In this document: positions 1 through 64,000 of the stretch, one piece after another
Position numbering within the stretch: position 1 is the stretch's first letter
Layout of the letters: each line of letters begins with the position of its first letter
Assembly (NCBI GenBank): GCA_964348275.1
Contig: CAYGBT010000009.1
Coordinates: 19,541 to 83,540 of the forward strand
Direction of reading: 5' to 3'
DNA: 64,000 nucleotides
DNA from: an uncultured bacterium
GTDB taxonomy: Bacteria; Methylomirabilota; Methylomirabilia; Methylomirabilales; CSP1-5
Translations under genes and position numbers: made by a program
Notes under the pieces: generated by a model
What the model saw: only the letters and a program-made list of their open reading frames with translations
Databases searched by the model: none
What the model was told of the DNA's origin: nothing

Positions 1-253
1 GAGTCAAGAGCAGACTTGACCCCTTAAGACCCCTTAATCTAATCCCGGCAGGGGGTCTAAAGGGAAGAGGGACGGGAGGTACAAAGCAAGTGCCCCAAGT
101 GACCCATTGGCTTCCCGGTCCCCTTCGGCCTTCCTCCCCCTCCTGTTCCAGATCCGGCTCTGCTTGCCTTTCGGCTCACAGCTCCCTCTCCGGTTCAGGA
201 GAGGTTTACAACCGTCAAGTCCCGGTACCTCCCTTGAACCACTTGGGGCACCT
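1..253 (-). ncRNA. candidate structured non-coding transcript or cis-regulatory leader, class unknown (runs off the window start)
   Basis: No credible ORF (the overlapping track ORFs are low-complexity). A sigma70-like promoter lies just upstream on the minus strand. Exact long-range complementarities: 12 nt (251-240 with 101-90) and 9 nt (233-225 with 82-74), in crossing order. Internal hairpins include CCUCUCC/GGAGAGG and GCC-GAAA-GGC. Confidence 0.3.
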
Positions 254-256
254 GAG

Positions 257-285
257 ACAATAGCCCTACCCCATGCGGTTGTCAA
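257..285 (-). promoter_or_regulatory. sigma70-like promoter (TTGACA-N17-TATTGT)
   Basis: Minus strand: TTGACA at 285-280, 17-nt spacer, TATTGT at 262-257. The predicted start falls at the first base of the 12-nt helix strand. Confidence 0.35.
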
Positions 286-520
286 GGAAAATCTTTCTAC
301 GCTGACCAGAGAAGAGGAGGACCGCCTTCAGGCCGCCACTGCGGCCCTTCATTCGTTCACACCATTTGGCCATTTCTCGCTAGCAGAAAGGAAGTAAGCG
401 GTGGAATCGTCGCGATGACGAAATGATTCATCTGCTCGCTCATGACAACTGCACCGTTCGGAATCAGCGAATACGGGAACTGTTGCTTGCCCTATCCGCG
501 GTCAAAGAACGGTAAGGTCT

Positions 521-555
521 AAAAATAAGAGGGTCACCTAGATGGTGACCCTCTT
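521..555 (-). terminator. rho-independent terminator of the small basic-protein gene
   Basis: Perfect 12-bp stem (aagagggtcacc / ggtgaccctctt) with a 5-nt loop, followed on the minus strand by ATTTTT. It lies 29 nt after the stop at 584. Confidence 0.7.
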
Positions 556-583
556 CATTGACCGAAGTGAAAATTGGTTGGGC

Positions 584-853
584 TTACTTTTTGGCCCGAG
601 CCCGGCGGCCAGTTGCCGTTCTCCTTCGGCGTGCACGACGTGCCCCGGCTACCCGTCGGCCCCGGCGGCGGCGCCGTTTTGCCGGTGCTGCCGCCTTTGC
701 AGAAACGACCTTGTAGCCGATTTTGCCCAGCGCCCTGTTGAGGCTGGTGACAAGCCCCTTCTCAACTCGCTCCAATCGCTTTCGTTCGCCAAGAACAGCT
801 CCAACACTCTTGGCCAGGCTCTCCAACTTTCTTCTTGCCGTTTTTCTTGCCAC
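584..853 (-). CDS. small (89 aa) highly basic protein: helical N-terminal half plus an Arg-rich tail; function unknown (possibly nucleic-acid binding)
   Basis: GTG start preceded by AGGAGG. Has its own promoter and terminator. C-terminal 40 aa are about 50% Arg/Lys (AKRRRRRGRRVAGARRARRRRTATGRRARAKK). Confidence 0.6.
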   Translation of the reverse strand: MARKTARRKLESLAKSVGAVLGERKRLERVEKGLVTSLNRALGKIGYKVVSAKAAAPAKRRRRRGRRVAGARRARRRRTATGRRARAKK

Positions 854-903
854 GTGCTCCTCCTTTCAACGAGCAAAAAAAAGCAAGAACTTGGCACGAG
901 AAA

Positions 904-932
904 TTTCTACGATTCGAACGGCAAAATGTCAA
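904..932 (-). promoter_or_regulatory. sigma70-like promoter (TTGACA-N17-TAGAAA) for the small basic-protein gene
   Basis: Minus strand: TTGACA at 932-927 and TAGAAA at 909-904, about 50 nt upstream of the GTG start. Confidence 0.4.
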
Positions 933-977
933 GGAAAAATCCAGAAAACCCACATCACGAGGAGGAAGCTGTTATGC

Positions 978-3900
978 TTACCGCCGCTCCTCCGCCTCTT
1001 GCCCAACTGGTCCGACTACCGGGCGGCCGCCCACTTCTTTGGTCGGCTTTCTCTCAAGCCGTGCGGCGACGGCAACCTTCGCGTCCATCCAAAGAGAGTA
1101 GAGGGTGGGGATGAGGATCAGCGTAAAGACGCTCGAGACGACCAGTCCCCCCAGGACCGCCGACCCCAAGCCACGGTACAGCTCTGACCCCGATCCCCGC
1201 GCAAAAACCAGGGGAAGCATGCCAAAGACCGTGGTGGCGGTCGTCATAAAGATCGGACGGATCCGGGTCCGGACACTCTCGAGAATCGCCTCCTGGGGCT
1301 GCCATCCCTCTCGCATGTTGTTCAAGGACTGGTGAACGATGAGGATGGCGTTGTTCACGACGATCCCAGCCAGGATCACGAAACCCAACATGGTCATCAC
1401 ATCCATCTTGATGGACGGTTCAAAGGCATTGGCAAGCCTGACGGCGAGGACCCCTCCCGTGGCGGCGAGCGGGACGGTGAACATGATGATGAAGGGATAG
1501 CTCCAGGACTCGAAGAGTGAACACATCAGGAGGTAAATGACCACGAGGGCCAGCAGGAAAGACCACTTGATGGAGTTCCAGGCAATGCTCAGGTCTCGAG
1601 CCTGCCCGGCCACATCGATGGTGGTCCCCAGCGGGAGGGCTCTCCGCACGGGCTCGACGACCTGTTCTACCAACTGAACCGCCTTCTCCAGCGGGACCTC
1701 GCCCTTCAGGTTGACGGTCAGCTTGATGGCGCGATCCCGATCGATGTGCTCGACCTTGGTCGGACCGGTGTCGAACCGGACGGCTGCAATGTCCGAAAGC
1801 TTCACCAAGCGCCCCGCGGGGGTAAAGAAGACGATCTGGTCGAGGTCCTGGGTCCGTCGCATTTCCTGGAGTGAGCCTTTGAGGATAATGTCCAGCTCCT
1901 TGCCCCGCTCCCGGAACACCCCAGCCTCCGTCCCGTGCACCATAGTCTCTACCACGTATCCGACCTCTCGGGCGCTCAACCCGAGCTGTGCGGCCTTGGA
2001 GCGGTCGACGCGGATCTGGAGCTCCGGGTTCCCGGCCTCAAAGCTGGTGTTGACGAAGTTGACTTGTGCAAGTTGGCGCAGGTCAGCCTGGAGTCGTTCG
2101 CTAATGGCGTGGATCTGCTCGAGGCTGTCCCCTTTGACATCGACCTCCAGGTTGGTCCCGCCGATAAAGGATCCGCGCCGCCGAAAGAGCGGGGATTGGG
2201 TAATGAAGACCCCTTCCGTCCCAGGCACCCCCTTGGCCCGCCCCCGCATCTTGGCAATCACCTGGCGCATTCCAGAGAGCGTATGGTATTCCTCCTTGAT
2301 GATGGCTCCCATGATGGTGTTTTCCACCCGAGCCACCGCGAACATCCGGTAGATCTCGGGCAGGGCGAACCGGCGCTCAAACTCTTTCAACAGCGCCTCT
2401 CGCTGGGCGATGTTAAGACCCGGCGTCGTTCGAATGAGCACGAAAATCAGATTGCGGTTGCCCTGGGGGAGGTAGTCAATGGGCGGCATGAACACATAGC
2501 TGAGTAACACCGCGGCCAAGACAATGCTTACGGCCACCACGATTCGCCGCCAGACACTTCGGCGAAGGGTATCCAGGCTCCCGACGATGAAGTGGACGAC
2601 GGCAGCCCCGAACCTCTCCACGCCGAGTCTGTCGAGCAATCTCCAGAGGGACCGGCGAGAGGCGGGATTGTGCGCGTGCTGGTTCACTGCCAGGAGACGA
2701 GAGCTCAGCATGGGCACGACGGTCAGCGAGACAAGGAGGGACAGGCCCACGGCCGTCGAGATCGCAATAGCAATGTCGCGGAAGAGCTGGCCAGCCTCTT
2801 CCTTCACAAAGATGATCGGGATGAAAACAAAGATGGTGGTCAAGGTGGACGCCAAGACCGCTCCCCAGACCTCGACGGCGGCACCGTACGCAGCCCGGAT
2901 CTTCTCCTTCCCCATTTGCCGGTGGCGGTAGATGTTCTCAAGGATCACAATGGAGTTGTCCACCACCATGCCGGCCGCGAACGCCAGCCCCGCCAGCATG
3001 ACGATATTCAAGGTCCGACCCAGGGCATCCAAGACCACGAAGGTCGCGACGAGAGAAATAGGAATCGCAAAGGCAATGATGAAAATACTCGACGGACTCC
3101 GGAGAAAGAGCAGCAGGACGGCCACGGCCAGGAAGGCGCCGTAAAAAAGGTTGGACCTCACCAGGCCCACCGATTCATAGATATAGTCGGTTTCGTCATA
3201 GACCTGGATCAGCTCGATGTCTTTCCCTCGATAGAGATTATTCAGATACCGGAGTTCCTTCTTGACCCCCTCCATGACCTCCAGCGTATTGGTTCCCGTG
3301 CGACGGAGCACGCCGAAGCCGATGGTCGGCCGCTTCCAGACGCGAACCACGCGTTCCTTCTCTTCATAGCCGAACCGCACCTGGGCGATGTCCCGGAGAT
3401 ACACAGTGCCGCGGGCGTCCTGCCGAATAACGACATCCGGGATCTGCCGGATATCGGTAAACTGCCCCAGGGTTCGGACCACGTACCGCCGCTTCCCCTC
3501 TTCGATCCTTCCCCCCTTGATATTCCGGTTTTCTCCTAGCAGGGCATCCCGAACCTGAGTGACCGAGATCTGCCGGGCGCCCATCGCCTCGGCATCGAGG
3601 ATCACGTGGACCTCCCGGTCCTCCCCCCCAAACATCCAAACCGTGGCCACCCCTGGAACCCGCTCCATCCGCGGCTGGATGACGTCATCCGCTTCCTCCC
3701 ACACCTCGTTGATAGGCCGAGTCGTCTTGACGATAACCCAGGCAATCGGGGTCTCCTCGTCGGTATTGACCGCCCGGATCAGGGATTCATCGGCATCCTC
3801 AGGAAGATCCTTGACCTGGCCCAGCTTTTCCGAGACATCGAGGCGCGCCACGTCCTTGTTGATCCCCCAGTCAAACTTGAGAACGATGCGGCTATCGCCC

Positions 3901-4157
3901 TCGAAGGAGGTGGAGGTCATTTCGGAGAGGTTCTCCACCGAGTTGAGCCTTTCCTCAATCCGGTCGGTGATTTCCTGTTCCACCTCGAGGGGAGCTGCTC
4001 CTTGGTATTCGGTGCGTACGGTGACCTCAGGACGATCGATGGTGGGGGTCATCTGCCAGGGAAGCCGGAGGAGAGAGATCCCCCCGAACAGGAGGGCGAG
4101 AAGGACCCCAACCAAGACGGTAACCGGATACTTGATGCAGCCTTCGATCAGCCTCAT
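978..4157 (-). CDS. RND efflux transporter permease (AcrB/HAE1-type)
   Basis: 1059 aa with the 12-TM RND architecture and typical AcrB-family N-terminus (IKYPVTVLVGVLLALLFG). Overlaps the upstream adaptor gene by 4 nt. Confidence 0.9.
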   Translation of the reverse strand: MRLIEGCIKYPVTVLVGVLLALLFGGISLLRLPWQMTPTIDRPEVTVRTEYQGAAPLEVEQEITDRIEERLNSVENLSEMTSTSFEGDSRIVLKFDWGINKDVARLDVSEKLGQVKDLPEDADESLIRAVNTDEETPIAWVIVKTTRPINEVWEEADDVIQPRMERVPGVATVWMFGGEDREVHVILDAEAMGARQISVTQVRDALLGENRNIKGGRIEEGKRRYVVRTLGQFTDIRQIPDVVIRQDARGTVYLRDIAQVRFGYEEKERVVRVWKRPTIGFGVLRRTGTNTLEVMEGVKKELRYLNNLYRGKDIELIQVYDETDYIYESVGLVRSNLFYGAFLAVAVLLLFLRSPSSIFIIAFAIPISLVATFVVLDALGRTLNIVMLAGLAFAAGMVVDNSIVILENIYRHRQMGKEKIRAAYGAAVEVWGAVLASTLTTIFVFIPIIFVKEEAGQLFRDIAIAISTAVGLSLLVSLTVVPMLSSRLLAVNQHAHNPASRRSLWRLLDRLGVERFGAAVVHFIVGSLDTLRRSVWRRIVVAVSIVLAAVLLSYVFMPPIDYLPQGNRNLIFVLIRTTPGLNIAQREALLKEFERRFALPEIYRMFAVARVENTIMGAIIKEEYHTLSGMRQVIAKMRGRAKGVPGTEGVFITQSPLFRRRGSFIGGTNLEVDVKGDSLEQIHAISERLQADLRQLAQVNFVNTSFEAGNPELQIRVDRSKAAQLGLSAREVGYVVETMVHGTEAGVFRERGKELDIILKGSLQEMRRTQDLDQIVFFTPAGRLVKLSDIAAVRFDTGPTKVEHIDRDRAIKLTVNLKGEVPLEKAVQLVEQVVEPVRRALPLGTTIDVAGQARDLSIAWNSIKWSFLLALVVIYLLMCSLFESWSYPFIIMFTVPLAATGGVLAVRLANAFEPSIKMDVMTMLGFVILAGIVVNNAILIVHQSLNNMREGWQPQEAILESVRTRIRPIFMTTATTVFGMLPLVFARGSGSELYRGLGSAVLGGLVVSSVFTLILIPTLYSLWMDAKVAVAARLERKPTKEVGGRPVVGPVGQEAEERR

Positions 4158-5242
4158 CGCTTGACTTCCCCGTTACGACGGACCTCAACAGGCGTCCCGT
4201 CACTGAGGACCTCATTGCCGACTACGACCACCTCTTGCCCTGGCTTCAGATCACCTTTCATGACCTCGACCATCTCCTCCAGTCCCTGTCCCGTCTCGAC
4301 CCGGCGCTCCTGCACCCGAGACGTGTCCAAGACGAAAACGACCTGGTCCCTGCCTCGAGGAACGACCGCGTCCTTCGGGATGAAGAGCCCTCGACGAGGC
4401 TCGCCGTACCGGATGCTCACCCGGGCAAACATGCCAGCCTTCAGGAGATGTTCGCGAGAGTTGTCTACCCGGATCTTCACCGGAAAGTTCCGGCTGCTGA
4501 TGTCTGCCTGCGGGATGATGTAGGCGATCCGGCCCTTAAAGATTCGACCGGGATAGGTGTCCACGGTCACCGTTGCCGCCTTGCCCATCCGGATCTTTCC
4601 GATGTCTCGTTCGTTGATCGGGATCAGGACATAGACGATGTCAATGTCCACGAGGTCCGCGACCTTGCCACCTTCGTCCACCCACTGACCGAGCTCGACA
4701 TGCTTTTTCACGATGTAGCCGCTGAAGGGAGCGATGACGGTGGTCCGTCGAATCTCATCGGCAATCTTTCGAAACGCCTCCTCGGCGGAATCCTTGAGCG
4801 CCTTTGCAGCGTCCGCACTGGCCGCGGCCCGATCGAGCTCGGCCGCACTGACGGCCCCTTCATTGAAGAGCGTCTCGAAACGGCGGTGATCGTGCTGCGC
4901 CTTACTGAAGAGGGCTTCTTTCTCCCGAAGGTTCGCCTGTGCTTCCTTGAGTGCAATTTCGAGGTCGGTCCGGCGCAGGCGCGCGAGGACCTGCCCCTTC
5001 TCCACGCGATCCCCCTCCCGGAGATCGAAGCGGGCTACGGCTCCCTCCACCTCGGCACTGACCGTGCTGTACAGGTTGGCCTCGACGGTTCCAACCGCCT
5101 GAATCTCTCGGTCGACGGCCCGCTCGACGACTGGCGCCACCTCGACGGGAACCGGGGGCTGCTCTTGGGCAAAGGCCCGAGGGAGCGTCCCCGTCAGGGC
5201 CAGCATCGCCCCAATTCCAACAAGAAGATTCCGCCACTTCAC
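4154..5242 (-). CDS. RND efflux periplasmic adaptor (membrane fusion protein, HlyD family)
   Basis: 362 aa: signal peptide, coiled-coil hairpin and beta-barrel motifs. Translationally coupled to the RND permease. Confidence 0.88.
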   Translation of the reverse strand: MKWRNLLVGIGAMLALTGTLPRAFAQEQPPVPVEVAPVVERAVDREIQAVGTVEANLYSTVSAEVEGAVARFDLREGDRVEKGQVLARLRRTDLEIALKEAQANLREKEALFSKAQHDHRRFETLFNEGAVSAAELDRAAASADAAKALKDSAEEAFRKIADEIRRTTVIAPFSGYIVKKHVELGQWVDEGGKVADLVDIDIVYVLIPINERDIGKIRMGKAATVTVDTYPGRIFKGRIAYIIPQADISSRNFPVKIRVDNSREHLLKAGMFARVSIRYGEPRRGLFIPKDAVVPRGRDQVVFVLDTSRVQERRVETGQGLEEMVEVMKGDLKPGQEVVVVGNEVLSDGTPVEVRRNGEVKR

Positions 5243-5251
5243 GGCTTCACC

Positions 5252-5830
5252 TCAAGTCCGCAATAAGCCAAGAATGTGTTGACCCAGGGACTCCATGAGA
5301 TGGTCCGATGCTTCCGTGTGACCCAGGACCTCGTCGATCACATGCGCGCGGGTACAGTAATACACCAGAATCGCGATCACGCTGAAGGTGGTCTGGTCAA
5401 CGTTCAGCGCCCGGAAGCTTTTCCGCCCCACGCCTTCGTTCAGGATCCGGGAGACGCCCAGGAATATGCGACGGAAGTACTTCTCGGCGATGATCTGGAC
5501 CTCGCGCTCTCGGCGCTCGACCGCCCGGTGGAGGAGCTGGAACTCATCGGGCTTCTCCCGGAAGAACCGCAGGAATGCCATGATGACCTTCTCCATCTGC
5601 TGGAGCGGTGCCTCTTCGCCGTCCGCGATCCGCTCGACTTCATCGCAGAACGGGGCAAGGGCCCCCTCAAGTAAACTGATGAAGAGCCCTCGTTTATCCT
5701 TGAAGTAGTAATAGAGGACCGGCTTCGTCACACGGGCCGCGCCGACGATTTGTCGGACGGAGGTTCCGTCAAACCCGTGCCGGGCAAATTCCCGCGTGGC
5801 GACCCGCTCGATGCGCCCCTTGGTCGTCAT
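5252..5830 (-). CDS. TetR/AcrR-family transcriptional regulator
   Basis: N-terminal TetR helix-turn-helix (FARHGFDGTSVRQIVGAARVTKPVLYYYFKDK). Sits first in the efflux operon. Confidence 0.88.
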   Translation of the reverse strand: MTTKGRIERVATREFARHGFDGTSVRQIVGAARVTKPVLYYYFKDKRGLFISLLEGALAPFCDEVERIADGEEAPLQQMEKVIMAFLRFFREKPDEFQLLHRAVERREREVQIIAEKYFRRIFLGVSRILNEGVGRKSFRALNVDQTTFSVIAILVYYCTRAHVIDEVLGHTEASDHLMESLGQHILGLLRT

Positions 5831-5849
5831 TTACCTACCGTTCGGTAAA
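5830..5849. promoter_or_regulatory. candidate TetR operator (imperfect palindrome TTTACCTACCG-TT-CGGTAAA)
   Basis: Inverted repeat TACCG/CGGTA with flanking TTTAC/GTAAA, abutting the tetR start codon. Confidence 0.3.
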
Positions 5850-5925
5850 GAGTAGCCTCAAAAATAAACCCCCTTTTCGAGGGCACGTTAACTATAGCAC
5901 GAAGCACCACGGCCGTCAAATGGGG

Positions 5926-6084
5926 TTACTTCTCCTTCTTTTTGACCACACGCTTCTCGCTGACCTCCACCTGATCTCCGCACTCGGGACACATGTAATT
6001 CCCCTTCTTGCTCTTGGGGGGATCCACTCCTCTGCCCCCACAGGCGTGACAGGTGTACGTAATGATTCTCTCCCGCTCCTCCAC
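5926..6084 (-). CDS. small zinc-ribbon protein (about 52 aa, CxxC...CxxC)
   Basis: The track ORF 5926..6219 overlaps yraN. A GTG at 6084 preceded by GGGAGGGG gives MEERERIITYTCHACGG...YMCPECGDQVEV plus a Lys-rich tail. Confidence 0.45.
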   Translation of the reverse strand: MEERERIITYTCHACGGRGVDPPKSKKGNYMCPECGDQVEVSEKRVVKKKEK

Positions 6085-6107
6085 AACCCCTCCCGCGCCC
6101 CGCCGAC

Positions 6108-6494
6108 TTACGACACCCCCCAGGCCGCCCCACTCCCCTGCACCGCGTTCCGAATCAGCTCGACCCGCGGCTCTGAGCTCTGCGGAAGAAATGATACGGC
6201 CACGACATCCACCCGACAAGGGACCCTCAGTCGGCGCTCCCGCAAATACGCCTCGGCAACCCGCAAGATCTGCCGCTGCTTTCTCGTGTGAACCGCCTCG
6301 GCTGGTCCGCCAAATCGGGCCGAGCGTCGAGTCTTCACCTCCACAAAAACTAAGACATCCCCCTCCTGGGCGATAAGATCGATCTCCCCCAACGCACAGG
6401 CAAAATTTTCTTCCACAATCCGAAACCCGAGTCCCTCCAGGAACCGGCGGGCCACTGCTTCCCCTTCGATCCCGACCATTCGGCGATCCAGCAT
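6108..6494 (-). CDS. yraN: YraN-family (UPF0102) endonuclease-like protein
   Basis: GEIDLIA...VFVEVKTR core typical of UPF0102. Confidence 0.85.
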   Translation of the reverse strand: MLDRRMVGIEGEAVARRFLEGLGFRIVEENFACALGEIDLIAQEGDVLVFVEVKTRRSARFGGPAEAVHTRKQRQILRVAEAYLRERRLRVPCRVDVVAVSFLPQSSEPRVELIRNAVQGSGAAWGVS

Positions 6495-6496
6495 CC

Positions 6497-7117
6497 CTAC
6501 CTCCCTGGAGATGTCAGGGGCAAGCGTATCTGCCGGATCGGACTAAACGTTCTTCGATGAATGGGACTGACGCCATGTTCGGCGATGGCCCGAAGATGGG
6601 CACCCGTTCCGTATCCCTTGTGCCGATCGAAGCCGTAAGCGGGGTAGGCCTGGTGGTATTCCGTCATGATCCGGTCTCGAGCCACCTTCGCCACAATGGA
6701 CGCGGCACCGACGGACGGACACCCGAGATCTCCCCGAGCAACGGGAAAGACGGGGACATCGATCTGAGGAACCGCCAGCCCATCCACGAGGACCCCATCG
6801 GGGGCAGGCCGAAGTCCCGCTACCGCCTGCTCCATAGCTAACAGCGTGGCCCTCAGAATATTCCGCACCTCGATGGTGACAACCTCGACGACGCCCACCG
6901 CGACCGCCAACGCCTCCTCCAGAATCCGTTCATAGAGCAGTTCCCGCCGCGGCCGGCTCAGCCGTTTGGAGTCGGTCACGCCGCGAATCGGCCGGCCGCC
7001 CCTGAGGATTACTGCCGCCGCCACCACCGGCCCGGCCAACGCCCCTCGCCCAGCCTCGTCCACCCCCGCCAGCCGACCAAATCCCTTGCGGCGGATGACC
7101 CCCTCAATTCCCCTCAT
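6497..7117 (-). CDS. rnhB: ribonuclease HII
   Basis: GVDEAGRGALAGPVV catalytic motif; 206 aa. Confidence 0.92.
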   Translation of the reverse strand: MRGIEGVIRRKGFGRLAGVDEAGRGALAGPVVAAAVILRGGRPIRGVTDSKRLSRPRRELLYERILEEALAVAVGVVEVVTIEVRNILRATLLAMEQAVAGLRPAPDGVLVDGLAVPQIDVPVFPVARGDLGCPSVGAASIVAKVARDRIMTEYHQAYPAYGFDRHKGYGTGAHLRAIAEHGVSPIHRRTFSPIRQIRLPLTSPGR

Positions 7118-7300
7118 CCCCTCTGCTTCTCCACAGCTCGTGAGCTTGGCCAGAGCCGTCTCCCAAGCCCATTGCCGCTTCCCTGCTCAAGGAACATCCA
7201 CTCCTCGAACGGTGAACCGTTTCGGTCCTCCAAAGCAGAGGCCGTCCGGGCACCTGCGTCGCGAAAAAACCCGTGCACTTGATGAGAGGTCAGGCGGACG

Positions 7301-7657
7301 TCAGCTCATCCGCTTTTCGCGAATGCGCGCGGCCTTGCCCCGCCGGGCCCGGAGATAATAGAGCCGTGCCCGACGCACCCGACCGGGTCGAAGACGCTCG
7401 ATCCGCTCGATCACGGGGGAATGCAGCGGAAACGTACGTTCCACGCCGACCCCGTAGCTTACCTTCCGCACAGTAAAGGTGGACCCCAGGCCCCCTCCTC
7501 GTCGCCGGAGGACCACCCCCTCAAAGGCCTGCAGCCGTTCCTTTTCTCCCTCCCGCACCTTGACAGAGACCCGGACGGTGTCGCCAGGTGCGAACGTGGG
7601 AATATTGGCTCGCAGGTACGGAGCTTCCACGGACTTCAGATAATTATCGATGTTCAT
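7301..7657 (-). CDS. rplS: 50S ribosomal protein L19
   Basis: [28 protein letters not shown] signature; position after trmD. Confidence 0.95.
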
Positions 7658-8375
7658 GGTTTCCCCTTGTGTTAGTTCTCTCGTCCTTCCTCTCCGCTCG
7701 GATCTCAGAGAGGAGTGAGTGATCCTCCGTCGTCAGTGTCGCCCGTTCCAGAAGATCTGGTCGACGGAAAAGCGTCCGGCGCAACGCCTCTTTCCGTCGC
7801 CAGCGTCGAATTTGTTTGTGGTCCCCCGAGAGCAGCACTTCGGGGACCCGATGGCCCCGATACTCGGGAGGCCGAGTAAATTGGGGATGATCGAGGAGAG
7901 CGCCAGCGAAGGAATCCTGTTTCACTGAACTCTCGTCTCCGATCGCGCCGGGGATCAGCCGGACCATCGCGTCGATCAGCACCAGGGCCGGCAGCTCCCC
8001 GCCGCTCAGGACGTAATCGCCGATGGAGATCTCGCGGTCTGCCAAAGTCCGAACCCGCTCGTCAAACCCCTCGTAGCGGCCGCAAAGGAAGATCAGATGC
8101 CTGATCTCCGCCAGGCGGCAGGCCATCGGGTGGTCAAATCGCTCCCCTTGGGGAGTGAGGAGGAGTATCTGGCTCTCGGCTTCCCGCAGCGCATCTACGG
8201 CCTCAAAGAGGGGCTCGGGCTTCAGCACCATCCCCGCCCCGCCGCCGAAAGGAACATCGTCCACGACCCGATGCCGGTCATGGGTCCACTCTCTCAGGTC
8301 ATGAACTCGAATTTCCACAAGCCCCTTCTCCTGAGCCCGCTTGAGGATGCTCTCCTGGAGGGGCCCGGAGAACAT
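7644..8375 (-). CDS. trmD: tRNA (guanine37-N1)-methyltransferase TrmD (true start probably upstream at CTG 8411)
   Basis: Strong TrmD similarity. The conserved N-terminal strand KRYDIITLFPG is encoded in-frame at 8376-8408, where no ATG/GTG/TTG is available. Confidence 0.9.
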
Positions 8376-8397
8376 TCCTGGAAAGAGCGTGATAATA

Positions 8398-8922
8398 TCA
8401 TACCGTTTCAGTGTCGACCAACCCCTCTATCGGCCGCACGACCATCACCCGCCTTGCCAGGTCGACCCGGAGAATGAAGGCCTGAACGGCAGGCAGAAGC
8501 CACTCCCGGGCGTCCTGCCGGACGAGATACAGGTCGTGAGCCTCCGATGGCCAGATATCCACGATCTCGCCAAGCTCCTCTCCCGTCTCCGTCACCACCT
8601 TGAGACCAAGGATGTCGTAATGATAATAGGTCCCAGCCGGCAGTGGTGAGGCTGCGGCCCGCGGGATACAAATCTCGTAGCCTCGCATGGCCTCGGCAGC
8701 TTCTCGATTCTTCACGCCTTGAAAGGTTGCCACCCATACATGCCGAAGAGGCCGGATCTCCTCGAGGCGCACCTCCGATTCACCCCGGGGCCCCCGAAGA
8801 ATCACCGACCTCCCTGGAGAAAGGAGAGCGGGGGAATCTGTGAAGGACTTCACCCTGACCGCCCCGCGAAGTCCCCAAGCCCCTACCACCCGTCCCAGAA
8901 CCAATAACTTCTGAGACGCCAC
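8398..8922 (-). CDS. rimM: 16S rRNA processing protein RimM
   Basis: RimM plus PRC-barrel pattern; conserved rpsP-KH-rimM-trmD-rplS synteny. Confidence 0.9.
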   Translation of the reverse strand: MASQKLLVLGRVVGAWGLRGAVRVKSFTDSPALLSPGRSVILRGPRGESEVRLEEIRPLRHVWVATFQGVKNREAAEAMRGYEICIPRAAASPLPAGTYYHYDILGLKVVTETGEELGEIVDIWPSEAHDLYLVRQDAREWLLPAVQAFILRVDLARRVMVVRPIEGLVDTETV

Positions 8923-8928
8923 CGAATC

Positions 8929-9162
8929 CTACTCAACGATCTCCAACACTGCCCGTCGCCGAGATTTAGCTGCTGTTGCGTGGAGTAGAGTCCGCATTGC
9001 CCGGGCGGTTCGTCCTTGCTTTCCAATGACCCGGCCCAAATCCGATTGGGCCACCTTGAGCTTCAACATTGTCGTCTTCTCGTCCTCGACCGCCTCCACA
9101 CTTACGGCATCGGGGTTATCCACCAGGGCCTTTGCGACATACTCCACTAGTTCCTTCAACAC
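8929..9162 (-). CDS. KH-domain RNA-binding protein (UPF0109/YlqC)
   Basis: VIGKQGRTARAMRTLL KH motif; 77 aa; located between rpsP and rimM. Confidence 0.88.
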   Translation of the reverse strand: MLKELVEYVAKALVDNPDAVSVEAVEDEKTTMLKLKVAQSDLGRVIGKQGRTARAMRTLLHATAAKSRRRAVLEIVE

Positions 9163-9255
9163 GTCCGCCTCCCCAGTGCTGTCGCAGCTGTCGGCAGGAA
9201 ACCCTCAAGGAGGAGGCCCTTACTCCCGAGGTTCCGATCGATGAGCCGCTGACCG

Positions 9256-9537
9256 TCAAGTGTTTTTCCGGGCCCTCCTGAGGTCGGCAAATCGCTCCAG
9301 AACCCCGGCGGTCGAGAGGAGCTCCCGCACTGTTTCCGACGGCTGCGCGCCCTTCTGAAGCCAGGAGAGGGCCTTCTCCTCATCCAGGGTCAATGCCGCC
9401 GGATTCTGGAGGGGATTGTAGGTCCCGATGCTCTCGATGACACGGCCGTCCCGGGGCGCCCGTGCATCCATCACGACCACCCGGTAGACGGGCCGCTTCT
9501 TTGCCCCGAACCGCTTCAACCTAAGTCGTACTGCCAT
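9256..9537 (-). CDS. rpsP: 30S ribosomal protein S16
   Basis: [23 protein letters not shown]-terminus. Confidence 0.95.
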
Positions 9538-9578
9538 CCAACCACCTCCCCTTCCATTTCTATGGGACGAATGACACC

Positions 9579-10907
9579 TTACCCCAGAGGGAAGAACCCT
9601 CGTGCTCCGGGCTTTTTCCCAGCCTGGAGCACCTGTCGCATCATTCGTTGGGTTTGCTGAAACTGTCGCAAGAGCTGGTTCACCATCGCCACCGTTGTCC
9701 CCGATCCCTTGGCGATTCGCTGACGGCGGCTCCCGGTGAGGATCCCCGGATTCCGTCGCTCCTCCTTGGTCATGGAATTCAGAATCGCCTCCATCCGCCC
9801 GAGCACCGTGCCGTCTAGTCCCGGGGTAGCAATACCCGCGGGGAGACCCGGAACCAACCCCATCAGTTCCTCGAAGGACCCCATCCGACGCACCTGAGTG
9901 AGCTGTTCTCTAAAGTCCTCGAGCGTGAATGCATCCCGCTGGACCTTCCGAGCCAGCTCCTCAGCCCGCGCCCGGTCCACCGCGGCTTCCGCCCGTTCCA
10001 CCAGCGAGAGAACATCACCCATCCCGAGAATCCGGGAGGCCATTCGATCGGGATGAAACGGCTCCAGCGCCTCGAGCTGTTCGCCCACACCGATAAACTT
10101 AATGGGGCACCCCGTCACGGCCCGAACGGAAAGGGCCGCTCCTCCCCGGGCATCTCCATCCAACTTGGTAAGGACGAAGCCGGTAAGGTCCAACGCGCTG
10201 TGAAAGGCCGATGCGACGTTCAGCGCGTCCTGACCGGTCATGGCATCCAGCACCAGGAGGTTTTCCACCGGATGGACCACCTCCTTGAGGCTCCTGAGCT
10301 CTGCCATGAGCTCATCATCAATGTGGAGCCGACCCCCGGTATCCACCACAATCGGCTCCAGGCCCCGCGTTTGGGCGTACTGGACCGCCTCGTGACAAAT
10401 GTCCAGTGCAGAAGAGGAGCGGGGATTGGTAAAGATCTCCACCCCCACCTTCCGCCCAAGAACTTCAAGCTGCGTAGCCGCTGCAGGACGACGTGTATCG
10501 GCTGCCACCAAGAGCGGCGCCCGACCCTGTCGCTTCAGCAGGGTGGCCAGCTTCGCCGCCGTGGTGGTTTTCCCCGACCCTTGGAGCCCGAGCAGCATCA
10601 CCACCGTCGGGGGGCGGGCCGCCGAAGCCAAGCCACTCCCTTTCCCGCCCAAGAGCAGTGTGAGCTCATCAAAAACGACCTTGACAACCTGCTGCCCCGG
10701 CGTCAGCGACTGAAGCACATCCCGGCCGACGGCCCGGTCCCGAACGCGGTCTACAAAGTCCCTGACCACCGTATAGTGGACATCCGCCTCCAGCAGCGCA
10801 AGACGGATCTCCCGCATGGCCGTAAGGATCTGCTCTTCGGTGAGCTTCCCGTGGCCCCGAAGCCGTTTAAAAATTGCCTGAAGCCGATCCGACAACCGGT
10901 CGAACAT
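9579..10907 (-). CDS. ffh: signal recognition particle protein Ffh
   Basis: NG domain ([21 protein letters not shown]) and a Met-rich M domain. Confidence 0.95.
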
Positions 10908-10992
10908 GAGCTCGCCTCGGGAATAAGGGATAAACAGTCAAATTATGCGATGTTACCTCTCTTGTCAACAAGCAATTTTACGAGTCGGGCGC

Positions 10993-12333
10993 CTAACACG
11001 CCAGCAAGAGAGTGACGTCCATAACGTTAGTGAGGGTGGGCCCCGTCTTGATCAGGTCTCCCAACCCCTCGAAGAAGTGATACGAATCATTCTCCTCCAA
11101 GGCCCGGAGCGGATCCAGCCCGGCCTCTTTTGCCCGAGCCCACGTCTCACCATCCGCCATTGCCCCGGCCGCATCGGTGGGTCCGTCACTCCCATCGGTC
11201 CCAGCGCTGAAAATGACCACATCCTGCACACCGGCGATGGCAATGGCAGCGGCCAGCGCGAGTTCCTGATTTCGGCCCCCCTTTCCTTTCCCACGGACCG
11301 TCACGGTCGTCTCGCCCCCGAGTAGAAGGCAAGCCGGGGGTGGTAGCGGATGGCCGGAGCGCCGCACCTCCAAGAGGAGCGCGGCTAACGCCCTGGCCAC
11401 TTCGCGGCTTTCTCCTTGCAGGGCCGTGGTCAAGAGCAGGGTATGAAATCCCAATCGTGCCGCCCATTCTCGGGCCGCCAAGAGGGATTGGAGATTGTTG
11501 CCGACGATGAGTTCCCGTGCCTTTTCGAAGCAGGGATCATCGCCCTTCGGCGTCTCCGGCACCTCTCCTCTCGCCCCCCCTTCCAGATGCTGCAGAATGC
11601 TTGCAGGTACTCGGTCCTCGATCCCGTACCGGCGCAAGATTGTCAGTCCATCGTGATATGTCGTCGGATCCGGGACGGTGGGGCCGGAGGCAATCGCATC
11701 CAAAGGATCGCCGATAACGTCAGAGAGAATCACCGTGAGACACGACGCCGGCTGAATCGCCCGGGCGAGCTGCCCTCCTTTGACCCGAGAGCAGTGTTTC
11801 CTGACCGTGTTGATTTCTTGAATGGTTGCACCGCATGCCAGCAGTTCTCGCGTGATGGCCTGCTTCTCGGCGAACTCGATCCCCTCCACGGGAGCCGGCA
11901 ACAGGGCGGAGCCGCCACCGGAGATGAGGACAATGACGAGGTCCTCTGGGCGAGTCTCCGCAAGCAGTCCGAGGATGTCCGCCGTCCCTTGAACGCCCCG
12001 CGCATCAGGGACGGGATGGCTTGCCTCGTGGACCCGGATGCGCTTCAAGGGGAGGGAGTGGCCTTCCTTGACCACCACAATCCCCGCACTCACCTGCTCA
12101 CCCAGGATCTCCTCGAGAGCGGCCGCCATTGCCCCGGAGGCCTTCCCGGCACCCACGACATAGACGCGTCCTCGGCTGAGGTCGTACACCTCCCCACGCG
12201 CCAGCAACCGCTTCCCGTCACGCTGCAAATGTCGTTGAATCGCCACCCGCGGGTTGGCCGCATCCAACGCGGCTTGGAAAATCTCCCCGGCCGCCTTTCG
12301 CAACTGTGCGATCCCTTTCACTCCAGAGATCAC
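10993..12333 (-). CDS. glycerate 2-kinase / hydroxypyruvate reductase-like protein (MOFRL family)
   Basis: DUF4147 plus MOFRL signatures (ISGGGSALL, GGETTVTVRGKGKGGRNQE, GTDGSDGPTDAAGA). Confidence 0.8.
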   Translation of the reverse strand: MISGVKGIAQLRKAAGEIFQAALDAANPRVAIQRHLQRDGKRLLARGEVYDLSRGRVYVVGAGKASGAMAAALEEILGEQVSAGIVVVKEGHSLPLKRIRVHEASHPVPDARGVQGTADILGLLAETRPEDLVIVLISGGGSALLPAPVEGIEFAEKQAITRELLACGATIQEINTVRKHCSRVKGGQLARAIQPASCLTVILSDVIGDPLDAIASGPTVPDPTTYHDGLTILRRYGIEDRVPASILQHLEGGARGEVPETPKGDDPCFEKARELIVGNNLQSLLAAREWAARLGFHTLLLTTALQGESREVARALAALLLEVRRSGHPLPPPACLLLGGETTVTVRGKGKGGRNQELALAAAIAIAGVQDVVIFSAGTDGSDGPTDAAGAMADGETWARAKEAGLDPLRALEENDSYHFFEGLGDLIKTGPTLTNVMDVTLLLAC

Positions 12334-12896
12334 GTCTCCTCCGCCAACGGAACCGAGTCCACCGAACTGTAGATGGCCCCAGCCGGATGGAGCTGGCTCT
12401 GCATGAGCTCGACACGACCGACCTGCATCCGACCCACCTCGCCGACCTCCGCCCTGCGGAGGGACTCGAGCAGAGTATCGACACGCCCCACACTCTTGAC
12501 GCGACCCAGGGTGAGGTGGGGCTGAAAGGGGCGCCCCTCGCGCGGAAATCCAAGGGGAAGGAGGGCCTCGTCGATTCTGTCTCGAAGCCTCTTCAATTCC
12601 TCAGCCCCCAGTTGTACTCCGACCCAGACCACCCGAGGCCGCCCCTTTGGAGGAAAGGTTCCAAAACCGGCGAGCGACAGGGAAAACGGCTTGACGCCGG
12701 CCAGGGAATCCCGGAAGGCCTCCTGGATCGGCGGCAGTTTTGCCTCCGCGACTTCTCCGAGAAACTTGAGGGTATAGTGCAGATTTTCCGCCTTGACCCA
12801 CTTGACCGGCGCCGATGCCGCCTTGAATTTCCCCTGGATCTCTGCCAATGGAGTTCTGAGAGAGGGATCTACGTTGATGGCGATGAATAGTCGCAT
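12330..12896 (-). CDS. thpR: RNA 2',3'-cyclic phosphodiesterase (2'-5' RNA ligase family)
   Basis: Two HxT motifs (LHYTLKF, PHLTLGR); 188 aa. Confidence 0.85.
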   Translation of the reverse strand: MRLFIAINVDPSLRTPLAEIQGKFKAASAPVKWVKAENLHYTLKFLGEVAEAKLPPIQEAFRDSLAGVKPFSLSLAGFGTFPPKGRPRVVWVGVQLGAEELKRLRDRIDEALLPLGFPREGRPFQPHLTLGRVKSVGRVDTLLESLRRAEVGEVGRMQVGRVELMQSQLHPAGAIYSSVDSVPLAEET

Positions 12897-12932
12897 ACCC
12901 CTTCCGCGTATAGCGATCGGCCCCGCCCCGGT

Positions 12933-14189
12933 TTACGACTCACCCCGAATCTTCAGTAAATACCGACGGAGCATCTCGAGCGCCATTTGCGAGGCCCACA
13001 GTTTGTTGTCCTCCCGGTTGTACGGGAATCGGTATTCCCGCCACTCCTCGCCGTTGGCGTCGGTGAGGGCAATGTAGGTGAGCCCGACCGGCTTGGCGTC
13101 GGTTCCGCCTCCGGGACCGGCGATCCCAGTCACCCCCACGCCCACATCAGCCCTCGCCAGGCGGCGCACCCCCGCCGCCATCGCACTCGCCACCTCCGGA
13201 CTCACGGCGCCATGCTGCTCGATCAGGGAGGAGGGCACCTCCAAGATTTCTTCTTTGGCGCGATTGCTATACGAGACGATCCCTCGCTCGAAATAGTCTG
13301 AGCTACCCGGGATGTTGGTGATCCGATGGGTGATGAGACCCCCCGTACACGACTCGGCCACAGCCACGGTCTTTCCTTGAAGACGGAGAAGGCGCCCCAC
13401 CACTTCCTCAAGTCGTTCCTCATCGATGCCAAAGATCGCATCACCCAACCGATCCCGAAGTTTTCTCTCCCATGTCTCCAGCCGGGACTGAACCGCTTCC
13501 TCGGTTCCAGAAGCCGTCAGCCGCACGTGGAGCTCCCCCGGGCGAGCCAGTAAGCCAACGCGGGGATGGTCGGAACGGAGTAGATCCTGAATTCGGTCCT
13601 CCACCTGCGATTCGAACAAACCACAAACCTTGATGGTCCGGGTTCTCAAAAGCCGCACGCCGCCCGCCTCCTCCAGAAGGACCGGTAGCACGTGCTCGGT
13701 GAAGAGTGGACGCATTTCTCGCGGCGGGCCAGGTAGAGCGATGAGGAGACGCCCCCCTTCCCTCCAGAGCAGGGCCGGGGCTGTCCCGTGGCGATTCGGG
13801 AGGACGACGAACCCCTCCGGGACCCGGGCCTGACGCTTCGCTAATTCCGGCATGGGAACGCCCCGCCGGGCGAATCGCTCCTCAATCCGCTTCAAGGTCT
13901 CCTCGTGGAGGATAAGGGGCCTTCCGGTGACATCCCCCAGCGCATCCCGGGTGGAATCATCCTCGGTCGGGCCGAGACCGCCGCTGACGACGACTACGGC
14001 AGTCCGATCCAGGGCCTGCCGGAGCACCTGATGAATCCGCTGCCGGTCGTCCCCGACCGTCGTACGGTAAGAGACCTCGATCCCGATGCCATTGAGCGCC
14101 TCGGCGAGAAAGAGACCATTGGTATCGACCAGAGCGCCCTGGAGGAGCTCGGTGCCAATACTGATGACCTCTGCATTCTTTGCATTCAT
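12933..14189 (-). CDS. cinA: CinA-family competence/damage-inducible protein (MoCF plus nicotinamide-nucleotide amidase domains)
   Basis: Start chosen at MNAKNAEVISIGTELL, which forms an ATGA overlap with the pgpA stop. The track ORF extends to 14210. Confidence 0.88.
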   Translation of the reverse strand: MNAKNAEVISIGTELLQGALVDTNGLFLAEALNGIGIEVSYRTTVGDDRQRIHQVLRQALDRTAVVVVSGGLGPTEDDSTRDALGDVTGRPLILHEETLKRIEERFARRGVPMPELAKRQARVPEGFVVLPNRHGTAPALLWREGGRLLIALPGPPREMRPLFTEHVLPVLLEEAGGVRLLRTRTIKVCGLFESQVEDRIQDLLRSDHPRVGLLARPGELHVRLTASGTEEAVQSRLETWERKLRDRLGDAIFGIDEERLEEVVGRLLRLQGKTVAVAESCTGGLITHRITNIPGSSDYFERGIVSYSNRAKEEILEVPSSLIEQHGAVSPEVASAMAAGVRRLARADVGVGVTGIAGPGGGTDAKPVGLTYIALTDANGEEWREYRFPYNREDNKLWASQMALEMLRRYLLKIRGES

Positions 14190-14641
14190 GAGACCAGGAG
14201 CCACATCCAAACTAACAGGTTCGCATACAGCCCGGCGATCACATCATCCCCCACAATTCCCAACCCGCCTGAAAATTGCTCCACCTGACGAGCGGGAAAA
14301 GGCTTGGCAATATCGAGGAGACGGAAGAGGGCAAAGGCGATGACCCGGTCCGGGAGCCGCGATGGAAGGAGTATGGTCGCCACCGCGATACCGGCAATCT
14401 CGTCGATAATGATGGCTGGCGGGTCTGACTCCCCTATGACCTGCGCCGCCCGACCGGCAACCGCGATCCCGGTCCCGACAAGCACGAGCGTCACTAGAAC
14501 CTGCGTTACTCCCGGCCCCAGCGGCCAAAGGAGGAAAAGCCCGAGGAGGCTCCCGAGTGTTCCCGGGGCCGGGCCCAGATAGCCCACATAGGCCCCGGTC
14601 GCGATGACCACGGTGAGCTGGTGGGAAACAGGCGGGCTCAT
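14186..14641 (-). CDS. pgpA: phosphatidylglycerophosphatase A
   Basis: PgpA-family membrane protein (PGTLGSL, IIDEIAG motifs). Confidence 0.85.
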   Translation of the reverse strand: MSPPVSHQLTVVIATGAYVGYLGPAPGTLGSLLGLFLLWPLGPGVTQVLVTLVLVGTGIAVAGRAAQVIGESDPPAIIIDEIAGIAVATILLPSRLPDRVIAFALFRLLDIAKPFPARQVEQFSGGLGIVGDDVIAGLYANLLVWMWLLVS

Positions 14642-14696
14642 GAGGTGAGAGTAGACGCTGAGCTACGGCCTGTCAACGGGTGAGGTGTCAAGGGGA

Positions 14697-16646
14697 CTAA
14701 ATGAGGCAAACCTTGTTACGGCCAGCCGCCTTGGCCTGATACAGGGCCCGATCCGCGTCGCGCACCAAGTCTTCCACGCGGTTCATCGCCGAGGAGAGGG
14801 CAGCCGCACCGAGACTAATCGTGAGGGAACCTTCAGGCCATTGCTGTTCTGCTGCCGCCGTCCGGAGACGCTCCGCCTGGACCCCGGCCTGGGGAAGATC
14901 GGTTTCAGGAAGAATGATAGCAAACTCCTCCCCGCCATAACGGGCTACTGTATCCACCCGCCGCGAATTCTTCCGGAGAATTAGGGCCAAGGAGCGCAAC
15001 GCCTCATCGCCAGCGAGATGACCGTATCGGTCATTGAACTGCTTGAAGTGATCGATATCGAGCATGATCAGGGAAAGTGAGCGGCCATAGCGACGGGCCC
15101 GCTTCACCTCTGCATCGAGGAGGTGATAGAAGTACCGGTGATTGTGCAGCCCGGTCAATGCATCCGTGTTGGCGAGTCGCCTCGTCTCTGCAAATAAGCG
15201 TGCATTCTCGATGGCAATGGCCGCCTGGTTGGCAAAGGAAGCCAAAAGGTGGAGATCTTCCTCGGCGACACGGCGGGGTTCGTTGTAGTGGACCCACATC
15301 ACGCCACGAACCCTCTCCCGCACTTGCAAGGGCAGGCAGACGGCGGCCCTCCGTCCGAGCGCCAGCAGTCGGGGATTGATCGTCCCAGGAGGGATCATCG
15401 CGAAATCGGAAAAGACCACGGATCGACCCGTGTCCCAGACCTGACGTGAGACACCATCCTTCCGCACCTCGATCTCCCCCACCTCCCAGTCGACCAGATG
15501 CGTGACCTCGCCTAAATCGTCTAGGAGGATGATCGTGCTGGAGGCGGCGTCAGTCGAGGCTGCCGCACCCCGAGCGATCTTCTGGAGGGTTTCATCCAAG
15601 TCGAGCGACCCACTGACCTGTGTGGCGGCCTCGTACAACTCCGCCACAGTGGATGCGTACCGCTGGATCTGCTGATATGCCCTGGCGTTTCCAATGGCGA
15701 CGGCCGCCTGGCTGGCGAAGGCGGCCAACAAGCTCTGCTCATCGGGGCCGAAGAGGCGGCGATGACGAGTGAAGACCGAGAGGACCCCCAGGACACGACC
15801 CTCGGCGATGAGGGGAATACCGGCAAATGACACGACGTCTGCCTGCTCAATGAACCGTGGGTTCAGCAAGCGCGGCTCTCGTTTCACATCAGCGATGTAC
15901 TGGGGCTCTCCGCGTTCCATGATCCTCCCGATGGCCCCTCCACCGTACGGGATTCGGTCCACTATCAACCCTGCAAACTCCTGGAGGCCGTAACTGGCCT
16001 GCACCCGCAGTTCCCGTGTCTCCTCGTCTGCCACCAAGAGCCAGGCGCCCGGGACATCCAGAAACTCCGCCGCAGCCTTCACCGCGAAGTCATAAACCTC
16101 CTGGAGATTCAACGAGGCGGTCATTCGCTTCGTCAGATGGATCAGGGATTGAAGTTTGTTCGCCCGCTCGTGCACCTCCTGAAAAAGGATCGTTCTCTCA
16201 AGCGTGATGGTTGCCTCATTCGCCAAGGTCTGACAGAACTCAATTTCGCCTCGAGTAAAATTTCGAATCTTGCCCCGACTGCTCAAGCTCACCACCCCGA
16301 CGCTTTGTCCCTGCTTGAGGAGTGGAAGCACCAACATCGACCGGATCGGAAGAGCGAGCAGGAGATCCCGGATATCCGAAAGGACGGGCTCCTTGGCCAC
16401 GTCGGGGATAACGAGCGGCCGCTGCGTCTCGAGCACCGTCCGAATCTCCGGGTACCGGTCTAAGGACAGGTTAATCCCCTGAATCCAGGGATTCTCCTTG
16501 GATCGATCATACCCAGCGATGAGATGGGCTGACGCCTCTCCCCGAGTCGCAAGGGTGATGGCGCACCGGTCGACCCGCATCTTCTCCAGGAAACGCTTCA
16601 CGATGTCCCACATGCCGTTACCTGTTGCTGGGGAAGCAATCACCAT
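14697..16646 (-). CDS. multi-GAF sensor diguanylate cyclase (GGDEF domain, GGEEF active site)
   Basis: Three GAF-like segments followed by DALTGLHNHRYF...RYGGEEF. Confidence 0.88.
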   Translation of the reverse strand: MVIASPATGNGMWDIVKRFLEKMRVDRCAITLATRGEASAHLIAGYDRSKENPWIQGINLSLDRYPEIRTVLETQRPLVIPDVAKEPVLSDIRDLLLALPIRSMLVLPLLKQGQSVGVVSLSSRGKIRNFTRGEIEFCQTLANEATITLERTILFQEVHERANKLQSLIHLTKRMTASLNLQEVYDFAVKAAAEFLDVPGAWLLVADEETRELRVQASYGLQEFAGLIVDRIPYGGGAIGRIMERGEPQYIADVKREPRLLNPRFIEQADVVSFAGIPLIAEGRVLGVLSVFTRHRRLFGPDEQSLLAAFASQAAVAIGNARAYQQIQRYASTVAELYEAATQVSGSLDLDETLQKIARGAAASTDAASSTIILLDDLGEVTHLVDWEVGEIEVRKDGVSRQVWDTGRSVVFSDFAMIPPGTINPRLLALGRRAAVCLPLQVRERVRGVMWVHYNEPRRVAEEDLHLLASFANQAAIAIENARLFAETRRLANTDALTGLHNHRYFYHLLDAEVKRARRYGRSLSLIMLDIDHFKQFNDRYGHLAGDEALRSLALILRKNSRRVDTVARYGGEEFAIILPETDLPQAGVQAERLRTAAAEQQWPEGSLTISLGAAALSSAMNRVEDLVRDADRALYQAKAAGRNKVCLI

Positions 16647-16805
16647 GAGGCTCTCGACTGGGAGAGGGTTTGTGTCTGATTCATAGGTCGAGATATGTAC
16701 AGGGTCCTTGCAAACTCCATGCCTAGATACGAACGCCCACTGGCCCCTTTGCGCAGTACCACCGCTCAGCCAGGCGAAACTCTACGGGAGAGTGTACTCT
16801 ATCCC

Positions 16806-17450
16806 CTAGCGGGGATAAAGGTCCTCTGCCCGGAGTATCTTTACCCCGGGTGGGGGTTCAAAGGAGAAGAGATCGGCAGGGAGGTCACTATTTATGAGGA
16901 GACGAGAAAAGTGCATCACCGTCCGATTCTCATAGGGATCCTGGAAGGTCAGCGACCGGATATGAAGCGTCGTCCTTTCCACCTCCATTTCCATCCCGCG
17001 AAGGTGCGGATCGGGACGCCGCGGCGTCAGGACCAGACGGTAGCAGCAATCCCCATGAACCGTCACCTGTCCCAGATTGAAGTCATCGGTTAATCGTCCC
17101 ACCCCCATCAAGAAATCGAAAGGGATGGAGGTCACCGCTGATATCAGATCCTGGACAATAACCTGCCGGTCCGCGGGCGTGTAAGCCCACAGCGTCGAAC
17201 CGTTGGTCACCAGAAGGCGCCGCTCTGGCCGCTCATACTCCCACCGCATCATCCCCGGGCGTTTCAGATAAAAAGCCCCCGAGGCCTCCTCCACTTGCCC
17301 TATCGCCAGCTCGACCCGTTGGGAGAACTGACCCCGGAGATCCGTGGTCCCATCATAGAAGATCTGAATCCGCTCGACCACCTCTTGCGCCTGAGGAGTC
17401 AACAAGACGGTCAGGAGAGCGAGGGTGAGAAACCGATTGCTGATTTTCAT
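16806..17450 (-). CDS. lolA: outer-membrane lipoprotein carrier protein LolA
   Basis: Signal peptide MKISNRFLTLALLTVLL, then the LolA fold pattern. The track ORF extends to 17537 and overlaps the ftsK end. Confidence 0.8.
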   Translation of the reverse strand: MKISNRFLTLALLTVLLTPQAQEVVERIQIFYDGTTDLRGQFSQRVELAIGQVEEASGAFYLKRPGMMRWEYERPERRLLVTNGSTLWAYTPADRQVIVQDLISAVTSIPFDFLMGVGRLTDDFNLGQVTVHGDCCYRLVLTPRRPDPHLRGMEMEVERTTLHIRSLTFQDPYENRTVMHFSRLLINSDLPADLFSFEPPPGVKILRAEDLYPR

Positions 17451-17526
17451 GTCGGTCGCCTCTTCCCACGTCTGCTCCCACTCACATCCCCACTTGTTGG
17501 TCGGCACCTGAGAAGGAGGATCGGCC

Positions 17527-19764
17527 TCAAGCCCCATGCGACCATGGTTTCAGGACGACTCGGTGACCTCTGGCATCGGGAGGGCTTACGATGCCTTCGC
17601 GTTCCATCTGGTCAATCATGCGACCCGCCCGATTGAACCCAATCCGGAGACGCCTCTGGAGAAGAGAAATGGAAGGCTGTCCGGTCTGGCGAACTATCAG
17701 TTCTGCTTCGCGATACAGGGCCTCTTCTTCATTGGGGATGTCCATGCCGTCACTGACCCTATCCTCAGTGGCGTGGAGCGACCACGGAAAAGATTCCAAG
17801 GCGCCTTTCGCTTGGAAGAATTCCACAACGCGGATAATCTCTTGATCCGACACATAGCAGCCGTGAATCCGCGTCGGCTTTGAGCTCGCCGGGGGAAGAA
17901 ACAGCATGTCCCCTCCCCCCAGCAACTGTTCCGCCCCGTTCGTGTCCAGAATCGTTCGCGAATCGACTTTCGAGGAGACTTGGAAGGATATTCTGGCGGG
18001 AAAATTGGCTTTAATGACCCCGGTGATCACATCCACCGAGGGCCTCTGCGTGGCCAGCACGAGGTGAATCCCCACGGCCCGTGCCATCTGGGCCAACCGT
18101 GCGATGGCATTTTCCACCGGGGAGGATTCCGAAAGCATCAAATCTGCCAGCTCATCGATGATCACCACAAGATATGGCAGGCGGGGCTTTTCTTCTGGCC
18201 TGGCCTTATTATAGGCGTCAATCGAGCGGGCACCCACCTCTGCAAAGAGCTTATACCGCGCTTCCATGTGCTTGACGAGCAGCTGCAAACACTTTGCGGC
18301 CTGCCTGGTGTCCGTCACCACTTGCCAGGCGTTCTCTTTTCCATTCGTATCGGTGACAAGAGGGTTATCCACCAAATGAGGAATGCTGTTGTACACAGAG
18401 AGCTCGACCCGTTTGGGATCAATCAAGAGGAATCGCACCGCCTGGGGCGCGGAACGATAGAGGAAACTGAGAATCGTGCTGTGGATACACACACTCTTGC
18501 CGCTCCCTGTGGCTCCCGCAATCAGCAGGTGCGGCATGTGCAACAGGTCGGCCACGACGGGTTCGCCTGAGGTATCCTTCCCGAGAACGATCGGAAGGGG
18601 GGACCGACATTTTTCATACGCCTCCGAGGCCAGGACATCCCTGAGCTGGACGATCGCACGACTCTTGTTGGGAATCTCCACCCCGACCGCAGCCTTTCCC
18701 GGGACAGGAGCAACGATTCGAACGCTCAAGGCCTTGAGGGATAATGCCAAATCATCCGCCAAACCGACGATCCGATTGACCTTGATCCCGGGCGCGGGTT
18801 CGATCTCATACCGGGTAATCACCGGACCAGATTGGGTCTCCATGACCCGCCCTTCAATGCCAAAGTCCCGGAGAGTTTTCTCGAGGGTTCTCTTGTTGTC
18901 CTCACGCTCGTGATGTAAGGGCCCGGAGGGGAGCGGGCCTGACGCATCGAGAATGGTCAGGGGAGGTATCTCGTGGGTCCCGGTGTCGCCCGGGGTCCTT
19001 CGAATAGTGGCGGGAGCCTCCTCATCGCCATCCTGAACCGCCTTCGGACGGGCGGTTCGGATCGGCCTCTCACGGGGCAGTTTTTCCAGCGGGGGGAGCA
19101 CCACCCTCTGTGCAGGCGCCTCGGGGACCCATGCCCGGGCGGACCGGAAAAGCCTTCCAAGACGGCCACCCAACCACGCGAAGATCTCCTGGACGGAGCG
19201 GACAAGCCCGACAAAGGACCCTTGGGACACCAAGACGAGGAACAGGAGCAATCCGGTGAGCGTTACGAGGTACAAGCCGAAGAGACCGAGGGCGGGACGT
19301 ACCTCGTGCAAAAGAACCGCCCCCAAAAATCCCCCAGGCCGCTCCCCCTGAAACGAGGGGACAAAGCCCTCGTGCTCAAGCAGGCTGAGCAGCAGGCAGG
19401 TTGAGATCAGGAGCAGAAAGAAACCAACGGCCTCGATGGTCCGAGGTTGCGAGCTCCGTCCGCCCACGAGGCCGAATCCAATCCAGAAAAGGGCTAGGGG
19501 GATCAAGAACGCAGCGACCCCCAGGACCCCCAGGAAATCGCCGGCCAGATGGGCCCCCACCAGCCCCCCGAAGTTTCGTATCGCTTCGTCGCGGGAGACA
19601 TAGTGGAAAAACGAGGGATCGTCAGGACTGAAAGAGACCAAGCTGACGAGCATGAGGAGGGCGAATGCCATCATGAGCAGACCGAGAACCTCCCTGGCCT
19701 TCGGATGGCGAAACATCGTGGAAAACACGCGGATGCGCCTCATAAACCCTCTTTCCCGCTTCAT
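17527..19764 (-). CDS. ftsK: DNA translocase FtsK
   Basis: N-terminal TM segments, Walker A GATGSGKS, and a C-terminal gamma winged-helix domain. Confidence 0.95.
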   Translation of the reverse strand: MKRERGFMRRIRVFSTMFRHPKAREVLGLLMMAFALLMLVSLVSFSPDDPSFFHYVSRDEAIRNFGGLVGAHLAGDFLGVLGVAAFLIPLALFWIGFGLVGGRSSQPRTIEAVGFFLLLISTCLLLSLLEHEGFVPSFQGERPGGFLGAVLLHEVRPALGLFGLYLVTLTGLLLFLVLVSQGSFVGLVRSVQEIFAWLGGRLGRLFRSARAWVPEAPAQRVVLPPLEKLPRERPIRTARPKAVQDGDEEAPATIRRTPGDTGTHEIPPLTILDASGPLPSGPLHHEREDNKRTLEKTLRDFGIEGRVMETQSGPVITRYEIEPAPGIKVNRIVGLADDLALSLKALSVRIVAPVPGKAAVGVEIPNKSRAIVQLRDVLASEAYEKCRSPLPIVLGKDTSGEPVVADLLHMPHLLIAGATGSGKSVCIHSTILSFLYRSAPQAVRFLLIDPKRVELSVYNSIPHLVDNPLVTDTNGKENAWQVVTDTRQAAKCLQLLVKHMEARYKLFAEVGARSIDAYNKARPEEKPRLPYLVVIIDELADLMLSESSPVENAIARLAQMARAVGIHLVLATQRPSVDVITGVIKANFPARISFQVSSKVDSRTILDTNGAEQLLGGGDMLFLPPASSKPTRIHGCYVSDQEIIRVVEFFQAKGALESFPWSLHATEDRVSDGMDIPNEEEALYREAELIVRQTGQPSISLLQRRLRIGFNRAGRMIDQMEREGIVSPPDARGHRVVLKPWSHGA

Positions 19765-19817
19765 CCTTCAGCGCTTACGAATCCTCGTTCACGGTCCAGG
19801 ATTCAGGGTTCATAGAT

Positions 19818-19866
19818 TCTGAACGACGTACTCTGAACTATGAACTTTGATCTCTGAACTGTCAAC
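19818..19866. repeat. tandem heptamer array (7 x 7 nt: TCTGAAC GACGTAC TCTGAAC TATGAAC TTTGATC TCTGAAC TGTCAAC)
   Basis: Exact 7-nt phase over 49 nt in the ftsK-rnj spacer. The last unit contains the rnj stop codon. Confidence 0.8.
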
Positions 19867-21535
19867 AGGGACCTTCCTCCACCTCGATGATAAGCGGCAG
19901 GACCATAGGCCGTCGTTCAAAGGTCTTCTGAATGAACTTTCGCAGGCTTGCCCTCACGTTCTCTTTGAGGAGTGCTGTATCCCCCCGTTCCTCCTCCGGA
20001 CAGGTCTCGAGGACCTCGTTCACCAACCGCTTGGCCGCATCAAAGAGAGCCTCCTGATCCTGCGAATGAACGAACCCGCGTGAGATGATTTCAGGGCCCG
20101 CCACAATCGCTCTGGTTCGGGGATGAAGGCCCATCACTACCACGACCATTCCATCCCGGGCCAGATGCTGCCGCTCTCGCAGGACGGCATCCCCTACATC
20201 GCCCACACCCTTCCCGTCCACGAAGACGCGTCCCCCTGTCACCTTGCCAATAATCCCACCCTTGTCGGGGGTAAAATGCAGGATATCCCCGTTCTCCGCC
20301 AGGAAGATATCGTCTGGGGCAATCCCGACCGCCGCTGCCAACCGTGCATGATGATACCGGTGCCGATATTCTCCGTGAATCGGGATAAAAAACTTTGGTC
20401 GGACCAGGTTGAGCATCAGCGTCAGTTCTTCTTGGCAAGGATGGCCTGACACATGAACAGGAGCGTACTCCTCGGTGACGACCTCCGCTCCCCTTTTGAG
20501 AAGCTGATTAATGGTCCGCGTGATGGACCTCTCGTTCCCCGGGATGACCCTGGCAGAGAAGATCACGGTGTCCCCCGGGGTGATCTCAATCTGCTTGTGC
20601 TCCCCCGCAGCCATCCGGGCAATGGCGGACAGCGGCTCGCCTTGTGAACCCGTCGCAATGATCACGGTCTTGCCCGGAGATACGTGTCTCAGCTCGTCCA
20701 GGCGAACCAGAACGCCGGGCGGGATCTTCAGGTACCCGAGATCCGCAGCGATGCGGGTATTCGCGATCATGCTCTTGCCGTGGACTGCTACCCGCCTCCC
20801 CATCCTGGCGGCGACGTCCAGGATCTGTTGGATCCGGTGGATGTGGCTGGCAAAACACGCAACGATGATCCGCCGCTCGACCGTTCGGAAGATTTCGTCC
20901 AAGGCTCGACCCACCGTCCGTTCGGAGGGGGTGAACCCTGGCCGCAAAGCATTAGTCGAGTCGGAGAGCAGCACCAGGACGCCCCGATCTCCCAGCTCGG
21001 CGAACTTGTGATAGTCGGTGAGCTGCCCATCCACCGGAGTCGGATCAAATTTGAAATCCCCCGCGTGAACGACAAGGCCCGCCGGCGTTTCCAGGGCCAC
21101 GCCGACCCCGTCGGGGATGCTGTGGCAGACCCGCATGCATTCCACCTGGAGAACCCCCATGCTGAATCGTTCCCGGGGGACGATCTGCCGCAGGTCAGCC
21201 TTGACATTCTGTTCCCGGATCTTTTCAGCCGCGAGCCCCAGGGAGAGAGGGGTTCCGTAGACGGGGATAGGAAGTTCCTTGAGCAGGAAGGGAAGGGAGC
21301 CAGTATGGTCTTCGTGGCCGTGGGTGAGAATAAGCCCGCGAATCTTCTCACGGTGCTGGAGAAGATAATCGAAATCGGGGATCACCAGATCAATCCCTAG
21401 CATCTCCTCCTCGGGGAACATCAGTCCAGCATCGATGACAACCATGTCTTCCGGCGTCTCGATCACGAACATGTTCATCCCGATCTCCCCGAGACCACCT
21501 AGGGGAATGATCCGGACCCATTCATTTTCCAGCAA
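19862..21535 (-). CDS. rnj: ribonuclease J
   Basis: Metallo-beta-lactamase/beta-CASP pattern (THGHEDHTG) and RNase J C-terminal domain; 557 aa. Confidence 0.92.
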   Translation of the reverse strand: MLENEWVRIIPLGGLGEIGMNMFVIETPEDMVVIDAGLMFPEEEMLGIDLVIPDFDYLLQHREKIRGLILTHGHEDHTGSLPFLLKELPIPVYGTPLSLGLAAEKIREQNVKADLRQIVPRERFSMGVLQVECMRVCHSIPDGVGVALETPAGLVVHAGDFKFDPTPVDGQLTDYHKFAELGDRGVLVLLSDSTNALRPGFTPSERTVGRALDEIFRTVERRIIVACFASHIHRIQQILDVAARMGRRVAVHGKSMIANTRIAADLGYLKIPPGVLVRLDELRHVSPGKTVIIATGSQGEPLSAIARMAAGEHKQIEITPGDTVIFSARVIPGNERSITRTINQLLKRGAEVVTEEYAPVHVSGHPCQEELTLMLNLVRPKFFIPIHGEYRHRYHHARLAAAVGIAPDDIFLAENGDILHFTPDKGGIIGKVTGGRVFVDGKGVGDVGDAVLRERQHLARDGMVVVVMGLHPRTRAIVAGPEIISRGFVHSQDQEALFDAAKRLVNEVLETCPEEERGDTALLKENVRASLRKFIQKTFERRPMVLPLIIEVEEGPC

Positions 21536-21592
21536 CGTGTGCGACCCCCAATCTCTGCGCTCTCCTCTTCGCAGTCGAACGGCACATTCCGA

Positions 21593-24022
21593 TCAGTGAA
21601 CGGTCATTGGCTGCCTCGCGTGTTTGGCAGGCACAATCCCGACTCGGTCCTTCTCGCGAACCGATTTGACCAGAGCCGCCGTCAGGACCTGATCCACATC
21701 CTCGACAAAGACAAAGTGCATCCCACGCCGGATCGTTTTGGGCAGGTCCTTGACATCCTTGTCGTTCTTTTTAGGGAGGAGAACGGTGGTAATCCCGCCC
21801 CGGCGGGCCGCCAACACTTTTTCCTTGATTCCACCGACGGGGAGGACCTTTCCCCGTAAGGTCAGCTCTCCCGTCATGGCAACGGTCCTCTTAACGGGAA
21901 TCTTCGTGAGCGCGGAAACCAGTGCGGTGGCCATCGTGATGCCGGCCGAAGGCCCGTCCTTCGGGATGGCCCCCGCGGGCACGTGGATATGGATATCCAC
22001 CTTGCCGAAGAGGTCCTCTTTAATCCGGAGCTCTGGGGCCCTCGCCCTGGCGTAACTCAAGGCCGCTTGGGCCGATTCCTTCATCACATCACCCAAATGC
22101 CCCGTCAGGGAAAGGTTCCCCTTCCCCTTCATCACCGTCGCTTCGACATACATGATGTCGCCACCCGCCTGGGTCCAGGCGAGCCCGGGGGCGACGCCCA
22201 CCTCATCCCGATCCTGCTCAGGCTCGGGGAGATACCTGGGAGCCCTAAGAAATCGGTGCAGATTCTGGCCGGTAATTCTGAAGGGTTCCGACCTCCCTGC
22301 GGCCACCTCCTTGGCAACTTTCCGGCAGATCGTGGCGATCTCCCGTTCCAGATTTCGGAGTCCCGCCTCCCGGGTGTAACCGCGGACGATTTTGAGTACG
22401 GCCTCGTCGGTAAACTGGAGGAGCTGTTCAATGATCCCGTGCTCTCCGAGCTGACGCGGAATCAGATATCGTCGGGCGATGTGGAGCTTTTCCTCCTCAG
22501 TGTATCCCGAAATCTCGATGATCTCCATCCGATCCTTTAGGGCGGGAATGATGGGATCCGCCATGTTTGCCGTCGTAATAAACATGACATTTGAAAGATC
22601 AAAGGCCACCCCGAGGTAATGATCGGTGAAGCTCACATTCTGCTCGGGATCGAGAACCTCAAGGAGGGCTGCCGAGGGATCCCCTCGAAAGTCGGCCCCG
22701 ACTTTGTCGACTTCGTCCATCATGAAAACGGGATTATTCGTCCCCGCGGACTTGATCCCCTGAATAATCTTGCCGGGGAGGGCCCCAATGTATGTCCGCC
22801 GGTGGCCCCGGATCTCCGCCTCATCCCGGACCCCCCCGAGCGAAATCCGGACGAACTTCCGACCGAGTGCCCGAGCAATGGAGCGACCCAACGACGTCTT
22901 GCCGACCCCCGGCGGTCCCACAAAGCAGAGGATGGGACCTTTCATCCTCTGCTTGAGCTTCCGGACCGCCAAATACTCCACGATCCGCTCCTTGACCCTC
23001 TCCAGGTCGTAATGGTCCTCATCCAAGATCTTCTGCGCTCTCTGGATTTCGATTTTATCTTTGGTCCGCTTGACCCAGGGGAGTTCGATGAGCCACTCAA
23101 GGTATGTCCGAACTACGGAAGCTTCAGCGGCATCGGGATGCATCCGAGAAAGGCGATTCAGTTGCGTTTTGGCCTCTGTCGCCACCTGCGATGGCATCTT
23201 GGCCTTCTCAATTTTTGCTGAAAACTCTTCGATTTCCCGTTGTCGCTCATCGGTTTCGCCCAACTCCTTTTGAATAGCCCGGAGTTGCTCCCGGAGGTAA
23301 TACTCTCGTTGCGTCTTATCTATCTCCTCTTTTGCCTGGATCTGTATCCGCTGTTGGACCTCTAAGACCTCGAGCTCCTTCCGGAGGAAATCGCTGATCC
23401 GCCGCAGCCGTTCCTCCGGATTGGTGATCTCCAGGATCTCGACCGCTTGCTCCACTTTGAGGTCGAGATGAGAGGCCACGAGATCTGCCAGACGGCCGGG
23501 GTGATCCAGGTTGTTGATAATCACCAGGATGTCGGGAGATATCTGCTTGCCGAGGGAGGCACTCTTCGAGACTTGCTCTTTGATGGACCGAATCAGTGCC
23601 TCAAGCTCCACCCCCATCGCTGGTACCTCATCATCGATGATCTCGACGATCCGGGCCTCAAAGTACGGTTCCTTTCGGAGGAACTCCATGATGCGGGTCC
23701 GCGCAAGCCCCTGTACCAGGATCTTCACACGACCATCGGGCATTTTAAGGACCCGCATGACCATGGCCACGGTGCCGACCGGGTAGATTTCCTGGGGATT
23801 CGGATCCTCCACTTCGGCATCCTTCTGAGCCACCAAAATGATGAGACGATCCCGGGTCAATGCCTCCTCCACCGCTCGAATGGACTTCTCCCGCCCCACG
23901 AAGAGGGGGAGGATCATATACGGGTAGACGACCATGTCACGCACGGGGAGAACAGGCACGGTCTCGGGAATCTTCTTCTCCGGTCCTAGGGGCCCTTGCC
24001 CCTCGGATATCACTTCTGCCAC
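21593..24022 (-). CDS. lon: ATP-dependent Lon protease
   Basis: LON N-domain, AAA+ GPPGVGKTS, and protease domain PKDGPSAG. Confidence 0.96.
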
Positions 24023-24147
24023 GGTCTTCGCCTCCTTCGTGCCCCGCTCAACGCTCTCCCACTTTGAGAGTTGCCGCCTCCTTCGGAGCGTGTGACCTCG
24101 CCTGCACTGGGAGTCTTGCCCCCCTCAAATAGCTTATCACGTATCCC

Positions 24148-25047
24148 TCACTCGCCGCGACCACCGGATTCCTGGGGTCCCGCATCCAACTCCAATGCTT
24201 TCAGGTACTCCTGAAAGGCCTTGCCGATGTCCGATCGCCTTAATGCCAACTCCACCGTTGCCTGCAGAAACCCCAGCTTGCTTCCCGTATCGTGGCGCCG
24301 ACCTTTAAGCTCGACTGCATAGACGTTCTCACGCCGTAAGAGCCTCTTCAAACCGTTGGTCAGCTGAATTTCACCCCGCGCATCGGGGGACGTCTGCTGG
24401 AGCTCCTCAAAGATTTGAGGCGTCAGGATATACCGCCCCACGATGCCTAAGTTTGAAGGGGCCTCCTCCGGAGCCGGTTTCTCCACAAGATCGGTCACCT
24501 GGTAGACCCCCTCTCCGACCGGACGGCCTGCAACGATGCCGTAGCTGCTGGTCTCTTCCGAAGGCACGGGACACACCGCAAGCACTGAAGCGTGATGCCG
24601 GTCAAAGACTTGCGAGATCTGCTGAATGGCGGGGACCGGACCATCGATAAGATCATCCGCTAACAGGACGGCAAAGGGCTCGTTGCCGACCAGATCTCTC
24701 GTGACCAGCACCGCGTGCCCGAGGCCGAGCGGCGCCTTTTGACGCACGTAGCAAAACGCAACCATCTCCGAGATCCTACGCACTTCTTCGAGGAGATCCT
24801 CCTTCCCTTGGGTGGCCAAGACTTGCTCTAGCTCCACGGAGCGGTCAAAGTGATTCTCAATAGCATCTTTCCCCCGACCGGTGACGATGATGATGGCCTC
24901 GATCCCGGCCGCGACTGCCTCCTCGACGACGTATTGGATCGCCGGCTTGTCCACGATAGGCAGCATCTCTTTGGGCTGGGCCTTCGTGGCCGGGAGAAAA
25001 CGAGTCCCCAAGCCGGCGGCCGGAAACACGGCCTTCCGGATCTTCAT
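24148..25047 (-). CDS. galU: UTP--glucose-1-phosphate uridylyltransferase
   Basis: KAVFPAAGLGTRFLPATKAQPKEMLPIVDKP N-terminus. Confidence 0.93.
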   Translation of the reverse strand: MKIRKAVFPAAGLGTRFLPATKAQPKEMLPIVDKPAIQYVVEEAVAAGIEAIIIVTGRGKDAIENHFDRSVELEQVLATQGKEDLLEEVRRISEMVAFCYVRQKAPLGLGHAVLVTRDLVGNEPFAVLLADDLIDGPVPAIQQISQVFDRHHASVLAVCPVPSEETSSYGIVAGRPVGEGVYQVTDLVEKPAPEEAPSNLGIVGRYILTPQIFEELQQTSPDARGEIQLTNGLKRLLRRENVYAVELKGRRHDTGSKLGFLQATVELALRRSDIGKAFQEYLKALELDAGPQESGGRGE

Positions 25048-25151
25048 AGCATTACCTCTGGTTCTGGACTATCGTTTGATCATTCATGATAGAGTTTATA
25101 AGGTTATCGGACCCGTCTATGAAAGTCAATATGGAACGGGCGAAAAAAGAC

Positions 25152-25180
25152 TTGACAACCTCCGTGAAATTCCATACATT
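25152..25180 (+). promoter_or_regulatory. sigma70-like promoter P1 of the cold-shock gene (TTGACA-N17-TACATT)
   Basis: Consensus -35 with 17-nt spacing, about 185 nt upstream of the csp ATG. Confidence 0.4.
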
Positions 25181-25219
25181 CACGCCTGCTTTTTGCAGGA
25201 AAGGGACCTGGAACGGTGC

Positions 25220-25247
25220 TTGACATCCGTGGTTTAACCTGTAGCAT
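25220..25247 (+). promoter_or_regulatory. sigma70-like promoter P2 of the cold-shock gene (TTGACA-N16-TAGCAT)
   Basis: Consensus -35. Gives a 5' UTR of about 110 nt, as is typical of csp genes. Confidence 0.4.
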
Positions 25248-25363
25248 GCATCTTGGTTCGCCCAACCGCGGGGGAAGATCGAGGACCTCGCGTTTTTTTT
25301 GTGTCCAGAGGTACTCGACGCGCTCAGGATCCCCACGCCTGCAAATCTTGGAGGAAAGGAGGG

Positions 25364-25573
25364 ATGGAGGTGCGGGTAAAAGGTAAAGTGAAGTGGTTCA
25401 ATGACGCTAAGGGCTTCGGCTTCATCGAGCGGCCCGACGGTGATGATGTCTTCGTCCACTACACCGCCATCACAGGGACCGGCTTCCGATCGCTCACGGA
25501 AGGTCAGGAAGTCGAATTCGATATCGTCGACGGCCCCAAGGGCAAGCAGGCGGCCAACGTGACCAAGGCGTAG
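25364..25573 (+). CDS. cspA: cold-shock protein (CspA family)
   Basis: [16 protein letters not shown] and DVFVHY RNP motifs. ATG at 25364 preceded by GGAGGAAAGGAGGG; the track ORF starts spuriously at 25253. Confidence 0.93.
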
Positions 25574-25594
25574 TTTCCCCTTATTCCTAAAAAA

Positions 25595-25624
25595 GGCCCC
25601 GGCTCACCGGGGCCTTTCTTTTTT
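25595..25624 (+). terminator. rho-independent terminator of csp
   Basis: GGCCCCGG-CTCA-CCGGGGCC stem-loop followed by TTTCTTTTTT. Confidence 0.85.
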
Positions 25625-25703
25625 CCCCTCGATTATGGGGCCGGAAAGCAAGTACGCACCGTCTCCCCACAGCCGTGCCCAGCGCAAACCATGTGCGGCG
25701 CCT

Positions 25704-25807
25704 CTAGTACCGTTCCAATTTGATACGCCGCATTTGAGGGGGACTTCTTCCAACAGTCGTGAGCGTGTGCAGCGACAAGTTGGCAGAAAATAATTGGAAC
25801 GGTACTA
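25704..25807. mobile_element. MITE-like element, copy A (about 104 bp, about 17-bp terminal inverted repeats CTAGTACCGTTCCAA)
   Basis: TIRs CTAGTACCGTTCCAATT...AATTGGAACGGTACTA. About 85-90% identical over its full length to the reverse complement of 32211-32318. Confidence 0.7.
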
Positions 25808-25832
25808 ATGCAACCGTATTAGATCTAGCGAT

Positions 25833-26055
25833 AATGGAGCAATAGAGCATTAGACCGCCCCTCGATCCTCCCCCTCGATCTTCCTCGGGGCCGTGAGGCT
25901 CTCGAACGGCTCGGGGTGGTGAGCGGTTCGGCTGAGCTCACCGTCGAAGCCCTGTCGAACCACAATGGAGCCTATTGCTTCCAAATCGCTCTATTGTTCC
26001 ACCCTTCGACAGGCTCAGGGCGGTGAGCATAGTCGAACCGCTGCTCCATTGCTCC
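25833..26055. repeat. compound palindromic element (about 220 bp)
   Basis: Outer arms GGAGCAATAGAGC / GCTCCATTGCTCC. Inner 43-bp arms 25921-25963 and 25999-26043 are about 85% reverse-complementary (GAGCGGTTCGGCTGAGCTCACCG...CTGTCGAAC). One frame translates as the PFDRLRA-type artefact peptide. Confidence 0.65.
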
Positions 26056-26084
26056 AAAGTAAACGCACTAAGTGCGTTTACTTT
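26056..26084 (-). terminator. perfect 14-bp palindrome overlapping the stop of the 45-aa zinc-ribbon ORF (terminator-like hairpin)
   Basis: AAAGTAAACGCACT-A-AGTGCGTTTACTTT. It has no long U-tract, so termination activity is uncertain. Confidence 0.35.
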
Positions 26085-26220
26085 AGACGGTCCTTACCAG
26101 GTCCTCCACCGCCACTTCGATGCCGCACACCTCGCAGTGGACGCTGCCCCCCACCTCCGCCATGTCGAACTCCATCACGGAACAGAAAGGGCAGAATCGA
26201 ATGTCTCTCTCCTGCGCCAT
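26083..26220 (-). CDS. 45-aa zinc-ribbon protein (CPFC...CEVC), absent from the ORF track because it is under 60 aa
   Basis: ATG preceded by GGGAGGAGG...GAAAGGAAG. Translation: MAQERDIRFCPFCSVMEFDMAEVGGSVHCEVCGIEVAVEDLVRTV. Confidence 0.45.
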   Translation of the reverse strand: MAQERDIRFCPFCSVMEFDMAEVGGSVHCEVCGIEVAVEDLVRTV

Positions 26221-26305
26221 GGCTTCCTTTCAGGACCTCCTCCCTCCACGGGTCAATGTTGTCCTACGGATATCATTGCCAAGATCGTTACGAAATTCAA
26301 GACAA

Positions 26306-26767
26306 TCAGCACGGGACTCGGCGTGCTCGCATTTCGCGTTCCTTCCGTACGATCTCACTCGTGTCGATCCGGATAATGTTCCCCTCCTGATCGTAGCCAT
26401 ACCCATTGGCCCGCAGGATGGAGTCGAGGGCCTGCCGCCAGGGGACGTCCGTGAGCTGCACCGTCACGCGACCACGGACCTCCCGTCCCACCACAATATT
26501 CAACCCGCTTACTTGCTCAATGATCCGGAGCAGACGGTCGATCTCCACCGCCCGGAAATCGATCGTCACGCGTTTCGGAGCGTTCGCCGTTTCTTCGAAC
26601 TCAGCCGCTTCGGCGAATACAGTCAGCATCAGGAGACCGAGGCCCCCAATGAAGAGGCAGAACCTCCTCGTTCTCAACGATCTCGGCCGCCGTACGGATC
26701 TCCCTTGCTTCCCGTTAACGCCCGGGATGTTCCGGACCGCCCTCCATAGCGTGACTGCCAGAGTCAA
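26306..26767 (-). CDS. secretin N0-domain-only protein (PilQ/GspD N-terminal-like); stand-alone or a truncated remnant
   Basis: Signal-like segment, then VTIDFRAVEIDRLLRIIEQVSGLNIVVGREVRGRVTVQLTDVPWRQALDSILRANGYGYDQEGNIIRI, matching the PilQ N0 pattern. Ends after 153 aa with no secretin core. Confidence 0.6.
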   Translation of the reverse strand: MTLAVTLWRAVRNIPGVNGKQGRSVRRPRSLRTRRFCLFIGGLGLLMLTVFAEAAEFEETANAPKRVTIDFRAVEIDRLLRIIEQVSGLNIVVGREVRGRVTVQLTDVPWRQALDSILRANGYGYDQEGNIIRIDTSEIVRKEREMRARRVPC

Positions 26768-26784
26768 ACCTCAGGTCCCCCGTC

Positions 26785-29658
26785 TCACTTCATCGCTTCC
26801 AACAGGATATGGACAGGGTGTTTCGCGGTTCGACCCGTCCCGTGTAGGATCTGCTGCCGACAGGAGACCCCGGGGGCCACGATCTCCACCTCGGGTGGCG
26901 TCGCCTCGAGAGTGGGAAAGAGTCGAAGCCCACCGACCGCCATGGAGAGGTCGTAGTGTTCCTCTTCGTACCCAAAGCTCCCTGCCATGCCACAACAGCC
27001 GGAATTGAGCTCCCGGACTTCCAGGAGAGGGATGAGGCTCAGAAGCTCCAAGAGGTGTTGGGTTCCGACCAACGCCTTCTGGTGGCAGTGCCCATGGAGG
27101 AGAACCTGCTTTGGCGTCTGGTGGAAGTGGCTGGTGAGCTCCTCTCGAGGATGACGTTTAAGGATAAACTCCTCCAACAGGTAACTCTCCGCGGCGACCA
27201 ATTCAGCCTCCTCCGTATTCACTAAGTCCCGGTACTCATCCCGGAGGGTGAGGAGGCAGCTTGGCTCACATCCGACGAGGGGAACGCCTTCTAGCACATG
27301 GCGATACAACACCCCCACATTCGTGCGAGCGAGCGCCTGCGCCTCCCTGAGAAGCCCTTTGGAGATCATTGGCCGCCCACAGCAACTGATTTCCGCCAGG
27401 CGGACCTGATAGCCGAGGCGCTCCAGAAGCTCTATGGCCGCCTGCCCTACGTCGGGGGAATAGTAGGTCATGAAGGTGTCCGTCAGGAGGAGTACCTGGC
27501 CTCGATTGCCGAGGGGTGATCCTCTTCTCCGATACCACTGGGGGAGCGTCGGCCGGACGAATTTGGGGAGAGGCCGTCTCCGGTCAATGCCGAGCCCAAA
27601 CTGGAGAAGCCACCGGATGCCGGGCAGGGCATGTGTCCAATTCGAAAAGGGGGCAAGCCGGCTCCCCCACCTCCCTACGATCTGGGGATGTGCAAAGAAT
27701 CTGGCCCGCAGGGGGACTCCGTGGCGCTGGTAGTATTTTGTCAACACCTCTGCCTTCAACTTGGCCATGTCCACGTTAGAAGGACACTCTCCCTTGCACC
27801 CCTTACATTCGAGACAGAGGTCCAAGGTCTCATACAGCCGCCTCCCCCCCAATTCTTCGGGGGGTACTTTCCCCGACAGGATCAGGCGCAGCGCATTGGC
27901 TCTGCCCCGGGTGCTATGCTCCTCATCCCCAGTCGCCATGTAGGAGGGGCACATCGTCCCCTCCAGCCGCTTCCGACACGCTCCAATCCCCGTGCACAAT
28001 TCGACTGCCGCGGCGAATCCCCCCTCTCGCCGAAAGCTCTGAACCGTCGAGATCTCGAGTGTTCGATAGTCAGGGCCGTACCGAAGATTCTCGGTCATGG
28101 CAGGCGCATCGACGATCTTTCCCGGGTTCATGAGATTCTCGGGATCGAAAACGTGCTTGACCTGCCGGAAGACCTCAGCGAGGCGAGGGCCAAAGAATTT
28201 GGGGATCCATTGGCTTCTGGCCAGGCCGTCTCCATGCTCCCCACTCATCGCTCCGCCGTACTCGAGGACCAAGTTGCTCACTTCTTCCGCGATGGCCCGC
28301 ATCCTCTCGACCTCGGCCTCCTCCTTGAGATTGAGGATCGGTCGGAGGTGCAAGCACCCCACGCTGGCGTGGCCGTAAACCGCCGCTTCGGTCCCATGCT
28401 TGGCCACGATGTGACGAAATTCCTTGAGATAGCTGCCTAACTTCTCCGGGGCCACTGCCGTATCCTCTACGAAGGTGACCGGCTTCCTCTCGCCTTTCAT
28501 CCCCAGGAGCAGGCCGAGCCCGGCCTTCCGGATCTGCCAAACCCGTTGTTGTTCTTCGACCGAGACGGCCCACCGGCACGCATGGCCCAATCCTCTCCTC
28601 TCAACGAGGTCTGTGAGTTGCGCTTCCTTGTCCCGAATCTCCATTTCTGAGGACCCGTAGAGCTCCACCAGAAGCAGCGCCCGAGGATCTCCATCCACAA
28701 AGGTCATCTGACGGGCATACTCGAGCGTCTCCCGGGTCAGATCGAGGATGCACTTATCGAGAAGCTCGATGGCGGCCGGCCCGAGAGGGAGAAGTTCCGC
28801 CGCAGTTTCGCAGGCCGCCTGGATGTCATCAAAGTGGAGGAGAGCCAGGGCGGTCCACTTCGGTCGTGGGACGAGCCGGACCTTGGCCTCAAGGACCACC
28901 CCCAATGTCCCCTCGGAACCGGCCAGCAGCTTGGCCAGATTCCAGGGGACCTCCCTCACCAACTCATCCAGGTTGTACCCACTCACGCGGCGAAGGATGT
29001 GCGGATACCGATTCAGAATCTCCGCCCGGTTCGCCGCAAGGATCTCCTGGATCGCTTGGGTGATGCGCGCCTCCGTCCCATTCCCTTTTGAGAGGTTATT
29101 CAGTTCCTGCGGGGAACGAGCCCCTAGGGTCAGTTCCTCCCCACTGGAAAGGAGAACTTTGAGCTCCAGAAGGTGGTCTACGGTTTTCCCGTACAGTATC
29201 GAGTGCGCCCCGGCCGAATTGTTCCCGATCATTCCCCCGATAGTTGCCCGGCTGCTGGTGGCCACATCAGGACCAAACTGGAGAGCATGCGGACGGAGGG
29301 AGGCGTTCAGCTCGTCGAGGACGACCCCCGGTTGTAGCCGGACCCATCCTTCTGCATGGTTCACCTCCAGGATCCGGTGGAGATGTTTCGACATATCGAG
29401 AATCAAGGCCCGCCCCACGGCCTGCCCCGCGAGGCTGGTCCCCGCGCCTCGGGGAAGTATCGGAACAGCATACTCTCGCGCGATCGCCACCGCCGTCCTC
29501 ACATCCTCCTGATCCTTGGGGAGGATGACCCCTATCGGATCGATGGCGTAGATGCTCGCATCGGTACTGTACAGAAGGGTGGAGTAGGGGTCAAAGTGAA
29601 CCGCTCCCCTAATCCGTTTCTGGAGATCGCGTGCCAAATGATCCACGGATGGATCCAT
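26785..29658 (-). CDS. FAD-linked oxidase fused to a 4Fe-4S/CCG (GlcF-like) domain (YdiJ-like 2-hydroxyacid dehydrogenase)
   Basis: 957 aa: N-terminal FAD_binding_4 domain, central CxxCxxCxxxCP ferredoxin motif (CLECKGCKGECP), and two C-terminal Cys-rich CCG repeats. Confidence 0.85.
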   Translation of the reverse strand: MDPSVDHLARDLQKRIRGAVHFDPYSTLLYSTDASIYAIDPIGVILPKDQEDVRTAVAIAREYAVPILPRGAGTSLAGQAVGRALILDMSKHLHRILEVNHAEGWVRLQPGVVLDELNASLRPHALQFGPDVATSSRATIGGMIGNNSAGAHSILYGKTVDHLLELKVLLSSGEELTLGARSPQELNNLSKGNGTEARITQAIQEILAANRAEILNRYPHILRRVSGYNLDELVREVPWNLAKLLAGSEGTLGVVLEAKVRLVPRPKWTALALLHFDDIQAACETAAELLPLGPAAIELLDKCILDLTRETLEYARQMTFVDGDPRALLLVELYGSSEMEIRDKEAQLTDLVERRGLGHACRWAVSVEEQQRVWQIRKAGLGLLLGMKGERKPVTFVEDTAVAPEKLGSYLKEFRHIVAKHGTEAAVYGHASVGCLHLRPILNLKEEAEVERMRAIAEEVSNLVLEYGGAMSGEHGDGLARSQWIPKFFGPRLAEVFRQVKHVFDPENLMNPGKIVDAPAMTENLRYGPDYRTLEISTVQSFRREGGFAAAVELCTGIGACRKRLEGTMCPSYMATGDEEHSTRGRANALRLILSGKVPPEELGGRRLYETLDLCLECKGCKGECPSNVDMAKLKAEVLTKYYQRHGVPLRARFFAHPQIVGRWGSRLAPFSNWTHALPGIRWLLQFGLGIDRRRPLPKFVRPTLPQWYRRRGSPLGNRGQVLLLTDTFMTYYSPDVGQAAIELLERLGYQVRLAEISCCGRPMISKGLLREAQALARTNVGVLYRHVLEGVPLVGCEPSCLLTLRDEYRDLVNTEEAELVAAESYLLEEFILKRHPREELTSHFHQTPKQVLLHGHCHQKALVGTQHLLELLSLIPLLEVRELNSGCCGMAGSFGYEEEHYDLSMAVGGLRLFPTLEATPPEVEIVAPGVSCRQQILHGTGRTAKHPVHILLEAMK

Positions 29659-29878
29659 TGTAGTCGGACGGTGTTTGACCGGACGAGTCCCCCTACGTCC
29701 ACTCCGTAGGTGCAGGATGCTTCCGCTCCAAAGGACGGGGACCTGCGACTGTCTTCACCCTTTTTCCTGCCGCTGGTTTTGGCTACTATAGCACAGGAGA
29801 AGACTCGATTCATCTCGGCTGGACGGGATGCAGTCGGGCAGGCAGGCGAGGTGTACCCGGCGGGAGGAAGGAGTGTGC

Positions 29879-30187
29879 ATGAGCCGAATCGAGGCCCTGC
29901 AAGAGCTGCTCAAGAAAGATCCCAGTGACGCCTTACTCCACTACATGCTCGCGAACGAGTACTTCAACGCGGGACAGTATGTGGAGTGTATTGCGGCGAT
30001 GGAGAAGTATCTCAGTCTGGCGGAGGATGAGGGAGCAGCCTACCGGACGCTCGCTCAGGCCCTGGTGAATGTGGGCAGGGTCCCAGAAGCACGCCAGGCT
30101 TATGAAGCCGGGAGCCGAGCTGCGGTGAAATTTGGCCATCCGGGCATGGCGGAGGAATATCAGGAAATCCTGAAGGACCTCGGGTGA
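29879..30187 (+). CDS. small TPR-like repeat protein (102 aa)
   Basis: ATG at 29879 preceded by GGAGGAAGGAG. Helical repeat pattern LHYMLANEYFNAGQYVECIAAMEKYL...AYRTLAQALVNVGRVPEARQAYE. Confidence 0.6.
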   Translation: MSRIEALQELLKKDPSDALLHYMLANEYFNAGQYVECIAAMEKYLSLAEDEGAAYRTLAQALVNVGRVPEARQAYEAGSRAAVKFGHPGMAEEYQEILKDLG

Positions 30188-30250
30188 CTTCTCAGCCTTG
30201 GTCCCCGCTCCCGAGAGGAAGCATCGGCCCAGGGGAGTGGCCGCACATGC

Positions 30251-30484
30251 TTACATCTCCGCTGCCACCAACGTCTCCGTTACCTGGACGCCCTGGACAC
30301 CTCGAATTTGGCTAACGACGAGACGGGAGAGAGAGCTCAGTGTCTTGGCTTCGATCTGGATGATCGCATCCCAGCGGCCAAAGACCAGGATGATATCCTT
30401 GACACCTGGAATGACACTGATCTGAGAAATCGCAGGTGCTTCGAATCCCGGCATCAAGCGGACCAAGACATATCCTTTTACCAT
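30251..30484 (-). CDS. stand-alone Lrp/AsnC-type ligand-binding (RAM) domain protein
   Basis: 77 aa: VKGYVLVRL...VKDIILVFGRWDAIIQIEAKTLSSLSRLV. ATG at 30484 preceded by AAGGGAGGA; the track ORF starts at 30499. Confidence 0.7.
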   Translation of the reverse strand: MVKGYVLVRLMPGFEAPAISQISVIPGVKDIILVFGRWDAIIQIEAKTLSSLSRLVVSQIRGVQGVQVTETLVAAEM

Positions 30485-30758
30485 TGCTCCTCCCTTCATA
30501 CCTCGCGTATCCAGCGTCGCTGCATCCGAGGAAAGTCCCCCGACACAGACCGACTCTCATCGGCCGATAGGACTCTCTGGCGCCTCGCCATATACCCGCC
30601 AGCGGCCTGGACGTCCAATCCCTCGGGGCGAGGGAAACAAGGACGCAATAGTCGCTCCATGGTTGGTACCGTAAGAGGCCATGAAGTCTCTGTCAAGGGA
30701 AAGGCGGCCGCCCCATGGGGAATCCACGGCAACCGACCTTCACTGGGAGGCCATTTTG

Positions 30759-31967
30759 TTACGGATGATTCGGGGAGAGATCTTTCGGGAGCCGCACTGG
30801 GTCTTCTTCGAGGGGGTCGTAGATCACCTTCAGCTTCTGACCGGCGCGCAAGGGGCCCTCCTCATCCCGGATCCCGTTGAGAAGGGCGAGGTCCCATGCT
30901 CGATTCTCCGTTCCCCAGAGACGCCGGGCAATCTCCTTCAAGTTCTGTCCCTCTCGGGCAGTCAAGATCCTGATGCGTTTTCGCTCCGTGGGCTTACCAT
31001 ACACCAACCCGTCCAACCGAGCCTTAAACGCATCTGCCTTTACCTCGAGGGGTCTTCCGTCCTCCGGTGTGAGGATGTCGATCATGACCCGTGCCCGGTC
31101 GATCCGCTCTAACGTATCCGGGTGGGTCGCTCGGAAGGCGTGATATCCGATGCCACTGAGACGACTCCGGATCTGTAGCGTCCGCATGAAACTCATCAAT
31201 CCCCGGGGATCGTAGCCCGCTTTCAGGGCCCACCGTAGCCCTTTTTCATCCGATTCCAGCTCCGCCTCCCGACCGTAGCCGAGGAGGATCTGGGTAGCAA
31301 TTTCATTAGAGAGCGCCGCCCAACCGGCCGTGTTTTCCCGGCCCCCCGGACTCACGACGGCAAGGCCCAAGGTCACGATCTGTGCCCCCAGGGCACGGGT
31401 CATCTGCTCAGCCGAATGATGGGAGGTGACATGGGCGATCTCGTGTCCCAAGACCGCCGCCAGCTCCGCCTCGTTATTCAGCTCGGCCAAGATCCCCCGC
31501 GTCACGTAGACGTACCCCCCGGGGACGGCAAAGGCGTTAATCATCGGATGGTCGACCACGGTAAACAGAAATTTGAAGGGGCTGGATTCCGCCTGCTTCA
31601 AGACGCGCTGGCCGACCTGGGTTACATAGGCCTGAAGCGCCGCATCCCGGTAGTAGCCGAATTTATTCAGGATCTCCCGGTGGACCTTTCTCCCAATCGC
31701 CTCCTCCTTTTCCTCCGATATTACCGAAAAGGCAGAGGCGAACGGCCCGCCGTGGAAAAGTTCCCAGGCGATGCCCCCCAAAACAAGAAGCATTTTCTTA
31801 AGGAAGCCTCGCCGGTTTAGCCCCGCACAACAGAAGCAGCTACCTGCGTGTCCTATCTTTTCTACTCCCGGCGGCATCTCCTTCGCCTCGGATCGTGTGC
31901 CTCTCCTCATTCCCAACTTCCACTCGGATAAAGCATCGTATTTATCTCCGCCCCCCCGGTATCTCAC
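30759..31967 (-). CDS. M48-family zinc metalloprotease with Tat-type signal and C-terminal LysM domain
   Basis: HEIAHV (HExxH); NRRGFLKK twin-arginine motif; LysM-like tail (GQNLKEIARRLWG...LNGIRDEEGPLRAGQKLKVI). True start may be 31910 or 31877. Confidence 0.8.
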   Translation of the reverse strand: MRYRGGGDKYDALSEWKLGMRRGTRSEAKEMPPGVEKIGHAGSCFCCAGLNRRGFLKKMLLVLGGIAWELFHGGPFASAFSVISEEKEEAIGRKVHREILNKFGYYRDAALQAYVTQVGQRVLKQAESSPFKFLFTVVDHPMINAFAVPGGYVYVTRGILAELNNEAELAAVLGHEIAHVTSHHSAEQMTRALGAQIVTLGLAVVSPGGRENTAGWAALSNEIATQILLGYGREAELESDEKGLRWALKAGYDPRGLMSFMRTLQIRSRLSGIGYHAFRATHPDTLERIDRARVMIDILTPEDGRPLEVKADAFKARLDGLVYGKPTERKRIRILTAREGQNLKEIARRLWGTENRAWDLALLNGIRDEEGPLRAGQKLKVIYDPLEEDPVRLPKDLSPNHP

Positions 31968-32076
31968 GGTTTCCGGAGGAATCCGCAGTGCGAGGCTGAG
32001 CCCCTTCTCCCAGCAAGCCTTCAGGATACTCCATCGCCACGAGTTTGCCCCGAGAGCGCCTCGTATGCTGCCACTT

Positions 32077-32106
32077 ATAATATCAGCTCTACGATGATTC
32101 CGGCAA
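32077..32106 (-). promoter_or_regulatory. sigma70-like promoter (TTGCCG-N18-TATTAT) upstream of the M48 protease gene
   Basis: Minus strand: TTGCCG at 32106-32101 and TATTAT at 32082-32077. Confidence 0.3.
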
Positions 32107-32210
32107 CCCGATTAGGTGGGGTCGGTGGTGGGGAATCTACAGAGCTCCTAAGATGAGGATTTCGTTGACTGAATGGCCCTTATCCGACGACCGACGAATC
32201 GGTTTCCGAG

Positions 32211-32318
32211 CTAGTACCGTTCCAACTATTTTCTGCCAACTTTTCGCTGGAGAAGCTCACGACTGGTGGAAGAAGTCCCGCCCCTCAAATTCGGCGTATC
32301 AAGTTGGAACGGCACTAG
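32211..32318. mobile_element. MITE-like element, copy B (about 108 bp), inverted relative to copy A
   Basis: CTAGTACCGTTCCAACT...AGTTGGAACGGCACTAG. Its terminal CTAG supplies the TAG stop (32315-32317) of the HAMP protein gene. Confidence 0.7.
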
Positions 32319-32953
32319 TTCCCCGCTTCTCGGCCGACTTTTAGGCGCGCGAGAACCATTTGCGCCTCCCGGGCTTTCTCCAAGAGCGCGGTGAGATCCT
32401 TCTCGAGGGAGTCATTCGATCCATTCCTGACTCCGTCGATAAGCGTTTCGAGCTGGGATGCCAGATCTTCCAGAGGGTGTTGGGTGTCCCGGACGGTTTC
32501 GCCCAGGCTTACGATAGCCCGGTTCACGGCCGTCTCCAGCTCCATGAGATCATCCCCCTTGCGGAGCTTGAACTGACCAGACAGATCGCCTGCCGCCATC
32601 TTATCCACCACCTGGTGGAAACGATAGATGGGACCGGCAAACCGGTGAGTGACAAAAACGCTCATGAAGGCCGAAACGACCATGCCCAGAAAGATGGCCG
32701 GCCAGATCCGAAACCCCAAGGCCCGGAGGTCCTGAAGGATTGCCTTCTTGGCAGCGGTAGAGGCCGAGGAGTACAGAAGAACATCGAGAGGGATATAGAG
32801 GAAGACGATAATCAGGAAGGAAGATATCAGCAGGGGAACGAGCGACAGGAATAGATACTTCCGCTGGATCTCATGGACGTAGAATTGTCGCCGTCGCGCC
32901 CGTTGATGCCCCAATTCACCCCTCCCGTTAAATATCTCCCGCAAGCCGAGCAC
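32315..32953 (-). CDS. membrane protein with two TM segments, a HAMP domain and a C-terminal coiled coil
   Basis: TM1/TM2 then HAMP (HRFAGPIYRFHQVVDKMAAGDLSGQFKLRKGDDLMELETAVN). Confidence 0.7.
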   Translation of the reverse strand: MLGLREIFNGRGELGHQRARRRQFYVHEIQRKYLFLSLVPLLISSFLIIVFLYIPLDVLLYSSASTAAKKAILQDLRALGFRIWPAIFLGMVVSAFMSVFVTHRFAGPIYRFHQVVDKMAAGDLSGQFKLRKGDDLMELETAVNRAIVSLGETVRDTQHPLEDLASQLETLIDGVRNGSNDSLEKDLTALLEKAREAQMVLARLKVGREAGN

Positions 32954-32989
32954 TCCCCGGCTTCCTCCCCTCCCGGGCTCCGGCCATCC

Positions 32990-34396
32990 TCATGCGCTCC
33001 TTTCCCGGTCGGGATGATTCCCGATGCCAAACGCCTTCAGCTTCCGGTGGAGGTTAGACCGCTCGATTTTCAAGCGCTCCGCCGTCCGCGTGACGTTCCA
33101 CTGGTTTTCCTCCAGGCGCATGAGGATAAATTCCCGCTCGAACCGGTTTCGCGCCTCACGGAGCGATGCGGTTCGCCAACCCCCTGAATTTAAAAAGGTT
33201 TCCTCTTCACGACCCGGGCGAGCCCGCAGGGCAGGCTCCACATTGGATCCGCGAATAACCTCTCCTGGCACCATAATCACCAACCGCTCGATAACGTTCT
33301 TCAGCTCTCGAACGTTCCCGGGCCAAGAATGTTGCAAGAACAGTTCCATCGCGTCCGCCGAGAGGGCCTTTTGCCGCTTCCCGTATTCCGCGCAGAACCC
33401 CTTCAGGAAATGCCGGCCCAGCAAAGCGATATCCTCCCGACGCTCTCGCAGCGGCGGAACCTCAACCGGGACAACGTTCAGGCGATAGTACAGATCCTCC
33501 CGAAATCGCCCCGCAAGGGTCTCCTCTTCCAGATCCTTATTGGAGGCGGCGATAACCCGCACATCCACCCGGATGGCCTCGGTCCCCCCCACCCGTTCAA
33601 AGGTCTGCTCTTGAAGCACCCGGAGGACTTTGGCCTGAGTCTTGAGACTCATGTCGCCAACCTCGTCAAGAAAAATGGTCCCGCCATCAGCAATCTCGAA
33701 TTTTCCGCGGCGACTCGTGAGGGCGCCGGTGAAGGCCCCCTTCTCGTGGCCAAAGAGCTCACTCTCGATCAGTTCGTCAGGGATAGCGGCACAGTTGACC
33801 TCGACAAAGGGTTTCTCCCGCCTGAGGCTCGTCCGATGAATGGCCCGGGCAATCAGTTCCTTCCCGGTTCCGCTCTCTCCTCGTATCAAGACCCGCCCGT
33901 GACTGGGCGCCACCGACTCGACCTGCTGCAGGATCCTGCGGATCGCTGGACTTTCGCCCACAATCTCGTACTGTCGCTCTAGGTGCTCTCGCAACGCCCG
34001 GTTCTCTTGCAGGAGGCGTTGCTGCTCGAGGCCGTGCCGGACTGCCAAGAGGGTCCGTTCGATGGTTGGAGGTTTCTCGATGAAGTCGTAGGCCCCCAGC
34101 TTGATGGCCCGAACCGCCGTCTCGATGTTCGCGTGTCCGGAAATCATGATCACGGGCGTCTCAGGGACCATTCCCCTCAAGGCATCAAGAACGTGCAGTC
34201 CATCCATCCCCGGAAGCCAGATATCCAAGATCACGAGGTCGGGAGATGAGCGCTGAACCTCGGAGAGCGCCTGTTCTCCGCTCTGCGCGGTCCGCACCCG
34301 ATACCCTTCATCGGTCAGGATATCCTCGATCACCTTGAGGATGTTGAGTTCATCATCGACGACCAGGATATCTTCTCGCGGCATGGCCTGCCTCAT
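32990..34396 (-). CDS. ntrX: sigma54-dependent response regulator (NtrC/NtrX family)
   Basis: REC domain, AAA+ domain with the GAFTGA loop (EKGAFTGA), and a C-terminal Fis-type HTH. Coupled to the upstream kinase. Confidence 0.85.
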
Positions 34397-36627
34397 ACCA
34401 CCTCTGCCACCACCGGCAGAGCGGGAAATTCCATGATCATCCGGGTCCCTCTGGGGTGATTGTCCTCCACCTGGATGGTCCCATGATGTTCGGTGATGAT
34501 CCGGTACACGATGGCGAGGCCCAGGCCAGTCCCGGACTTCTTGGTGGAAAAGTACGGCAGAAAGAGGCGCTCCCGATCCTCCGGGAGAATGCCCGGACCC
34601 GTGTCGGCCACCTCCAGATGGACTTTCCCATCTTCTGGGAGATACCGAGTTATCAGGCAGATCTCGCCTTCCTCCCCCACCGCGGTCATCGCATTATCCA
34701 CCAGATTGACCAACGCCCGCTTCATGTGATCGGGGTCCAGGTTCACAGGAGGCACCTCAGGATCGAGCACGGCGGTCAGCCGGATGCGCTTGGAGACCCC
34801 GGAGTAGAGATTGAGGACCTTCTCGATCAACGCGTGCAGATCCCCCGGTCGCGGATAGGATGTCGGCATCCGAGCATACCGGGAGAATTCATCTACCAAG
34901 CCCTTCAGGGCTTCCACTTCTTGAATGATGGTCTGCGTGCATTTGTCAAAGACCGCCGAGAAGTCGGTGGACCCTTCGGTGAACTTCCTCCGGAGGCGCT
35001 GCGTGGAAAGCTTGATGGGGGTCAAGGGGTTTTTGATTTCATGGGCGATCCTCCGGGCCATCTCCCCCCACGCCATGGCCTGTTGGGCCCGGATGAGCTG
35101 AGTGACGTCATCGAAAACCACCACCATGCCGAGATCGTGCCCTTCCCGATCCCTCAGGCTCGAGACGTTGACCACAAGGGTTACGCCCCGACCAAGCAGC
35201 GAAAGGGTCACCTGCTCATTCACCGTACCTCGTCCCTCCCGGGCCATCCGATCCATCAGATGGCAGAGGGGGGTCAAGGGTTCAGAGGCGAAGACCCCTC
35301 GGTAGTGTCGCTGGAGGGCATCTGTGGGGTCGAGATCCAGTAACCGGGATGCAGCGCGGTTGACCCTATTCACCCACCCCTCGGCGTCTACAGAAAGGAC
35401 TCCGGCCCCGATGCTATCCAGGACTGTCTCCATGTACGCCCGCCGCTGGTTCAGCTCGATATTGGTTCGTTGCAGATCCCGGTTCGTCTCTGTGAGCTCT
35501 ACCTCGCTCCGACTCAGGTCTTGGGTCATCCGGTTAAAGGAGTCCACCAACATCCCGACCTCATCATCCGCCTCCACCTGGACTCGATAGTCGAGGTTCC
35601 CAGCTGCCACGGCACGAGTCCCCTCGGCAAGCTCTTGGATGGGGACGGTAATCCGGCGAGCCATGTGCACGCCGACCCACACAGCACCGAAGATGATCAC
35701 CAACGTGACCATCAGGAAGAGCATGATGTAGATCCCCTTGACCGGGTTCTTCAGCATCTTTAGCTGCTTGTATTCCTTGATCCCCGTAGTGATGTCGGCA
35801 GCCTTCTGTGCCATCCCGCCGGGGATGAGATATCCCACCGCGGCTGCCCCAAGAACCTGGCGTTTCTTCGACGAGAGAACGATCGGCACGATACCACGAA
35901 CAAGATCCCCCGATGGGGTCTCGTGGATGAGAAACTGCTCCTTCCCGTTCAAGGCACGGCGGACGGACCGAGAGGCAGCTGTCAGCGCTTCATTTTCAGT
36001 GAGTTGCTCCCCCCAGATCCGCAGGCGCTCTCGTCCGCGGCGGTCAAAGATCTGAAGAACGGCCAGTTGGAATTCCTGGAGCTTTTCCTCGGCGACTCGA
36101 TTGAGGTACGGCTCGCTGGCGTCGAGAAGCCCCTCGGCTGCAACCCGCCGAGCGATCTGCTTGGCTGAAGTGAGCGCCCGGTCATGGGACTCCTGATAAT
36201 AGGTCTGCGCCACTTCCAAAGAGCGATCGAGAGACTCTTCCACCTTGACGTTAAACCACGTGTCCACACTGGTGGTGATGAGGTTCGACGCCACCAGGAA
36301 GAGTAGTGCAGCAGGGAGCAACGCGAGACTCAAGAAACTCACCACCAGCTTCACCCGGAACTTGGACCCCAAGAGGTTGTTCCGACGCTCCAGATAGATC
36401 TTAAACATATTCCGAAAGAGCAAAAGGACGAGAAGGACGAGGAGACTGAGGTTCACGTTCACGAGGGCAAAGATCAAGATATTGCTCGGAATCGGGGAGG
36501 GAAACCGGAGTTGGTGGAGCAGCACTTGGACTGTGGTCAGGACTGCGACCAGGCCCACCACGACGGCAATGATCAATCGCGTCCGCCGCCGCCGCTGTTC
36601 CGTGGTGCTGCCTCCGGTGTGTGCCAT
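34393..36627 (-). CDS. ntrY: NtrY-like sensor histidine kinase (TM-HAMP-PAS-HisKA-HATPase)
   Basis: 744 aa; H-box HEIKNPLTPI; the N, G1 and G2 boxes are present. Confidence 0.85.
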   Translation of the reverse strand: MAHTGGSTTEQRRRRTRLIIAVVVGLVAVLTTVQVLLHQLRFPSPIPSNILIFALVNVNLSLLVLLVLLLFRNMFKIYLERRNNLLGSKFRVKLVVSFLSLALLPAALLFLVASNLITTSVDTWFNVKVEESLDRSLEVAQTYYQESHDRALTSAKQIARRVAAEGLLDASEPYLNRVAEEKLQEFQLAVLQIFDRRGRERLRIWGEQLTENEALTAASRSVRRALNGKEQFLIHETPSGDLVRGIVPIVLSSKKRQVLGAAAVGYLIPGGMAQKAADITTGIKEYKQLKMLKNPVKGIYIMLFLMVTLVIIFGAVWVGVHMARRITVPIQELAEGTRAVAAGNLDYRVQVEADDEVGMLVDSFNRMTQDLSRSEVELTETNRDLQRTNIELNQRRAYMETVLDSIGAGVLSVDAEGWVNRVNRAASRLLDLDPTDALQRHYRGVFASEPLTPLCHLMDRMAREGRGTVNEQVTLSLLGRGVTLVVNVSSLRDREGHDLGMVVVFDDVTQLIRAQQAMAWGEMARRIAHEIKNPLTPIKLSTQRLRRKFTEGSTDFSAVFDKCTQTIIQEVEALKGLVDEFSRYARMPTSYPRPGDLHALIEKVLNLYSGVSKRIRLTAVLDPEVPPVNLDPDHMKRALVNLVDNAMTAVGEEGEICLITRYLPEDGKVHLEVADTGPGILPEDRERLFLPYFSTKKSGTGLGLAIVYRIITEHHGTIQVEDNHPRGTRMIMEFPALPVVAEVV

Positions 36628-36639
36628 CCGCGTCTATCC

Positions 36640-36864
36640 TTAGTCGTCCTGACGGTTCCAATACGATGAGCTGAGGGGTCTACGGGCTACCACAGTACCC
36701 CGGACACCGAAGACTAACTCCTCGTCCCCCAAATCAAAAGGTACCAGGATTACAGGGATTGGATGCGACGAGAGCCAGTTTCGGCTACGGTCGAGAGACT
36801 TTTTGCTGCAAAGGACCCGTTTCACCCCTTCACAGAGATTTTCGATACTTGGACCCGACTGCAT
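36640..36864 (-). CDS. hypothetical 74-aa protein (uncertain whether coding)
   Basis: The only ORF in the 280-nt lpxC-ntrY gap, ending 12 nt before the ntrY start. No recognisable domain. Confidence 0.25.
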   Translation of the reverse strand: MQSGPSIENLCEGVKRVLCSKKSLDRSRNWLSSHPIPVILVPFDLGDEELVFGVRGTVVARRPLSSSYWNRQDD

Positions 36865-36907
36865 GAATATAGCTAAAACCGGAATGGTCTGACAAGGAGA
36901 AACGGCT

Positions 36908-37828
36908 TTACAGGGCAGGGGAGCCGAGGGGTTTTGGGGAGGCAGGAACGGGGAACGGAAGAGATTCAGGGGCCGTCACGACACATCGGGAGACCAGGTC
37001 TGATTGCAGGTGGCGCTGAATCTCTTTCACCAGGCTGGTATGAAGAAGATGACCCGCCCCTTTTGCCACCACCGTCCCCTGCAGCGGCCGCCCCAAAAGG
37101 TACAGGTCGCCAATGAGATCCAATACCTTGTGCCGAATCAACTCGTCCCCGAAGCGAAGGTCATTGAGGGCACCCTCCTCGCCAATGACCACGGTATTTT
37201 CCAGGGAGCCGCCAAGGGCCAGGCCCCGCCGCCACAGGTACTCGACATCCCGGAGAAAGCCGTAGGTCCGGGAGGGGGCGATTTTCCTGATGAAGCTGCG
37301 TCGGGAGACCAGTAGTTGGATGGATTGATCAGGAAAGGAAGGATGATCATACTGCATAAAGTATTGGATCCGAAAGCGTTTGGAGGGGAGAATCTGGATA
37401 CTCCTATCCCCCATCTCAATGGTAAGAGGCTTGGTCACCCGGATGTACGTCTTCGGGACGTAATGCCTCCGGATCCCTGCTTGAAGGAGGAGGTCCACAA
37501 AAGGGGCTGCACTCCCATCCATGACGGGAACCTCGGGCCCCGAAATATCCACCTTGAGATTGTCGATCCCGAGGCCTGCGAGAGCGGCCAGGAGGTGTTC
37601 GACGGTTTTTATCTCGACCCCTGCCTTCCCGAGCGTCGTGGCGTAGTGAACATCAAGGATGTTTTCAGGACTGGCCTCGACGACAGGCGTTTCGGGCAGG
37701 TCCACCCTCCGGAAGACGATCCCGGTGTTTGGGGGCGAGGGACGGAGGGTCATGCTCACTTCACGCCCGGTATGGAGTCCCACACCCGAACAGTCGGTCA
37801 CCTTCGCGATCGTCTTCTGCCGACCCAC
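36908..37828 (-). CDS. lpxC: UDP-3-O-acyl-N-acetylglucosamine deacetylase
   Basis: GVGLHTGREV, TVEHLLAAL and HKVLDLIGDL motifs. Confidence 0.95.
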   Translation of the reverse strand: MGRQKTIAKVTDCSGVGLHTGREVSMTLRPSPPNTGIVFRRVDLPETPVVEASPENILDVHYATTLGKAGVEIKTVEHLLAALAGLGIDNLKVDISGPEVPVMDGSAAPFVDLLLQAGIRRHYVPKTYIRVTKPLTIEMGDRSIQILPSKRFRIQYFMQYDHPSFPDQSIQLLVSRRSFIRKIAPSRTYGFLRDVEYLWRRGLALGGSLENTVVIGEEGALNDLRFGDELIRHKVLDLIGDLYLLGRPLQGTVVAKGAGHLLHTSLVKEIQRHLQSDLVSRCVVTAPESLPFPVPASPKPLGSPAL

Positions 37829-37960
37829 GTCCCCTCCAATGCTCGGGTCAGAATCATAGACGGCTGATCACGCCGTGCGCCATGACTACCGAATTCGTGC
37901 AAGGCCCATACCAAAGGCACAAAGGAGATCTCACGAGAAAAATATCTTTAAATTCAAATG

Positions 37961-38027
37961 GATAGGACATGGCAGTTCAGAACAGCCTTTGCCATTGTGA
38001 CATTTTTGCAACATTGCCATCCCTATC
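37961..38027. promoter_or_regulatory. 13-14-nt inverted repeat (GATAGGACATGGCA ... TGCCATCCCTATC) with an internal TTGCCAT direct repeat, in the lpxC upstream region
   Basis: Arms at 37961-37974 and 38015-38027 in an AT-rich spacer. TTGCCAT occurs at 37989-37995 and 38014-38020. Confidence 0.3.
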
Positions 38028-38053
38028 TGTTGGAAAAAAACCACAGGGGACCG

Positions 38054-38515
38054 TCAATCCGTTTCCCAGGCTTTCTTGAGAATCCGAGCCAGGACCTCCC
38101 GGCACTCCTCGTCCTGGACGGGTCGGAGAATCTCCTGGATACGCCCCTGCATCTCAGAAGAGGAAGGGTGGCTTCTCCTTCGAGAGATTTGTTCAGGCCG
38201 AGCGGTAGGCATGGAGGGTGTACCGAGGATGAAGAAGATATCCCGGACCACTCCGGCACCCACGTGAGACTCCAGGCCCGTAAGGATCCTGGGCTTCAAC
38301 ATGGTCAGCTGCTGGAGCCAAACTGCATCGCCCACTGTCACGTGGAGACGGCCGTTCTTCAAGAGACCCGGTTGGCTTCGACGAGCCACCTCCTCACCGA
38401 CAACCTCTGACCAGACCCGGTGAATGACAACGTTCACGAAGCCAACACCCAGTCCAAGCAGGTCCAAGGTCGTCTCTACGGCCTTCGCAAGAGGGGTGAA
38501 GCCCGAATGAGTCAC
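38054..38515 (-). CDS. dciA: DUF721/DciA-family protein (putative replicative-helicase loader)
   Basis: WSEVVGEEVARRSQPGLLKNGRLHVTVGDAVWLQQLTMLKPRIL matches the DUF721 pattern. Confidence 0.7.
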   Translation of the reverse strand: MTHSGFTPLAKAVETTLDLLGLGVGFVNVVIHRVWSEVVGEEVARRSQPGLLKNGRLHVTVGDAVWLQQLTMLKPRILTGLESHVGAGVVRDIFFILGTPSMPTARPEQISRRRSHPSSSEMQGRIQEILRPVQDEECREVLARILKKAWETD

Positions 38516-39138
38516 CTTGCCTTCTCGCCCCGATGTGTGGCGGACCCCTGCCGCCGTCCACCCAGGACGGCCTCGATCGCCTTGTTGGCTAAGAGATCGG
38601 CTCTCGCATTCATCCCCCGACCGACATGAGCAATTTCGAATGCGTCGAAAGAGCGTACGAGGTCTTGCACCTGATCATACAACACGCGCAAGCGAGGATT
38701 CTTCACTCGATATTGTCCGCGGATTTGCCGCACGAGGAGCTCTGAGTCGGAAAAGACCTTCACGGCCGCATAGCCCAACTCCTTGGCTTTCCGGGCCCCG
38801 AAGAGGAGGGCCTCATATTCAGCCACGTTGTTTGTTGCTTCTCCGATGTAGGCGTGATGCTCCTCCCGAAAAGCCCCTGCTTCATCCCACAGGACCACCC
38901 CGATCCCCGCCGGGCCCGGATTGCCTCGAGCAGCTCCATCGATGTGAAGGATCAGCGATCGCGCCGCCGGTTTACCAGACCGACGGGAAGTGGCAAGCCG
39001 TCGAAGCAGGTGAGAGGCTTCCTCCAGCGCCATCCTCAGCGTGGCCGGGGGGAGATCGGCAAGCTCGCCTCTCAGGGCGGTGAGGGCCCGGGTGCGGGCC
39101 ATTGCCTCAAGGATATCCGCAAGCCGTTGCGGATTCAT
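38512..39138 (-). CDS. rnhA: ribonuclease HI-family protein with an N-terminal extension of about 60 aa
   Basis: DGAARGNPGPAGIG...ATNNVAEYEALL...SDSELLVRQI...NARADLLAN catalytic pattern. Confidence 0.85.
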   Translation of the reverse strand: MNPQRLADILEAMARTRALTALRGELADLPPATLRMALEEASHLLRRLATSRRSGKPAARSLILHIDGAARGNPGPAGIGVVLWDEAGAFREEHHAYIGEATNNVAEYEALLFGARKAKELGYAAVKVFSDSELLVRQIRGQYRVKNPRLRVLYDQVQDLVRSFDAFEIAHVGRGMNARADLLANKAIEAVLGGRRQGSATHRGEKAR

Positions 39139-39139
39139 A

Positions 39140-39844
39140 TCACCCTTTCCAATAGAGGATCCGCTGGCAGTTTGCGCAGGCGATCAGGACTTCTCCCTTG
39201 CGGAGCTCATTATAGGTCTGAGGCGTGAGAGCAACGTAACACCCAAGGCAGGAGCCGTCCTTGACGGGAGCTACCGCCACGCCGCCTCGGGTGCGCACAA
39301 GGCGGTCGTACATTTGAAGAAGTCCCGGCTCCACGCGATTTGCGTGACGGCGACGGTCCTCCTGAAACCGACCCAGCTCTCCCTGGAGACGACCGAGCTC
39401 CGCTTCCTTCGCAGTCCGCTGCTGCTCAAATGTCTTCTCCCGTTCCTGAAAGAGGGCCTCTTCATTTCGAACCGTCCCTTGCGCCACCTCAATCTGATCA
39501 AAGAGTTCGAGGATCTCGTCCTCAAGCTTCGACCGGCGCTCCTTGAGCCCTTCGATCTCTTTCAGCACCGCTGCATATTCCTGATTCGTTTTGATTTCGA
39601 AGAGACGTCCCTGCCGCTTCCGTTGCTCGGCCGTGACCTCCTCTAACTCTCGCTCCTTCCGCCGACGGAGCTGGTCGCAATTGCTGAGACGTTCGCGAGC
39701 CTCGTCCCATTCCCGCCGAGAGCTGTTCAACTGTTGCTCCCAGTCCGCGATTTCTCGTGGGATTTTTTGGACCTCACGCTGGAGCCTGGAGATCTCCAGG
39801 TCAAGATTTTGCAAATCGACTACTTGGGCCAGGTCCTCCCGCAC
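39140..39844 (-). CDS. C4 zinc-ribbon/coiled-coil protein (COG1579, DUF164-like)
   Basis: Long coiled coil and a C-terminal CLGC...CANC ribbon. The track start 39889 lies inside a heptamer repeat; a GTG at 39844 preceded by GAGGG is more plausible. Confidence 0.75.
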   Translation of the reverse strand: MREDLAQVVDLQNLDLEISRLQREVQKIPREIADWEQQLNSSRREWDEARERLSNCDQLRRRKERELEEVTAEQRKRQGRLFEIKTNQEYAAVLKEIEGLKERRSKLEDEILELFDQIEVAQGTVRNEEALFQEREKTFEQQRTAKEAELGRLQGELGRFQEDRRRHANRVEPGLLQMYDRLVRTRGGVAVAPVKDGSCLGCYVALTPQTYNELRKGEVLIACANCQRILYWKG

Positions 39845-39853
39845 ATCTACCCT

Positions 39854-39955
39854 CAGTTCACGGTTCACTGAGTTTAGTTCACGGCTCACAGTTCACCGTT
39901 CACAGACTTCTTCTCTCCGCGCTGCAGTGAACCGTCCGCCGTGAACTGTGAACTG
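39854..39955. repeat. heptamer-repeat hairpin (6 x NGTTCAC, loop, 3-4 x GTGAACN) downstream of tRNA-Met
   Basis: CAGTTCAC GGTTCAC ...GTTCAC GGCTCAC AGTTCAC CGTTCAC ... GTGAACC GTCCGCC GTGAACT GTGAACT. Confidence 0.8.
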
Positions 39956-39962
39956 ATTTGCG

Positions 39963-40038
39963 TGGTGGGCCCACCTGGATTCGAACCAGGGACCGTCCGG
40001 TTATGAGCCGGTGGCTCTGACCGCTGAGCTATGGGCCC
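39963..40038 (-). tRNA. tRNA with CAT anticodon (elongator Met, or Ile2 if lysidine-modified)
   Basis: 76 nt cloverleaf: acceptor GGGCCCA/TGGGCCC, D-arm GCTC-AGCGGTCA-GAGC, anticodon loop CTCATAA, T-arm CCTGG-TTCGAAT-CCAGG, encoded CCA. Lacks the initiator GGG/CCC anticodon stem. Confidence 0.9.
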
Positions 40039-40043
40039 ATGCA

Positions 40044-40132
40044 GAGTTCACGGTTCACAGTTGACAGAAAGAAGACAGCCACTCCGTTGCTCTAGACTGT
40101 GGATCGTGAACTGTGAACCGTCAATTGTGAAC
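40044..40132. repeat. heptamer-repeat hairpin (3 x GTTCACN/GTTGACA, loop, 5 x NGTGAAC) upstream of tRNA-Met
   Basis: GAGTTCAC GGTTCAC AGTTGAC ... TGTGGAT CGTGAAC TGTGAAC CGTCAAT TGTGAAC. Confidence 0.8.
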
Positions 40133-40148
40133 GAGCCCCGCGGGGGCT

Positions 40149-41948
40149 TTACGAATCCACGAAACTCCGGAGCTTCCGGCCGCGGGTGGGATGTCGAAGC
40201 TTGCGCAATGCCTTCGCCTCAATCTGCCGGATTCGCTCCCGGGTCACATCGAATTGCTGCCCCACCTCTTCCAGGGTATGATCCACGCCGTCGCCGATCC
40301 CGAAACGGAGGCGCAGCACCTTGCGCTCCCGCTCAGTTAAGGTGCTCAGGACGTCATCGGTCTGGGTCCCCAGATTAATCCCAATGAACGACTCAAGTGG
40401 GGAAACTGCCCCCTTGTCCTCGATGAAGTCCCCGAGGTGCGAATCCTCCTCCTCTCCGATCGGGGTCTCCAGAGAGATTGGCTCCTGAGCGATCTTCAAG
40501 ACCTTCCGTACCTTGTCCACCGGGAGATCGATCTTCTGGGCAATCTCCTCCGGACTGGGTTCCCGACCAAATTCCTGTACCAACTGTCGGGAGGCACGGA
40601 TCAACTTATTGATGGTCTCGATCATATGGACTGGGATCCGAATGGTCCTGGCCTGATCCGCGATCGCCCGGGTGATGGCCTGGCGGATCCACCACGTGGC
40701 ATAGGTGGAGAATTTATAGCCCCGCTGGTACTCAAACTTCTCCACGGCCCGCATGAGCCCAATATTCCCCTCTTGAATGAGATCGAGAAACTGGAGCCCC
40801 CGGTTCGTGTACTTTTTCGCAATAGAGATCACCAGGCGGAGGTTGGCCTCCACCATCTCTCGCTTGGCATTCAAGGCCTTTCGTTCACCCCGGCTAATGG
40901 CGTGGAGTAGCTCGTGCACCTCACTGGAGCTGGTGCCGGCCTCTTGTTCCGCCCGCTCGATCTTCTTGGTGATTACCTCAATTTGCCGTCCGAGGTCCTC
41001 GAGCTTATCGCGGGAGAATTTGGTCCGCCGGACCAGGGTCCGCATAGAGACACCGTTGCCCAAGGCAGTATCGCGAAGTACCTTGAAGTTGGCTGCGCTC
41101 AAGCGCGTGGAGCGTTTGAGCTCTTTCATCTCCCGATCGGACTTCTCAACCCGCTCGAGGAAGCTCCGCATGCGGGCCACAATCCGTTCGATGACCCGCT
41201 GATTGAGGTTGAGCTTCCGCAGGAGCTCGGCCTGATGACCCTTCCTTTCCTGAACCTCTTGCCCGAGGCGCTCCGCCCGCTTGGCATTGCCTCGCTGCAC
41301 GGCCCGCTCGAGCCACTTGCTGAGGTTCTCGACCTTTTCCTGATTTTGCCGCAGGCCCTTCAGGGCCGGTGCAATCTCGGAAAGCAGCTCCTTCTCTTTC
41401 TGTTCCGAGATCTCGTCAAAATCGGGGAGGGCAATGAGATCCGCAACCCGCAGCCGGCCCTGGAGCAGACGCTCTCCTAAAAAGATCACCTCACGGACGG
41501 CAACCCCAGCTCGGCAGACCGCCTCGGTGACCTCGCGGCGCCCCTCTTCGATCCGCTTGGCAATCCCGATCTCCCCCTCGCGGGAGAGGAGGGGCGTCTT
41601 TCCCATCTCGCGGAGATACATCCGGACCGGGTCATCGGTCCGACCCACCGGCGCAGGGGATAGGTCCACCTCCGCCTCGGCTCCCCCTGACTGAGGCTGC
41701 GCCGCTTTCTTCGGCCCCGGTCGCCCCGCCTCGGGGGGAGTATCGATCACCTCAATGTCCATCTCATCCAAGACGCCAAGGATCCGATCAATCTTTTCGG
41801 CGGAGGTGATATCTTCCGGAAGACACGTGTTGATTTCCTCGTACGTCAGATATCCCTTTTTCTTGCCCAGGGCGATGAGGACCTTCAGCTCCTCCATTCT
41901 CCCCTCGTCTGCCATGCCGTTGTTTCCTCCCTGCCTATTAATTCTCAA
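40149..41948 (-). CDS. rpoD: RNA polymerase primary sigma factor RpoD
   Basis: Regions 1.1 to 4.2 are present ([44 protein letters not shown]). Confidence 0.96.
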
Positions 41949-43702
41949 GAATTCCTTGCACTCTCTTTAATATAGTCCGTTTCGGGAAATCGGCCACCCG
42001 TGAGTCTCTGTTTCTGGTCCAGAAGCGCTTTCACCCGAAGAAGATCTCCTTGTTCCCGCGCTTCCCTGAGCTGGTCCTGGATCTCCTGGAGCTTAAGCCG
42101 AACTAGACAGTCCTGCACCATGCGATGCGGATCGACAAATTCATCCCCCCCCTGGACGAGGAGCTCGGCCGCCACCTGGCGGACCACAGGATCAGGATGG
42201 TGCGTGAGTGTCCGCGCGAGACTTTCCTCCTCGCCCTGGTATTCTCGAAGGAAACCATAGATGGACCGGAGGGAGGAAGCCGAAAGCTCGTCGCCCCGGA
42301 GAGATCCCCACACGCGACGGCGAATGTCCGGAAAAAGGAGGCAGATCTGGATCAAGGTCTTCTCCACGGGCGGCAGCTCCAAACACGGCGCGGGGCCCAA
42401 AGTCGGGGCTGGGTCCGGGGACCCCAGACGGCGGAGCTCCACCACGACCGCTCCCTCGGATACCCCCAACCGCTCTGCGAGCTTCTGAACATACTTGGCT
42501 CTCCGCACCCCCTCTGGCATCTGAGTAATAAGGCGCAAAACCTGCCGGGCCGCGGCCGCCTTTTCATCGATGCCCTGCAGTCCCGTCTGCTCCTCTGCCC
42601 GGATGAGGAGAAAATCAACGAGATCCTGAGCCCCCTCCACCCGTGCCAGAAGGGCATCTCTGCCGTTCTTCCGGACGAAGGTATCAGGATCTTCCCCCTT
42701 CGGCAGGACCACCACCGCCACCCCCATATCCTCAGCCACCAAGAGCTCTAACCCTCGCCAGGCGGCTTGAATCCCGGCGGGGTCGGGATCAAAGAGGAGG
42801 ACCGCCTTTTCAGCATATCGGTGCAGAAGGATCACCTGGTCACGCGTTAAGGCGGTTCCCAAGGTGGCCACCGTCTGGGGAAACCCTGCGCTGTACAGAG
42901 AGATCGCATCGAAGTATCCCTCCACCACCAGTGCCACTCTCGCTTCGCGGATTGCCCGCGATGCCAGATGGAGACCGTACAGATGGACCCCCTTCTTATA
43001 GATGGGGGTCTCCGGCGAGTTGATATACTTGGGCTGTTGATCTCCCAGAGCTCGACCCCCGAATCCCACGATCTTTCCTGTAGAATCGGAAATGGGAATC
43101 ATCAGGCGCTCCCGAAACCGGTCGTAGTATCCCCGCCCATCCTGCCTCGGAAGGGCCAGGCCCGCCGCCTCCACCTGGCGTGGGTCGTATCCCCGCTTGG
43201 TGAGCTCACGGATCAGGCCCTCCCACTCCGCGACAGCGTACCCCAGATGCAACCGGTCAGCTAGCTCCGGCCCCACCCCTCGCCTGTTCAGATATTCCCT
43301 CGCTTGGTTTCCCGCTGGACTATTCAGGGCCTTCTTGAAGTAGTCACAGGCGAGCCGCTGAAGCTCGAAGAGCTTCAGGATACCGTCCCCCTGACGGCTC
43401 CGCCCCCTCTCCGGGAGCGGAATCCCTGCCCGCTGGGCGAGATGCCGGACTGCCTCGGGGAAGGTAAATCCTTCCCGCCGCATGAGGAACCGGAAAACAT
43501 CCCCTCCCTCACCGCACCCGAAACAATAAAAGATCTGGCGATCTGGGTTGACCGTGAAGGAAGGGGTCTTTTCGCTGTGGAAGGGGCAGAGGGCCCGGTA
43601 GTATTTTCCAGTTTGCTTCAAAGGAAGGTAGCCCTCGATCACCTCCACAATGCTCGAGTTCCTCAGAATCTGGTCAATGACTTCCTCTGGGATAAATCCC
43701 AT
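41945..43702 (-). CDS. dnaG: DNA primase
   Basis: Zinc finger [13 protein letters not shown]...CFGCGEGGD and TOPRIM domain (VVEGYFD). Confidence 0.95.
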
Positions 43703-43761
43703 GAAGCACCTCGACAGCTCCTACTAAAAAAGTAGGGCCCTTTTCTCTGCGTCAGACGAGG

Positions 43762-46293
43762 TCACTCGCCATCCGGTTCCCGCAACGCCACGACGGTGGC
43801 GCCGCTCCCCCCTTCGCTGATGTCGGCGAGGTGAAACCCCACCACCAGTGGATGCTCTTTCAAAAACTTATGCAGCCCCTTCCGGAGCATCCCCGTCCCC
43901 TTGCCATGGATCACCCGGACTTGTCCTAGGCCCTCCATGAAGGCTGCATCCAGGTACTTCTCCAGTCGTCGCGATGCCTCTTCTACGGTACAACCGACCA
44001 CATTGATTTCCGGGGAGATGGACTGAGCCCTCTCCACGAAGAGCGGCCTCTGGCCCCCCGGCCGTCCGGGAGAGGCTGCCGGGCTGAGCATCGAGACAGG
44101 CACGTGGACCCTGCCCACGTTGAGCTCTACCTCTACGGTCCCCTGAGCAGAGACCGGCGTCAGAACCCGCCCTTGCCTCTCCAGCCCCGCGACGGTCACC
44201 CATTGTCCTGGTCCGACCCCGACGGCGATCGGGGAGCTGTCGGCTGCAGGGACTCCGAGTGCCTCGACGTTCACCTTCAGCTCCTCGAACCGCCGGTGAA
44301 AAGCCCGGACCTCCTCCGGCCGTCTCCCCTGTTCTCGAAGCGCGCGAATGAGTCCCTCCCCTTGCTGCCGGAGTTCCGTCAGAAAGCGCCTTGCTTCTTC
44401 CTGTGCTCGTTGTTTGAGGTCCTTGACGGCTGCGCGAAGCCGCGCTACGAGTTCCTCGGCTTCCTTCCGGAGCGTCGAGGCCCACTGGACCTCCTCGTGA
44501 AGCTGAGACCTGAGACCCTCCACCCGTTGGCGGCTAGCCTCAAGGGCCTCCAGGAGGTCCTCGGTCCTTTGGTGCCCCATGGGGACGGTCTCTCGTGCTT
44601 TTTCTAAGATCCGCCGTGGCAGACCGAGGCGTCCGGCGATTTCGAGCCCGTAACTTTTACCCGGAAGCCCCAGCCGGATGCGGTACTGCGGAGTCAGACT
44701 TTCCAAATCGAATTCGACACTCGCATTTTCCACACCGACGGTCAGTGCGGCAAACGCCTTGACCGCCTCGAGATGCGTGGTGGCAATCACCGACGTCCCT
44801 CGCTCCCGGAGCGACTCAAGAATGGCGATACCCAGGGCCGCTCCCTCCGAGGGATCGGTCCCGGCCCCGAGCTCATCGAGGAGGACCAGGGTCTCCGGTC
44901 CCGCATGGGCCAGGATCTTAACGACCTGACCCATGTGAGAAGAAAAAGTGCTCAGACTCTGCTCAATGCTCTGCTCATCCCCGATGTCGGCAAAGACATC
45001 CCGATAGTAGGGGACCTGGCTGTCTGGAGAAGCCGGGACCGGGAGGCCGGACAGGGTCATGAGGGTGAGAAGACCCGCGGTCTTTAGGGCCACCGTCTTT
45101 CCACCCGTATTCGGTCCGGTGATGACGAGTGCAGTGAACGCTCCGCCGACTTCAAGATCAATGGGCACCGCTGCCGGCCGAGGTCCGCCCCGGGCCTCCC
45201 CAGTGTCTTCTTCCATACTCAGTCCCCGCGGGGCGGGATCCAGCACGAGGAAGGGATGGCGAGCCCCCCGTAGAATGAGGCGGCGGTCCTGAGTCACCCC
45301 GGGAATCTCAGCCCGAAGGCGAACCGCCAAGCGTCCCCTAGCCATTAGATGGTCCAGATCGCCCAGAAGTTCCAGGAGTGCCTGGATGGTATCCGCTTCT
45401 CGCCTGACCTCAGTCGTAAGGGCCCGGAGGACTCTAGCGACCTCTTCCTCTTCTTGACGCGACAAGATCCGGAGCCGGTTGTTCATCTCGACGACCGGGC
45501 TCGGCTCCAGGAAAATGGTGAGCCCGCTCCCCGACTGATCCTGAATCACCCCCCGGATCTTGCCCTTCGCTGAGGATTTCACCGGGATCACGTATCGGTC
45601 ATTGCGAAGGGTAATGATCGGCTCGGCCAGGGCCGTTTGGTAGCTCGGGGAGGTCAGATACCGTTCGAGCTTCTCGACGATGACCGCCCGGAGGTCGCGA
45701 AGCTCGTGCCGAACCCTTCGAAGCTCTGGGCTGGCCGCATCGGCCACCTCCGCCTCTGACGTAATGGCCTCCCCGATCACCGTGCAGAGGCGGTCCGGGA
45801 CGAGGAGGCCGCTCGCCCGCTTCCACAGGAGGAGCACCCCAGCCTTCTCTCGCTGGAAAAACGTGCGGAGCCGACGGGCTGCCGCTAACGTCTCGGAAAT
45901 CTGCCAGAGGGAGCGCGGATCGAGCGACGATCCCTCAATCCTCGCCCGGTTCAACTGGGGACGGATATCGATCACCCCGCCGAAGGGAGGCTCCTCACCC
46001 CGTTCGAGGAGTCCTTTTGCCTCTCCTGCCTCGGCCAGGGCTTCTTGTACACGCTGCAGACTCTCTAGGGGGACGACTTCACACGCTCTCTCCCTGCCGA
46101 ACGGAGTGACCGCCGCCGCCTCGAGAAAATCGAGGATGCCGGCAAACTCTAACCCCGTGCGGGTCCGGTCATCCATTCCCTGGACCGCTCCAGGAAACGA
46201 TCGAGGGACCCCGCGAGGGGTCCCTCGATCGTTCCTTTCTTTCCCGTGCCCCATGGTGGTGGAGAAGCCTCCCACTCGGGCTGAATACGTCAT
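43762..46293 (-). CDS. mutS2: endonuclease MutS2 (MutS ATPase plus C-terminal Smr domain); start ambiguous (46293 or 46176)
   Basis: Walker A GPNTGGKT and Smr RVIHGKGTGMLR. The 46293 start forms an ATGA overlap with yqeY, but a perfect 16-bp hairpin sits within the first 40 codons. Confidence 0.9.
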   Translation of the reverse strand: MTYSARVGGFSTTMGHGKERNDRGTPRGVPRSFPGAVQGMDDRTRTGLEFAGILDFLEAAAVTPFGRERACEVVPLESLQRVQEALAEAGEAKGLLERGEEPPFGGVIDIRPQLNRARIEGSSLDPRSLWQISETLAAARRLRTFFQREKAGVLLLWKRASGLLVPDRLCTVIGEAITSEAEVADAASPELRRVRHELRDLRAVIVEKLERYLTSPSYQTALAEPIITLRNDRYVIPVKSSAKGKIRGVIQDQSGSGLTIFLEPSPVVEMNNRLRILSRQEEEEVARVLRALTTEVRREADTIQALLELLGDLDHLMARGRLAVRLRAEIPGVTQDRRLILRGARHPFLVLDPAPRGLSMEEDTGEARGGPRPAAVPIDLEVGGAFTALVITGPNTGGKTVALKTAGLLTLMTLSGLPVPASPDSQVPYYRDVFADIGDEQSIEQSLSTFSSHMGQVVKILAHAGPETLVLLDELGAGTDPSEGAALGIAILESLRERGTSVIATTHLEAVKAFAALTVGVENASVEFDLESLTPQYRIRLGLPGKSYGLEIAGRLGLPRRILEKARETVPMGHQRTEDLLEALEASRQRVEGLRSQLHEEVQWASTLRKEAEELVARLRAAVKDLKQRAQEEARRFLTELRQQGEGLIRALREQGRRPEEVRAFHRRFEELKVNVEALGVPAADSSPIAVGVGPGQWVTVAGLERQGRVLTPVSAQGTVEVELNVGRVHVPVSMLSPAASPGRPGGQRPLFVERAQSISPEINVVGCTVEEASRRLEKYLDAAFMEGLGQVRVIHGKGTGMLRKGLHKFLKEHPLVVGFHLADISEGGSGATVVALREPDGE
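46197..46232. other. perfect 16-bp hairpin with a GCGA loop (ACGATCGAGGGACCCC-GCGA-GGGGTCCCTCGATCGT)
   Basis: Lies between the two candidate mutS2 starts, 21 nt upstream of the ATG at 46176. Confidence 0.6.
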
Positions 46294-46742
46294 CCTCCCC
46301 CCGAAAGCTCCTGCCTCACGAGGCGGCTGACCTCGCTTCCGTCAGCCCGCCCGGCCACTTGAGGCATCAGAGAAGCCATAACCTTTCCCATGTCCTTAAC
46401 CGAGCTAGCCCCCGTAGCGGCAATGGTCTCCCTCACCTTGGCCAGGAGTTCCTCGGGGGTCATCGCCTTGGGGAGGAAGCACAAGAGCACTTCAAGCTCC
46501 GCCGTTTCTTTGCGGACGAGATCCTCCCGCCCTCCTTCACGGAATTGCCCGATGGCTTCTCGCCGCTGCTGACATTCTTTGACGATGAGCTGAAGGATTT
46601 CGGGCTCGGTTAAGTGTCCCCGCTTTTCCACCTCGCGATTCTTGACGGCGGACAGCAGTAGACGGAGGGTCGAAGCCTCCACCTTCCGGCCGGCCTTCAA
46701 GGCCTCCCGAAGATCTTGGTGGAGGCGCGTTGTGAAATCCAT
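46290..46742 (-). CDS. yqeY: GatB/YqeY-domain protein
   Basis: 150 aa: LTEPEILQLIVKECQQRREAI...GKVMASLMPQVAGRADG pattern. Confidence 0.88.
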   Translation of the reverse strand: MDFTTRLHQDLREALKAGRKVEASTLRLLLSAVKNREVEKRGHLTEPEILQLIVKECQQRREAIGQFREGGREDLVRKETAELEVLLCFLPKAMTPEELLAKVRETIAATGASSVKDMGKVMASLMPQVAGRADGSEVSRLVRQELSGGG

Positions 46743-46743
46743 C

Positions 46744-46941
46744 CTACTCCTGAACCATTCGCATCTTCTTCAGCATCTTCTTCCGGGCCGCGAGAGCTTT
46801 CTTTTTCCGGCGGACACTGGGTTTTTCATAATGCTGTCGCTTCCGCATCTCGGAGAGCACCCCAGACTTCTCCACTTGCTTCTTAAAGCGTCTCAGCGCA
46901 CTCTCAAAGCTCTCGTCCTCCCGGACGAGTATGGTAGTCAC
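46744..46941 (-). CDS. rpsU: 30S ribosomal protein S21
   Basis: [33 protein letters not shown]; GTG start. Confidence 0.93.
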
Positions 46942-47050
46942 CCCTCACACCCCCTTACCAACCTATTGATTTTTACGATAGATCCTATAGATATACCAAT
47001 TGCATATCGGAAGGATTGCCCTGTTACATTAAATCATCCTGGCCATTCTG

Positions 47051-47791
47051 TCAATGCCTTTTCCGTGCCTTTTTTCCCCTTTTTTTGTATTCCGTCTTCT
47101 TTTTCCCTACGCGCCCCTCAAACTCTCTCCACAGTTGATTCAAGGAGATACCACGTGCCCCGAGAAGGACCAGGGTGTGAAACCACAGATCGACCACTTC
47201 ATAGATGATGTCCTGCCGCCGCCCCCGCTTGACGCTCAACAGGATTTCAGACGCCTCTTCAGTGATCTTCCTCAGGATCTGATCCTCCCCCTTCTGGAAG
47301 AGCGAGCTCACGTAGGATCCTGGGGGGCGCTTCTTCTTCCGCTCTAGAATGGTCCGATACACTGCATCGAGAACCTGGGAGGAATGCCCATAGACCGCCT
47401 CAGGGTGAAAGACCTGCTGGGTGACCGGGGCGGAGGAGGTGAGGTTCTTTCGGACGCGCCGGAAGAAACACGACCGATAGCCGAGATGGCAGGCAGCCAC
47501 CTGCTGCTCTACCTGGAGGAGAAGGGCGTCGCCGTCACAGTCGAGGCGGATTTCTCCGACCCGCTGCACATGCCCTGACTCTTCCCCCTTCTTCCAAAGC
47601 CGACGCCGAGACCGGCTGTAGTAGTGCGCAAAGCCAGTTTTCAGGGTCTTCCGGAGCGCCTCCCGGTTCATATAGGCCACCATCAAGACGTGGCCCGTCC
47701 GGGCATCCTGGGCGATGGCCGGAATGAGACCCTTACTGTCAAATTTAACCTTGGCGGGGACTTTCGCCACATTCACCCCCCTCTGCTTCAC
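47051..47791 (-). CDS. hisI: bifunctional phosphoribosyl-AMP cyclohydrolase / phosphoribosyl-ATP pyrophosphatase HisIE
   Basis: HisI core (GLIPAIAQD...CDGDALLL) plus HisE tail (EEASEILL...EVVDLWFH). The GTG start at 47791 lies inside a heptamer block; in-frame GTGs at 47776/47770 are alternatives. Confidence 0.9.
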
Positions 47792-47812
47792 AGTTCACGG
47801 CTCACGCTTGAG
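47786..47812. repeat. heptamer block (CTTCACA GTTCACG GCTCACG)
   Basis: Same GTTCACN family as at the tRNA. Overlaps the annotated hisIE start. Confidence 0.6.
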
Positions 47813-47883
47813 GGTCCGATGTCAGAGGTCGCGAAGAGCGAGGAGGGGGTTCCTTCCGAGGCAGGCGACATCTGGCTTGCGTC

Positions 47884-47909
47884 TTCGAAGGAGTCCGGAG
47901 TCCTTCGGA
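47884..47909. repeat. 26-nt imperfect palindrome built from GGAGTCC units
   Basis: TTCGAAGGAGTCCGGAGTCCTTCGGA, centred on TCCGGA, in the hisF-hisIE spacer. Confidence 0.55.
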
Positions 47910-48057
47910 CAGGCCGGGGTCCCGCCGCCGAAGCGCAGCGCAGGCGGGGGTGGCCCGCACTAGCGAATGACATCGCCTGATCGTGCGTAACGATGCCTCT
48001 GCGCATCAAGTCCTCGGAGAATTATGGCGCCGCCGAGGAAGGTCCCGCTGAGCTCTT

Positions 48058-48099
48058 GGCTGTCGGTTGTCGGTCATCGAGTAACGGTCGTCGGTCACC
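48058..48099. repeat. tandem heptamer array (6 x 7 nt: GGCTGTC GGTTGTC GGTCATC GAGTAAC GGTCGTC GGTCACC)
   Basis: Exact 7-nt phase, located immediately after the hisF stop. Confidence 0.75.
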
Positions 48100-48105
48100 G
48101 GGGCC

Positions 48106-48975
48106 TTAAAGGCGTACCGGGATGCCCCGTTCTTTCAGGTACGCCTTGGCTTCGCCAACGGAGATCTCGCGGAAGTGAAAGATGGAGGCAGCGAGTGCCG
48201 CATCCGCCTTGCCATGAGCAAAGGCCTCGAACAGATGCGCCATTGTCCCGGCTCCCCCGGAAGCGATCACCGGCACCCCCAGGCGCTCGGCGACCGACCG
48301 AGTCAGTTCCAAATCATACCCGTCCCGTGTTCCATCGCGGTCCATGCTGGTCAGTAGAATTTCCCCCGATCCCAACGCCACCCCTTGCTCCGCCCAACTC
48401 ACCGCATCGAGACCGGTCGGCGTCCGACCACCGTGAATATACACCTCCCACGACAGTCCGAGGTCCGACGTCGGAGGTCCGACGTCGGAGGACCGAGGTC
48501 CGAGCTCTGAGATCCGAGGATCGGTATCTAACGGTTTCATACTCGACTTCGCACTTCGGACTTCGGACTTCGCACATCTCTTGGCATCGATGGCAAGGAC
48601 AATGCACTGGCTTCCGAACCGTTCTGCCGCCTCTCGAATCAGCTGCGGGTTTTGCACCGCTGCCGTGTTGAGGGAAACCTTATCGGCCCCCGCCAGGAGA
48701 AGAGCACGGATATCCTCTGCGTCCCGGACACCGCCTCCCACGGTGAGCGGGGTGAAGGCCCGCTCTGCGGTTTTTTCGACCACGCCAATCAGGATCTTCC
48801 TGCGCTCAGCCGATGCGGTGATGTCGAGGAACACCAGCTCATCTGCCCCTTCCTGATCGTATCGCTCCGCAACTTCAGCCGGATCTCCCGCGTCTCGAAG
48901 ATCCACGAACCGGGTCCCTTTGACCACACGGCCATCCTTGACATCCAAGCAGGGGATGATCCGCCTCGCTAACAT
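48106..48975 (-). CDS. hisF: imidazole glycerol phosphate synthase cyclase subunit HisF, carrying a 42-aa repeat-encoded insertion
   Basis: Canonical HisF ends ([16 protein letters not shown]...; ...[23 protein letters not shown]). 289 aa versus about 250 expected; the extra segment [12 protein letters not shown]...SDLGLS maps to 48451-48576. Confidence 0.9.
48455..48580. repeat. 18 consecutive heptamers (126 nt) inside hisF: 10 x NGTCCGA-type, 3 degenerate, 5 x ACTTCGN (reverse-complement type)
   Basis: AGTCCGA GGTCCGA CGTCGGA GGTCCGA CGTCGGA GGACCGA GGTCCGA GCTCTGA GATCCGA GGATCGG TATCTAA CGGTTTC ATACTCG ACTTCGC ACTTCGG ACTTCGG ACTTCGC ACATCTC. Confidence 0.85.
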
Positions 48976-49703
48976 TGATGAAGCGTCTCCGTCGCCGCCC
49001 GGATAGCCGCTTCGAGCTCGACCGCGCCGCTGTAAAGGGCCTTTCCGAGGATGGCACCCGCCACACCTCTGATGGAGCGGAGCCGCCGAATATCTTCCAA
49101 GCGGGCAATCCCCCCGGAGGCGAGGACCGGGTGACGACTTATCTTGACCGTCACTTCCAGCCCCTCAAAATTGGGTCCCTCCAATGTCCCGTCCTTCAGG
49201 ATGTCGGTGTAGAGGATCGCACCCAACTCCAGCGACGCCACCCTCTCGACCACCTCCGTCACCGAACAGTCCGAGAGCTCACGCCACCCCTTGACCGCCA
49301 CCCTCCCTTCCTTGGCATCGAGAGCGAGGACGATCCGCCGCGGATAGGCCGCGCAGACCTCTTCCAGAAAATCCGGGTCCTGGATGGCGGTGGTCCCGAC
49401 AACGGCCATGGCGACTCCCGCGTCAAACACCGCTTCAACCGATTCCCGGGTTCTCAGGCCACCGCCCGCCTGGACCGGAATCTTGACCGCCCGCGCAACC
49501 CTCTCTATCAGAGAGCCGTGTTTAGGGGTTCCGGCAAACGCTCCGTCCAGGTCAACCACATGCAGACGCGGCGCCCCTCTGGCTTCCCACACCCTGGCGA
49601 CCGCCACCGGATCCTCCGCATACACCATCTCTCGGCTCGGATCCCCTTGGGTCAGGCGGACTGCTTTACCATTCTTGACATCGATGGCGGGGATGACCAA
49701 CAC
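48969..49703 (-). CDS. hisA: 1-(5-phosphoribosyl)-5-[(5-phosphoribosylamino)methylideneamino]imidazole-4-carboxamide isomerase HisA
   Basis: [19 protein letters not shown]...HVVDLDGA...ASGGI pattern. Confidence 0.93.
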
Positions 49704-49718
49704 TCGAACGGCTCCTCC

Positions 49719-49900
49719 GCTGTCAGCAATCAGTTTAAGGCTAGCTATCAGCCGTCAGCAATCAGCAAATATTAGCTACCAGCAGTCAACAATCGGCTCC
49801 CAGCTATTAGACTCCTTTGAGTCGAGAGATCAAATCCTTTAAGCTTCTCATGGCTGACAGCTGCCAACTTACTGACCCCTGACAGCTGACTGCGACAGCT
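49719..49900. repeat. heptamer-repeat hairpin filling the hisA-hisH spacer (about 13 x GCNNTCA-type units, loop, about 7 x TGACAGC-type units)
   Basis: Left arm GCTGTCA GCAATCA ... GTCAGCA ATCAGCA ... GCTACCA GCAGTCA ... GCTCCCA GCTATTA. Right arm GCTGACA GCTGCCA ... GACAGCT GACTGCG ACAGCT. GCTGTCAGC (49719) is complementary to GCTGACAGC (49853). Confidence 0.75.
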
Positions 49901-50545
49901 CTACCTTTGGGCCAGTCTGCCAAAATTGGCAAGCAGCTGAAGGCCCAGCCTTTGGCTCTTCTCAGGATGAAACTGGGTAGCGAAGAGGTTATCCCGCCAG
50001 ATCATGGAGGTGAAAGAGATTCCGTATTCGGTGACGCCGGCTATGACGCCCTTCTCCTCCGGTTCCACGTAGTAGGAGTGAACGAAGTAGAAGTAGGAGC
50101 CGTCCGGGATCCCCTCCATAATCGGTACCTCTTTGCTTAGGTGTACCCGGTTCCACCCCATATGCGGAACCTTCAGCCGTGATGACCGATGACCGATGGC
50201 CGATGACGGGAAGGCCTCGGGAAAGCGACGGACTCGACCCGGGAGAAGATCAAGGCCCTTATGGAGGCCAAACTCCTCGCTCTCAGAAAAGAGGAAATGG
50301 AGGCCAAGGCAGATTCCCAGGACTGGCTTCCCTGATTTGACCTCCCGGCGTAGAGGATCGAGGAACCCTGCCGTCTCTAATGTTGCAATCCCGTCGGCAA
50401 AGGCACCGACCCCCGGGAGGACGATTCCCGCCGCATCCGCAAGCCGCTGCGGTTCTTTGACCACGCACGCGGAGACCCCGACTTTCTCGAAACCTTTCTC
50501 CACGCTCCGGAGATTGGCGATCCCGCTATCGATAATCGCAATCAC
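49901..50545 (-). CDS. hisH: imidazole glycerol phosphate synthase glutamine amidotransferase subunit HisH, with a short repeat-encoded insertion
   Basis: GVGAF, ICLG (Cys nucleophile), PHMGWN and FHPEKS motifs. The extra segment EAFPSSAIGHRSS precedes PHMGWN. Confidence 0.92.
   Translation of the reverse strand: MIAIIDSGIANLRSVEKGFEKVGVSACVVKEPQRLADAAGIVLPGVGAFADGIATLETAGFLDPLRREVKSGKPVLGICLGLHFLFSESEEFGLHKGLDLLPGRVRRFPEAFPSSAIGHRSSRLKVPHMGWNRVHLSKEVPIMEGIPDGSYFYFVHSYYVEPEEKGVIAGVTEYGISFTSMIWRDNLFATQFHPEKSQRLGLQLLANFGRLAQR
50181..50208. repeat. 4 tandem heptamers inside hisH (GATGACC GATGACC GATGGCC GATGACG)
   Basis: Reverse complement of the GGTCATC unit seen at 48072. Encodes SSAIGHRSS. 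Confidence 0.8.
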
Positions 50546-50549
50546 GTTA

Positions 50550-50648
50550 GTTTACCGTTCTCGGTTCACAGTTCACAGGAAAGACTCGAAGGCGCCATGA
50601 TCGCGGCTGGATACCGTGAACCGTGAACTGTCAACTGTGAACAAGCGG
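50550..50648. repeat. heptamer-repeat hairpin in the hisH-hisB spacer (4 x GTTCACA-type, loop, 5 x CCGTGAA-type)
   Basis: GTTTACC GTTCTCG GTTCACA GTTCACA ... CCGTGAA CCGTGAA CTGTCAA CTGTGAA CAAGCGG. Confidence 0.8.
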
Positions 50649-50650
50649 TG

Positions 50651-51238
50651 CTAGAGTTTCCCCTTTGTCGAAGGGATACCCTTGACTCGGAGATCCAGAG
50701 AGGCCGCCGCATCTAAGGCTCGGCCAGCCGCTTTGAAGACCGCCTCGGCCATATGGTGTGTGTTTTCGCCGTACGGGATTCCGATGTGGAGATTTGCCTT
50801 CAGGGCCGTGGCGAAGGCCCGAAAGAACTCTTTCAGGAGGACAGAGTCAAACTCCCCGATCTTTCCTGTCAGTCCGTCAGCCCGATACGCCAGGTAGGGG
50901 CGACCACTCAAATCTACAGCAACCCAACCTAGCGCGTCGTCCATCGGCACCACCGCCTGACCATAGCGCCGAATTCGAGCCCGGTTCCCCAGCGCTTGGG
51001 CAAAGGCCTCTCCAAGGGCCAACCCCACATCCTCCATCGTGTGGTGCGCGTCGACCTCTAAATCGCCCTTGGCTCGAACCGCCAGGTTGAAGAGGCCGTG
51101 TTTGGCCAGTTGCGCAAGCATGTGATCAAAGAAGGGGAGACCCGTCGTGATCCGGTAGCTCCCCGCCCCATCGAGCTCGAGCTCCACGGACACATCGGTT
51201 TCGGTGGTTCGGCGACGAATGCGCGCCTTGCGAGGCAT
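50651..51238 (-). CDS. hisB: imidazoleglycerol-phosphate dehydratase HisB
   Basis: RRTTETDVSVELELDG... and HHTMEDVG motifs. ATG at 51238 gives the typical 195 aa; the track ORF extends to 51313, overlapping hisD. Confidence 0.92.
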   Translation of the reverse strand: MPRKARIRRRTTETDVSVELELDGAGSYRITTGLPFFDHMLAQLAKHGLFNLAVRAKGDLEVDAHHTMEDVGLALGEAFAQALGNRARIRRYGQAVVPMDDALGWVAVDLSGRPYLAYRADGLTGKIGEFDSVLLKEFFRAFATALKANLHIGIPYGENTHHMAEAVFKAAGRALDAAASLDLRVKGIPSTKGKL

Positions 51239-51269
51239 GCGTCTTTCCTTGGCCCTCAAGGCCCTCCCT

Positions 51270-52562
51270 CTACGACCGTTGCCGGATCCGGACGGCCCGG
51301 GCATGGCCATCAAGCTCCTCGAGAGACGCTAACGTCATGGCAGGGCCTCCCAGCCGCTTCAGCCCTTCCTCGGTGAAGTGCAGGAGACTCGTGCGGTGTA
51401 CGAAATCCTCCACGGAGAGGGGGGAGGCAAACCGTGCCGTCCCGCCGGTGGGAAGAACATGGTTCGGACCAGCAAGATAATCCCCCAGAGCCTCGGGGGA
51501 GTAGGCTCCAAGGAAGATGGCTCCCGCATGCCGGATACGGTCCAGGTGGGACCAAGGGTCCTCGCAATGGAGCTCCACATGCTCAGGAGCGATGGCGTTG
51601 ACCAGCGTGAAGGCAGCCTCCAGGGTCGGCACCAAGAGGATGGCCCCGTTTTTGGCGAGGCTCGCCTCGGCAATCCTACGCCGGGGAAGATCATCGAGCT
51701 GCCGTCGGAGTTCGGCCGCCACCTTCTCAGCCACCGCTCCGCTGACGGTGATGCACAGGGTCATGGCCATCTCGTCATGTTCTGCCTGGGCGAGGAGATC
51801 CGCAGCCACATACGTGGGCTCCGCGGCTTCGTCTGCTACGACAACGACTTCGGTCGGTCCAGCAATTGTGTCGATGCCCACGACCCCGGCCACCAGCCGC
51901 TTGGCGGTCGCCACATAGATGTTGCCTGGACCCACGATCTTGTCCACCCTCGGGATGGAAGCCGTGCCATGCGCCAAAGCCGCGATCGCCTGCGCCCCGC
52001 CCACTTTGTAAATCTCCGTAATCCCCGCCAGCGAGGCGGCCACGAGAACCCCCGGATGCACCATGAGATCGGAAGCGACGGGGGTACACATCACCGTCCG
52101 CTTGACCCCCGCGACCGCAGCGGGGATGCCGTTCATCAAGACGGTGGACGGATAGACCGCCTTTCCCCCGGGAATGTAGATCCCGACCGCCTCCAGCGGC
52201 CGGCAGAGCTGGCCGAGGACCGCTCCCTCTTCGGTGACAAACCAAGAGTCGGGGAGCTGCCGGCGGTGAAACGTTTCAATCCTCCCTGCAGCCAGTCGCA
52301 AGGCCTCGACCGTCTCGGGAGCGAGATGGTCAAAAGCCCGCTCCACCTCTCCCGACGTGACCCGGAGCGTCGTGGGTGTGAGAGAAGCCCCGTCGAAACG
52401 CTGCACGTACTTCAAAAGCGCCGGATCCCCCTCCTCCCGTACCCCGGTGAGGATGGGGCGAACCGCCTCCTCTGCCTCGGCGGAAGCGGTAGCCCGGCGC
52501 AGGGCGAGCTCTCTCAAAAAGGCAACCCCTTCGTCCCCCTCCGCGTGGAGGAGTCGAATCAT
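51270..52562 (-). CDS. hisD: histidinol dehydrogenase HisD
   Basis: 430 aa with GPGNIYV, AGPTEV, QAEHD and APEHVEL motifs. Confidence 0.95.
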   Translation of the reverse strand: MIRLLHAEGDEGVAFLRELALRRATASAEAEEAVRPILTGVREEGDPALLKYVQRFDGASLTPTTLRVTSGEVERAFDHLAPETVEALRLAAGRIETFHRRQLPDSWFVTEEGAVLGQLCRPLEAVGIYIPGGKAVYPSTVLMNGIPAAVAGVKRTVMCTPVASDLMVHPGVLVAASLAGITEIYKVGGAQAIAALAHGTASIPRVDKIVGPGNIYVATAKRLVAGVVGIDTIAGPTEVVVVADEAAEPTYVAADLLAQAEHDEMAMTLCITVSGAVAEKVAAELRRQLDDLPRRRIAEASLAKNGAILLVPTLEAAFTLVNAIAPEHVELHCEDPWSHLDRIRHAGAIFLGAYSPEALGDYLAGPNHVLPTGGTARFASPLSVEDFVHRTSLLHFTEEGLKRLGGPAMTLASLEELDGHARAVRIRQRS

Positions 52563-53215
52563 GCTCCCCCTCCCTGAACGACGACCGTCAGTCGATCAAT
52601 CAGCTCACGGACTTGCCGGTACTTGGTCTTCAGGGCCGCCCGGTTCACAATGAGCCGAGCCGTCGAGGTGACAATCTGTTCCGTCTCCTCTAACCCGTTC
52701 TCCTGCAAGGTCCGCCCCGTCGTGACCAGATCCACGATCCGCTCGCAAAGCCCTCCCAGCGGTGCCAGCTCGATGGAGCCCGAAAGGTGAATGATCTCCA
52801 CCTGCATTCCCTGATCGGTGAAGTACCGTTCGGTCAATTTCGGATACTTCGTCGCCACCCGGAGGGAAGAGAAACCCATAGGTCTCCCTCGATTCTCGGG
52901 CTTCTTCGGCTGAGCTACCACCAGACGGCATGTTCCAAATTTGAGGTCTAGGGGTTCGTAGACATCCCGGTCCTGCTCGAGAAGGATATCCTTTCCCACC
53001 ACGCCCACATCGGTCGCCCCGTACTCTACATACGTGGGAATGTCGACCGCGCGGAGGACCAGGAAGCGGTATGCCCCGGTCACGTCTTCGCACAGGAGGC
53101 GCCGGGACTCCGTCAACCCCTCCAGTCCGTGGATCCCGGTCGCCTCGAAGAGCTTAAGGGTGTCTGAGAGGAGTCGTCCTTTTGGAAGGGCGATCGCAAT
53201 CTGTCCCTGTCGCAT
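52559..53215 (-). CDS. hisG: ATP phosphoribosyltransferase, short form HisG
   Basis: IALPKGRL...DIPTYVEYGATDVGVVGKD...LVTTGRTLQENGL; 218 aa. Confidence 0.93.
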   Translation of the reverse strand: MRQGQIAIALPKGRLLSDTLKLFEATGIHGLEGLTESRRLLCEDVTGAYRFLVLRAVDIPTYVEYGATDVGVVGKDILLEQDRDVYEPLDLKFGTCRLVVAQPKKPENRGRPMGFSSLRVATKYPKLTERYFTDQGMQVEIIHLSGSIELAPLGGLCERIVDLVTTGRTLQENGLEETEQIVTSTARLIVNRAALKTKYRQVRELIDRLTVVVQGGGA

Positions 53216-54472
53216 TCAGCCCTCCACCCGCTGGATTTCCCCCCCCAGGGAGCGAATCTTCGCCTCTAATTGTTCGTAGCCCCGATCCAGGTGATAGATG
53301 CGATGAACCACGGTCTCCCCGCGCGCCTGGAGTCCTGCCAAGACTAAGGAGGCACTCGCGCGGAGGTCGGTCGCCATCACGGGGGCTCCTCGGAGAAGGG
53401 AAACACCCCGGACCACGGCCGTCCGGCCCCCAACCGTAATATCGGCTCCCATCCGCAAGAGCTCAGGAACGTGCATAAAGCGATTCTCAAAGACCGTCTC
53501 TGTGATAGCAGACTTGCCTTTGGCAACCGCCATCAGGGCCATGATCTGGGCTTGCATATCGGTCGCGAAGCCGGGGAAGGGGGCGGTGGTAATATCCACC
53601 GGCCGAGGGCGGTTCGCCATTCGTATCCGCAGTCCCCCCTCGTCGAGCGCCACGGCCGCTCCCGCCTCCTCAAGTTTTGCCGTCACCGCTTCAAAGTGTT
53701 CGGGAACGCACCCCTGAATCACGACATCGCCCTGGGTAATGGCCGCTGCCACCGCCAAGGTCCCTGCCTCAATCCGATCCGGGATAATCCGGTGCGAGGC
53801 ACCCTTAAGTTCCTCGACCCCCTCAATGGTGATGGTGGAGGTTCCAGCCCCTTGGACCCGAGCCCCCATCCCTTGAAGGAGGCGAGCTAAGTCCTCGACT
53901 TCTGGCTCGCAGGCGGCATTTTCGAGGACTGTCGTCCCCTTGGCTAACGTCGCCGCCATCATGAGATTTTCCGTGCCCGTCACCGTGACCGTTTCAAAGC
54001 GAACGCGGGTCCCAGTCAGGCGAGGGGCCTTGGCCACCACGTATCCATCCACCAGGTCGATCTCCGCCCCCATCTCCTGCAGCCCGGTCAAATGCAGGTT
54101 GATGGGTCGGGGTCCAATGGCACACCCGCCCGGGAGCGACACCCGGGCTTTGCCAAATCTGGCGAGGAGCGGACCCAGCACCAAGACTGAGGCCCGCATG
54201 GTCCGTACGAGATCGTACGGAACCTCGAACCGTTGAATCGCCCGTGAGGTGAGACTCGCGGTCCCCGGAGCCACTTGGCGCGACTCCACTCCCATGAACA
54301 TGAGTAGCCTCTCGATCGTCGCCACATCCCGGAGCGACGGGACATTCTCGAACCTCAGCTCTTCAGAAGTGAGTAGGACCGCCGCCATAGCGGGAAGGGC
54401 AGCATTTTTTGCCCCGCTCACCGACGCGCTGCCGCACAACGGCTTCCCACCTCGAATCACCAACCGATCCAT
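53216..54472 (-). CDS. murA: UDP-N-acetylglucosamine 1-carboxyvinyltransferase MurA
   Basis: [27 protein letters not shown] start (418 aa), beginning 1 nt after the prmC stop. The track ORF extends to 54568. Confidence 0.94.
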
Positions 54473-54473
54473 C

Positions 54474-55454
54474 TCACGCTCCGTTCGATCCTTTGACCAT
54501 CTCGTTCGGGGGGAAAGCCTTCTCCCTGACCTCTGCCTTCCACAACCGTCGACCCGTGCAGCGGGCAATGATCACCCGCTGCCTTCCGCTCAAATCGGGG
54601 ACGACCGCTACATCCGAGAAGACCCCCTGATCCCGAAAAAGCCTGTTGAGCGAGTGTCCCTGCCCCACTGTCATCTCCAGGGCCAACCATCCGGCTGGTC
54701 GGAGCAAAACCGAAGCCCCACTGATGATTCGCCGGTGAAAGGTGAGGCCGTCCTGTCCCCCATCCAAAGCCTCCACGGGTTCGTAGCGTACCTCGGGGGG
54801 CAATGTTGGCAGATCTCCCGTCGCGACGTAAGGTGGGTTGCTTACGATAAGGTCGAACTGGCCGCCAAGGCCCCGGGCGAAGAGCGGATGTAGTAGATCT
54901 CCTTGGAGGAAGGAGATCTGCTGGAGGACGCCGTGACTCTTGGCATTTTCCCTGCCCACCTCGATGGCCTTCCTGCAAACATCCGTCGCATAGATCTTCG
55001 CGCGTGGGAGCTGCTTCGCCATCGCCACGGCAATCGCCCCGGAGCCGCTCCCGATATCCGCGATCACGGGCGCCTCCTCCTCAGCCAGTCGCGCGAGAGC
55101 CGTCTCCACCAGGATCTCGGTCTCGGGCCGGGGGATGAGGACGACAGGGTTCACCTTGAGGGACAGGGACCAGAATTCCTTCGTTCCGGTGAGATAAGCC
55201 AATGGCTCGCGGGCCTGCCGCCGGGCGACAAGGGTCCTGTATGCTTCAAGAACCGGAAAAGACAACAGTTCTTGAGGAGCGGCATAGAGGTGGAGCCGGT
55301 CACAGCCAATGAGAGAAGCCAAGAGACATTCGGCGTCCAGCCGAGGAGTATCCACCCTGGCAGATTGCAGGAGCGCAGTCGCCCACACTATCGTCTCGCC
55401 AATAGATGGACCCCGCGGGGTGAGGACTACTTTTTCCTTGACCAACAGTCCCAC
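54474..55454 (-). CDS. prmC: peptide chain release factor N5-glutamine methyltransferase PrmC
   Basis: [12 protein letters not shown] motif and NPPY catalytic motif. Confidence 0.9.
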
Positions 55455-55475
55455 TGCACTTCTCCCTACTGGGGT

Positions 55476-56579
55476 TCATGATGCTGATGAGGCCTTGAGT
55501 CGCTCCGCCTCGTAATGGGCCATGAGGGCCTGCGTCAACTCTTGGAGGTTGCCACTGAGCACTTCTGGAAGATTATAGAGGGTTAACCCGATGCGATGAT
55601 CGGTCACCCGGCCCTGGGAAAAGTTGTACGTCCGGATCCGCTCGCTTCGATCCCCCGTCCCTACCTGCTGCCGCCTGGCGTCGGCGATCTCCCGCTCCTG
55701 CTCGGCCCGGGCTTGCTCCAAAAGACGCGCCCGGAGGACCTTGAGGGCCTTGGCCTTGTTTTTGTGCTGTGACCGTTCGTCCTGACAAGACACCACCAGG
55801 CCTGTCGGGAGGTGGGTGATACGCACCGCCGAGTCAGTCACATTCACATGCTGCCCCCCGGCACCGCTCGCCCGGAAGACGTCGATCTGGAGATCCTTCG
55901 GGTCGATCTGAACATCCACCTCCTCCGCCTCGGCCAGGACCGCTACCGTCACCGTCGAGGTGTGAATTCGACCGCTGGCCTCGGTCACCGGCACCCGCTG
56001 GACACGATGGACGCCACTCTCGTGTCGGAGCTTTCCGAAGGCCCCCTTCCCCTCAATCGCCAAAATGACCTCTTTCATCCCCCCGATTCCCGTGGGATGG
56101 GCCGAGAGCATCTCCACTTTATAGCTGGCAGACTCCGCATACCGGGAATACATCCGAAGAAGATCGGCGGCGAACAACGCCGCCTCATTGCCGCCGGCCC
56201 CGGCTCTGATCTCTATAATCACGCCCTTCTCGTCCGCCGGGTCCTTGGGAATAAGCATCCCGTGCAGCTCATGCTCCAGGACGTCTCGCCGACCCCTCAG
56301 CGCTTTGAGTTCGGCCTCGGCTAACGCCCCCATCTCCGGATCGGTCGTCTCCGCAAGGAGGGCCGTCGCCTCCTCCTGTTCATGAATCAGTCGCTGGTAA
56401 ACCCGATATTTTTCCACGATGGGATGGAGATCGGCGTGGGCCTTGGCGTGGCGCTGATAGGTGTTGGGATCCTGCAAAACGGCGGGATCGGCAAGCTTCT
56501 GGCTCAAGTCCTCGTACCGCTCCTCGATTTCCCGCAACTTGTCGAGCCAGGTCAACATTCGAGCTCGTTCACACTTCAC
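55476..56579 (-). CDS. prfA: peptide chain release factor 1
   Basis: PVTE tripeptide-anticodon motif (in [15 protein letters not shown], where RF1 normally has PxT) and GGQ (SGAGGQHVN). The GTG at 56579 lies in a heptamer block; the ATG at 56558 ([15 protein letters not shown]) is an alternative start. Confidence 0.94.
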
Positions 56580-56638
56580 CGGTCACCGACAGGTCCTTCA
56601 CCCCCACTCGGTAATCCGTGAATTATGAACCCGAATCC
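56566..56638. repeat. degenerate heptamer hairpin in the rpmE-prfA spacer (CGTTCACA CTTCACC GGTCACC ... CTTCACC / CCGTGAA TTATGAA CCCGAAT)
   Basis: Same xTTCACx / xGTGAAx family. Overlaps the prfA start and the rpmE stop. Confidence 0.6.
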
Positions 56639-56838
56639 GCCTTGCGGCGATATCTTCGCTGAAATCGCTCCACCCGCCCCTCGCTATCCACGAGCTTCTG
56701 ACGTCCAGTAAAGAAGGGATGGCACTTGGAGCAAATTTCCACCCGGATCTTCGGCACGACCGAACGGGTATGCATCACCTCGCCGCACGCGCAGGTAATG
56801 GCACAATCGACGTACTCAGGATGGATGCCTTTTTTCAT
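56623..56838 (-). CDS. rpmE: 50S ribosomal protein L31 (zinc-binding type)
   Basis: [19 protein letters not shown]...[10 protein letters not shown]. The track ORF extends upstream to 56958. Confidence 0.93.
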
Positions 56839-56893
56839 CTCGGTTTCTCCCATCCAGGGTGCACACGATGCCGAACGCCCCTCACCCGTGCTC

Positions 56894-56921
56894 ATTGTAG
56901 CACGCTGGGCCTCCGCGGCAA
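56894..56921 (-). promoter_or_regulatory. sigma70-like promoter (TTGCCG-N16-TACAAT) for rpmE-prfA-prmC-murA-his
   Basis: Minus strand: TTGCCG at 56921-56916 and TACAAT at 56899-56894, directly after the rho terminator. Confidence 0.4.
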
Positions 56922-56923
56922 CG

Positions 56924-56948
56924 AAAAAGCAGCCTTCCGGCTGCTTTT
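56924..56948 (-). terminator. rho-independent terminator after rho
   Basis: GCAGCC-GGAA-GGCTGC followed by TTTTT on the minus strand, about 25 nt after the rho stop. Confidence 0.7.
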
Positions 56949-56970
56949 GTCCGCGCAACTGCGCACCTGT

Positions 56971-58338
56971 CTAGGCGTTCATGGAACGTAGAAAGTCCGC
57001 GTTGTCTTTGGTCTCGGACAGTTTCCCCTGGAGGAGCTCCATCGCCTCCACGACCCCCATGGTGGCCAGGACCTTCCGGAGGACCCACATCCGGTTCAGC
57101 TCCTCTTGGGTCAGGAGTAGCTCCTCCTTGCGGGTCCCTGACCGGAAGATGTCGATGGCAGGAAACATCCGCTTGTCCACCAGACGTCGGTCCAGGTGAA
57201 GCTCCATATTCCCGGTGCCCTTAAACTCTTCAAAGATCACATCGTCCATCCGACTACCGGTATCGACCAAGGCCGTCGCGATGATGGTAAGAGATCCCCC
57301 CTCCTCGGTGTTCCGGGCCGCCCCGAAGAAGCGCTTGGGGCGCTGCAGGGCGTTGGCGTCGATTCCTCCCGAGAGAACTTTGCCGCTCGGCGGACAGACC
57401 GCATTATACGCGCGGGCGAGTCGGGTGATCGAGTCGAGCAGGATGACCACATCCCGCCTGTGCTCCACGAGACGTCTGGCCTTTTCCAAAACCATCTCCG
57501 CCACCTGGACGTGGCGACTGGCCGGCTCATCAAAGGTCGAGCTAATTACCTCCGCCTTCACCGACCGCTGAAAATCGGTCACCTCTTCCGGACGCTCATC
57601 GATCAGGAGCACGATGAGAAAGACCTCAGGGTGATTCTTGGTGACGCTGTTCGCAATCTTTTGCAGAAGGATCGTCTTCCCGGTCCGGGGCTGCGCCACG
57701 ATCAATCCCCGCTGCCCCTTCCCGATGGGCGTAATCAAATTCATGACCCGCATATTGATCTCATCACCCGTGGTTTCGAGGCCGATCCGCTCGTTGGGAA
57801 AGAGAGGAGTGAGGTTGTCGAACAGGGTCTTGTCCTTGATCACCTCGGGGTTTTCAAAGTTGACTGCCTCCACCTTGAGCAGCGCGAAATAGCGCTCCCC
57901 CTCCTTCGGCGGTCGGACCTGCCCCGATACGGTGTCGCCGGTCCTCAGATCGAAGCGCCGGATCTGGGACGGGGAGACGTAGATGTCGTCGGGGCCAGGA
58001 AGATAGTTATAGTTGGGCGCCCGGAGGAAGCCAAAGCCATCCGGGAGGACTTCCAGGACTCCCTCGGCAAAGATGAGCCCGTTCTTCTCTGCCTGGGCCT
58101 CCAGAATCTTGAAGATGAGTTCCTGCTTCCGTAGGGCGCTAGCGCCGACCAAGCCGAGGGAGCGAGCGATGGCGGTGAGTTCGGGGATCGTCTTTTCCGT
58201 CAACTCCGCCAAATTCATCAGACCTTCGCGGGGCGTGTCCTTGACCGCATCCCGGGCTACGGCTTTCGTCTCTCTTGTCTCTTTCCCCTCTTTGGTCACT
58301 TCTTTGGCGGCATCGGCCGCATGGCGTTGAGGTGACAT
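56971..58338 (-). CDS. rho: transcription termination factor Rho (possible 40-aa basic/acidic N-terminal extension)
   Basis: [23 protein letters not shown] begins at codon 41. RNA-binding and ATPase motifs are present ([15 protein letters not shown]). Confidence 0.95.
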
Positions 58339-58623
58339 GGCGCTTTCTCTTTCTCCTTCTCCGTCCGGTCGCGGGACTTACAACAATGCCTCAGCTCTTG
58401 TACCCTCTCAATTTAGCCCCTGACGTATCTTTGATCACTGCACATCGATGCAGGACGAGGCGCGGTCGCCCAGGATAGAGTGTGGGGGCGGGATGAAATT
58501 CTCCGTTTGCGGACAGCACCCGATACAGGGAATCTCCCAAGGCAGATCAGAACAGCTGGAGAACAGTGGAGGAACTTACTTGAGAGTGCTGAGGAGATAT
58601 CTACATCCGGAATGTCTAATGCT

Positions 58624-58652
58624 ATGCTAAAGAGCCCCTCAGGGCTTGTCAA
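58624..58652 (-). promoter_or_regulatory. sigma70-like promoter (TTGACA-N17-TAGCAT, upstream A-tract) for rho, giving a leader of about 280 nt
   Basis: Minus strand: TTGACA at 58652-58647 (overlapping the coaE stop), TAGCAT at 58629-58624, preceded by AAAAAAAA. Confidence 0.4.
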
Positions 58653-59260
58653 GTTTTTTTTGAGCCAGTTTGGAACAGCACCTCGTATATCTCCTGCACC
58701 CTTTGCTCCGTTTCCCAAAGATCCCCTCCATTCTCGATAACGAAATGAGCCCGCGTGACCTTCTCTGAAAGAGGCATTTGACTGCGAATACGAGCCAAAG
58801 CCTCTTCCCGGGTCAGGCCCCGGTCTGCCATGAGGCGCCCCACCTGCACCTCCTGTGGGGCGGTGACGACGACCACGGAATCGAACCGACGCTCAGACTC
58901 GGCCTCGATGAGCAGGGGGAGCTCCACCACGCATATGGAGACCCCTTGTGTCCGAAGTTGAGCCACCCGCTGTTGGACCGCGGCAACGAGGGCAGGGTGA
59001 ACGATGGTTTCAAGTTGCCTCCGTCCCTTCTCATCACGAAAGACGATCTCGCCTAGGGACTTGCGATCGATCGTGCCGTCGTCTCGCAGAATCAGGGTAC
59101 CGAAGGCCTCGACAATGGCTTCATAGACTGATGTGCCTGGCTTTTGCAATTCTCGGACCATCTCATCAGCATCGAGGACCGCAGCCCCCCGCTCCGCAAA
59201 CATCCGGGCGACGGTACTCTTGCCGGTCGCAATCCCCCCCGTGAGCCCCACAAGCATCAT
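58649..59260 (-). CDS. coaE: dephospho-CoA kinase
   Basis: MMLVGLTGGIATGKST start (203 aa). The track ORF extends to 59524, overlapping the exonuclease gene. Confidence 0.9.
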   Translation of the reverse strand: MMLVGLTGGIATGKSTVARMFAERGAAVLDADEMVRELQKPGTSVYEAIVEAFGTLILRDDGTIDRKSLGEIVFRDEKGRRQLETIVHPALVAAVQQRVAQLRTQGVSICVVELPLLIEAESERRFDSVVVVTAPQEVQVGRLMADRGLTREEALARIRSQMPLSEKVTRAHFVIENGGDLWETEQRVQEIYEVLFQTGSKKT

Positions 59261-59264
59261 ACGA

Positions 59265-60128
59265 TCAGAGCATCCCTCGCGCAGGACCCTCGAGATTGGT
59301 GAGCAACCGAGTAAACTCGAGCTCCTGGAATAACACCCGAAGTCGTTCCCAATCGGGGGGCTGGCGTCGTAAGGCCTCCGCCGTGACTGAAAAGGGAAGG
59401 TCGGTCCGGATAGTGACAAGAGCTCGGTTCGCCCGGATCTGCTCGGCATGGGTCTTGAGGGCCTCGCGCAGCTTTTGCCGCTTGACCTGATCCAGAGACT
59501 GCAGGAGATTCTCCACCGTCCCAAATTCTTGAATCAAGGAGCTGGCCGTTTTCTCCCCCACTCCCGGCACTCCCGGGATGTTGTCAACGGCGTCCCCCGT
59601 GAGACTCATCAGGTCCACCATTGCGCGAGGCGGCACCCCATACCGACCCTCCACGTCCTCAACGCGATAGATCTTGTCGCGCATGGGATCGTACACCTGG
59701 ACGGCAGGTCCCACGAGCTGGAACAGATCCTTGTCACCCGAAACGATAGTCACCTGAAAGCCATCACCAACCGCTCGAGTTGCAACCGTCCCAATAATGT
59801 CGTCCGCCTCGTAACCCTCCTCCATCAGGGTCGGAACATTGAGGGCCTCCACAACCTGGTAGACATACGGGATCTGCGAGGCAAGGGCATCGGGTATGGG
59901 CGGACGCTGCGCCTTGTAGGCCTCATACTCTCGGTGACGCTCCGTCTCCCCTCCAGCATCAAACACTGCGGCCGCATGTTCCGGAGCCCGCTCCCGCATG
60001 ACCTTCAAGAACATATTGGTAAAGCCGTAGATCGCTCCGGTCGGGAGCCCCCGAGAATTGCTCAAGGGTGGAAGGGCATAGAAGGCTCGATAGATGTAGG
60101 ACGTTCCGTCAATAAGGTATAACTGCAT
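59265..60128 (-). CDS. stand-alone 5'-3' exonuclease / flap endonuclease (PolI N-terminal domain homologue, no polymerase domain)
   Basis: MQLYLIDGTSYIYRAFYA..., the GDKDL motif and an H3TH (GDAVDNIPGVPGVGEKTA). 287 aa, ending where the Klenow region would begin. Confidence 0.88.
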   Translation of the reverse strand: MQLYLIDGTSYIYRAFYALPPLSNSRGLPTGAIYGFTNMFLKVMRERAPEHAAAVFDAGGETERHREYEAYKAQRPPIPDALASQIPYVYQVVEALNVPTLMEEGYEADDIIGTVATRAVGDGFQVTIVSGDKDLFQLVGPAVQVYDPMRDKIYRVEDVEGRYGVPPRAMVDLMSLTGDAVDNIPGVPGVGEKTASSLIQEFGTVENLLQSLDQVKRQKLREALKTHAEQIRANRALVTIRTDLPFSVTAEALRRQPPDWERLRVLFQELEFTRLLTNLEGPARGML

Positions 60129-60256
60129 TGCTGAAAGGTTCAAAAGACCGGGTGAACAAGAGGCACCGCCCTGCCGGGCGATTTGAGAAGTATCAGAATC
60201 CCGCACCCGAGTCAACCCGCTCAGCGGACAGCCAATCACCAGCGACTTCCGGGGAC

Positions 60257-60985
60257 TCAGCGAAGGTCACCCCAGCGATACTGAAGGATACTGAGAGCCG
60301 CTATTGCAGCGGTCTCCGCCCGCAGGGTCCTGGGCCCGAGGGAAACGGGCACAAAGCCCGCCTTTTTCAAGAAGGTTACCTCGTCCGTCTCCAGCCCTCC
60401 CTCCGGACCCACCAGGATCTTGACCTCATCCGGGAGGGGAGTCTGCTCCAAGAGTGTGGCGAACGTCCCCACCCGCTCGCTCTCCCAAAACACAAAAGCG
60501 GCAGTGCGGCTCGGCCCGACCACATGTTGCTCAAGGGGGAGCGGTCCGGTGAGTTTTGGGACACGCAACCGACCTGATTGCTCCGCCGCCTCAATGGCAA
60601 TCCGTTCCCACCGGACCACCTTGCCCAGTCCCTCAGCCACCGTCCGCCTGGTCAACAGGAGGACAATCTCGGCCACCCCCATCTCTGTCGTCTTCTGGAT
60701 GAGGTAATCCATCTTGTCTCCCTTCAGAAGCCCTTGAAGCAGCACAACGCGAAGGGGAGACTCCCTCGGCGTTGCGCTTTCTGCCACAATGCGACCCACG
60801 ACTTGTCGCGGAGAGGCTCCCACAATTTCCACTTCCCACTCCCGCCCGCTGCCGTTGAAGATTAGGATGCGGGCGCCCACGCACATCCGAAGCACCCGCG
60901 TAATCTGACGAGCTTGAGGCGGGCTGAACTGAACCTTGTCACCCAGTCGGCACTCCCCAATAACAAAAAATCGATGCATCTTCAA
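60257..60985 (-). CDS. rsmE: 16S rRNA (uracil1498-N3)-methyltransferase RsmE
   Basis: MHRFFV...RVLR N-terminus and the C-terminal SPOUT knot (GPEGG...LGPRTLRAETAA). Confidence 0.9.
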   Translation of the reverse strand: MKMHRFFVIGECRLGDKVQFSPPQARQITRVLRMCVGARILIFNGSGREWEVEIVGASPRQVVGRIVAESATPRESPLRVVLLQGLLKGDKMDYLIQKTTEMGVAEIVLLLTRRTVAEGLGKVVRWERIAIEAAEQSGRLRVPKLTGPLPLEQHVVGPSRTAAFVFWESERVGTFATLLEQTPLPDEVKILVGPEGGLETDEVTFLKKAGFVPVSLGPRTLRAETAAIAALSILQYRWGDLR

Positions 60986-60989
60986 AAGT

Positions 60990-61017
60990 GTCCGAAGTCC
61001 GATGTCCGAAGTCGAAG
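60990..61017. repeat. 4 tandem heptamers (GTCCGAA GTCCGAT GTCCGAA GTCGAAG) immediately upstream of the rsmE start
   Basis: Same GTCCGAN unit that forms the hisF insertion. Confidence 0.75.
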
Positions 61018-61167
61018 AACAAGATCAGGGTCTTGGACGATCTTACTTTAAATTTCCCGAGATCACGAGCGTGGATAGGCGCTCAGCTCTGAAGTGTTTC
61101 GGAAGAGGCAAGAAGCTGATGAGGAGCAAAAGAGGGAACTACGATACGCGGTGACCCGACAACCGAT

Positions 61168-62268
61168 TTATCCACCAAAGAGCTCCCGGACCTTTTCGAA
61201 AAAGCTCTTGCTCAAGGGAGTTCCCTCGCCGTTCTCGAGGCGTCGGAGTTCTTCGAGGAGTTCCCGTTGTTGATGGGTCAGGCGGGTAGGAATTTCGACC
61301 AGGATCTTCACCCTCAGGTCCCCGCGACCGTAGCCCCGGAGGTTCGGGAGGCCGTATCCCCCGAAACGAAACTCCGTGCCCGGTTGGGTCCCCGGAGGGA
61401 TGTGAATGGGAATCATTCCCGTAAGCGTGGGAACCTGGGCCTCTCCCCCCAAGGCAGCCTGGGTGAAGCTGATCGGGACTTCACAGGTCAAATCATCCCC
61501 CTCACGGCGGAAAATGGGGTGCTCCCTCACTTGGACGACCACGTAGAGATCACCCGGAGGGCCTCCTCTGATCCCGGCTTCCCCCTCACTGCTGATCCGG
61601 AGCTGTGTCCCCGTCTCGACCCCTGCTGGGACCTTGACGGTCACTGTCCGCTCCTTGGTAATTCGACCTTCTCCTCGACACGCCTTGCAGGGCGAGCCGA
61701 TGACACTCCCCTCTCCTCCGCATCGATTACAGGTCTGGTTGACCGTAAGAAAGCCTCGTGAGAACCGGACCTGCCCTCTCCCACGGCAGGCCGGACAGGG
61801 CTCGGGTCGCGTTCCCGGCTGGGCCCCGGTCCCGTCACAGCTCTCACACGCCTCGAGTCGCGGAACGCTGATCTCTTTTTTCTTTCCCTTGGCGGCGTCC
61901 TCCAAAGTGATGGAAAGCGTATAGCGGAGGTCTGCACCCCGGTGCGCAGCACTCCGCCCGCCAAATCCTCCAAAAAACCCTTCCAGGATGTCTTCAAAAA
62001 GCCCTCCGAAGCCCATGCCGAAGTCGGCATACCCCTCGGCCATCCGAGGACCGCCGACGATTCCAAACCGGTCATAGTCCAGCCGTCGCTCAGGGTTCGA
62101 CAAGACTTCGTAGGCTTCGTTGATTTCCTTGAACTGCTCCGCCGCTGCCGGGTCGTTGGGATTCTTATCAGGATGGAATTTCAAGGCCAGACGGCGATAG
62201 GCCTTCTTGATCTCCTCTGGGGAGGCGCTCTTCGAGATACCGAGAATCTGATAGTAGTCCTTACTCAC
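61168..62268 (-). CDS. dnaJ: molecular chaperone DnaJ
   Basis: J-domain HPD (KFHPDKN), G/F region, four CxxCxGxG zinc motifs. Confidence 0.96.
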
Positions 62269-62887
62269 CGCCTTTCACCCCTGGCTGACCCTCTGGCTCC
62301 GCAGGAGCGGCAGCACCGGTGGATACCTTCACCTGGGCCGGACGGAGAACCTTTTGGTCCAAGAGGTATCCCGGAAGGACCTCCTCCACGACGGTGTTCT
62401 CGGGATAGTCGGCCGTCCGCACCTGCTCTACTGCGTCATGGATGGTCGGATCGAACTCCCGTCCGACGGTCTCGATTTCCCTCAGCCCTTGCTTTTCGAG
62501 CATCCCTTTGAAGAGACGGAGCGTGATGTCCACCCCTTCGATCAGGCCCTCGCCTCCCCCGGACGAGGCGGCGGAGGACCGCGCCGCAGCCAGCGCTCGC
62601 GCGAGATTATCCAGCACCGGAAGGAGCTCGAAGAGGAGACCCTCGTGCGCGGTTCGGATGAAATCGGTCCGTTCCCGTACCGTCCGCTTCCGATAATTGT
62701 CGAACTCAGCCGCGAGACGCAGATACCGATCTTGTAGCTCCTGGAGCTCTCGTGTCTGCACCGCGACCTTCTGCGAGAGATCCTCGTCCGGGGTCGTCTC
62801 CTCGGCCGGCGCCGGCTCCCCGGACACGGGTTCGACCGGTTGCTCCTCGGCTGAGTTCAGCTCCTCTTCCTGCCGTTCCCGAAACAT
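62261..62887 (-). CDS. grpE: nucleotide exchange factor GrpE
   Basis: [12 protein letters not shown] motif. ATG at 62887 (MFRERQEE); the track ORF starts at 62935. Confidence 0.92.
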
Positions 62888-62952
62888 TCCCACTCTCCCC
62901 TGAAGGCAAAAAGCGAGAGGCAAACCTCCCGCCATTGAGCGTGCATCTTTTG

Positions 62953-63999
62953 CTACGAGGCGACTTCAGTCAGGTGTCGACTGACCAGTTTAGCGGTAAA
63001 GTCGACGAGGGGGACGATCTTGCTGTACTCCATCCGGGTCGGACCGATCACCCCGAGCGTCCCCAGCAGGTGCTCCCCGCACCAATACGGGGCCGTCACC
63101 AAGCTCAGGTCCTGCAACTCCGGGACGACGTTTTCCGAGCCGATGATGATGGTCAGCCCCTCTAGGACCAGGCACCGATCGAGAATCTTCACCAGCTTCG
63201 ACTTCTCCTCGAAGGCCGCAAAGATCGATCGCATCTTCTCGATATCGGCAAACTCCGGCTGATGCATAAAGTTCGCGGTTCCCCCAATGTAGACTTCCCC
63301 CTCCGTTTCTTCGGCAAAGCTCTTCTGACCCAGCTCGAGGGCCCGCCGGAGGAGTTCATCATACATCGCTTTCTCCTCGGCCATCCTCTTGACGAGAAGC
63401 TGCCGCACCCCGGAAAGGGATAGCCCCTCCACCAGCGTATTGAGCAGCCGGGCAATTTTGTTCAACTCCTCTTGGGGAATGACTTCATCAAGAATGACCA
63501 TCTTGTGGTGGACCTGTCCCGATGTGGCGATCAGGATGACGAGGACCCGCTCCGCTGACAGATGGACGAACTCGATCCGTTTCACCGTCAATTGGTCCAC
63601 CCGGGGTGCGAGGACCAATCCCACCGAACGTGAGAGGCCAGAGAGGAGCTTCGTGGCCTCCCGCATCAGGTCTTCCACCTCCCCAAGGAGACGCAATTGC
63701 CTCTCAATCATGCCCTCCTCCGCCCGGCTGAGGGGGCGTCGATCCATCAGGCTGTCCACGTAGAAGCGGTAACCCAGATCGGTGGGGACCCTGCCTGCGG
63801 AAGTATGCGGCTGGGCGAGAAACCCGAGCTGTGCCAGATCGGCCATGACGTTCCGGATGGTTGCCGGACTCAGTCGAAAGCCGTATTTCCGTGCGATGCT
63901 CCGGGAGCCGACGGGCTCGGCACTCGAAATATAATCCTGAATGATGACCCGCAGGACCTCCCGTTCTCGGTCGGTCAATTCGGTTGGCGCACTACCCAT
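62953..63999 (-). CDS. hrcA: heat-inducible transcription repressor HrcA
   Basis: LTDREREVLRVIIQDYISSAEPVGSRSIARK winged-helix N-terminus; 348 aa. The start is 1 nt from the window edge, so the upstream CIRCE site is not visible. Confidence 0.93.
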   Translation of the reverse strand: MGSAPTELTDREREVLRVIIQDYISSAEPVGSRSIARKYGFRLSPATIRNVMADLAQLGFLAQPHTSAGRVPTDLGYRFYVDSLMDRRPLSRAEEGMIERQLRLLGEVEDLMREATKLLSGLSRSVGLVLAPRVDQLTVKRIEFVHLSAERVLVILIATSGQVHHKMVILDEVIPQEELNKIARLLNTLVEGLSLSGVRQLLVKRMAEEKAMYDELLRRALELGQKSFAEETEGEVYIGGTANFMHQPEFADIEKMRSIFAAFEEKSKLVKILDRCLVLEGLTIIIGSENVVPELQDLSLVTAPYWCGEHLLGTLGVIGPTRMEYSKIVPLVDFTAKLVSRHLTEVAS

Positions 64000-64000
64000 G

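Follow-up and report, generated by a model that had tools for sequence, protein, structure and literature searches.

Period-7 repeat arrays and their hairpins in Methylomirabilota (NC10), compared with the heptamer repeats of other bacteria

Heptamer repeats in other bacteria and in NC10

Among long SSRs, heptamers form the most abundant class in many bacteria, according to Mrazek (2007) as summarised in PMC4679880. A first-pass annotation of the DNA analysed here (the window, a stretch of 64 kb) had regarded heptamer repeats as a hallmark of heterocystous cyanobacteria, a notion that is outdated, as they are also known in Xanthomonas, Geobacter, Beggiatoaceae and Bacteroidetes. Its observation of STRR-like heptamer arrays outside the cyanobacteria does hold: the unit GACCGAT is one base off the GAC(C/T)AAT of Nostoc 7120 (10.1101/2022.06.06.494920). 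The STRRs of Calothrix and Nostoc/Anabaena resemble the arrays of the window in their tandem 7-nt units, in their dispersal over many, mostly intergenic loci, often near start codons, and in the presence of several unit families per genome. The window differs in its NC10 host, in the G+C content of that genome (60%), and in arrays that mostly form inverted, hairpin-forming pairs; few paired repeats have been reported among the G-rich repeats of Nostoc (PMC4692102). STRRs in the strict sense belong to heterocystous cyanobacteria and comprise the units STRR1-3, whereas the present host is a different one and its units are related rather than identical (GACCGAT versus GACCAAT). The STRR3 unit described by Mazel et al. 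in 1990 is reportedly CAACAGT, which GTTGACN variants found here resemble.

Xanthomonas carries approximately 185 GGGAATC arrays per genome, 70-75 as convergent inverted pairs (Rehm et al. 2015, PMC4692102), and, as in NC10, species share the positions of the arrays but differ in their length and sequence, and some units have free positions (GGGANTN) (PMC4692102). In that genus, however, a single G-rich, G-quadruplex-capable unit family is involved, whereas NC10 possesses several families without G-tracts, which sets its units apart from the G-quadruplex subclass of Xanthomonas and Nostoc. Runs of at least three G or C are absent from the common tallied NC10 unit families, with the exception of ACACCCC in M. 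oxyfera.

Geobacter metallireducens has short tandem-repeat classes of 7, 8 and 8-9 nt, such as MTYCTGA x5 (Aklujkar et al. 2009, PMC2700814), and shares with NC10 the arrangement in opposite-strand pairs of variable spacing. It also possesses 49 elements of four GGACCGG heptamers, both inter- and intragenic, which its sister species lack, and IS elements at a fixed distance from the paired tandem-repeat sites. These paired sites were interpreted, without a test, as putative binding sites of the global regulators IHF/HU. Periods other than 7 are seen in Geobacter, for which no population-level cassette variation was described (all PMC2700814). MacGregor (2015, PMC4679880) described direct repeats of TAACTGA in Beggiatoaceae, in cyanobacteria and in Bacteroidetes. 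These are similar to the NC10 arrays in occurring in distant phyla, in their stop-to-start placement, in the stop codons that one strand has in all frames and in occasional intra-ORF copies. They differ in having a single dominant unit and in being nearly all direct, with one indirect case among 170 sets (PMC4679880). GTTATCA, the rotated reverse complement of TAACTGA, is found as a variant unit within the GTTCACN arrays of L012, L038 and L095.

REP, BIME and REPIN elements are likewise extragenic, hairpin-forming inverted pairs, present as several families and clustered or nested in operons (PMC3116915). REPs, however, have a set sequence of 20-40 nt, in which a 5' tetranucleotide is conserved, and are paired with a cognate RAYT gene, whereas NC10 has variable-length periodic arrays; in place of one conserved 20-40 nt palindrome per family we found variable arms, unique spacers and differing cores, and no RAYT (Y1 transposase) gene lies within the 64-kb window. 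The elements are not MITEs either, as neither a conserved interior nor target-site duplications are visible, and they depart from CRISPRs (24-48 nt repeats with unique spacers) in their period of 7 and contiguous units. Rickettsia palindromic elements are said, following Ogata et al. in 2000, to sit in frame in conserved genes, at surface-exposed protein sites; they reportedly form conserved families of 100-150 nt, unlike heptamer arrays. A literature search identified no paper that pairs Methylomirabilis with heptamer, and GTTCAC dimer strings retrieved only unrelated animal, plant and chlamydial papers.

Period-7 arrays of the window

The host is non-cyanobacterial, as the first-pass annotation had argued: among named HisF homologues, the closest bear the label Methylomirabilales/NC10, and the sigma54/NtrYX signalling that it invoked is represented in the window by NtrY and a sigma-54 activator. 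A lag scan of the window (21-nt windows, at least 16 matches, with 30 dinucleotide shuffles as the null) yielded 10 strong segments at lag 7, compared to 0.1 ± 0.3 in the shuffles, and 0-4 segments at each of the other lags. Period 7 is, in other words, far commoner than in shuffled sequence. Twelve period-7 loci had been proposed, 10 of which pass at a threshold of at least 14 of 21 matches (19818, 39854, 40044, 47786, 48058, 48455, 49719, 50181, 50550 and 60990), while 47884 (two units and one inverse unit) and 56566 (11/21) are weak. Tandem Repeats Finder, applied to the window, assigned a period of 7 or 14 in 17 of 39 rows, at these same positions.

Intergenic DNA amounts to 4,130 nt (6.5%) of the window and holds nine of the 11 elements (Table 1), an approximately 65-fold intergenic enrichment. 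The lag-7 score of the intergenic regions is bimodal (15-18 or at most 11), the E10 region, with a score of 11, being the exception. Arrays extend from a stop codon up to the next start codon or ribosome-binding site, and the genes that adjoin them are all housekeeping genes. The stop codon of RNase J falls within the last unit of E1, and that of rpmE within the first unit of E10, while E7 starts 1 nt past the stop codon and reaches as far as the ribosome-binding site GGAGGAG. At the gathering score, tRNA-Met is the sole match of the window to Rfam 15, and the elements correspond to no known RNA family. No element between 39 and 51 kb of the window was flagged as an intrinsic terminator, and no T-run was found 3' of the elements.

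Table 1. Heptamer-repeat elements of the 64-kb window (a dash in the strand column denotes the reverse strand)
Element	Position	Strand	Repeat	Setting	Folding
E1	19785..19869		GTTCANN / NNTGAAC hairpin	RNase J-ftsK gap	dG -34/-31, z -5.6/-4.2
E2	39854..39955		GTTCACN hairpin	tRNA-Met to CT398-like gene	dG -38/-52
E3	40044..40133		GTTCACN hairpin	rpoD to tRNA-Met gap	
E4	47786..47815		short single array, CTTCAC AGTTCAC GGCTCAC	adjoins hisIE start	
Weak locus	47884..47905		GGAGTCC x2 then TTCGGAC (seen in the sequence alone; too short for statistics)		
E5	48045..48100		single GGTCRTC array (gene strand: GACCGAN)	directly 3' of hisF stop codon	
E6	48451..48585	-	GTCCGAN / NTCGGAC hairpin	in frame within hisF	
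E7	49719..49900		long GTCAGCN / NGCTGAC hairpin	fills hisH-hisA spacer	dG -61/-75
E8	50170..50213	-	single GATGACC array (gene strand: GGTCATC)	in frame within hisH	
E9	50548..50646		GTTCACN hairpin	whole hisB-hisH spacer	
E10	56566..56640		weaker GTTCACN-type hairpin	rpmE-prfA gap	dG -29, z -2.5/-3.1
E11	60985..61020		single GTCCGAN array	dnaJ-rsmE gap	

The coding copies keep the reading frame, contain no stop codon and are situated in a protein loop, and a mutation is present in the unit from which an in-frame TGA would arise, as can be read directly from the sequence. The E6 insert adds approximately 38 residues between AIDAKR and WEVY of HisF, and HisF from the PDB aligns to residues 1-134 and 173-289 of the window protein, on either side of the insert. 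The HisF barrel is predicted to be intact (pLDDT >90), with the insert modelled at low confidence (<50). In HisH, E8 occupies a variable loop ahead of LKVPHMGWN.

NC10 relatives, M. oxyfera among them, carry like arrays: their his-operon loci contain 95 arrays in 107 kb (about 9 per 10 kb), at least 7 times the value for any other lag. Period-7 arrays are a real and clade-wide feature of the Methylomirabilota.

Arms, sites and strains

A paired design, (unit)n-spacer-(reverse-complement unit)n with a variable spacer, is adopted by seven of the 11 window elements, and as two inverted arrays flank a unique spacer, each paired element is a long imperfect palindrome. The "inverse block" of the first-pass annotation is real: E1, E2, E3, E6, E7, E9 and E10 fold as long hairpins on both strands (for the more stable of the two, z lies between -2.5 and -6.8), while E4, E5, E8 and E11 are single arrays without an inverse arm. 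A further 19-25 hairpins were observed in relatives. Since no spacer recurs and several unit families occur side by side, the arrays are not copies of one mobile sequence, as had already been surmised.

The unit consists of a conserved core of 5-6 nt and 1-2 free positions, which are the same ones in both arms. In register-aware tests, conservation reached 0.95 in the cores versus 0.69-0.76 at the free positions, and in 12 of 25 hairpins the two arms have their least conserved column in common, against approximately 3.6 expected (p = 4e-5). Per-array sorted column conservation was dropped as a measure, being indistinguishable from a uniform-rate simulation. The free position is a purine (R) in one arm and a pyrimidine (Y) in its partner and is otherwise uncorrelated (G:C 42, G:T 40, A:T 34, A:C 32), as are the unit numbers of the two arms (rho 0.08). 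Since neither is coordinated, there is no sign of arm-to-arm copying; template switching between the arms was rejected, and "templated spreading" from arm to arm, which had been suggested as a generating mechanism, is not supported.

Selection on the sense-strand RNA was not apparent from G-U asymmetry, as the sense strand displayed no excess of G-U over A-C (59 versus 57 G-U pairs; 9 versus 10 in dG), in a test of low power because most mismatches sit on free positions. GT[CT] was considered as a shared unit start and rejected, since 135 distinct units, when pooled, displayed only weak trinucleotide biases (GTC 1.3x, TGA 1.5x, ATG 0.57x). In L121, GTCCAAA units are accompanied by a partly matching TTGGAC/TCGGAC 3' arm, where its relatives have GTCCGAA/TCGGAC.

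Sites and unit types can be long-lived. The GTCAGCN hairpin between hisH and hisA is retained in most NC10 lineages, its base abutting the stop codon and the GGAGGAG site, and the E5 orthologue of L001 is an array of the same GGTCRTC/GACCGAN unit. The divergent units of the first-pass annotation do fall into several families, but they are not freely divergent, as a unit type can persist at a site across lineages. The unit type at a site otherwise changes by nesting, with newer hairpins found within the loops of older ones, or by replacement of the whole cassette. In-situ concerted drift was rejected as the source of differing units both at hisH-hisA, where a second hairpin is nested instead, and at the hisF/hisH sites, where blocks are replaced. 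Indeed, near-identical strains (approximately 99% identity in the flanks) carry wholly different cassettes with sharp boundaries at the same hisF or hisH site, and the cassette classes are scattered across the HisF tree, with which they are incongruent. The cassette of L199/L200 is not self-complementary, though interchangeable at its site.

Comparison of unit numbers between strains revealed one clean +7 nt difference, which lends limited direct support to the slippage mechanism proposed at first pass; such changes are otherwise rare, with one case among approximately six close strains. L123 and L122 (98.65% identical) are distinguished by only two indels, both within arrays and one of exactly one unit, while a GenBank MAG contig that is 99.7% identical to the window displays no unit-number difference over 12 kb. 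L123 also possesses a 24-nt element placed exactly between two units, related copies of which lie beside arrays in L001.

GTTCACN hairpins built in the same way were recorded at 110 or more sites in many phyla, compared to approximately 0.07 expected by our own arithmetic. Some sit in frame within secA and within a histidine kinase gene (HATPase_c), and in-frame copies in unrelated conserved genes were seen in three phyla. In the Sedimentisphaerales loci, the GTTCACN hairpins among the sequences listed are often followed by T-runs, in the manner of intrinsic terminators. No GTTCACN hairpin was found in viral contigs, which are for this reason unusable as a control set.

Origin and meaning of the arrays

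The likeliest reading, plausible though by no means assured, is that the arrays are heptamer microsatellites held to a hairpin structure, which slippage, nesting and recombination remodel and which are tolerated where they are harmless. Arrays would lengthen and shorten by slipped-strand mispairing and be reshuffled by recombination between co-occurring strains. They would survive only in the gap that separates a stop codon from the following ribosome-binding site in co-directional genes, or in surface loops of proteins, provided that their length is divisible by three. Constraint would act on the complementarity of the cores in the two arms, such that the insert may fold on itself as mRNA, single-stranded DNA or cruciform DNA and be effectively looped out, keeping the upstream stop codon near the downstream start codon; no dedicated function beyond tolerance would be needed. 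Several observations count against this account, namely the rarity of copy-number change in close strains, the uncoordinated unit numbers and free positions of the arms and, at low power, the lack of a G-U excess on the sense strand. Cassette swaps with sharp boundaries and scatter across the HisF tree are hard to obtain from drift and slippage, the de novo two-array hairpins in hisF, secA and HATPase_c resemble insertion rather than local growth, and the recurrence of GTTCACN hairpins across phyla hints at a shared factor.

It is rather unlikely, if worth serious consideration, that the arrays are functional cis elements, either RNA hairpins (acting at 3' ends, in exonuclease protection or in translational coupling) or arrays of DNA binding sites for a nucleoid protein or a global regulator. 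The constraint on the core, shared position by position by the two arms, the longevity of the sites, the hairpin base that abuts a stop codon and ribosome-binding site, and the location of every intergenic copy between co-directional genes would all fit such a role, as would the T-runs of Sedimentisphaerales; binding of a regulator has been proposed for Geobacter (IHF/HU) and suspected for the Nostoc heptamers (PMC2700814, PMC4679880, 10.1101/2022.06.06.494920). On the other hand, several unrelated cores within one genome would call for several binding proteins, copies within hisF and hisH are hard to rationalise as regulatory hairpins, and the interchangeable cassettes include one that is not self-complementary. 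Furthermore, there is neither strand asymmetry nor, in the window, a T-run or terminator call, and the elements are missing from 20 of the 28 intergenic regions of the window that measure 40 nt or more.

Non-autonomous mobile DNA, analogous to REPINs or to the small dispersed repeats of cyanobacteria, is an unlikely explanation in our estimation. A trans-acting enzyme would read the core at 7-nt spacing and favour existing hairpins or arrays as targets, inserting or exchanging arm pairs. Nesting, sharp-edged cassette replacement between approximately 99% identical strains, classes incongruent with the HisF tree, in-frame copies in three phyla and the GTTCACN recurrence are all in keeping with such an activity, and so are the precisely placed 24-nt element and the Geobacter IS elements at a fixed distance from like sites (PMC2700814). 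Yet neither the window nor the surroundings of the elements contain a transposase or a RAYT-like gene, target-site duplications and conserved ends are not visible, spacers and arm lengths vary freely, and no clean pair of a filled and an empty site with defined ends came to light. The conserved hisF flanks could equally allow cassettes to be exchanged by ordinary homologous recombination. A broader proposal, which we consider improbable, is that a trans-acting system across many phyla (NC10, Planctomycetota, Nitrospirota, Desulfobacterota, CPR and cyanobacteria) writes, nests and swaps heptamer-hairpin cassettes at fixed sites, including loops of essential enzymes. Were such a system, reading a 5-6 nt core at 7-nt spacing, to exist, the STRRs, the Xanthomonas and Geobacter pairs and the NC10 elements would be the products of one machinery class and not of slippage.

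That the arrays are contingency (phase-variation) loci, at which unit-number changes switch genes on and off, is hardly credible: short tandem repeats of a length not divisible by three and the +7 nt polymorphism would suit it, but the genes that contain or flank the sites are essential housekeeping ones (his operon, rpoD, prfA, ftsK), intragenic copies stay in frame in every lineage examined, the contig of 99.7% identity has the same unit numbers, and no strain-variable unit number that toggles a frame or promoter was found.

As structure-constrained hairpins or otherwise, the NC10 arrays join the heptamer repeats of cyanobacteria, Xanthomonas and Geobacter, a class known for 35 years. They offer three handles on the origin and role of such repeats: a constrained core with free positions shared by both arms; stable sites at which cassettes are nonetheless exchanged or nested between approximately 99% identical strains; and a GTTCACN hairpin that recurs in very distant phyla, both between genes and in frame within them. 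Together, these make the choice between slippage and a dedicated machinery testable. On the practical side, conserved enzymes acquire low-complexity loops from the arrays, which may also interfere with gene calling and with the assembly of metagenomes.

Period-7 arrays and their placement in the window

Of the 39 small arrays that Tandem Repeats Finder detected, 17 have a period of 7 or 14; they lie at the loci that the first-pass annotation had listed as a heptamer family. A lag scan of the window (lags 2 to 21, 21-nt windows, at least 16 matches) returned 10 segments at lag 7, against 0.1 ± 0.3 expected from dinucleotide-preserving shuffles, and at most four at any other lag; the excess over shuffled sequence, on which that claim had been made to depend, therefore stands in the window. 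Ten of the 12 listed loci passed a looser lag-7 threshold, while those at 47884 (merely two units and one inverse unit) and 56566 were weak. Reading of the sequence also bore out the layout described, in which (unit)n is followed by a unique spacer and the reverse-complement (unit)n. The unit families in the window are GTTCA[B][R], the commonest, GTCAGCN, GTCCGAN and GACCGAT/GGTCATC. In a folding test, the elements E1 to E11 separated into long hairpins, formed on either strand (z -2.5 to -6.8 for the more stable strand), and single arrays (see table).

Nine of the 11 elements lie in intergenic DNA, which makes up just 4,130 nt (6.5%) of the window; the minus strand carries almost all of the genes. 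All nine are located between co-directional genes, and they occupy eight of the 28 spacers that measure 40 nt or more. Lag-7 scores of the spacers fall into two classes, strong (15-18/21) and background (≤11), the weak E10 spacer being the sole occupied one at background level. Arrays typically begin at a stop codon and reach as far as the ribosome-binding site or start codon that follows. The neighbouring genes are all housekeeping genes, among them ftsK, RNase J, rpoD, tRNA-Met, the his operon, rpmE, prfA, rho, dnaJ, grpE and ntrY/ntrX, and no transposase was found among the window genes. On another Methylomirabilales contig (L045), a GTTCACN hairpin immediately precedes an apparent tRNA 5' end.

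Heptamer-repeat elements and other features of the window and of comparison loci (L)
Feature	Position	Setting	Observation
E1		RNase J/ftsK	hairpin; RNase J stop codon within first unit
E2		beside tRNA-Met	hairpin
E3		beside tRNA-Met	hairpin
E4		hisIE start	single array
E5		after hisF stop	single array
E6		inside hisF	hairpin
E7		hisH-hisA spacer	hairpin; begins 1 nt past hisH stop codon, ends at GGAGGAG
E8		inside hisH	single array
E9		hisB-hisH spacer	hairpin
E10		rpmE/prfA	hairpin; rpmE stop codon within first unit
E11		dnaJ/rsmE	single array
tRNA-Met	39963-40038	between E2 and E3	GTTCACN hairpin on each side
Largest intergenic region	25460-26119	between divergent genes	no heptamer array
Short tandem repeats	25833-25884	inside largest intergenic region	8-nt and 13-nt repeats (AATAGAGC; CCCCTCGATCCTC)
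Palindrome	46196-46233	5' end of mutS2 ORF	perfect, 17 bp, 4-nt loop (AACGATCGAGGGACCCCGCGAGGGGTCCCTCGATCGTT); not heptamer-based
Tandem repeat	62781-62823	5' part of grpE ORF	18-nt unit (TCCTCGGCCGGCGCCGGC, 2.4 copies); multiple of three, unrelated to heptamers
hisH	49901-50545 (= L007:9585-9803)	deposited MAG	called only as 72-residue fragment in L007
hisH	~7465-9270 (L004, L005)	M. oxyfera FP565575 and second assembly	210 residues in one; missing or replaced by small ORFs in other
24-nt insert	L123:2828-2851	exactly between two heptamer units of hisF array	GACTTCGGCGAGCTCAGTCGAGCC; one strain only
Relatives of 24-nt insert	L001:178-201; L001:2715-2765	adjoining heptamer arrays	one resembles longer version (~50 nt)

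In-frame copies and the relation of the two arms

Two elements, E6 and E8, are intragenic. E6 lengthens HisF by approximately 38 residues, placed between AIDAKR and WEVY. Alignment with solved HisF structures covers residues 1-134 and 173-289 of the window protein, and its AlphaFold model has a pLDDT above 90 in the barrel and below 50 in the insert centre (residues 145-163). Across the order, this site is filled by inserts of 0-50 residues with a 7-residue periodicity. E8 sits in a variable loop of HisH. In the coding copies, read directly, the unit that would put TGA in frame is changed, which shows that purifying selection acts on the arrays. Gene calling around arrays may be disturbed: L007, in which hisH is called as a fragment, matches the window at 99.7% identity across 12.1 kb (blastn), and its hisH region shows no difference. 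The hisH calls of two M. oxyfera assemblies disagree.

In the GTTCA family, represented by 143 units in 33 arrays, conservation is about 0.95 at positions 1-5 (0.85 at position 4) and lower at positions 6 and 7 (0.76 and 0.69). A comparison of column conservation between the arms, made independently of family assignment, showed an in-register correlation (p = 4e-5), and both arms were least conserved at the same column in 12 of 25 hairpins (about 3.6 expected). Hence, each unit consists of a constrained core and free positions. In GTTCACN hairpins (n=115), one arm has a purine as its free base and the other a pyrimidine, the pairings being otherwise uncorrelated (G:C 42, G:T 40, A:T 34, A:C 32), and the unit numbers of the two arms are likewise uncorrelated. 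The arms are thus not copies of each other, and templated spreading, which the first-pass annotation had entertained, is not supported between them. Its view that the elements do not derive from one mobile sequence is upheld, since the spacers of different elements share no sequence. Orienting the hairpins by his-operon transcription gave no sense/antisense asymmetry in energy or G-U pairs, in a test of low power because most mismatches fall on free positions.

Site persistence, nesting and cassette polymorphism

Among named HisF homologues, the closest (≤84% identity) carry the label Candidatus Methylomirabilales or NC10, and contig JABAOF010000288.1 (GCA_012974965.1) is 99.7% identical to window 47598-59706, which confirms the proposed non-cyanobacterial host. 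All relatives examined possess such arrays (12 in 12.6 kb of L001, four in L002, seven in 20.8 kb of M. oxyfera). NC10-like his loci from metagenomes (n=18, 107 kb) hold 95 lag-7 arrays, a density of 8.9 per 10 kb, with every other lag at ≤1.3, compared with 1.2 per 10 kb in unrelated his loci (n=62), where lag 7 is still the top lag, mostly in a minority of loci. The arrays are thus lineage-wide in NC10 and sporadic elsewhere. Several heptamer arrays occur near the his genes of the unrelated metagenome loci L136, L137, L148 and L193; L137 has a GTCAGCN hairpin resembling E7 and L172 a GTTCAGA hairpin, and HisA identity at some unrelated array-bearing loci is merely 36-51%.

Most NC10 lineages carry a GTCAGCN hairpin at hisH-hisA, its outer stem (GCTGTCAGC ... 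GCTGACAGC) bordered by the stop codon and GGAGGAG. Nested in its loop is a GAGACNN hairpin in eight loci (L120-L123, L125, L129, L128, L001) and a GCTGGNA hairpin in two (L126, L130); the spacer of L002 is short and free of arrays, and the M. oxyfera stop codon adjoins ATG directly.

Unit number rarely changes between close strains. No change was seen over 12 kb between the window and the 99.7% identical MAG, whereas L123 and L122 (98.65% identical) differ by just two indels, one of exactly one GAGACCN unit and the other a 24-nt insert between two hisF-array units. This insert, GACTTCGGCGAGCTCAGTCGAGCC, may be a dispersed element of very small size with arrays as its targets. Whole cassettes also differ: L121 and L122, with a single SNP in the 2.7 kb upstream, carry a GTCCAAA and a GTTCAGG hairpin, respectively, as their 82-nt hisF cassette, while L199 and L200, with the same species-level flanks, have a third (GTCCAGA + CCTCAGC) that is not self-complementary. 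Similarly, L122 and L125 differ in a 44-nt hisH block, which is of the GTCATCG type in the former and the GTCCTCA type in the latter, at equal length and with identical flanks. In a HisF-core tree, cassette classes are intermixed within most species-level clusters.

Occurrence beyond NC10 and possible origin

One genome per GTDB species was scanned for GTTCACNGTTCAC, then 25-55 nt, then GTGAACNGTGAAC, GTTCAC being the one core scanned. At least 110 stretches matched, against ~0.07 expected by our own arithmetic under uniform base composition. The matches listed span 33% to 73% G+C and include Methylomirabilota, Planctomycetota (at least nine hairpins in one Sedimentisphaerales MAG), Nitrospirota, Acidobacteriota, Desulfobacterota, Verrucomicrobiota, Bacteroidota, CPR lineages, Gammaproteobacteria, Anaerolineae, Microcoleus and a complete Petroclostridium genome; these loci also contain arrays of other units. 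Six of eight hairpins examined lie between co-directional ORFs, those with Pfam matches being housekeeping or metabolic, and two lie in frame inside conserved genes, namely secA of an Uhrbacteria MAG and, in a Nitrospiraceae MAG, a histidine kinase gene at its HATPase_c domain. An intrinsic-terminator-like T-run commonly follows GTTCACN hairpins (L010, L013, L060, L022 of the Sedimentisphaerales MAG, L027, L079, L109); the NC10 copies have no T-run downstream.

The periodicity and architecture of the arrays, their distribution, the persistence of sites, nesting, cassette polymorphism and in-frame status are direct observations. As regards function and mechanism, which we infer from these comparisons, our tentative best account is one of microsatellite-type arrays that slippage would lengthen and shorten, that would gain nested arm pairs, be reshuffled by recombination and be retained solely at harmless sites, with complementarity between the arms' cores constrained so that the insert could fold out of the way. 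Against it stand the rarity of unit-number change, the sharp boundaries of cassette replacement, the hairpins inside conserved domains and the one core common to several phyla. On account of these weaknesses two rivals still stand: functional elements acting in cis as RNA or as DNA, which we consider unlikely, and, slightly more doubtful again, elements mobilised in trans in a REPIN-like or SDR-like manner. Phase variation is disfavoured as very improbable.

Our literature search found no paper linking Methylomirabilis with heptamers, and no Rfam family matched the elements. According to Mrazek 2007 (as cited in PMC4679880 and PMC4692102), heptanucleotide repeats are the most abundant long SSRs in most genomes with 5-11 nt repeats, and polymerase slippage was suggested as the cause. 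Of the ~185 GGGAATC arrays of Xanthomonas, 70-75 form convergent pairs; lengths are variable and positions conserved (PMC4692102). Geobacter metallireducens carries several classes of tandem 7-9 nt repeats in opposite-strand pairs with variable spacing, as well as 49 inter- and intragenic GGACCGG heptamer elements; these were read, without test, as putative global-regulator sites (PMC2700814). Beggiatoaceae, cyanobacteria and Bacteroidetes share TAACTGA repeats (PMC4679880), and in Nostoc 7120 GAC(C/T)AAT and TTTTGAA arrays lie near start codons, with a suspected binding partner (10.1101/2022.06.06.494920). The suggestion that such repeats are a cyanobacterial hallmark is therefore not sustained, and the NC10 arrays are not the first heptamer arrays outside the cyanobacteria; rather, they extend a known, unexplained kind of repeat to a new phylum.

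Follow-up and report, generated by a model that had tools for sequence, protein, structure and literature searches.

The tRNA gene with anticodon CAT that lies between rpoD and a COG1579-type gene, in the 64,000-nt stretch of DNA analysed here (the window), is flanked on both sides by ~100-nt inverted repeats, and each arm of these repeats is a tandem array of NGTTCAC heptamers. The elements are heptanucleotide tandem repeats (STRR-type or long-unit SSR): they have a period of 7, are mostly intergenic, occur in several families and vary in unit number. We consider it rather probable that they originate at the DNA level as inverted heptamer arrays which, much like microsatellites, perpetuate themselves, and that the pair around the tRNA represents two local members of a population spread through this Methylomirabilota (NC10) genome. 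For the repeat class and the DNA-level origin by themselves our confidence is good; a selected RNA-level role at the tRNA locus is put forward tentatively, and we lean against it.

The two hairpins around the tRNA

ARAGORN found a single tRNA in the whole window, which this program called Met and which matches the Rfam tRNA model with 66.8 bits. It could be tRNA-Ile2 rather than tRNA-Met, because its acceptor stem has C4 and C5. All genes adjoining tRNA(CAT) are carried by the minus strand, and the features of the locus, from upstream to downstream, are the following.

40149-41948, minus strand: rpoD (sigma-70), whose translation has the sigma-70 regions; upstream of the tRNA
40134-40148, minus strand: small GC-rich stem-loop (AGCCCC/GGGGCU) directly after the rpoD stop codon
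40042-40138, minus strand: heptamer-array hairpin between the rpoD stop and the tRNA 5′ end (from sequence, inverted repeats and folding)
39963-40038, minus strand: tRNA, anticodon CAT
39853-39956, minus strand: heptamer-array hairpin, 3′ of the tRNA (from sequence, inverted repeats and folding)
39140-39844, minus strand: COG1579-type zinc-ribbon protein gene (start corrected to GTG 39844); downstream of the tRNA

The rpoD gene is the final protein gene of an rpsU-yqeY-mutS2-dnaG-rpoD cluster (in the relative L184, rpsU, yqeY and mutS2 adjoin his genes), and the small stem-loop after its stop codon has counterparts with other sequences in L062, L124, L134, L141, L143, L147 and L153. No match to a promoter consensus was found before the tRNA or in the 5′ hairpin, and because no promoter-like site precedes the tRNA, it is probably co-transcribed with rpoD; rpoD, the tRNA and the COG1579 gene would then probably make up one transcript.

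The (N)GTTCAC arrays (39856-39903 and 40045-40067) face complementary GTGAAC(N) arrays (39927-39955 and 40106-40132), and an inverted-repeat finder assigned to both elements arms of 33 nt with a complementarity of 76–79%. In the sense orientation, the 3′-flank element consists of a GTTCAC arm (39955-39927), a loop (39926-39904) and a GTGAAC arm (39903-39854), and it runs right up to the Shine-Dalgarno sequence of the COG1579 gene. The 5′-flank element, with the plus-strand arms 40045-40067 and 40106-40132, has a perfect core of 13 bp and can pair in two alternative registers. The gap between the tRNA and the 5′ element is 5 nt (40039-40043), as a first-pass annotation of the same DNA had stated, and the gap to the 3′ element is 7 nt (39956-39962) instead of the 8 nt given there.

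RNA folding of positions 39850-39960 gave -52 kcal/mol for the sense (minus) strand, a value that none of 200 shuffles reached (z -6.1), and -38.3 kcal/mol for the plus strand (z -3.6). The values for 40040-40140 were -30.5 kcal/mol on the sense strand (z -1.2, 22 of 200 shuffles as good) and -34.4 kcal/mol on the plus (antisense) strand (z -3.3), and as a fold the 5′-flank hairpin is modestly better than chance. DNA folding parameters agreed with the RNA folds, with z -4.5 for the 3′-flank element. The earlier statement that the tRNA is flanked on both sides by GTTCAC-heptamer hairpins is thus borne out by the arrays, the inverted repeats and the strong 3′ fold, with a weaker fold on the 5′ side. 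Stability beyond shuffled controls is found for the 3′-flank element on both strands and for the 5′-flank element on the antisense strand, but not for the latter on the sense strand. In this region, a search against Rfam 15 with E values up to 10 returned the tRNA as its sole match. The GTGAAC arm on the 5′ side and the GTTCAC arm on the 3′ side can also pair with each other into a processing stalk that encloses the tRNA. This complementarity is not conserved, and because L122, L141 and L119 use different units on the two sides, the stalk is ruled out as a conserved structure.

The repeat also bears on the start of the downstream gene. The ORF caller had chosen a GTG at 39889 that falls within the repeat, and the resulting ORF (39140-39889) opens with VSRELNSVNRELRVD, encoded by the GTGAAC arm. 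Homology with relatives starts at the next in-frame GTG (39844); the equivalent codon is GTG or ATG in 9 of 9 close relatives examined, and all nine have a GGAG/GAGG-type Shine-Dalgarno sequence 5–8 nt before it. Moreover, the frame upstream of this start is closed after 9–10 codons, by a TGA within a TGAAC unit, in the 8 closest relatives. Judged from these alignments, the true start is GTG 39844, and the first-pass annotation was right both that the gene had been mis-started on a repeat-borne GTG and that its first codons were supplied by the repeat.

Heptamer arrays across the window

With at most one mismatch, GTTCACNGTTCAC matches the window 16 times compared with 0.18 matches expected, and none of 100 shuffles reached 16. 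The matches include 47786, 50557-50642 and 56567, and the recurrence of the family that had been noticed at 47786, 50550 and 56566 is found at all three sites, the first of them being a lone arm. The window contains at least 10 heptamer-array elements, with several types of unit and with five or six sites of the GTTCA family; the unit families of the population as a whole are GTTCAC/G/T, GTCAGC, GTCCGA, GATGAC and GAGACC. Besides the two hairpins around the tRNA, the elements of the window include the following.

19783-19866, minus strand: GTTCAG/CTGAAC-variant hairpin that fills the entire intergenic gap 19765-19861; folds with z -3.8 and -4.7
47786-47807, minus strand: orphan GTGAAC arm directly before the hisIE Shine-Dalgarno sequence, with a probably spurious GTG at 47791
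48455-48580, minus strand: GTCCGAG/CGGACTT heptamer hairpin in frame inside hisF, a loop insertion of 42 residues
49743-49900, minus strand: GTCAGCN/GCTGACN heptamer hairpin that fills the hisH-hisA spacer
50178-50209, minus strand: direct (GATGACC)4 array within hisH, in frame and translated as SSAIGHRSS
50549-50642, minus strand: GTTCAC-family hairpin that fills the hisB-hisH spacer; the RNA fold of 50545-50650 is a hairpin
56560-56632, minus strand: GTTCAC/GTGAAT-family hairpin between two co-directional genes, with a called GTG (56579) within the array
60988-61017, strand not given: short GTCCGAA direct array, intergenic, without a clear inverted partner

Period-7 arrays number 18 in the window compared with ~3 in shuffles, and Tandem Repeats Finder also reports rows of period 7. 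For periods 5, 8, 10 and 11 the window has no excess of arrays over shuffles, and arrays of periods 6, 9 and 12 reflect coding sequence. Except for the hisF and hisH cases, the elements occupy spacers, and arrays fill most spacers of the co-directional gene clusters in the window; in the his genes, the hisB-hisH, hisH-hisA and hisF-hisIE spacers all contain them. Folding beats shuffles for most elements, for example -62.5 kcal/mol (z -5.3) on the sense strand of the hisH-hisA hairpin, with -39.6 kcal/mol on its antisense strand, and -33.4 kcal/mol (z -3.7) on the sense strand of the hairpin at 56560-56632. The false-start artefact seen for COG1579 probably applies as well to hisIE (47791) and to the gene called at 56579.

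Conservation and turnover of the arrays in relatives

The locus L062 (Methylomirabilota) is syntenic with 39770-47746 of the window at 79% nucleotide identity. It has both hairpins at matching positions, an identical tRNA and conserved arms; the loops cannot be aligned with those of the window, the copy numbers differ, and the arms in L062 are very unequal in length (~10 units versus 4). Metagenomes scanned with the COG1579 protein yielded 70 loci, among which the tRNA(CAT)-COG1579 arrangement is widely conserved. All 14 of the distinct NC10-type lineages (46–81% protein identity) carry heptamer hairpins on both tRNA flanks, spaced by 5–7 nt on the 5′ side and 3–8 nt on the 3′ side. The units at these NC10 flanks vary (GTTCAGG/CATGAAC, GTTCAC, AGTTCAT, GTCAGCN, GGTCTAT) and are sometimes unlike on the two sides, and in an NC10 tRNA cluster, L037, each spacer contains a heptamer hairpin. 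More distant clades have the tRNA(CAT)-COG1579 arrangement without heptamer hairpins, and in several of them the tRNA is instead accompanied by a consensus promoter and a canonical terminator with GC stem and T-run. These comparisons indicate that the sites stay occupied in the long term while the unit type turns over between species. The number of units changes already between near-identical strains: across the aligned stretch of tRNA and 3′ flank, one 7-nt unit is the sole difference between L134 and L139, which have a few base differences upstream. In L137, a rearrangement breakpoint lies within an arm.

The insertion in hisF gives a similar picture inside an enzyme. HisF of NC10 ranges from 251 to 300 residues, and the alignment has one hypervariable site, where the insertion measures 0 to ~50 residues and in the window comprises 42 residues after the conserved AIDAKR motif. 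The inserted peptides read out different heptamers, such as GFRGQGSGFR from GGTTCAG and LEPGTRNSEL from CTGGAAC. With the DNA of four relatives, the insertion forms a graded series of 126, 126, 84, 63 and 30 nt in which the arms decay unit by unit. The outer arms of the hisH-hisA element are alike in L185 (72 nt), L184 and the window (197 nt), and the interior differs in size and content, with a second unit type in L184. The outer arms are kept and the interior varies; therefore, change is concentrated at the apex. Over all loci, neighbouring arrays of the same unit are inverted rather than direct at 102:2 for the GTTCA family and at 11:1 for units outside the search pattern.

In the DNA-level model that we prefer, arrays would lengthen and shorten by 7-nt replication slippage, and the similarity of the two arms would be kept by intra-strand template switching (quasi-palindrome correction), by weak selection for pairing, or by both. 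With arms kept alike and slippage at work, a site once seeded would therefore stay occupied for long. Quasi-palindrome correction is an established mechanism. That heptanucleotide repeats arise by polymerase slippage is an idea from earlier work cited in PMC4692102.

Terminators, transcripts and the tRNA

The first-pass annotation had suggested that the elements could act as terminators, or as processing signals or insulators around the tRNA, and had proposed a test for enrichment at operon boundaries. A compact stem with a short loop and a U-tract is absent at both tRNA-flank elements and on the sense strand close by. Between 36 and 52 kb, 19 canonical terminators were counted compared with 13.5 ± 3.8 in shuffles, so that they are not enriched, and at the element sites of this region no canonical terminator follows a gene on the sense strand. 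Of the 224 sides of 112 hairpins listed from other genomes, 21 are followed by T-runs, and in tandem gene contexts 3 of these are sense and 8 antisense. The intergenic context of the hairpins (53 tandem, 11 convergent and 11 divergent) has the same proportions as the background of 322:73:81, both taken from crude gene calls, so that no enrichment at operon boundaries was found. We thus reject canonical Rho-independent terminators as the identity of the class, since there is no U-tract at the tRNA locus, T-runs are rare and without sense-strand bias, the hairpins show no orientation bias and are not depleted between divergent genes, and elements lie inside the his operon. Nor do the data support a device dedicated to this tRNA or to the borders of operons, since the same architecture is found in his-operon spacers and inside hisF and hisH.

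The same evidence weighs on a broader reading, in which the hairpins are dedicated tRNA signals, that is, selected terminators, RNase III or RNase E sites, or insulators that keep the tRNA apart from the messages of rpoD and COG1579. This reading draws on the occupation of both flanks in all NC10 relatives examined despite the turnover of units, on the tight spacing at these flanks, on the hairpins in every spacer of the L037 tRNA cluster and on the canonical terminator found at the same spot in more distant lineages. Moreover, 6 of the 112 listed hairpins have a tRNA within 35 nt, and most of the six are placed ~20 nt beyond its 3′ end; ~1.8 such hairpins were expected (Poisson P ~0.01, by our own calculation based on how much intergenic space and how many tRNAs these loci contain), and two Desulfobacterota-type copies sit 10–12 nt 3′ of tRNA-Ser and tRNA-Thr. 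However, the architecture also occurs within operons and coding sequence, T-runs are missing here and scarce elsewhere, divergent regions are not depleted, the sense fold of the 5′-flank element is no better than shuffles, and arms can be as unequal as in L062. We regard dedicated tRNA signals as an unlikely explanation of the elements. Some link between hairpins and tRNAs nevertheless keeps modest support from the six hairpins near tRNAs and from the NC10 flanks.

The persistent occupation of both tRNA flanks, together with the 3–4-fold excess near tRNAs, could reflect function rather than inertia. The sense strand folds slightly better than the antisense strand in 24 of 32 tRNA-flank spacers (mean -2.6 kcal/mol, P = 0.035), a difference that is confounded by the G-richness of the sense strand, and in three hisF hairpins it is the antisense strand that folds better, opposite to the tRNA flanks; within those bounds, the bias may hint at RNA-level selection. 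If rpoD, the tRNA and COG1579 share a transcript, the tRNA in it would be preceded at 5 nt and followed at 7 nt by long stems made of the two elements, the 3′ one stopping exactly at the COG1579 Shine-Dalgarno sequence. The stems could then serve as structural punctuation, either as barriers to 3′ exonucleases or as entry sites for double-strand nucleases that aid tRNA release. On this layout, a role in tRNA release or in protection of transcript ends is plausible.

Occurrence in other phyla and alternative origins

We scanned one genome per species for the exact GTTCAC hairpin pattern; the counts are a lower bound and make no frequency comparison with other heptamers. At least 111 loci in more than 10 phyla were found, at GC contents from 0.33 to 0.73, and together with the copies in the window they establish that the motif recurs beyond the tRNA locus, as the first-pass annotation had expected. 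Among the matches listed, Methylomirabilota contribute ~30 loci and one Sedimentisphaerales (Planctomycetota) genome at least 10; the others include Nitrospirota, Acidobacteriota, Verrucomicrobiota, Desulfobacterota, Bacteroidota, candidate-phyla-radiation lineages, Gammaproteobacteria, a Microcoleus and a Petroclostridium. Among the loops of 115 copies there is no common motif. At 17 loci with such hairpins, Rfam matched tRNAs only, and a literature search for the exact repeat strings returned unrelated primer or eukaryotic matches only.

This breadth is a difficulty for the DNA-level model. Simple slippage from random seeds does not account for the repeated use of a small set of units at many independent loci whose loops are unrelated, nor for exact GTTCAC hairpins in so many phyla and over so wide a range of GC. 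This recurrence of a few units, notably GTTCAC, keeps the mobile-element, protein-binding and dedicated-signal readings alive. The breadth is also where a further reading starts, namely that GTTCAC-type hairpins are a distinct functional class across phyla, which a dedicated sequence-specific system makes or maintains and which punctuates, as RNA or DNA, tRNAs and the genes of operons. Such a system could be a repeat-binding protein or an enzyme adding 7-nt units from a template, and if it existed, the recurrence of one core in over 10 phyla, at independent loci whose loops are unrelated, would be its signature and not that of neutral slippage. We judge this to be improbable, at about the level of the tRNA signals.

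Miniature mobile elements of the MITE or REPIN kind, whose heptamer arms would be the terminal inverted repeats for a transposase encoded elsewhere, are somewhat less probable still. If true, this origin would explain both the spread within genomes and the presence across phyla, and it is favoured by the identical arm units at many loci, by the insertions inside hisF and by a size and a layout of conserved arms and variable loop that resemble REPINs (PMC3116915). In the Sedimentisphaerales genome, several copies have similar loops, and an outer inverted repeat, GTAACTACTCAGG...CCTGAGTAGTTAC, is common to the Desulfobacterota-type copies, of which those in L059 and L083 have the same loop too. 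On the other hand, loops and flanks of the NC10 copies are unrelated, which rejects a single MITE family there; copy number shifts by single units, and orthologous sites change gradually instead of being present or absent. No target-site duplication was noticed in the flanks that we read, unsystematically, and the GTAG/CGTC head of REP elements is absent. Viral contigs (IMG/VR) gave 0 hits for the hairpin pattern, on which ground a phage or mobile-virus origin was rejected as well, and two composition-matched control heptamers gave 1 and 0, too few for a frequency control. Least probable, and by a wide measure improbable, is that a sequence-specific protein (nucleoid-associated or a regulator) binds the arrays symmetrically as double-stranded DNA, which would make the hairpin incidental: the 6-nt core conserved across phyla with a seventh base that is only weakly complementary between the arms (0.565 versus 0.458 permuted; 3 of 2000 permutations as high), the unconstrained loops and the lack of orientation bias relative to genes agree with it, but orthologous sites have quite different cores (GTTCAC, GTCAGC, GGTCTAT), one genome has several unit families, the elements are tolerated inside coding sequence and no candidate protein is known.

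Relation to known repeats and elements

Heptanucleotide repeats have been a known oddity since 1990, and to our knowledge they have no accepted origin or function. In some bacteria they are over-represented and intergenic (PMC4692102, PMC4679880). Closest in kind to the present elements are the cyanobacterial STRR-type repeats, for which PMC4692102 cites work on Calothrix PCC 7601 and a survey of 2007. As described there, STRR elements are likewise tandem 7-nt units, mostly intergenic, with several families per genome and length variation among strains. They are described as direct arrays, whereas ours are inverted pairs that form ~100-nt hairpins, have other units and another host phylum, and also lie in frame within enzymes. 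The TAACTGA repeats of Beggiatoaceae, cyanobacteria and Bacteroidetes (PMC4679880) offer a parallel of one intergenic heptamer common to distant phyla, with no evident transfer mechanism and often near start codons. However, those comprise 169 direct sets versus 1 inverted and are oriented to the downstream start codon (PMC4679880), whereas the GTTCAC elements are inverted pairs without orientation bias. The GGGAATC repeats of Xanthomonas and the GGGGA(C/T)T repeats of Nostoc are similar in forming intergenic arrays of variable length at the same genes in related species, and some of them are inverted and able to form stem-loops (PMC4692102). They differ in being G-rich and studied as quadruplex formers, and inverted pairs, which are the rule here, are the exception there (PMC4692102).

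Among hairpin elements, REP, BIME and REPIN sequences are comparable as abundant ~100-nt hairpins with two inverted conserved arms and a variable middle; they are placed in intra-operon spacers and 3′ regions and are thought to affect mRNA stability (PMC3116915). REP arms are short palindromes with a GTAG/CGTC head that are mobilised by RAYT transposases, and we rejected this identity as the arms here are NGTTCAC arrays without such a head and change by single units. Rho-independent terminators share with our elements the position of a stem-loop just past a gene or tRNA, and T-runs follow a few low-GC copies, but the stems here are long and imperfect, the loops measure 20–45 nt, and the tRNA locus has no U-tract.

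Implications

For annotation, the practical consequence is that GTGAAC units give false GTG starts, by which ORF calls were over-extended for COG1579 and probably for hisIE and at least one more gene; heptamer repeats probably break metagenome assemblies too. With respect to the earlier descriptions of heptanucleotide repeats that we found, the present elements add inverted arrays that form long hairpins in NC10 and in many other environmental phyla, a GTTCAC core that extends across phyla, sites that are occupied despite the turnover of units, and elements that persist in frame inside an essential enzyme, HisF. Of these points, three seem not to have been described before: inverted pairs as the rule, the breadth of one core across phyla and the in-frame case of hisF. 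The arrays provide a concrete system in which to study where a 7-nt periodicity comes from and whether the hairpins organise transcripts.

Heptamer units in coding regions

Heptamer arrays were located inside hisF (48106-48975) and hisH (49901-50545), and in both genes they are read in frame:

48455-48580, minus strand: heptamer-array hairpin within hisF
50178-50209, minus strand: direct (GATGACC)4 array within hisH

The product of the hisF hairpin is a 42-residue insertion after AIDAKR of HisF. The insertion at this site ranges from 0 to about 50 residues among NC10 HisF proteins, with differing coding heptamer units, and in close relatives it forms a graded decay series. The hisH array, for which no inverted partner was seen, is translated into SSAIGHRSS directly ahead of the conserved PHMGWN motif of HisH. 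Because GTGAAC units, which form the complementary arm of the GTTCAC hairpins, contain GTG codons, ORF starts were probably over-extended at 47770-47791, for hisIE, and at 56557-56579, for a gene with its end at 55476; in both genes better-placed starts with GGAG-type Shine-Dalgarno sequences are present a few codons downstream.

Gene order, other hairpins and the CAT tRNA

The minus strand of 36000-52000 carries hisB-hisH-hisA-hisF-hisIE-rpsU-yqeY-mutS2-dnaG-rpoD-tRNA-COG1579, an order that extends the classical rpsU-dnaG-rpoD cluster. Two other hairpins lie in this region:

40134-40148: small GC stem-loop directly after the rpoD stop codon
46196-46233: palindrome at the yqeY/mutS2 junction, perfect over 17 bp, with 4 nt in the loop

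The stem after rpoD occupies the same place in relatives with different but mutually compensating sequences (GCCCC/GGGGC, GGGCCG/CGGCCC, GTGCGCG/CGCGCGC). At the yqeY/mutS2 junction of the relative L184, a related GAGGGAC...GTCCCTC stem is followed by TTTTT; thus, conventional hairpins are likewise present in the genome of the window, beside the heptamer ones.

The acceptor stem of the CAT-anticodon tRNA (39963-40038) reads G1-G2-G3-C4-C5-C6. C4:G69 and C5:G68 are TilS determinants of tRNA-Ile2, and ileX lies near rpoD in E. coli. Judged by stem and location, this tRNA may be a tRNA-Ile2 rather than an elongator tRNA-Met.

Copies and rearrangements in other loci

L083, a contig labelled Methanophagales ANME-1, carries a Desulfobacterota-type GTTCAC element with GTAACTACTCAGG outer repeat at 7752-7880 and about 5150. 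Its loop is nearly identical to that of the Syntrophaceae copy L059, suggesting either a mis-binned contig of a bacterial partner or transfer. Upstream of the tRNA in L137, alignment with L134, L135 and L139 showed that the rpoD side of the locus was replaced by a rearrangement whose breakpoint falls within the left heptamer arm, and hence the heptamer arrays may serve as recombination sites.

Follow-up and report, generated by a model that had tools for sequence, protein, structure and literature searches.

The hisF gene in the 64-kb stretch of DNA analysed here (the window; all coordinates are positions in it), which comes from a bacterium of the Methylomirabilota (NC10), carries an in-frame 126-nt insert that is largely built of 7-nt units. 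We consider it probable, with real room for doubt, that this insert is a family copy of a heptamer-array hairpin element, which is tolerated in a permissive loop of the enzyme and is shaped by slippage and by exchange between arrays. The observations behind this reading are the anatomy of the insert, its conserved site, its allele classes, the sharing of units within a genome, the switching of units between strains, the covariation of the two arms and the flat divergence over codon positions.

The hisF gene and anatomy of its insert

From the ORF list and by homology, the gene at 48106-48975 (minus strand, 289 aa) was assigned to the cyclase subunit of imidazole glycerol phosphate synthase. 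In a structure-chain search, the protein matched 4evz with an E-value of 5.7e-105 and 1ka9_F with an E-value of 6e-95; over the solved chains 4evz, 1ka9 and 1thf the values ranged from 5.7e-105 to 1e-78. These three chains cover HisF residues 1-134 and 173/177-289, and the residues between remain unaligned. The precomputed PF00977 (His_biosynth) assignments on HisF homologues place the protein in this family. In a 50-sequence HisF alignment D11 and D130 were invariant; these two aspartates are the catalytic residues of HisF (T. maritima numbering). The gene is located in a conserved his operon. It was confirmed that hisF is intact and specifies an otherwise canonical enzyme.

The insert (48451-48576, minus strand) spans codons 134-175 and specifies a 42-aa peptide (CAKSEV...DLGLS). 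It was delimited by the 7-nt register and has no counterpart in the solved HisF chains. The preliminary description of this DNA had reported 42 extra codons in frame, which is borne out by the alignment of the solved chains on both flanks. Of the limits given there (48451-48580) the start was right and the end overshot by 4 nt. It had also counted 18 tandem heptamers; the whole stretch from AIDAKR to WEV does amount to 18 units, but just ∼13 of them are recognisable as repeats.

Read in the direction of the mRNA, the insert has a 5' arm (48546-48575, minus strand) of ∼4 AAGTCCG/AAGTGCG units, which read ACTTCGG/ACTTCGC on the plus strand and are translated as KSEVRSAKS (Tandem Repeats Finder: period 7, 4.3 copies, 91% matches, unit ACTTCGC). 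Next come degenerate central units with an apical stem-loop (48520-48545, minus strand; sense GAGTATGAAACCGTTAGATACCGATC), placed from the unit table and the RNA fold, and then a 3' arm (48456-48519, minus strand) of ∼9 units of the CTCGGAC type, GTCCGAG on the plus strand (period 7, 9.1 copies, 73% matches, unit GTCCGAG), translated into 19 residues. Some of the 3'-arm units are flipped, and therefore two perfect 12-nt palindromes, TCCGACGTCGGA, are found at 48464-48475 and 48478-48489. In a self-match scan at lags 4-12, lag 7 alone attained at least 22/28 anywhere in the window. The two-unit pattern GTCCGARGTCCGA occurred 18 times in the window compared to 7.0 expected, a count that none of 100 shuffles attained.

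The hairpin is closed by a long-range inverted repeat (48455-48569), with 25-nt arms at 48455-48479 and 48545-48569 that lie 65 nt apart. The hairpin symmetry noted earlier is real, but at 80% complementarity it is imperfect. Folded as sense RNA the insert reached −55.5 kcal/mol (z −1.9; 11/200 shuffles equal or better), so that the sense-strand hairpin of this copy only marginally beats shuffled sequence. The antisense RNA reached −63.4 kcal/mol (z −3.7; 1/200 shuffles equal or better) and the plus-strand DNA gave z −2.7. We tried G-U pairs as a pointer to the structured strand and discarded them, as they indicated the antisense strand for the hisF copy and the gene-sense strand, which is also G-rich, for most of the other elements in the window. 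The hairpin is gone in some alleles (class B, z +0.7; L086, z −0.3). Across 9 allele classes, left and right arms showed 1.67 mismatches compared to 2.99 with permuted partners, and 0/20000 permutations were as low; this covariation of the arms shows that the hairpin is intrinsic to the element. Between the window and its closest relative, L161, the inserts have 16 differences, which include 2 compensatory pairs and 1 G-C to G-U change; in the apical stem one U-A pair is replaced by C-G, which is compensatory, and one G-C pair by G-U.

In an AlphaFold model of HisF (pTM 0.83), strands and helices alternate in the (beta-alpha)8 pattern. Residues 144-172, between strands 125-135 and 174-180, have pLDDT below 50. 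The barrel comes out as normal; the insert comes out as disordered and forms a loop at the beta-hairpin tip after strand beta5, in agreement with the surface loop suggested in the preliminary description. This loop had also been expected to lie away from both the HisH interface and the active site. The first part agrees with established structural knowledge; the second does not hold, because the loop starts 3 residues past the catalytic Asp130, on the catalytic face. The conservation of frame and stop codons suggests that the insert is translated.

The same site across Methylomirabilota, and arrays elsewhere in the genome

Among 113 parsed Methylomirabilota-type HisF proteins, 108 carry an insert of 19-53 aa at the codon position of the window insert. 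One half of such an insert is a translated heptamer and the other its translated complement; the second arm is complementary in most cases, and at least nine unit classes were observed. An insert is also present in hisF of the complete M. oxyfera genome. The site has been occupied since early in the phylum, and these heptamer-derived inserts contradict a recent or private invasion of hisF. That a heptamer element resides in an essential gene stands, but the invasion proposed before does not follow, since arrays can grow or shrink in place. One relative has an empty-looking site (peptide AGIR, DNA GCAGGGATTAGG), and another has the same site with exactly 21 additional nt of AGGGGTY units, which makes growth or shrinkage in place possible; L171 and L172 are separated by a clean 21-nt gap composed of AGGGGTY units. 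In a Binatia-like lineage, one CCAGACTCC is present in L088 where L095 has four AGACTCC/T units. Other nearly insert-less lineages retain remnants of 10-11 aa. DNA-level comparisons were made on representative alleles, with loci taken individually.

The class-A inserts are 21, 28, 35 or 42 aa long, that is, they differ in 7-codon steps, and within a class the length is often constant (26, 28 or 36 aa). The frame is intact in the window and in 9/9 loci obtained from a DNA-level search. Length differences are multiples of 3 (21 nt within class A) and keep the frame, which is not the behaviour of a phase-variable repeat. The earlier remark that 126 is a multiple of both 7 and 3 is correct as to the kept frame; however, 78-nt inserts in relatives are not multiples of 7, and the multiple needed is therefore 3 and not 21. 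In Asgard archaea and Nitrospinota the same HisF loop holds inserts of 23-30 aa that are conserved and free of repeats, and extensions of this loop can therefore be structural.

In the window, Tandem Repeats Finder reported 13 arrays of three or more copies; 10 are intergenic. The earlier statement that a block/loop/inverse-block layout is common to the hisF insert and the intergenic elements was confirmed. An intergenic array at 60990-61017 (plus strand) has the hisF-insert unit, GTCCGAA, in 4.1 copies without an inverse arm, and matches the insert over 26 nt at 92% identity. The hisH gene (49901-50545) has an in-frame array of its own at 50181-50207 (minus strand; GGTCATC, 3.9 copies, codons ∼113-122, peptide SSAIGHRSS), in a loop ∼11 aa longer than that of T. 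thermophilus HisH (alignment to 1ka9_H); at this codon position L162, L168, L163, L001 and L172 have arrays of other units. Heptamer hairpins occupy the hisB-hisH spacer (50549-50642; GTTCAC-N units, loop, GTGAAC-N units), where syntenic elements with other units occur in L169, L163, L001 and L166, and the hisH-hisA spacer (49743-49900; AGCAATC-type then CTGACAG-type units). Two GTTCAC/GTGAAC hairpins adjoin tRNA-Met on its opposite sides (39856-39955 and 40045-40132), and a further intergenic one lies at 19787-19860 (GTTCAGG then CTGAAC-type units; consensus ACTCTGA), where it was also picked up by the self-match scan. Syntenic elements persist across deep divergence in the hisB-hisH, hisH-hisA, hisF-hisIE and murA-hisG spacers and around tRNA-Met. 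An Rfam scan of the whole window matched tRNA-Met alone and none of the heptamer elements, and no transposase Pfam domain was found on the called genes in the flanks (up to 20 kb) of relatives.

The units of the hisF insert recur within their own genome in operon spacers, hisH, prmC and lhr, and each hisF arm has 25-31-nt matches, at 92-100% identity, to further arrays in its own locus. A unit was shared (at most 1 mismatch) in 26% of the within-genome pairs of arrays from different loci compared to 6.2% between genomes (0/5000 permutations). The element at 39856-39955 has a right arm (GTGAAC-CGTCC-GCC-GTGAAC-T-GTGAAC-TGA) that is a close match to that of the L169 hisF insert, which is of type C.

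Units also differ between closely related strains. The hisF genes of L168 and L170 differ at 5/744 flank bases (0.7%) and at 43/84 insert bases, with inserts of equal length and sharp boundaries; the L168 insert is of the GTCCGAA type and that of L170 of the GAGAGTC/CCCTCAG type. L168, L169 and L081, with flanks 93-95% identical, use GTCCGA, GTTCAC and GTTCAG units, respectively. These units align in register, the inverse arm has the matching changes, and the L168-L169 divergence profile shows islands exactly at the arrays. All four classes were found inside one cluster of HisF cores with divergence of at most 2.5%, and in classes A, C and D the heptamers keep one register with respect to the flanks. 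In a UPGMA tree, which served solely for this point, the allele classes were intermixed. The B allele of L170 resembles that of L001, whose flanks are just ∼81% identical. Classes A and B each go back about as far as the lineages that carry them, and the strain differences could therefore reflect allelic recombination of old cassettes, not new rewriting. We also considered, and rejected, that the GTCCAC variant unit in the right arms of types C and D is a patch specific to coding copies. It does remove an in-frame TGA, but similar variants occur in intergenic copies; the removal is therefore a necessary condition, not proof of adaptation. The properties that strike us most, namely strain-level unit change, units common to the loci of one genome and nucleotide-level constraint, had been overlooked in the preliminary description.

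Constraint on the insert and possible explanations

In same-class allele pairs, divergence of the insert was flat over codon positions. Divergence of the insert compared to third-position divergence of the flanks was 0.127 vs 0.298, 0.13 vs 0.41, 0.21 vs 0.44 and 0.22 vs 0.38, and in the window-L161 pair third positions were the least diverged ones in the insert. Amino-acid divergence of the insert is ∼5-20 times that of the core, and the peptide classes are unrelated in sequence. Flat divergence over codon positions, at a rate slower than that of the synonymous sites of the flanks, suggests that it is the nucleotide sequence and not the protein that is constrained. Slower divergence than at synonymous sites points to either purifying selection on nucleotides, which would mean a function, or recent transfer of cassettes; neutral concerted evolution by itself is insufficient to explain it.

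In the explanation that we favour, elements made of tandem 7-nt units, a short loop and inverse units form a family in Methylomirabilota that is found in the spacers of operons and in a small number of protein loops that tolerate it. Ribosomes would translate the hisF copy throughout, with successive 7-nt units falling in each of the three frames by turns, to yield a disordered 42-aa surface loop on an otherwise normal enzyme. Forces at the DNA or RNA level, not protein selection, would shape the element. Replication slippage would alter copy number, and in coding DNA just 3-unit steps (21 nt, 7 codons) would survive. Exchange among dispersed arrays, by ectopic conversion or template switching, would overwrite the unit, held in register by the G-T-x-C skeleton common to the units; it would lead to different cassettes in near-identical strains and to reuse of the same units at several loci of one genome. 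The complementarity of the two arms would be maintained, and selection on the host gene would demand just an open frame and a tolerable polar peptide. We infer slippage and conversion as the mechanism, and likewise the lack of a protein-level role of the insert. No conversion tract or donor was caught directly, which counts against this reading. The unit might also be specified by a dedicated, genome-variable mechanism that overwrites arrays in place, in register and at many fixed sites, loops of essential enzymes among them; the agent may be a recombinase or nuclease that recognises hairpins and acts with templated repair, or else a polymerase that is itself templated. We judge this improbable; if true, the sites would be programmed hypervariable cassettes and not passive microsatellites.

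Divergence below that of synonymous sites and without a codon-position pattern would also fit functional RNA or DNA cis-elements in the long his-operon transcript, where they may serve as hairpins that stabilise the mRNA or direct its processing, or as sites bound by a protein that reads the heptamers. The hisF copy would then be selected for this role and the protein would merely tolerate it. Arm covariation across allele classes, the compensatory and G-U changes between the window and L161, the syntenic spacer and tRNA-Met positions, the phylum-wide occupancy of the site and MacGregor's post-transcriptional proposal for TAACTGA heptamers (PMC4679880) all agree with such a role, which we hold to be possible rather than probable. 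The unit sequence is unconserved at a given site, and any reader would therefore have to be structure-specific or co-vary with the unit. Moreover, the hairpin is lost in class B and nearly the whole insert in the lineages with an empty-looking site or a 10-11-aa remnant, the Rfam scan of the window gave no match to the elements, and the better-folding strand is antisense in hisF and sense in most of the other elements in the window. A purely local microsatellite is unlikely in our view. Here slippage would have expanded a proto-repeat in the native loop codons, and template switching on a fold-back would have added the inverse arm, with no copying between loci and no mobile element. It would account well for the empty-looking and +21-nt sites, for one CCAGACTCC in L088 against four units in L095, for the 21-nt length series of class A and for the register kept in classes A, C and D; the abundance of heptanucleotide repeats in many bacteria, ascribed to slippage (Mrazek 2007, as summarised in PMC4679880), is also in its favour. 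Against it, units are shared among unlinked loci far more commonly within than between genomes, the type-C hisF insert has a right arm closely resembling that of an intergenic element of another genome, variant unit included, and the coordinated differences between the L168 and L170 inserts are too many for point mutation and slippage.

A further explanation takes the insert as an adaptive, hypervariable part of the catalytic face, on which selection would act for diversity or for length (active-site gating, interactions), with the heptamers supplying the mutations. The start of the loop so close to Asp130, the conserved inserts in Asgard archaea and Nitrospinota, the often fixed length within a class and the argument that Borg repeats make selected disordered regions (PMC9879509) are in its favour. 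We regard it as very unlikely: there is no codon-position signature of protein selection (in the window-L161 pair third positions even diverged least), the peptide classes are unrelated, the modelled loop has low pLDDT, arrays of the same kind reside in non-coding spacers, and a cytoplasmic biosynthetic enzyme offers no obvious cause for strain-level diversification. Finally, tandem repeats can confuse short-read assemblers and the visible part of the genome amounts to 64 kb, so an assembly artefact, or an inactive hisF backed by a second intact gene, had to be weighed. The chance of either is negligible. The exact 289-aa HisF is present on 4 contigs from NCBI and Logan assemblies, which excludes an artefact of assembly; a relative at 89% identity has the same 18-unit layout in its hisF insert; and the intact frames at all nine loci, the invariant catalytic residues, the conserved operon context and the insert in the complete M. 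oxyfera genome argue against both.

Known repeat systems and significance of the hisF element

A literature search for heptamer hairpins in NC10, and for in-frame heptamer hairpins in enzymes, found no description. The hisF element resembles the Rickettsia palindromic elements (RPEs) and the cyanobacterial STRR and is a member of neither family. The likeness to in-frame RPEs drawn in the preliminary description is apt as an analogy: RPEs are palindromic repeat DNA in frame in unrelated housekeeping genes, translated and compatible with the fold, with intergenic copies too, and the hisF element is likewise a palindromic repeat in an ORF whose fold is kept. However, RPEs form ∼150-bp copies in ten conserved consensus families of Rickettsia, each with a conserved peptide (Ogata et al. 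2000, as reviewed in PMC10969869), whereas the hisF element has no long consensus, its 7-nt units vary by genome and strain, its site is phylum-wide and its peptide is unconserved. Copies share just 20-31-nt unit runs, which, with the RPEs judged by description, places the element outside that family.

STRR and heptanucleotide repeats are described as tandem, mostly intergenic and of several unit families per genome (Mazel 1990, Mrazek 2007; PMC4679880, PMC4692102). One STRR is listed inside a functional gene, that of RNase P RNA (Vioque 1997; reference list of PMC2858038). In many bacteria heptanucleotide repeats are the most abundant long simple-sequence repeats, which is attributed to polymerase slippage (Mrazek 2007, as summarised in PMC4679880). 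The hisF element and its relatives share with STRR the tandem direct 7-nt units, several families per genome and a mostly intergenic location, and also the length variation between relatives, ascribed to slippage. They differ in that STRR are described as direct repeats, with no description of an obligatory inverse arm, residence in frame in an enzyme or switching of units at a fixed site. The units are different as well. STRR1-3 units, found in heterocystous cyanobacteria, are CCCCAGT, TTGGTCA and CAACAGT, whereas the NC10 hisF units are GTCCGAG and ACTTCGG. A TTGGTCA spacer array in L084 matches the STRR2 unit exactly; the match is within chance expectation and was not accepted as STRR2.

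The TAACTGA repeats of Beggiatoaceae, Cyanobacteria and Bacteroidetes, with a proposed post-transcriptional role (MacGregor 2015, PMC4679880), are also heptamer direct repeats at many intergenic sites, and the few in ORFs are read in three frames (LSVISYQ). In contrast to the hisF element, one unit is common to several phyla, most copies directly precede a start codon, only one inverted case occurs in that genome, and the ORF copies are at protein ends or in hypothetical proteins and not in the core of an essential enzyme (PMC4679880). Borg tandem repeats, argued to create selected intrinsically disordered regions, are likewise fast-evolving and add disordered peptide to ORFs, but their ORF units are direct and divisible by three in length, unlike a 7-nt unit read in three frames with an inverse arm (PMC9879509). 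Palindromic amphipathic repeat coding elements (PARCELs) share with it DNA-palindromic repeat coding sequence in protein genes of diverse microbes; they encode a defined amphipathic repeat of surface proteins, whereas the NC10 arrays have no conserved peptide and reside in cytoplasmic enzymes (PMC2996958). Of the features of a MITE, inverted arms are present at hisF and a duplication is not evident at the AAGAGA/TGTG...GTCG/TGGGAG junctions; the empty and +21-nt sites differ by in-register gain of units rather than by insertion with duplication. The heptamer units do not fit the consensus of the integron attC core (GTTRRRY) or the REP GTAG heads. REP/BIME, and REPINs with their RAYT transposases, are short hairpins of operon spacers that form genome-specific families evolving as populations, with doublets that form hairpins. 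They differ in that they are not known to have an internal 7-nt periodicity, are rare in coding sequence and depend on a cognate RAYT gene (IS200/IS605-like TnpA).

Here a nucleic-acid element that follows rules of its own, namely a 7-nt period, complementary arms and units particular to each genome, persists phylum-long inside the coding sequence of an essential enzyme, where one stretch of DNA appears to be under two different constraints at once. A fast process can leave two strains with ∼99% identity elsewhere without a single repeat unit in common at a fixed site, and enrichment cultures of Methylomirabilis as well as metagenomes from long reads give direct access to it. Protein engineers use HisF as a model of the (beta-alpha)8 barrel, and one of its loops, holding 4 to 53 residues of many unrelated sequences, constitutes a large natural experiment in insertion tolerance. 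Annotation, alignment and phylogeny pipelines will take the cassettes for ordinary protein sequence; for methane oxidisers of the NC10 phylum, the same cassettes can serve directly to tell strains apart.

The insert of the window's hisF and its place in the protein

The hisF gene of the window (48106–48975, minus strand) encodes a 289-aa product. Solved HisF chains match this protein at E-values from 5.7e-105 (4evz) to ~1e-78, and the matches are always split in two (residues 1–134 and 173/177–289). Codons 134–175 (CAKSEV...DLGLS; 48451–48576, minus strand), which are exactly 126 nt, have no match in these chains. The preliminary description had claimed an in-frame hairpin of 18 heptamers at 48451–48580. 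We recovered the insert, its period of 7 and its inverse arms; however, the insert ends at 48576, and only ~13 of the 18 seven-base slots hold recognisable units.

Tandem Repeats Finder gave two period-7 arrays, one at 48456–48519 (9.1 copies of GTCCGAG) and the other at 48546–48575 (4.3 copies of ACTTCGC). Among lags 4 to 12, strong self-similarity in the window was observed at lag 7 only. A repeat search detected an inverted repeat with arms of 25 nt each (48455–48479 and 48545–48569; 80% complementary), the long arm containing two perfect TCCGACGTCGGA palindromes. Matches to the two-unit pattern are more frequent in the window than the 7.0 expected, at 18 (0/100 shuffles reach 18). Fold z-scores against shuffled sequence were −1.9 for the sense RNA, −3.7 for the antisense RNA and −2.7 for plus-strand DNA; the insert folds better than shuffled sequence by a modest margin, not dramatically.

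In an alignment of 50 homologues, residues D11 and D130 (T. maritima numbering) never vary. In the AlphaFold2 model of the window HisF (pTM 0.83, pLDDT mostly >90), residues 144–172 fall below pLDDT 50 between strands 125–135 and 174–180, which places the insert at the tip of a two-stranded extension after beta5. By established HisF/HisH structures, this tip lies on the catalytic (C-terminal) barrel face, opposite the HisH docking face, and the insert starts three residues past Asp130. Thus, the loop is disordered in the model and points away from HisH as had been anticipated, but its distance from the active site was not borne out.

The operon order is conserved (hisG-D-B-H-A-F-IE, then rpsU, yqeY, mutS2, dnaG, rpoD). 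In Methylomirabilis-type genomes, toxin–antitoxin clusters (ParE, PhdYeFM, HicA/HicB, CopG) lie directly downstream of or inside the his operon (loci L164, 15695–16750; L165, 13093–16400; L172, 1023–1333), a position that rpsU-yqeY-mutS2 occupy in the window clade.

Occupancy of the site and switching of its unit

The nearest HisF proteins, among the matches listed, are from Methylomirabilota (NC10). Insert length, counted as the stretch from AIDAKR to WEV in 113 parseable hits, is 19–53 aa in 108 of them, 10–11 aa in four and 4 aa (AGIR) in one. The site is occupied across the phylum, and an insert there is not private to this genome.

The inserts were assigned to classes that were verified at the DNA level; within every class, a heptamer is translated in the N-terminal half of the insert and its complement in the C-terminal half. 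The left units are AAGTCCG (class A; peptide halves KSEVRSPKSE/GPRTSDVGLS), GAGAGTC (B), GTTCACG (C; FTVHGSQFTE/EPSTVNRELS), GGTTCAG (D), GTTTCGA (E), GTTCCAG (F), GTGCGAG (G) and GAGAGCC (H); the M. oxyfera insert has the left unit AGTGTCA and the right arm CCCCACA. Class A inserts are 21, 28, 35 and 42 aa long, in steps of three heptamers, and a comparably clean series was not seen in the other classes. The hisF site of locus L171 is GCAGGGATTAGG (AGIR). That of L172, GC-AGGGGTT-AGGGGTC-AGGGGTC-AGGGGTG-AGG, is exactly 21 nt longer and is devoid of an inverse arm. Seed or remnant alike, this pair documents 3-unit steps.

Loci L168 (class A) and L170 (class B), from different metagenomes, differ at 5/744 hisF positions outside the insert and at 43/84 inside it. 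Their inserts are equal in length, with sharp boundaries directly after CGCCGTCC and directly before TGGGAGGTG. Columns 819–919 of their alignment A3, which cover the 3′ end of hisF and the first part of the downstream spacer, hold a cluster of 12 differences in 100 nt, in contigs that are otherwise ~99.3% identical; this cluster may be a further recombination patch or another variable element.

The hisF flanks of L168, L169 and L081 are 93–95% identical, but the units are GTCCGA, GTTCAC and GTTCAG, respectively; the three inserts align in heptamer register and have matching inverse arms (TCGGAC, GTGAAC, (C/A)TGAAC). In a 40-nt sliding comparison of L168 with L169 over hisH-hisA-hisF, identity was ~95% throughout and dropped only in islands that coincide exactly with the arrays of hisH and hisF, the element in the hisH–hisA spacer, and the downstream spacer. 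Strain-level differences are confined to the arrays. Fifteen proteins with cores ≤2.5% from the HisF protein P0003 span classes A, B, C and D, and the class is common to only 67% of HisF pairs with core divergence <2%. The classes themselves are old: full-length alignment is possible between the L170 and L001 inserts of class B, and between the L168 and L162 inserts of class A, although the flanks are only ~80% identical.

In same-class allele pairs, insert divergence is flat over the codon positions, unlike that of the flanks, and is lower than flank third-position divergence. For the window and L161, its closest relative among the matches listed, divergence by codon position is 0.14/0.17/0.07 in the insert and 0.065/0.044/0.298 in the flank (insert overall 0.127 versus 0.298 at the flank third position). 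The corresponding insert and flank third-position values are 0.13 and 0.41 for L170 versus L001, 0.21 and 0.44 for L162 versus L168, and 0.22 and 0.38 for L163 versus L081. Divergence is patterned at the nucleotide rather than the protein level. Such flat, low divergence indicates either a constraint on nucleotide sequence or structure, or a cassette ancestry more recent than that of the flanks.

The window and L161 have the same 18-slot layout with 16 differences; in their consensus hairpin, two pairs are kept although both bases changed (one from G-C to A-U, the other from U-A to C-G), and a third pair is kept as G-U in place of G-C. Coming from two sequences alone, these apparent compensatory changes are suggestive only. 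When the left unit was compared with the reverse-complemented right unit in nine allele classes, the mean number of differing positions was 1.67, versus 2.99 with permuted partners (0/20000 permutations as low). The arms covary, and their complementarity outlasts unit changes, with decay in class B and, in part, in M. oxyfera.

Heptamer elements at other loci and outside NC10

Elements with a block/loop/inverse-block layout are also present in the window's hisB–hisH, hisH–hisA and hisF–hisIE spacers and at 19787–19860. The hisIE–hisF spacer (47792–48105, 314 nt) is very structured (−143.9 kcal/mol for 47790–48110, plus strand) and holds short hisF-type unit runs (GGTCCGATGTCAGAGGTC, GGAGTCCGGAGTCC), with TGTCGGT x2 directly past the hisF stop codon. 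GTTCAC/GTGAAC heptamer hairpins (39856–39955 and 40045–40132) flank the tRNA-Met gene (39963–40038, minus strand) on either side; this rpoD–CT398 spacer also has arrays, of different units, in L162, L163 and L167. GC skew (plus strand) is negative in all 2-kb windows but one across 1–64000 (cumulative −2.66), and the minus strand carries nearly all long ORFs, so the window lies inside one replichore with its genes co-oriented on the G-rich strand.

The hisH gene (49901–50545, minus strand) has an in-frame array at 50181–50207 (codons ~113–122; GGTCATC x3.9, peptide SSAIGHRSS), where the loop exceeds that of T. thermophilus HisH by ~11 aa. The protein has 214 aa in each of the window, L162, L163 and L168, with varying units at the array site (GTCATCG, GTCCTCA, TCGGACT); the site has CCCTCAG in L001 and ATCAGCC in L172. 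In Methylomirabilis-type genomes, prmC (release-factor methyltransferase) carries in-frame heptamer hairpins at one shared site (L164, 2966–3064; L166, 2750–2845; L165, 1786–1842), with GTTTCGA/AAACCCG in two genomes and AGTGTCA/CAACACT in M. oxyfera. The PrmC proteins of L164 and L166 have 339–347 aa, those of L165 and L163 297–308 aa; no array of this kind is present in prmC of the window. Other in-frame arrays are at the hisD 3′ end of L166 (6701–6775, AGGTGCG/CACCCCG; HisD of 452 aa, compared with 429–430 aa in other loci) and within lhr, the Lhr helicase gene, of L167 (3203–3270, CGCACCC x9.7), where 26 nt are identical to the right arm of the same genome's hisF insert. Among 18 orthologous window proteins compared with L163, there were no other internal indels of at least 4 aa.

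Each hisF insert matches further arrays at its own locus (25–31 nt, 92–100% identity): 28 nt at 100% in M. oxyfera, 31 nt at 97% in L164 (prmC array), and 26 nt at 92% in the window (60990–61015). Units are shared within genomes: in 10 genomes, 26% of array pairs at different loci of the same genome have a common unit (≤1 mismatch), whereas the share is 6.2% when the different loci belong to different genomes, and 1.8% with random heptamers (0/5000 permutations reach the observed value). The array sites are syntenic over deep divergence, and the unit at any one site changes.

In several loci outside the Methylomirabilota type, the insert of the HisF loop likewise has 7 as its best period; the carriers are a Planctomycetia MAG, a Binatia MAG and unassigned metagenome contigs. 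L115 (1434–1505; GACGGAA x4, then TCCGTCG x4) has a clean hairpin, and hairpins are also present in L103 (4400–4525, TATCGCC type) and the Planctomycetia L056 (3400–3474). L089 (660–713) and L124 (1841–1903) have direct repeats only, and further period-7 arrays are in L014 (2972–3016), L095 (417–461) and L117 (4400–4444). Outside the loop, the Binatia-like L014 and L095 share 95.6% identity, and their 15-aa loops are four units each of GTCGGCA and AGACTCC, respectively; L088, from this group, has an 8-aa loop with a single CCAGACTCC. Inserts of 23–30 aa at the same loop in Asgard archaea and Nitrospinota showed no periodicity. Periodic and non-periodic inserts together indicate that the HisF loop is generally permissive and repeatedly used by heptamer arrays.

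Block/inverse-block pairs, among them GAGCAAT/CTCATTG, TAAAACG/TTTTACG and AATTCAA/CTTGAAC, adjoin hisF in the unrelated metagenome contigs L093 (906–990), L109 (1306–1370), L117 (4801–4870), L125 (5583–5650) and L101 (3143–3290), suggesting that the distribution of heptamer hairpin elements extends beyond NC10. A spacer array of L084 (5382–5411) is TTGGTCA x4.3, the unit of cyanobacterial STRR2 (heptanucleotide repeats); the match is within chance expectation because ~80 arrays were examined.

Proposed origin of the arrays and relation to known repeats

We propose that array copy number changes by slippage, of which only 21-nt steps would survive in ORFs, and that arrays may be overwritten via exchange among dispersed arrays or whole-cassette transfer. 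A shared unit skeleton would keep the exchanged arrays in register, and HisF would merely tolerate the resulting disordered loop. That a dedicated rewriting mechanism stands behind the arrays is improbable.

Instead of persisting only for their own sake, the elements could serve the cell, as RNA hairpins in polycistronic transcripts or as protein binding sites. We regard this as unlikely though well worth keeping in mind, since the inserts diverge slower than synonymous sites, which keeps it alive. An adaptive protein loop is very unlikely; from the allele comparisons, insert evolution is not that of a protein-coding segment under amino-acid selection. The least probable reading is that the insert is an artefact or hisF a pseudogene: the identical 289-aa protein is recorded on 4 contigs (NCBI and Logan assemblies), which makes the mis-assembly considered at the outset very unlikely, and this hisF, with its in-frame heptamer-array hairpin, is a functional gene.

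Rickettsia palindromic elements are in-frame palindromic inserts as well, but form conserved ~150-bp families with conserved peptides, unlike the hisF insert (PMC10969869). Cyanobacterial STRR and bacterial heptanucleotide repeats are tandem heptamers as here, and include a case inside the RNase P RNA gene. TAACTGA repeats (PMC4679880) and REP/REPIN families are also among the closest analogues. Full-text searches returned no description of such heptamer hairpin elements. In contrast to all four analogues, the NC10 elements at once pair tandem heptamers with an inverse arm, lie within the core of essential enzymes at phylum-wide conserved sites, and show unit replacement between near-identical strains.
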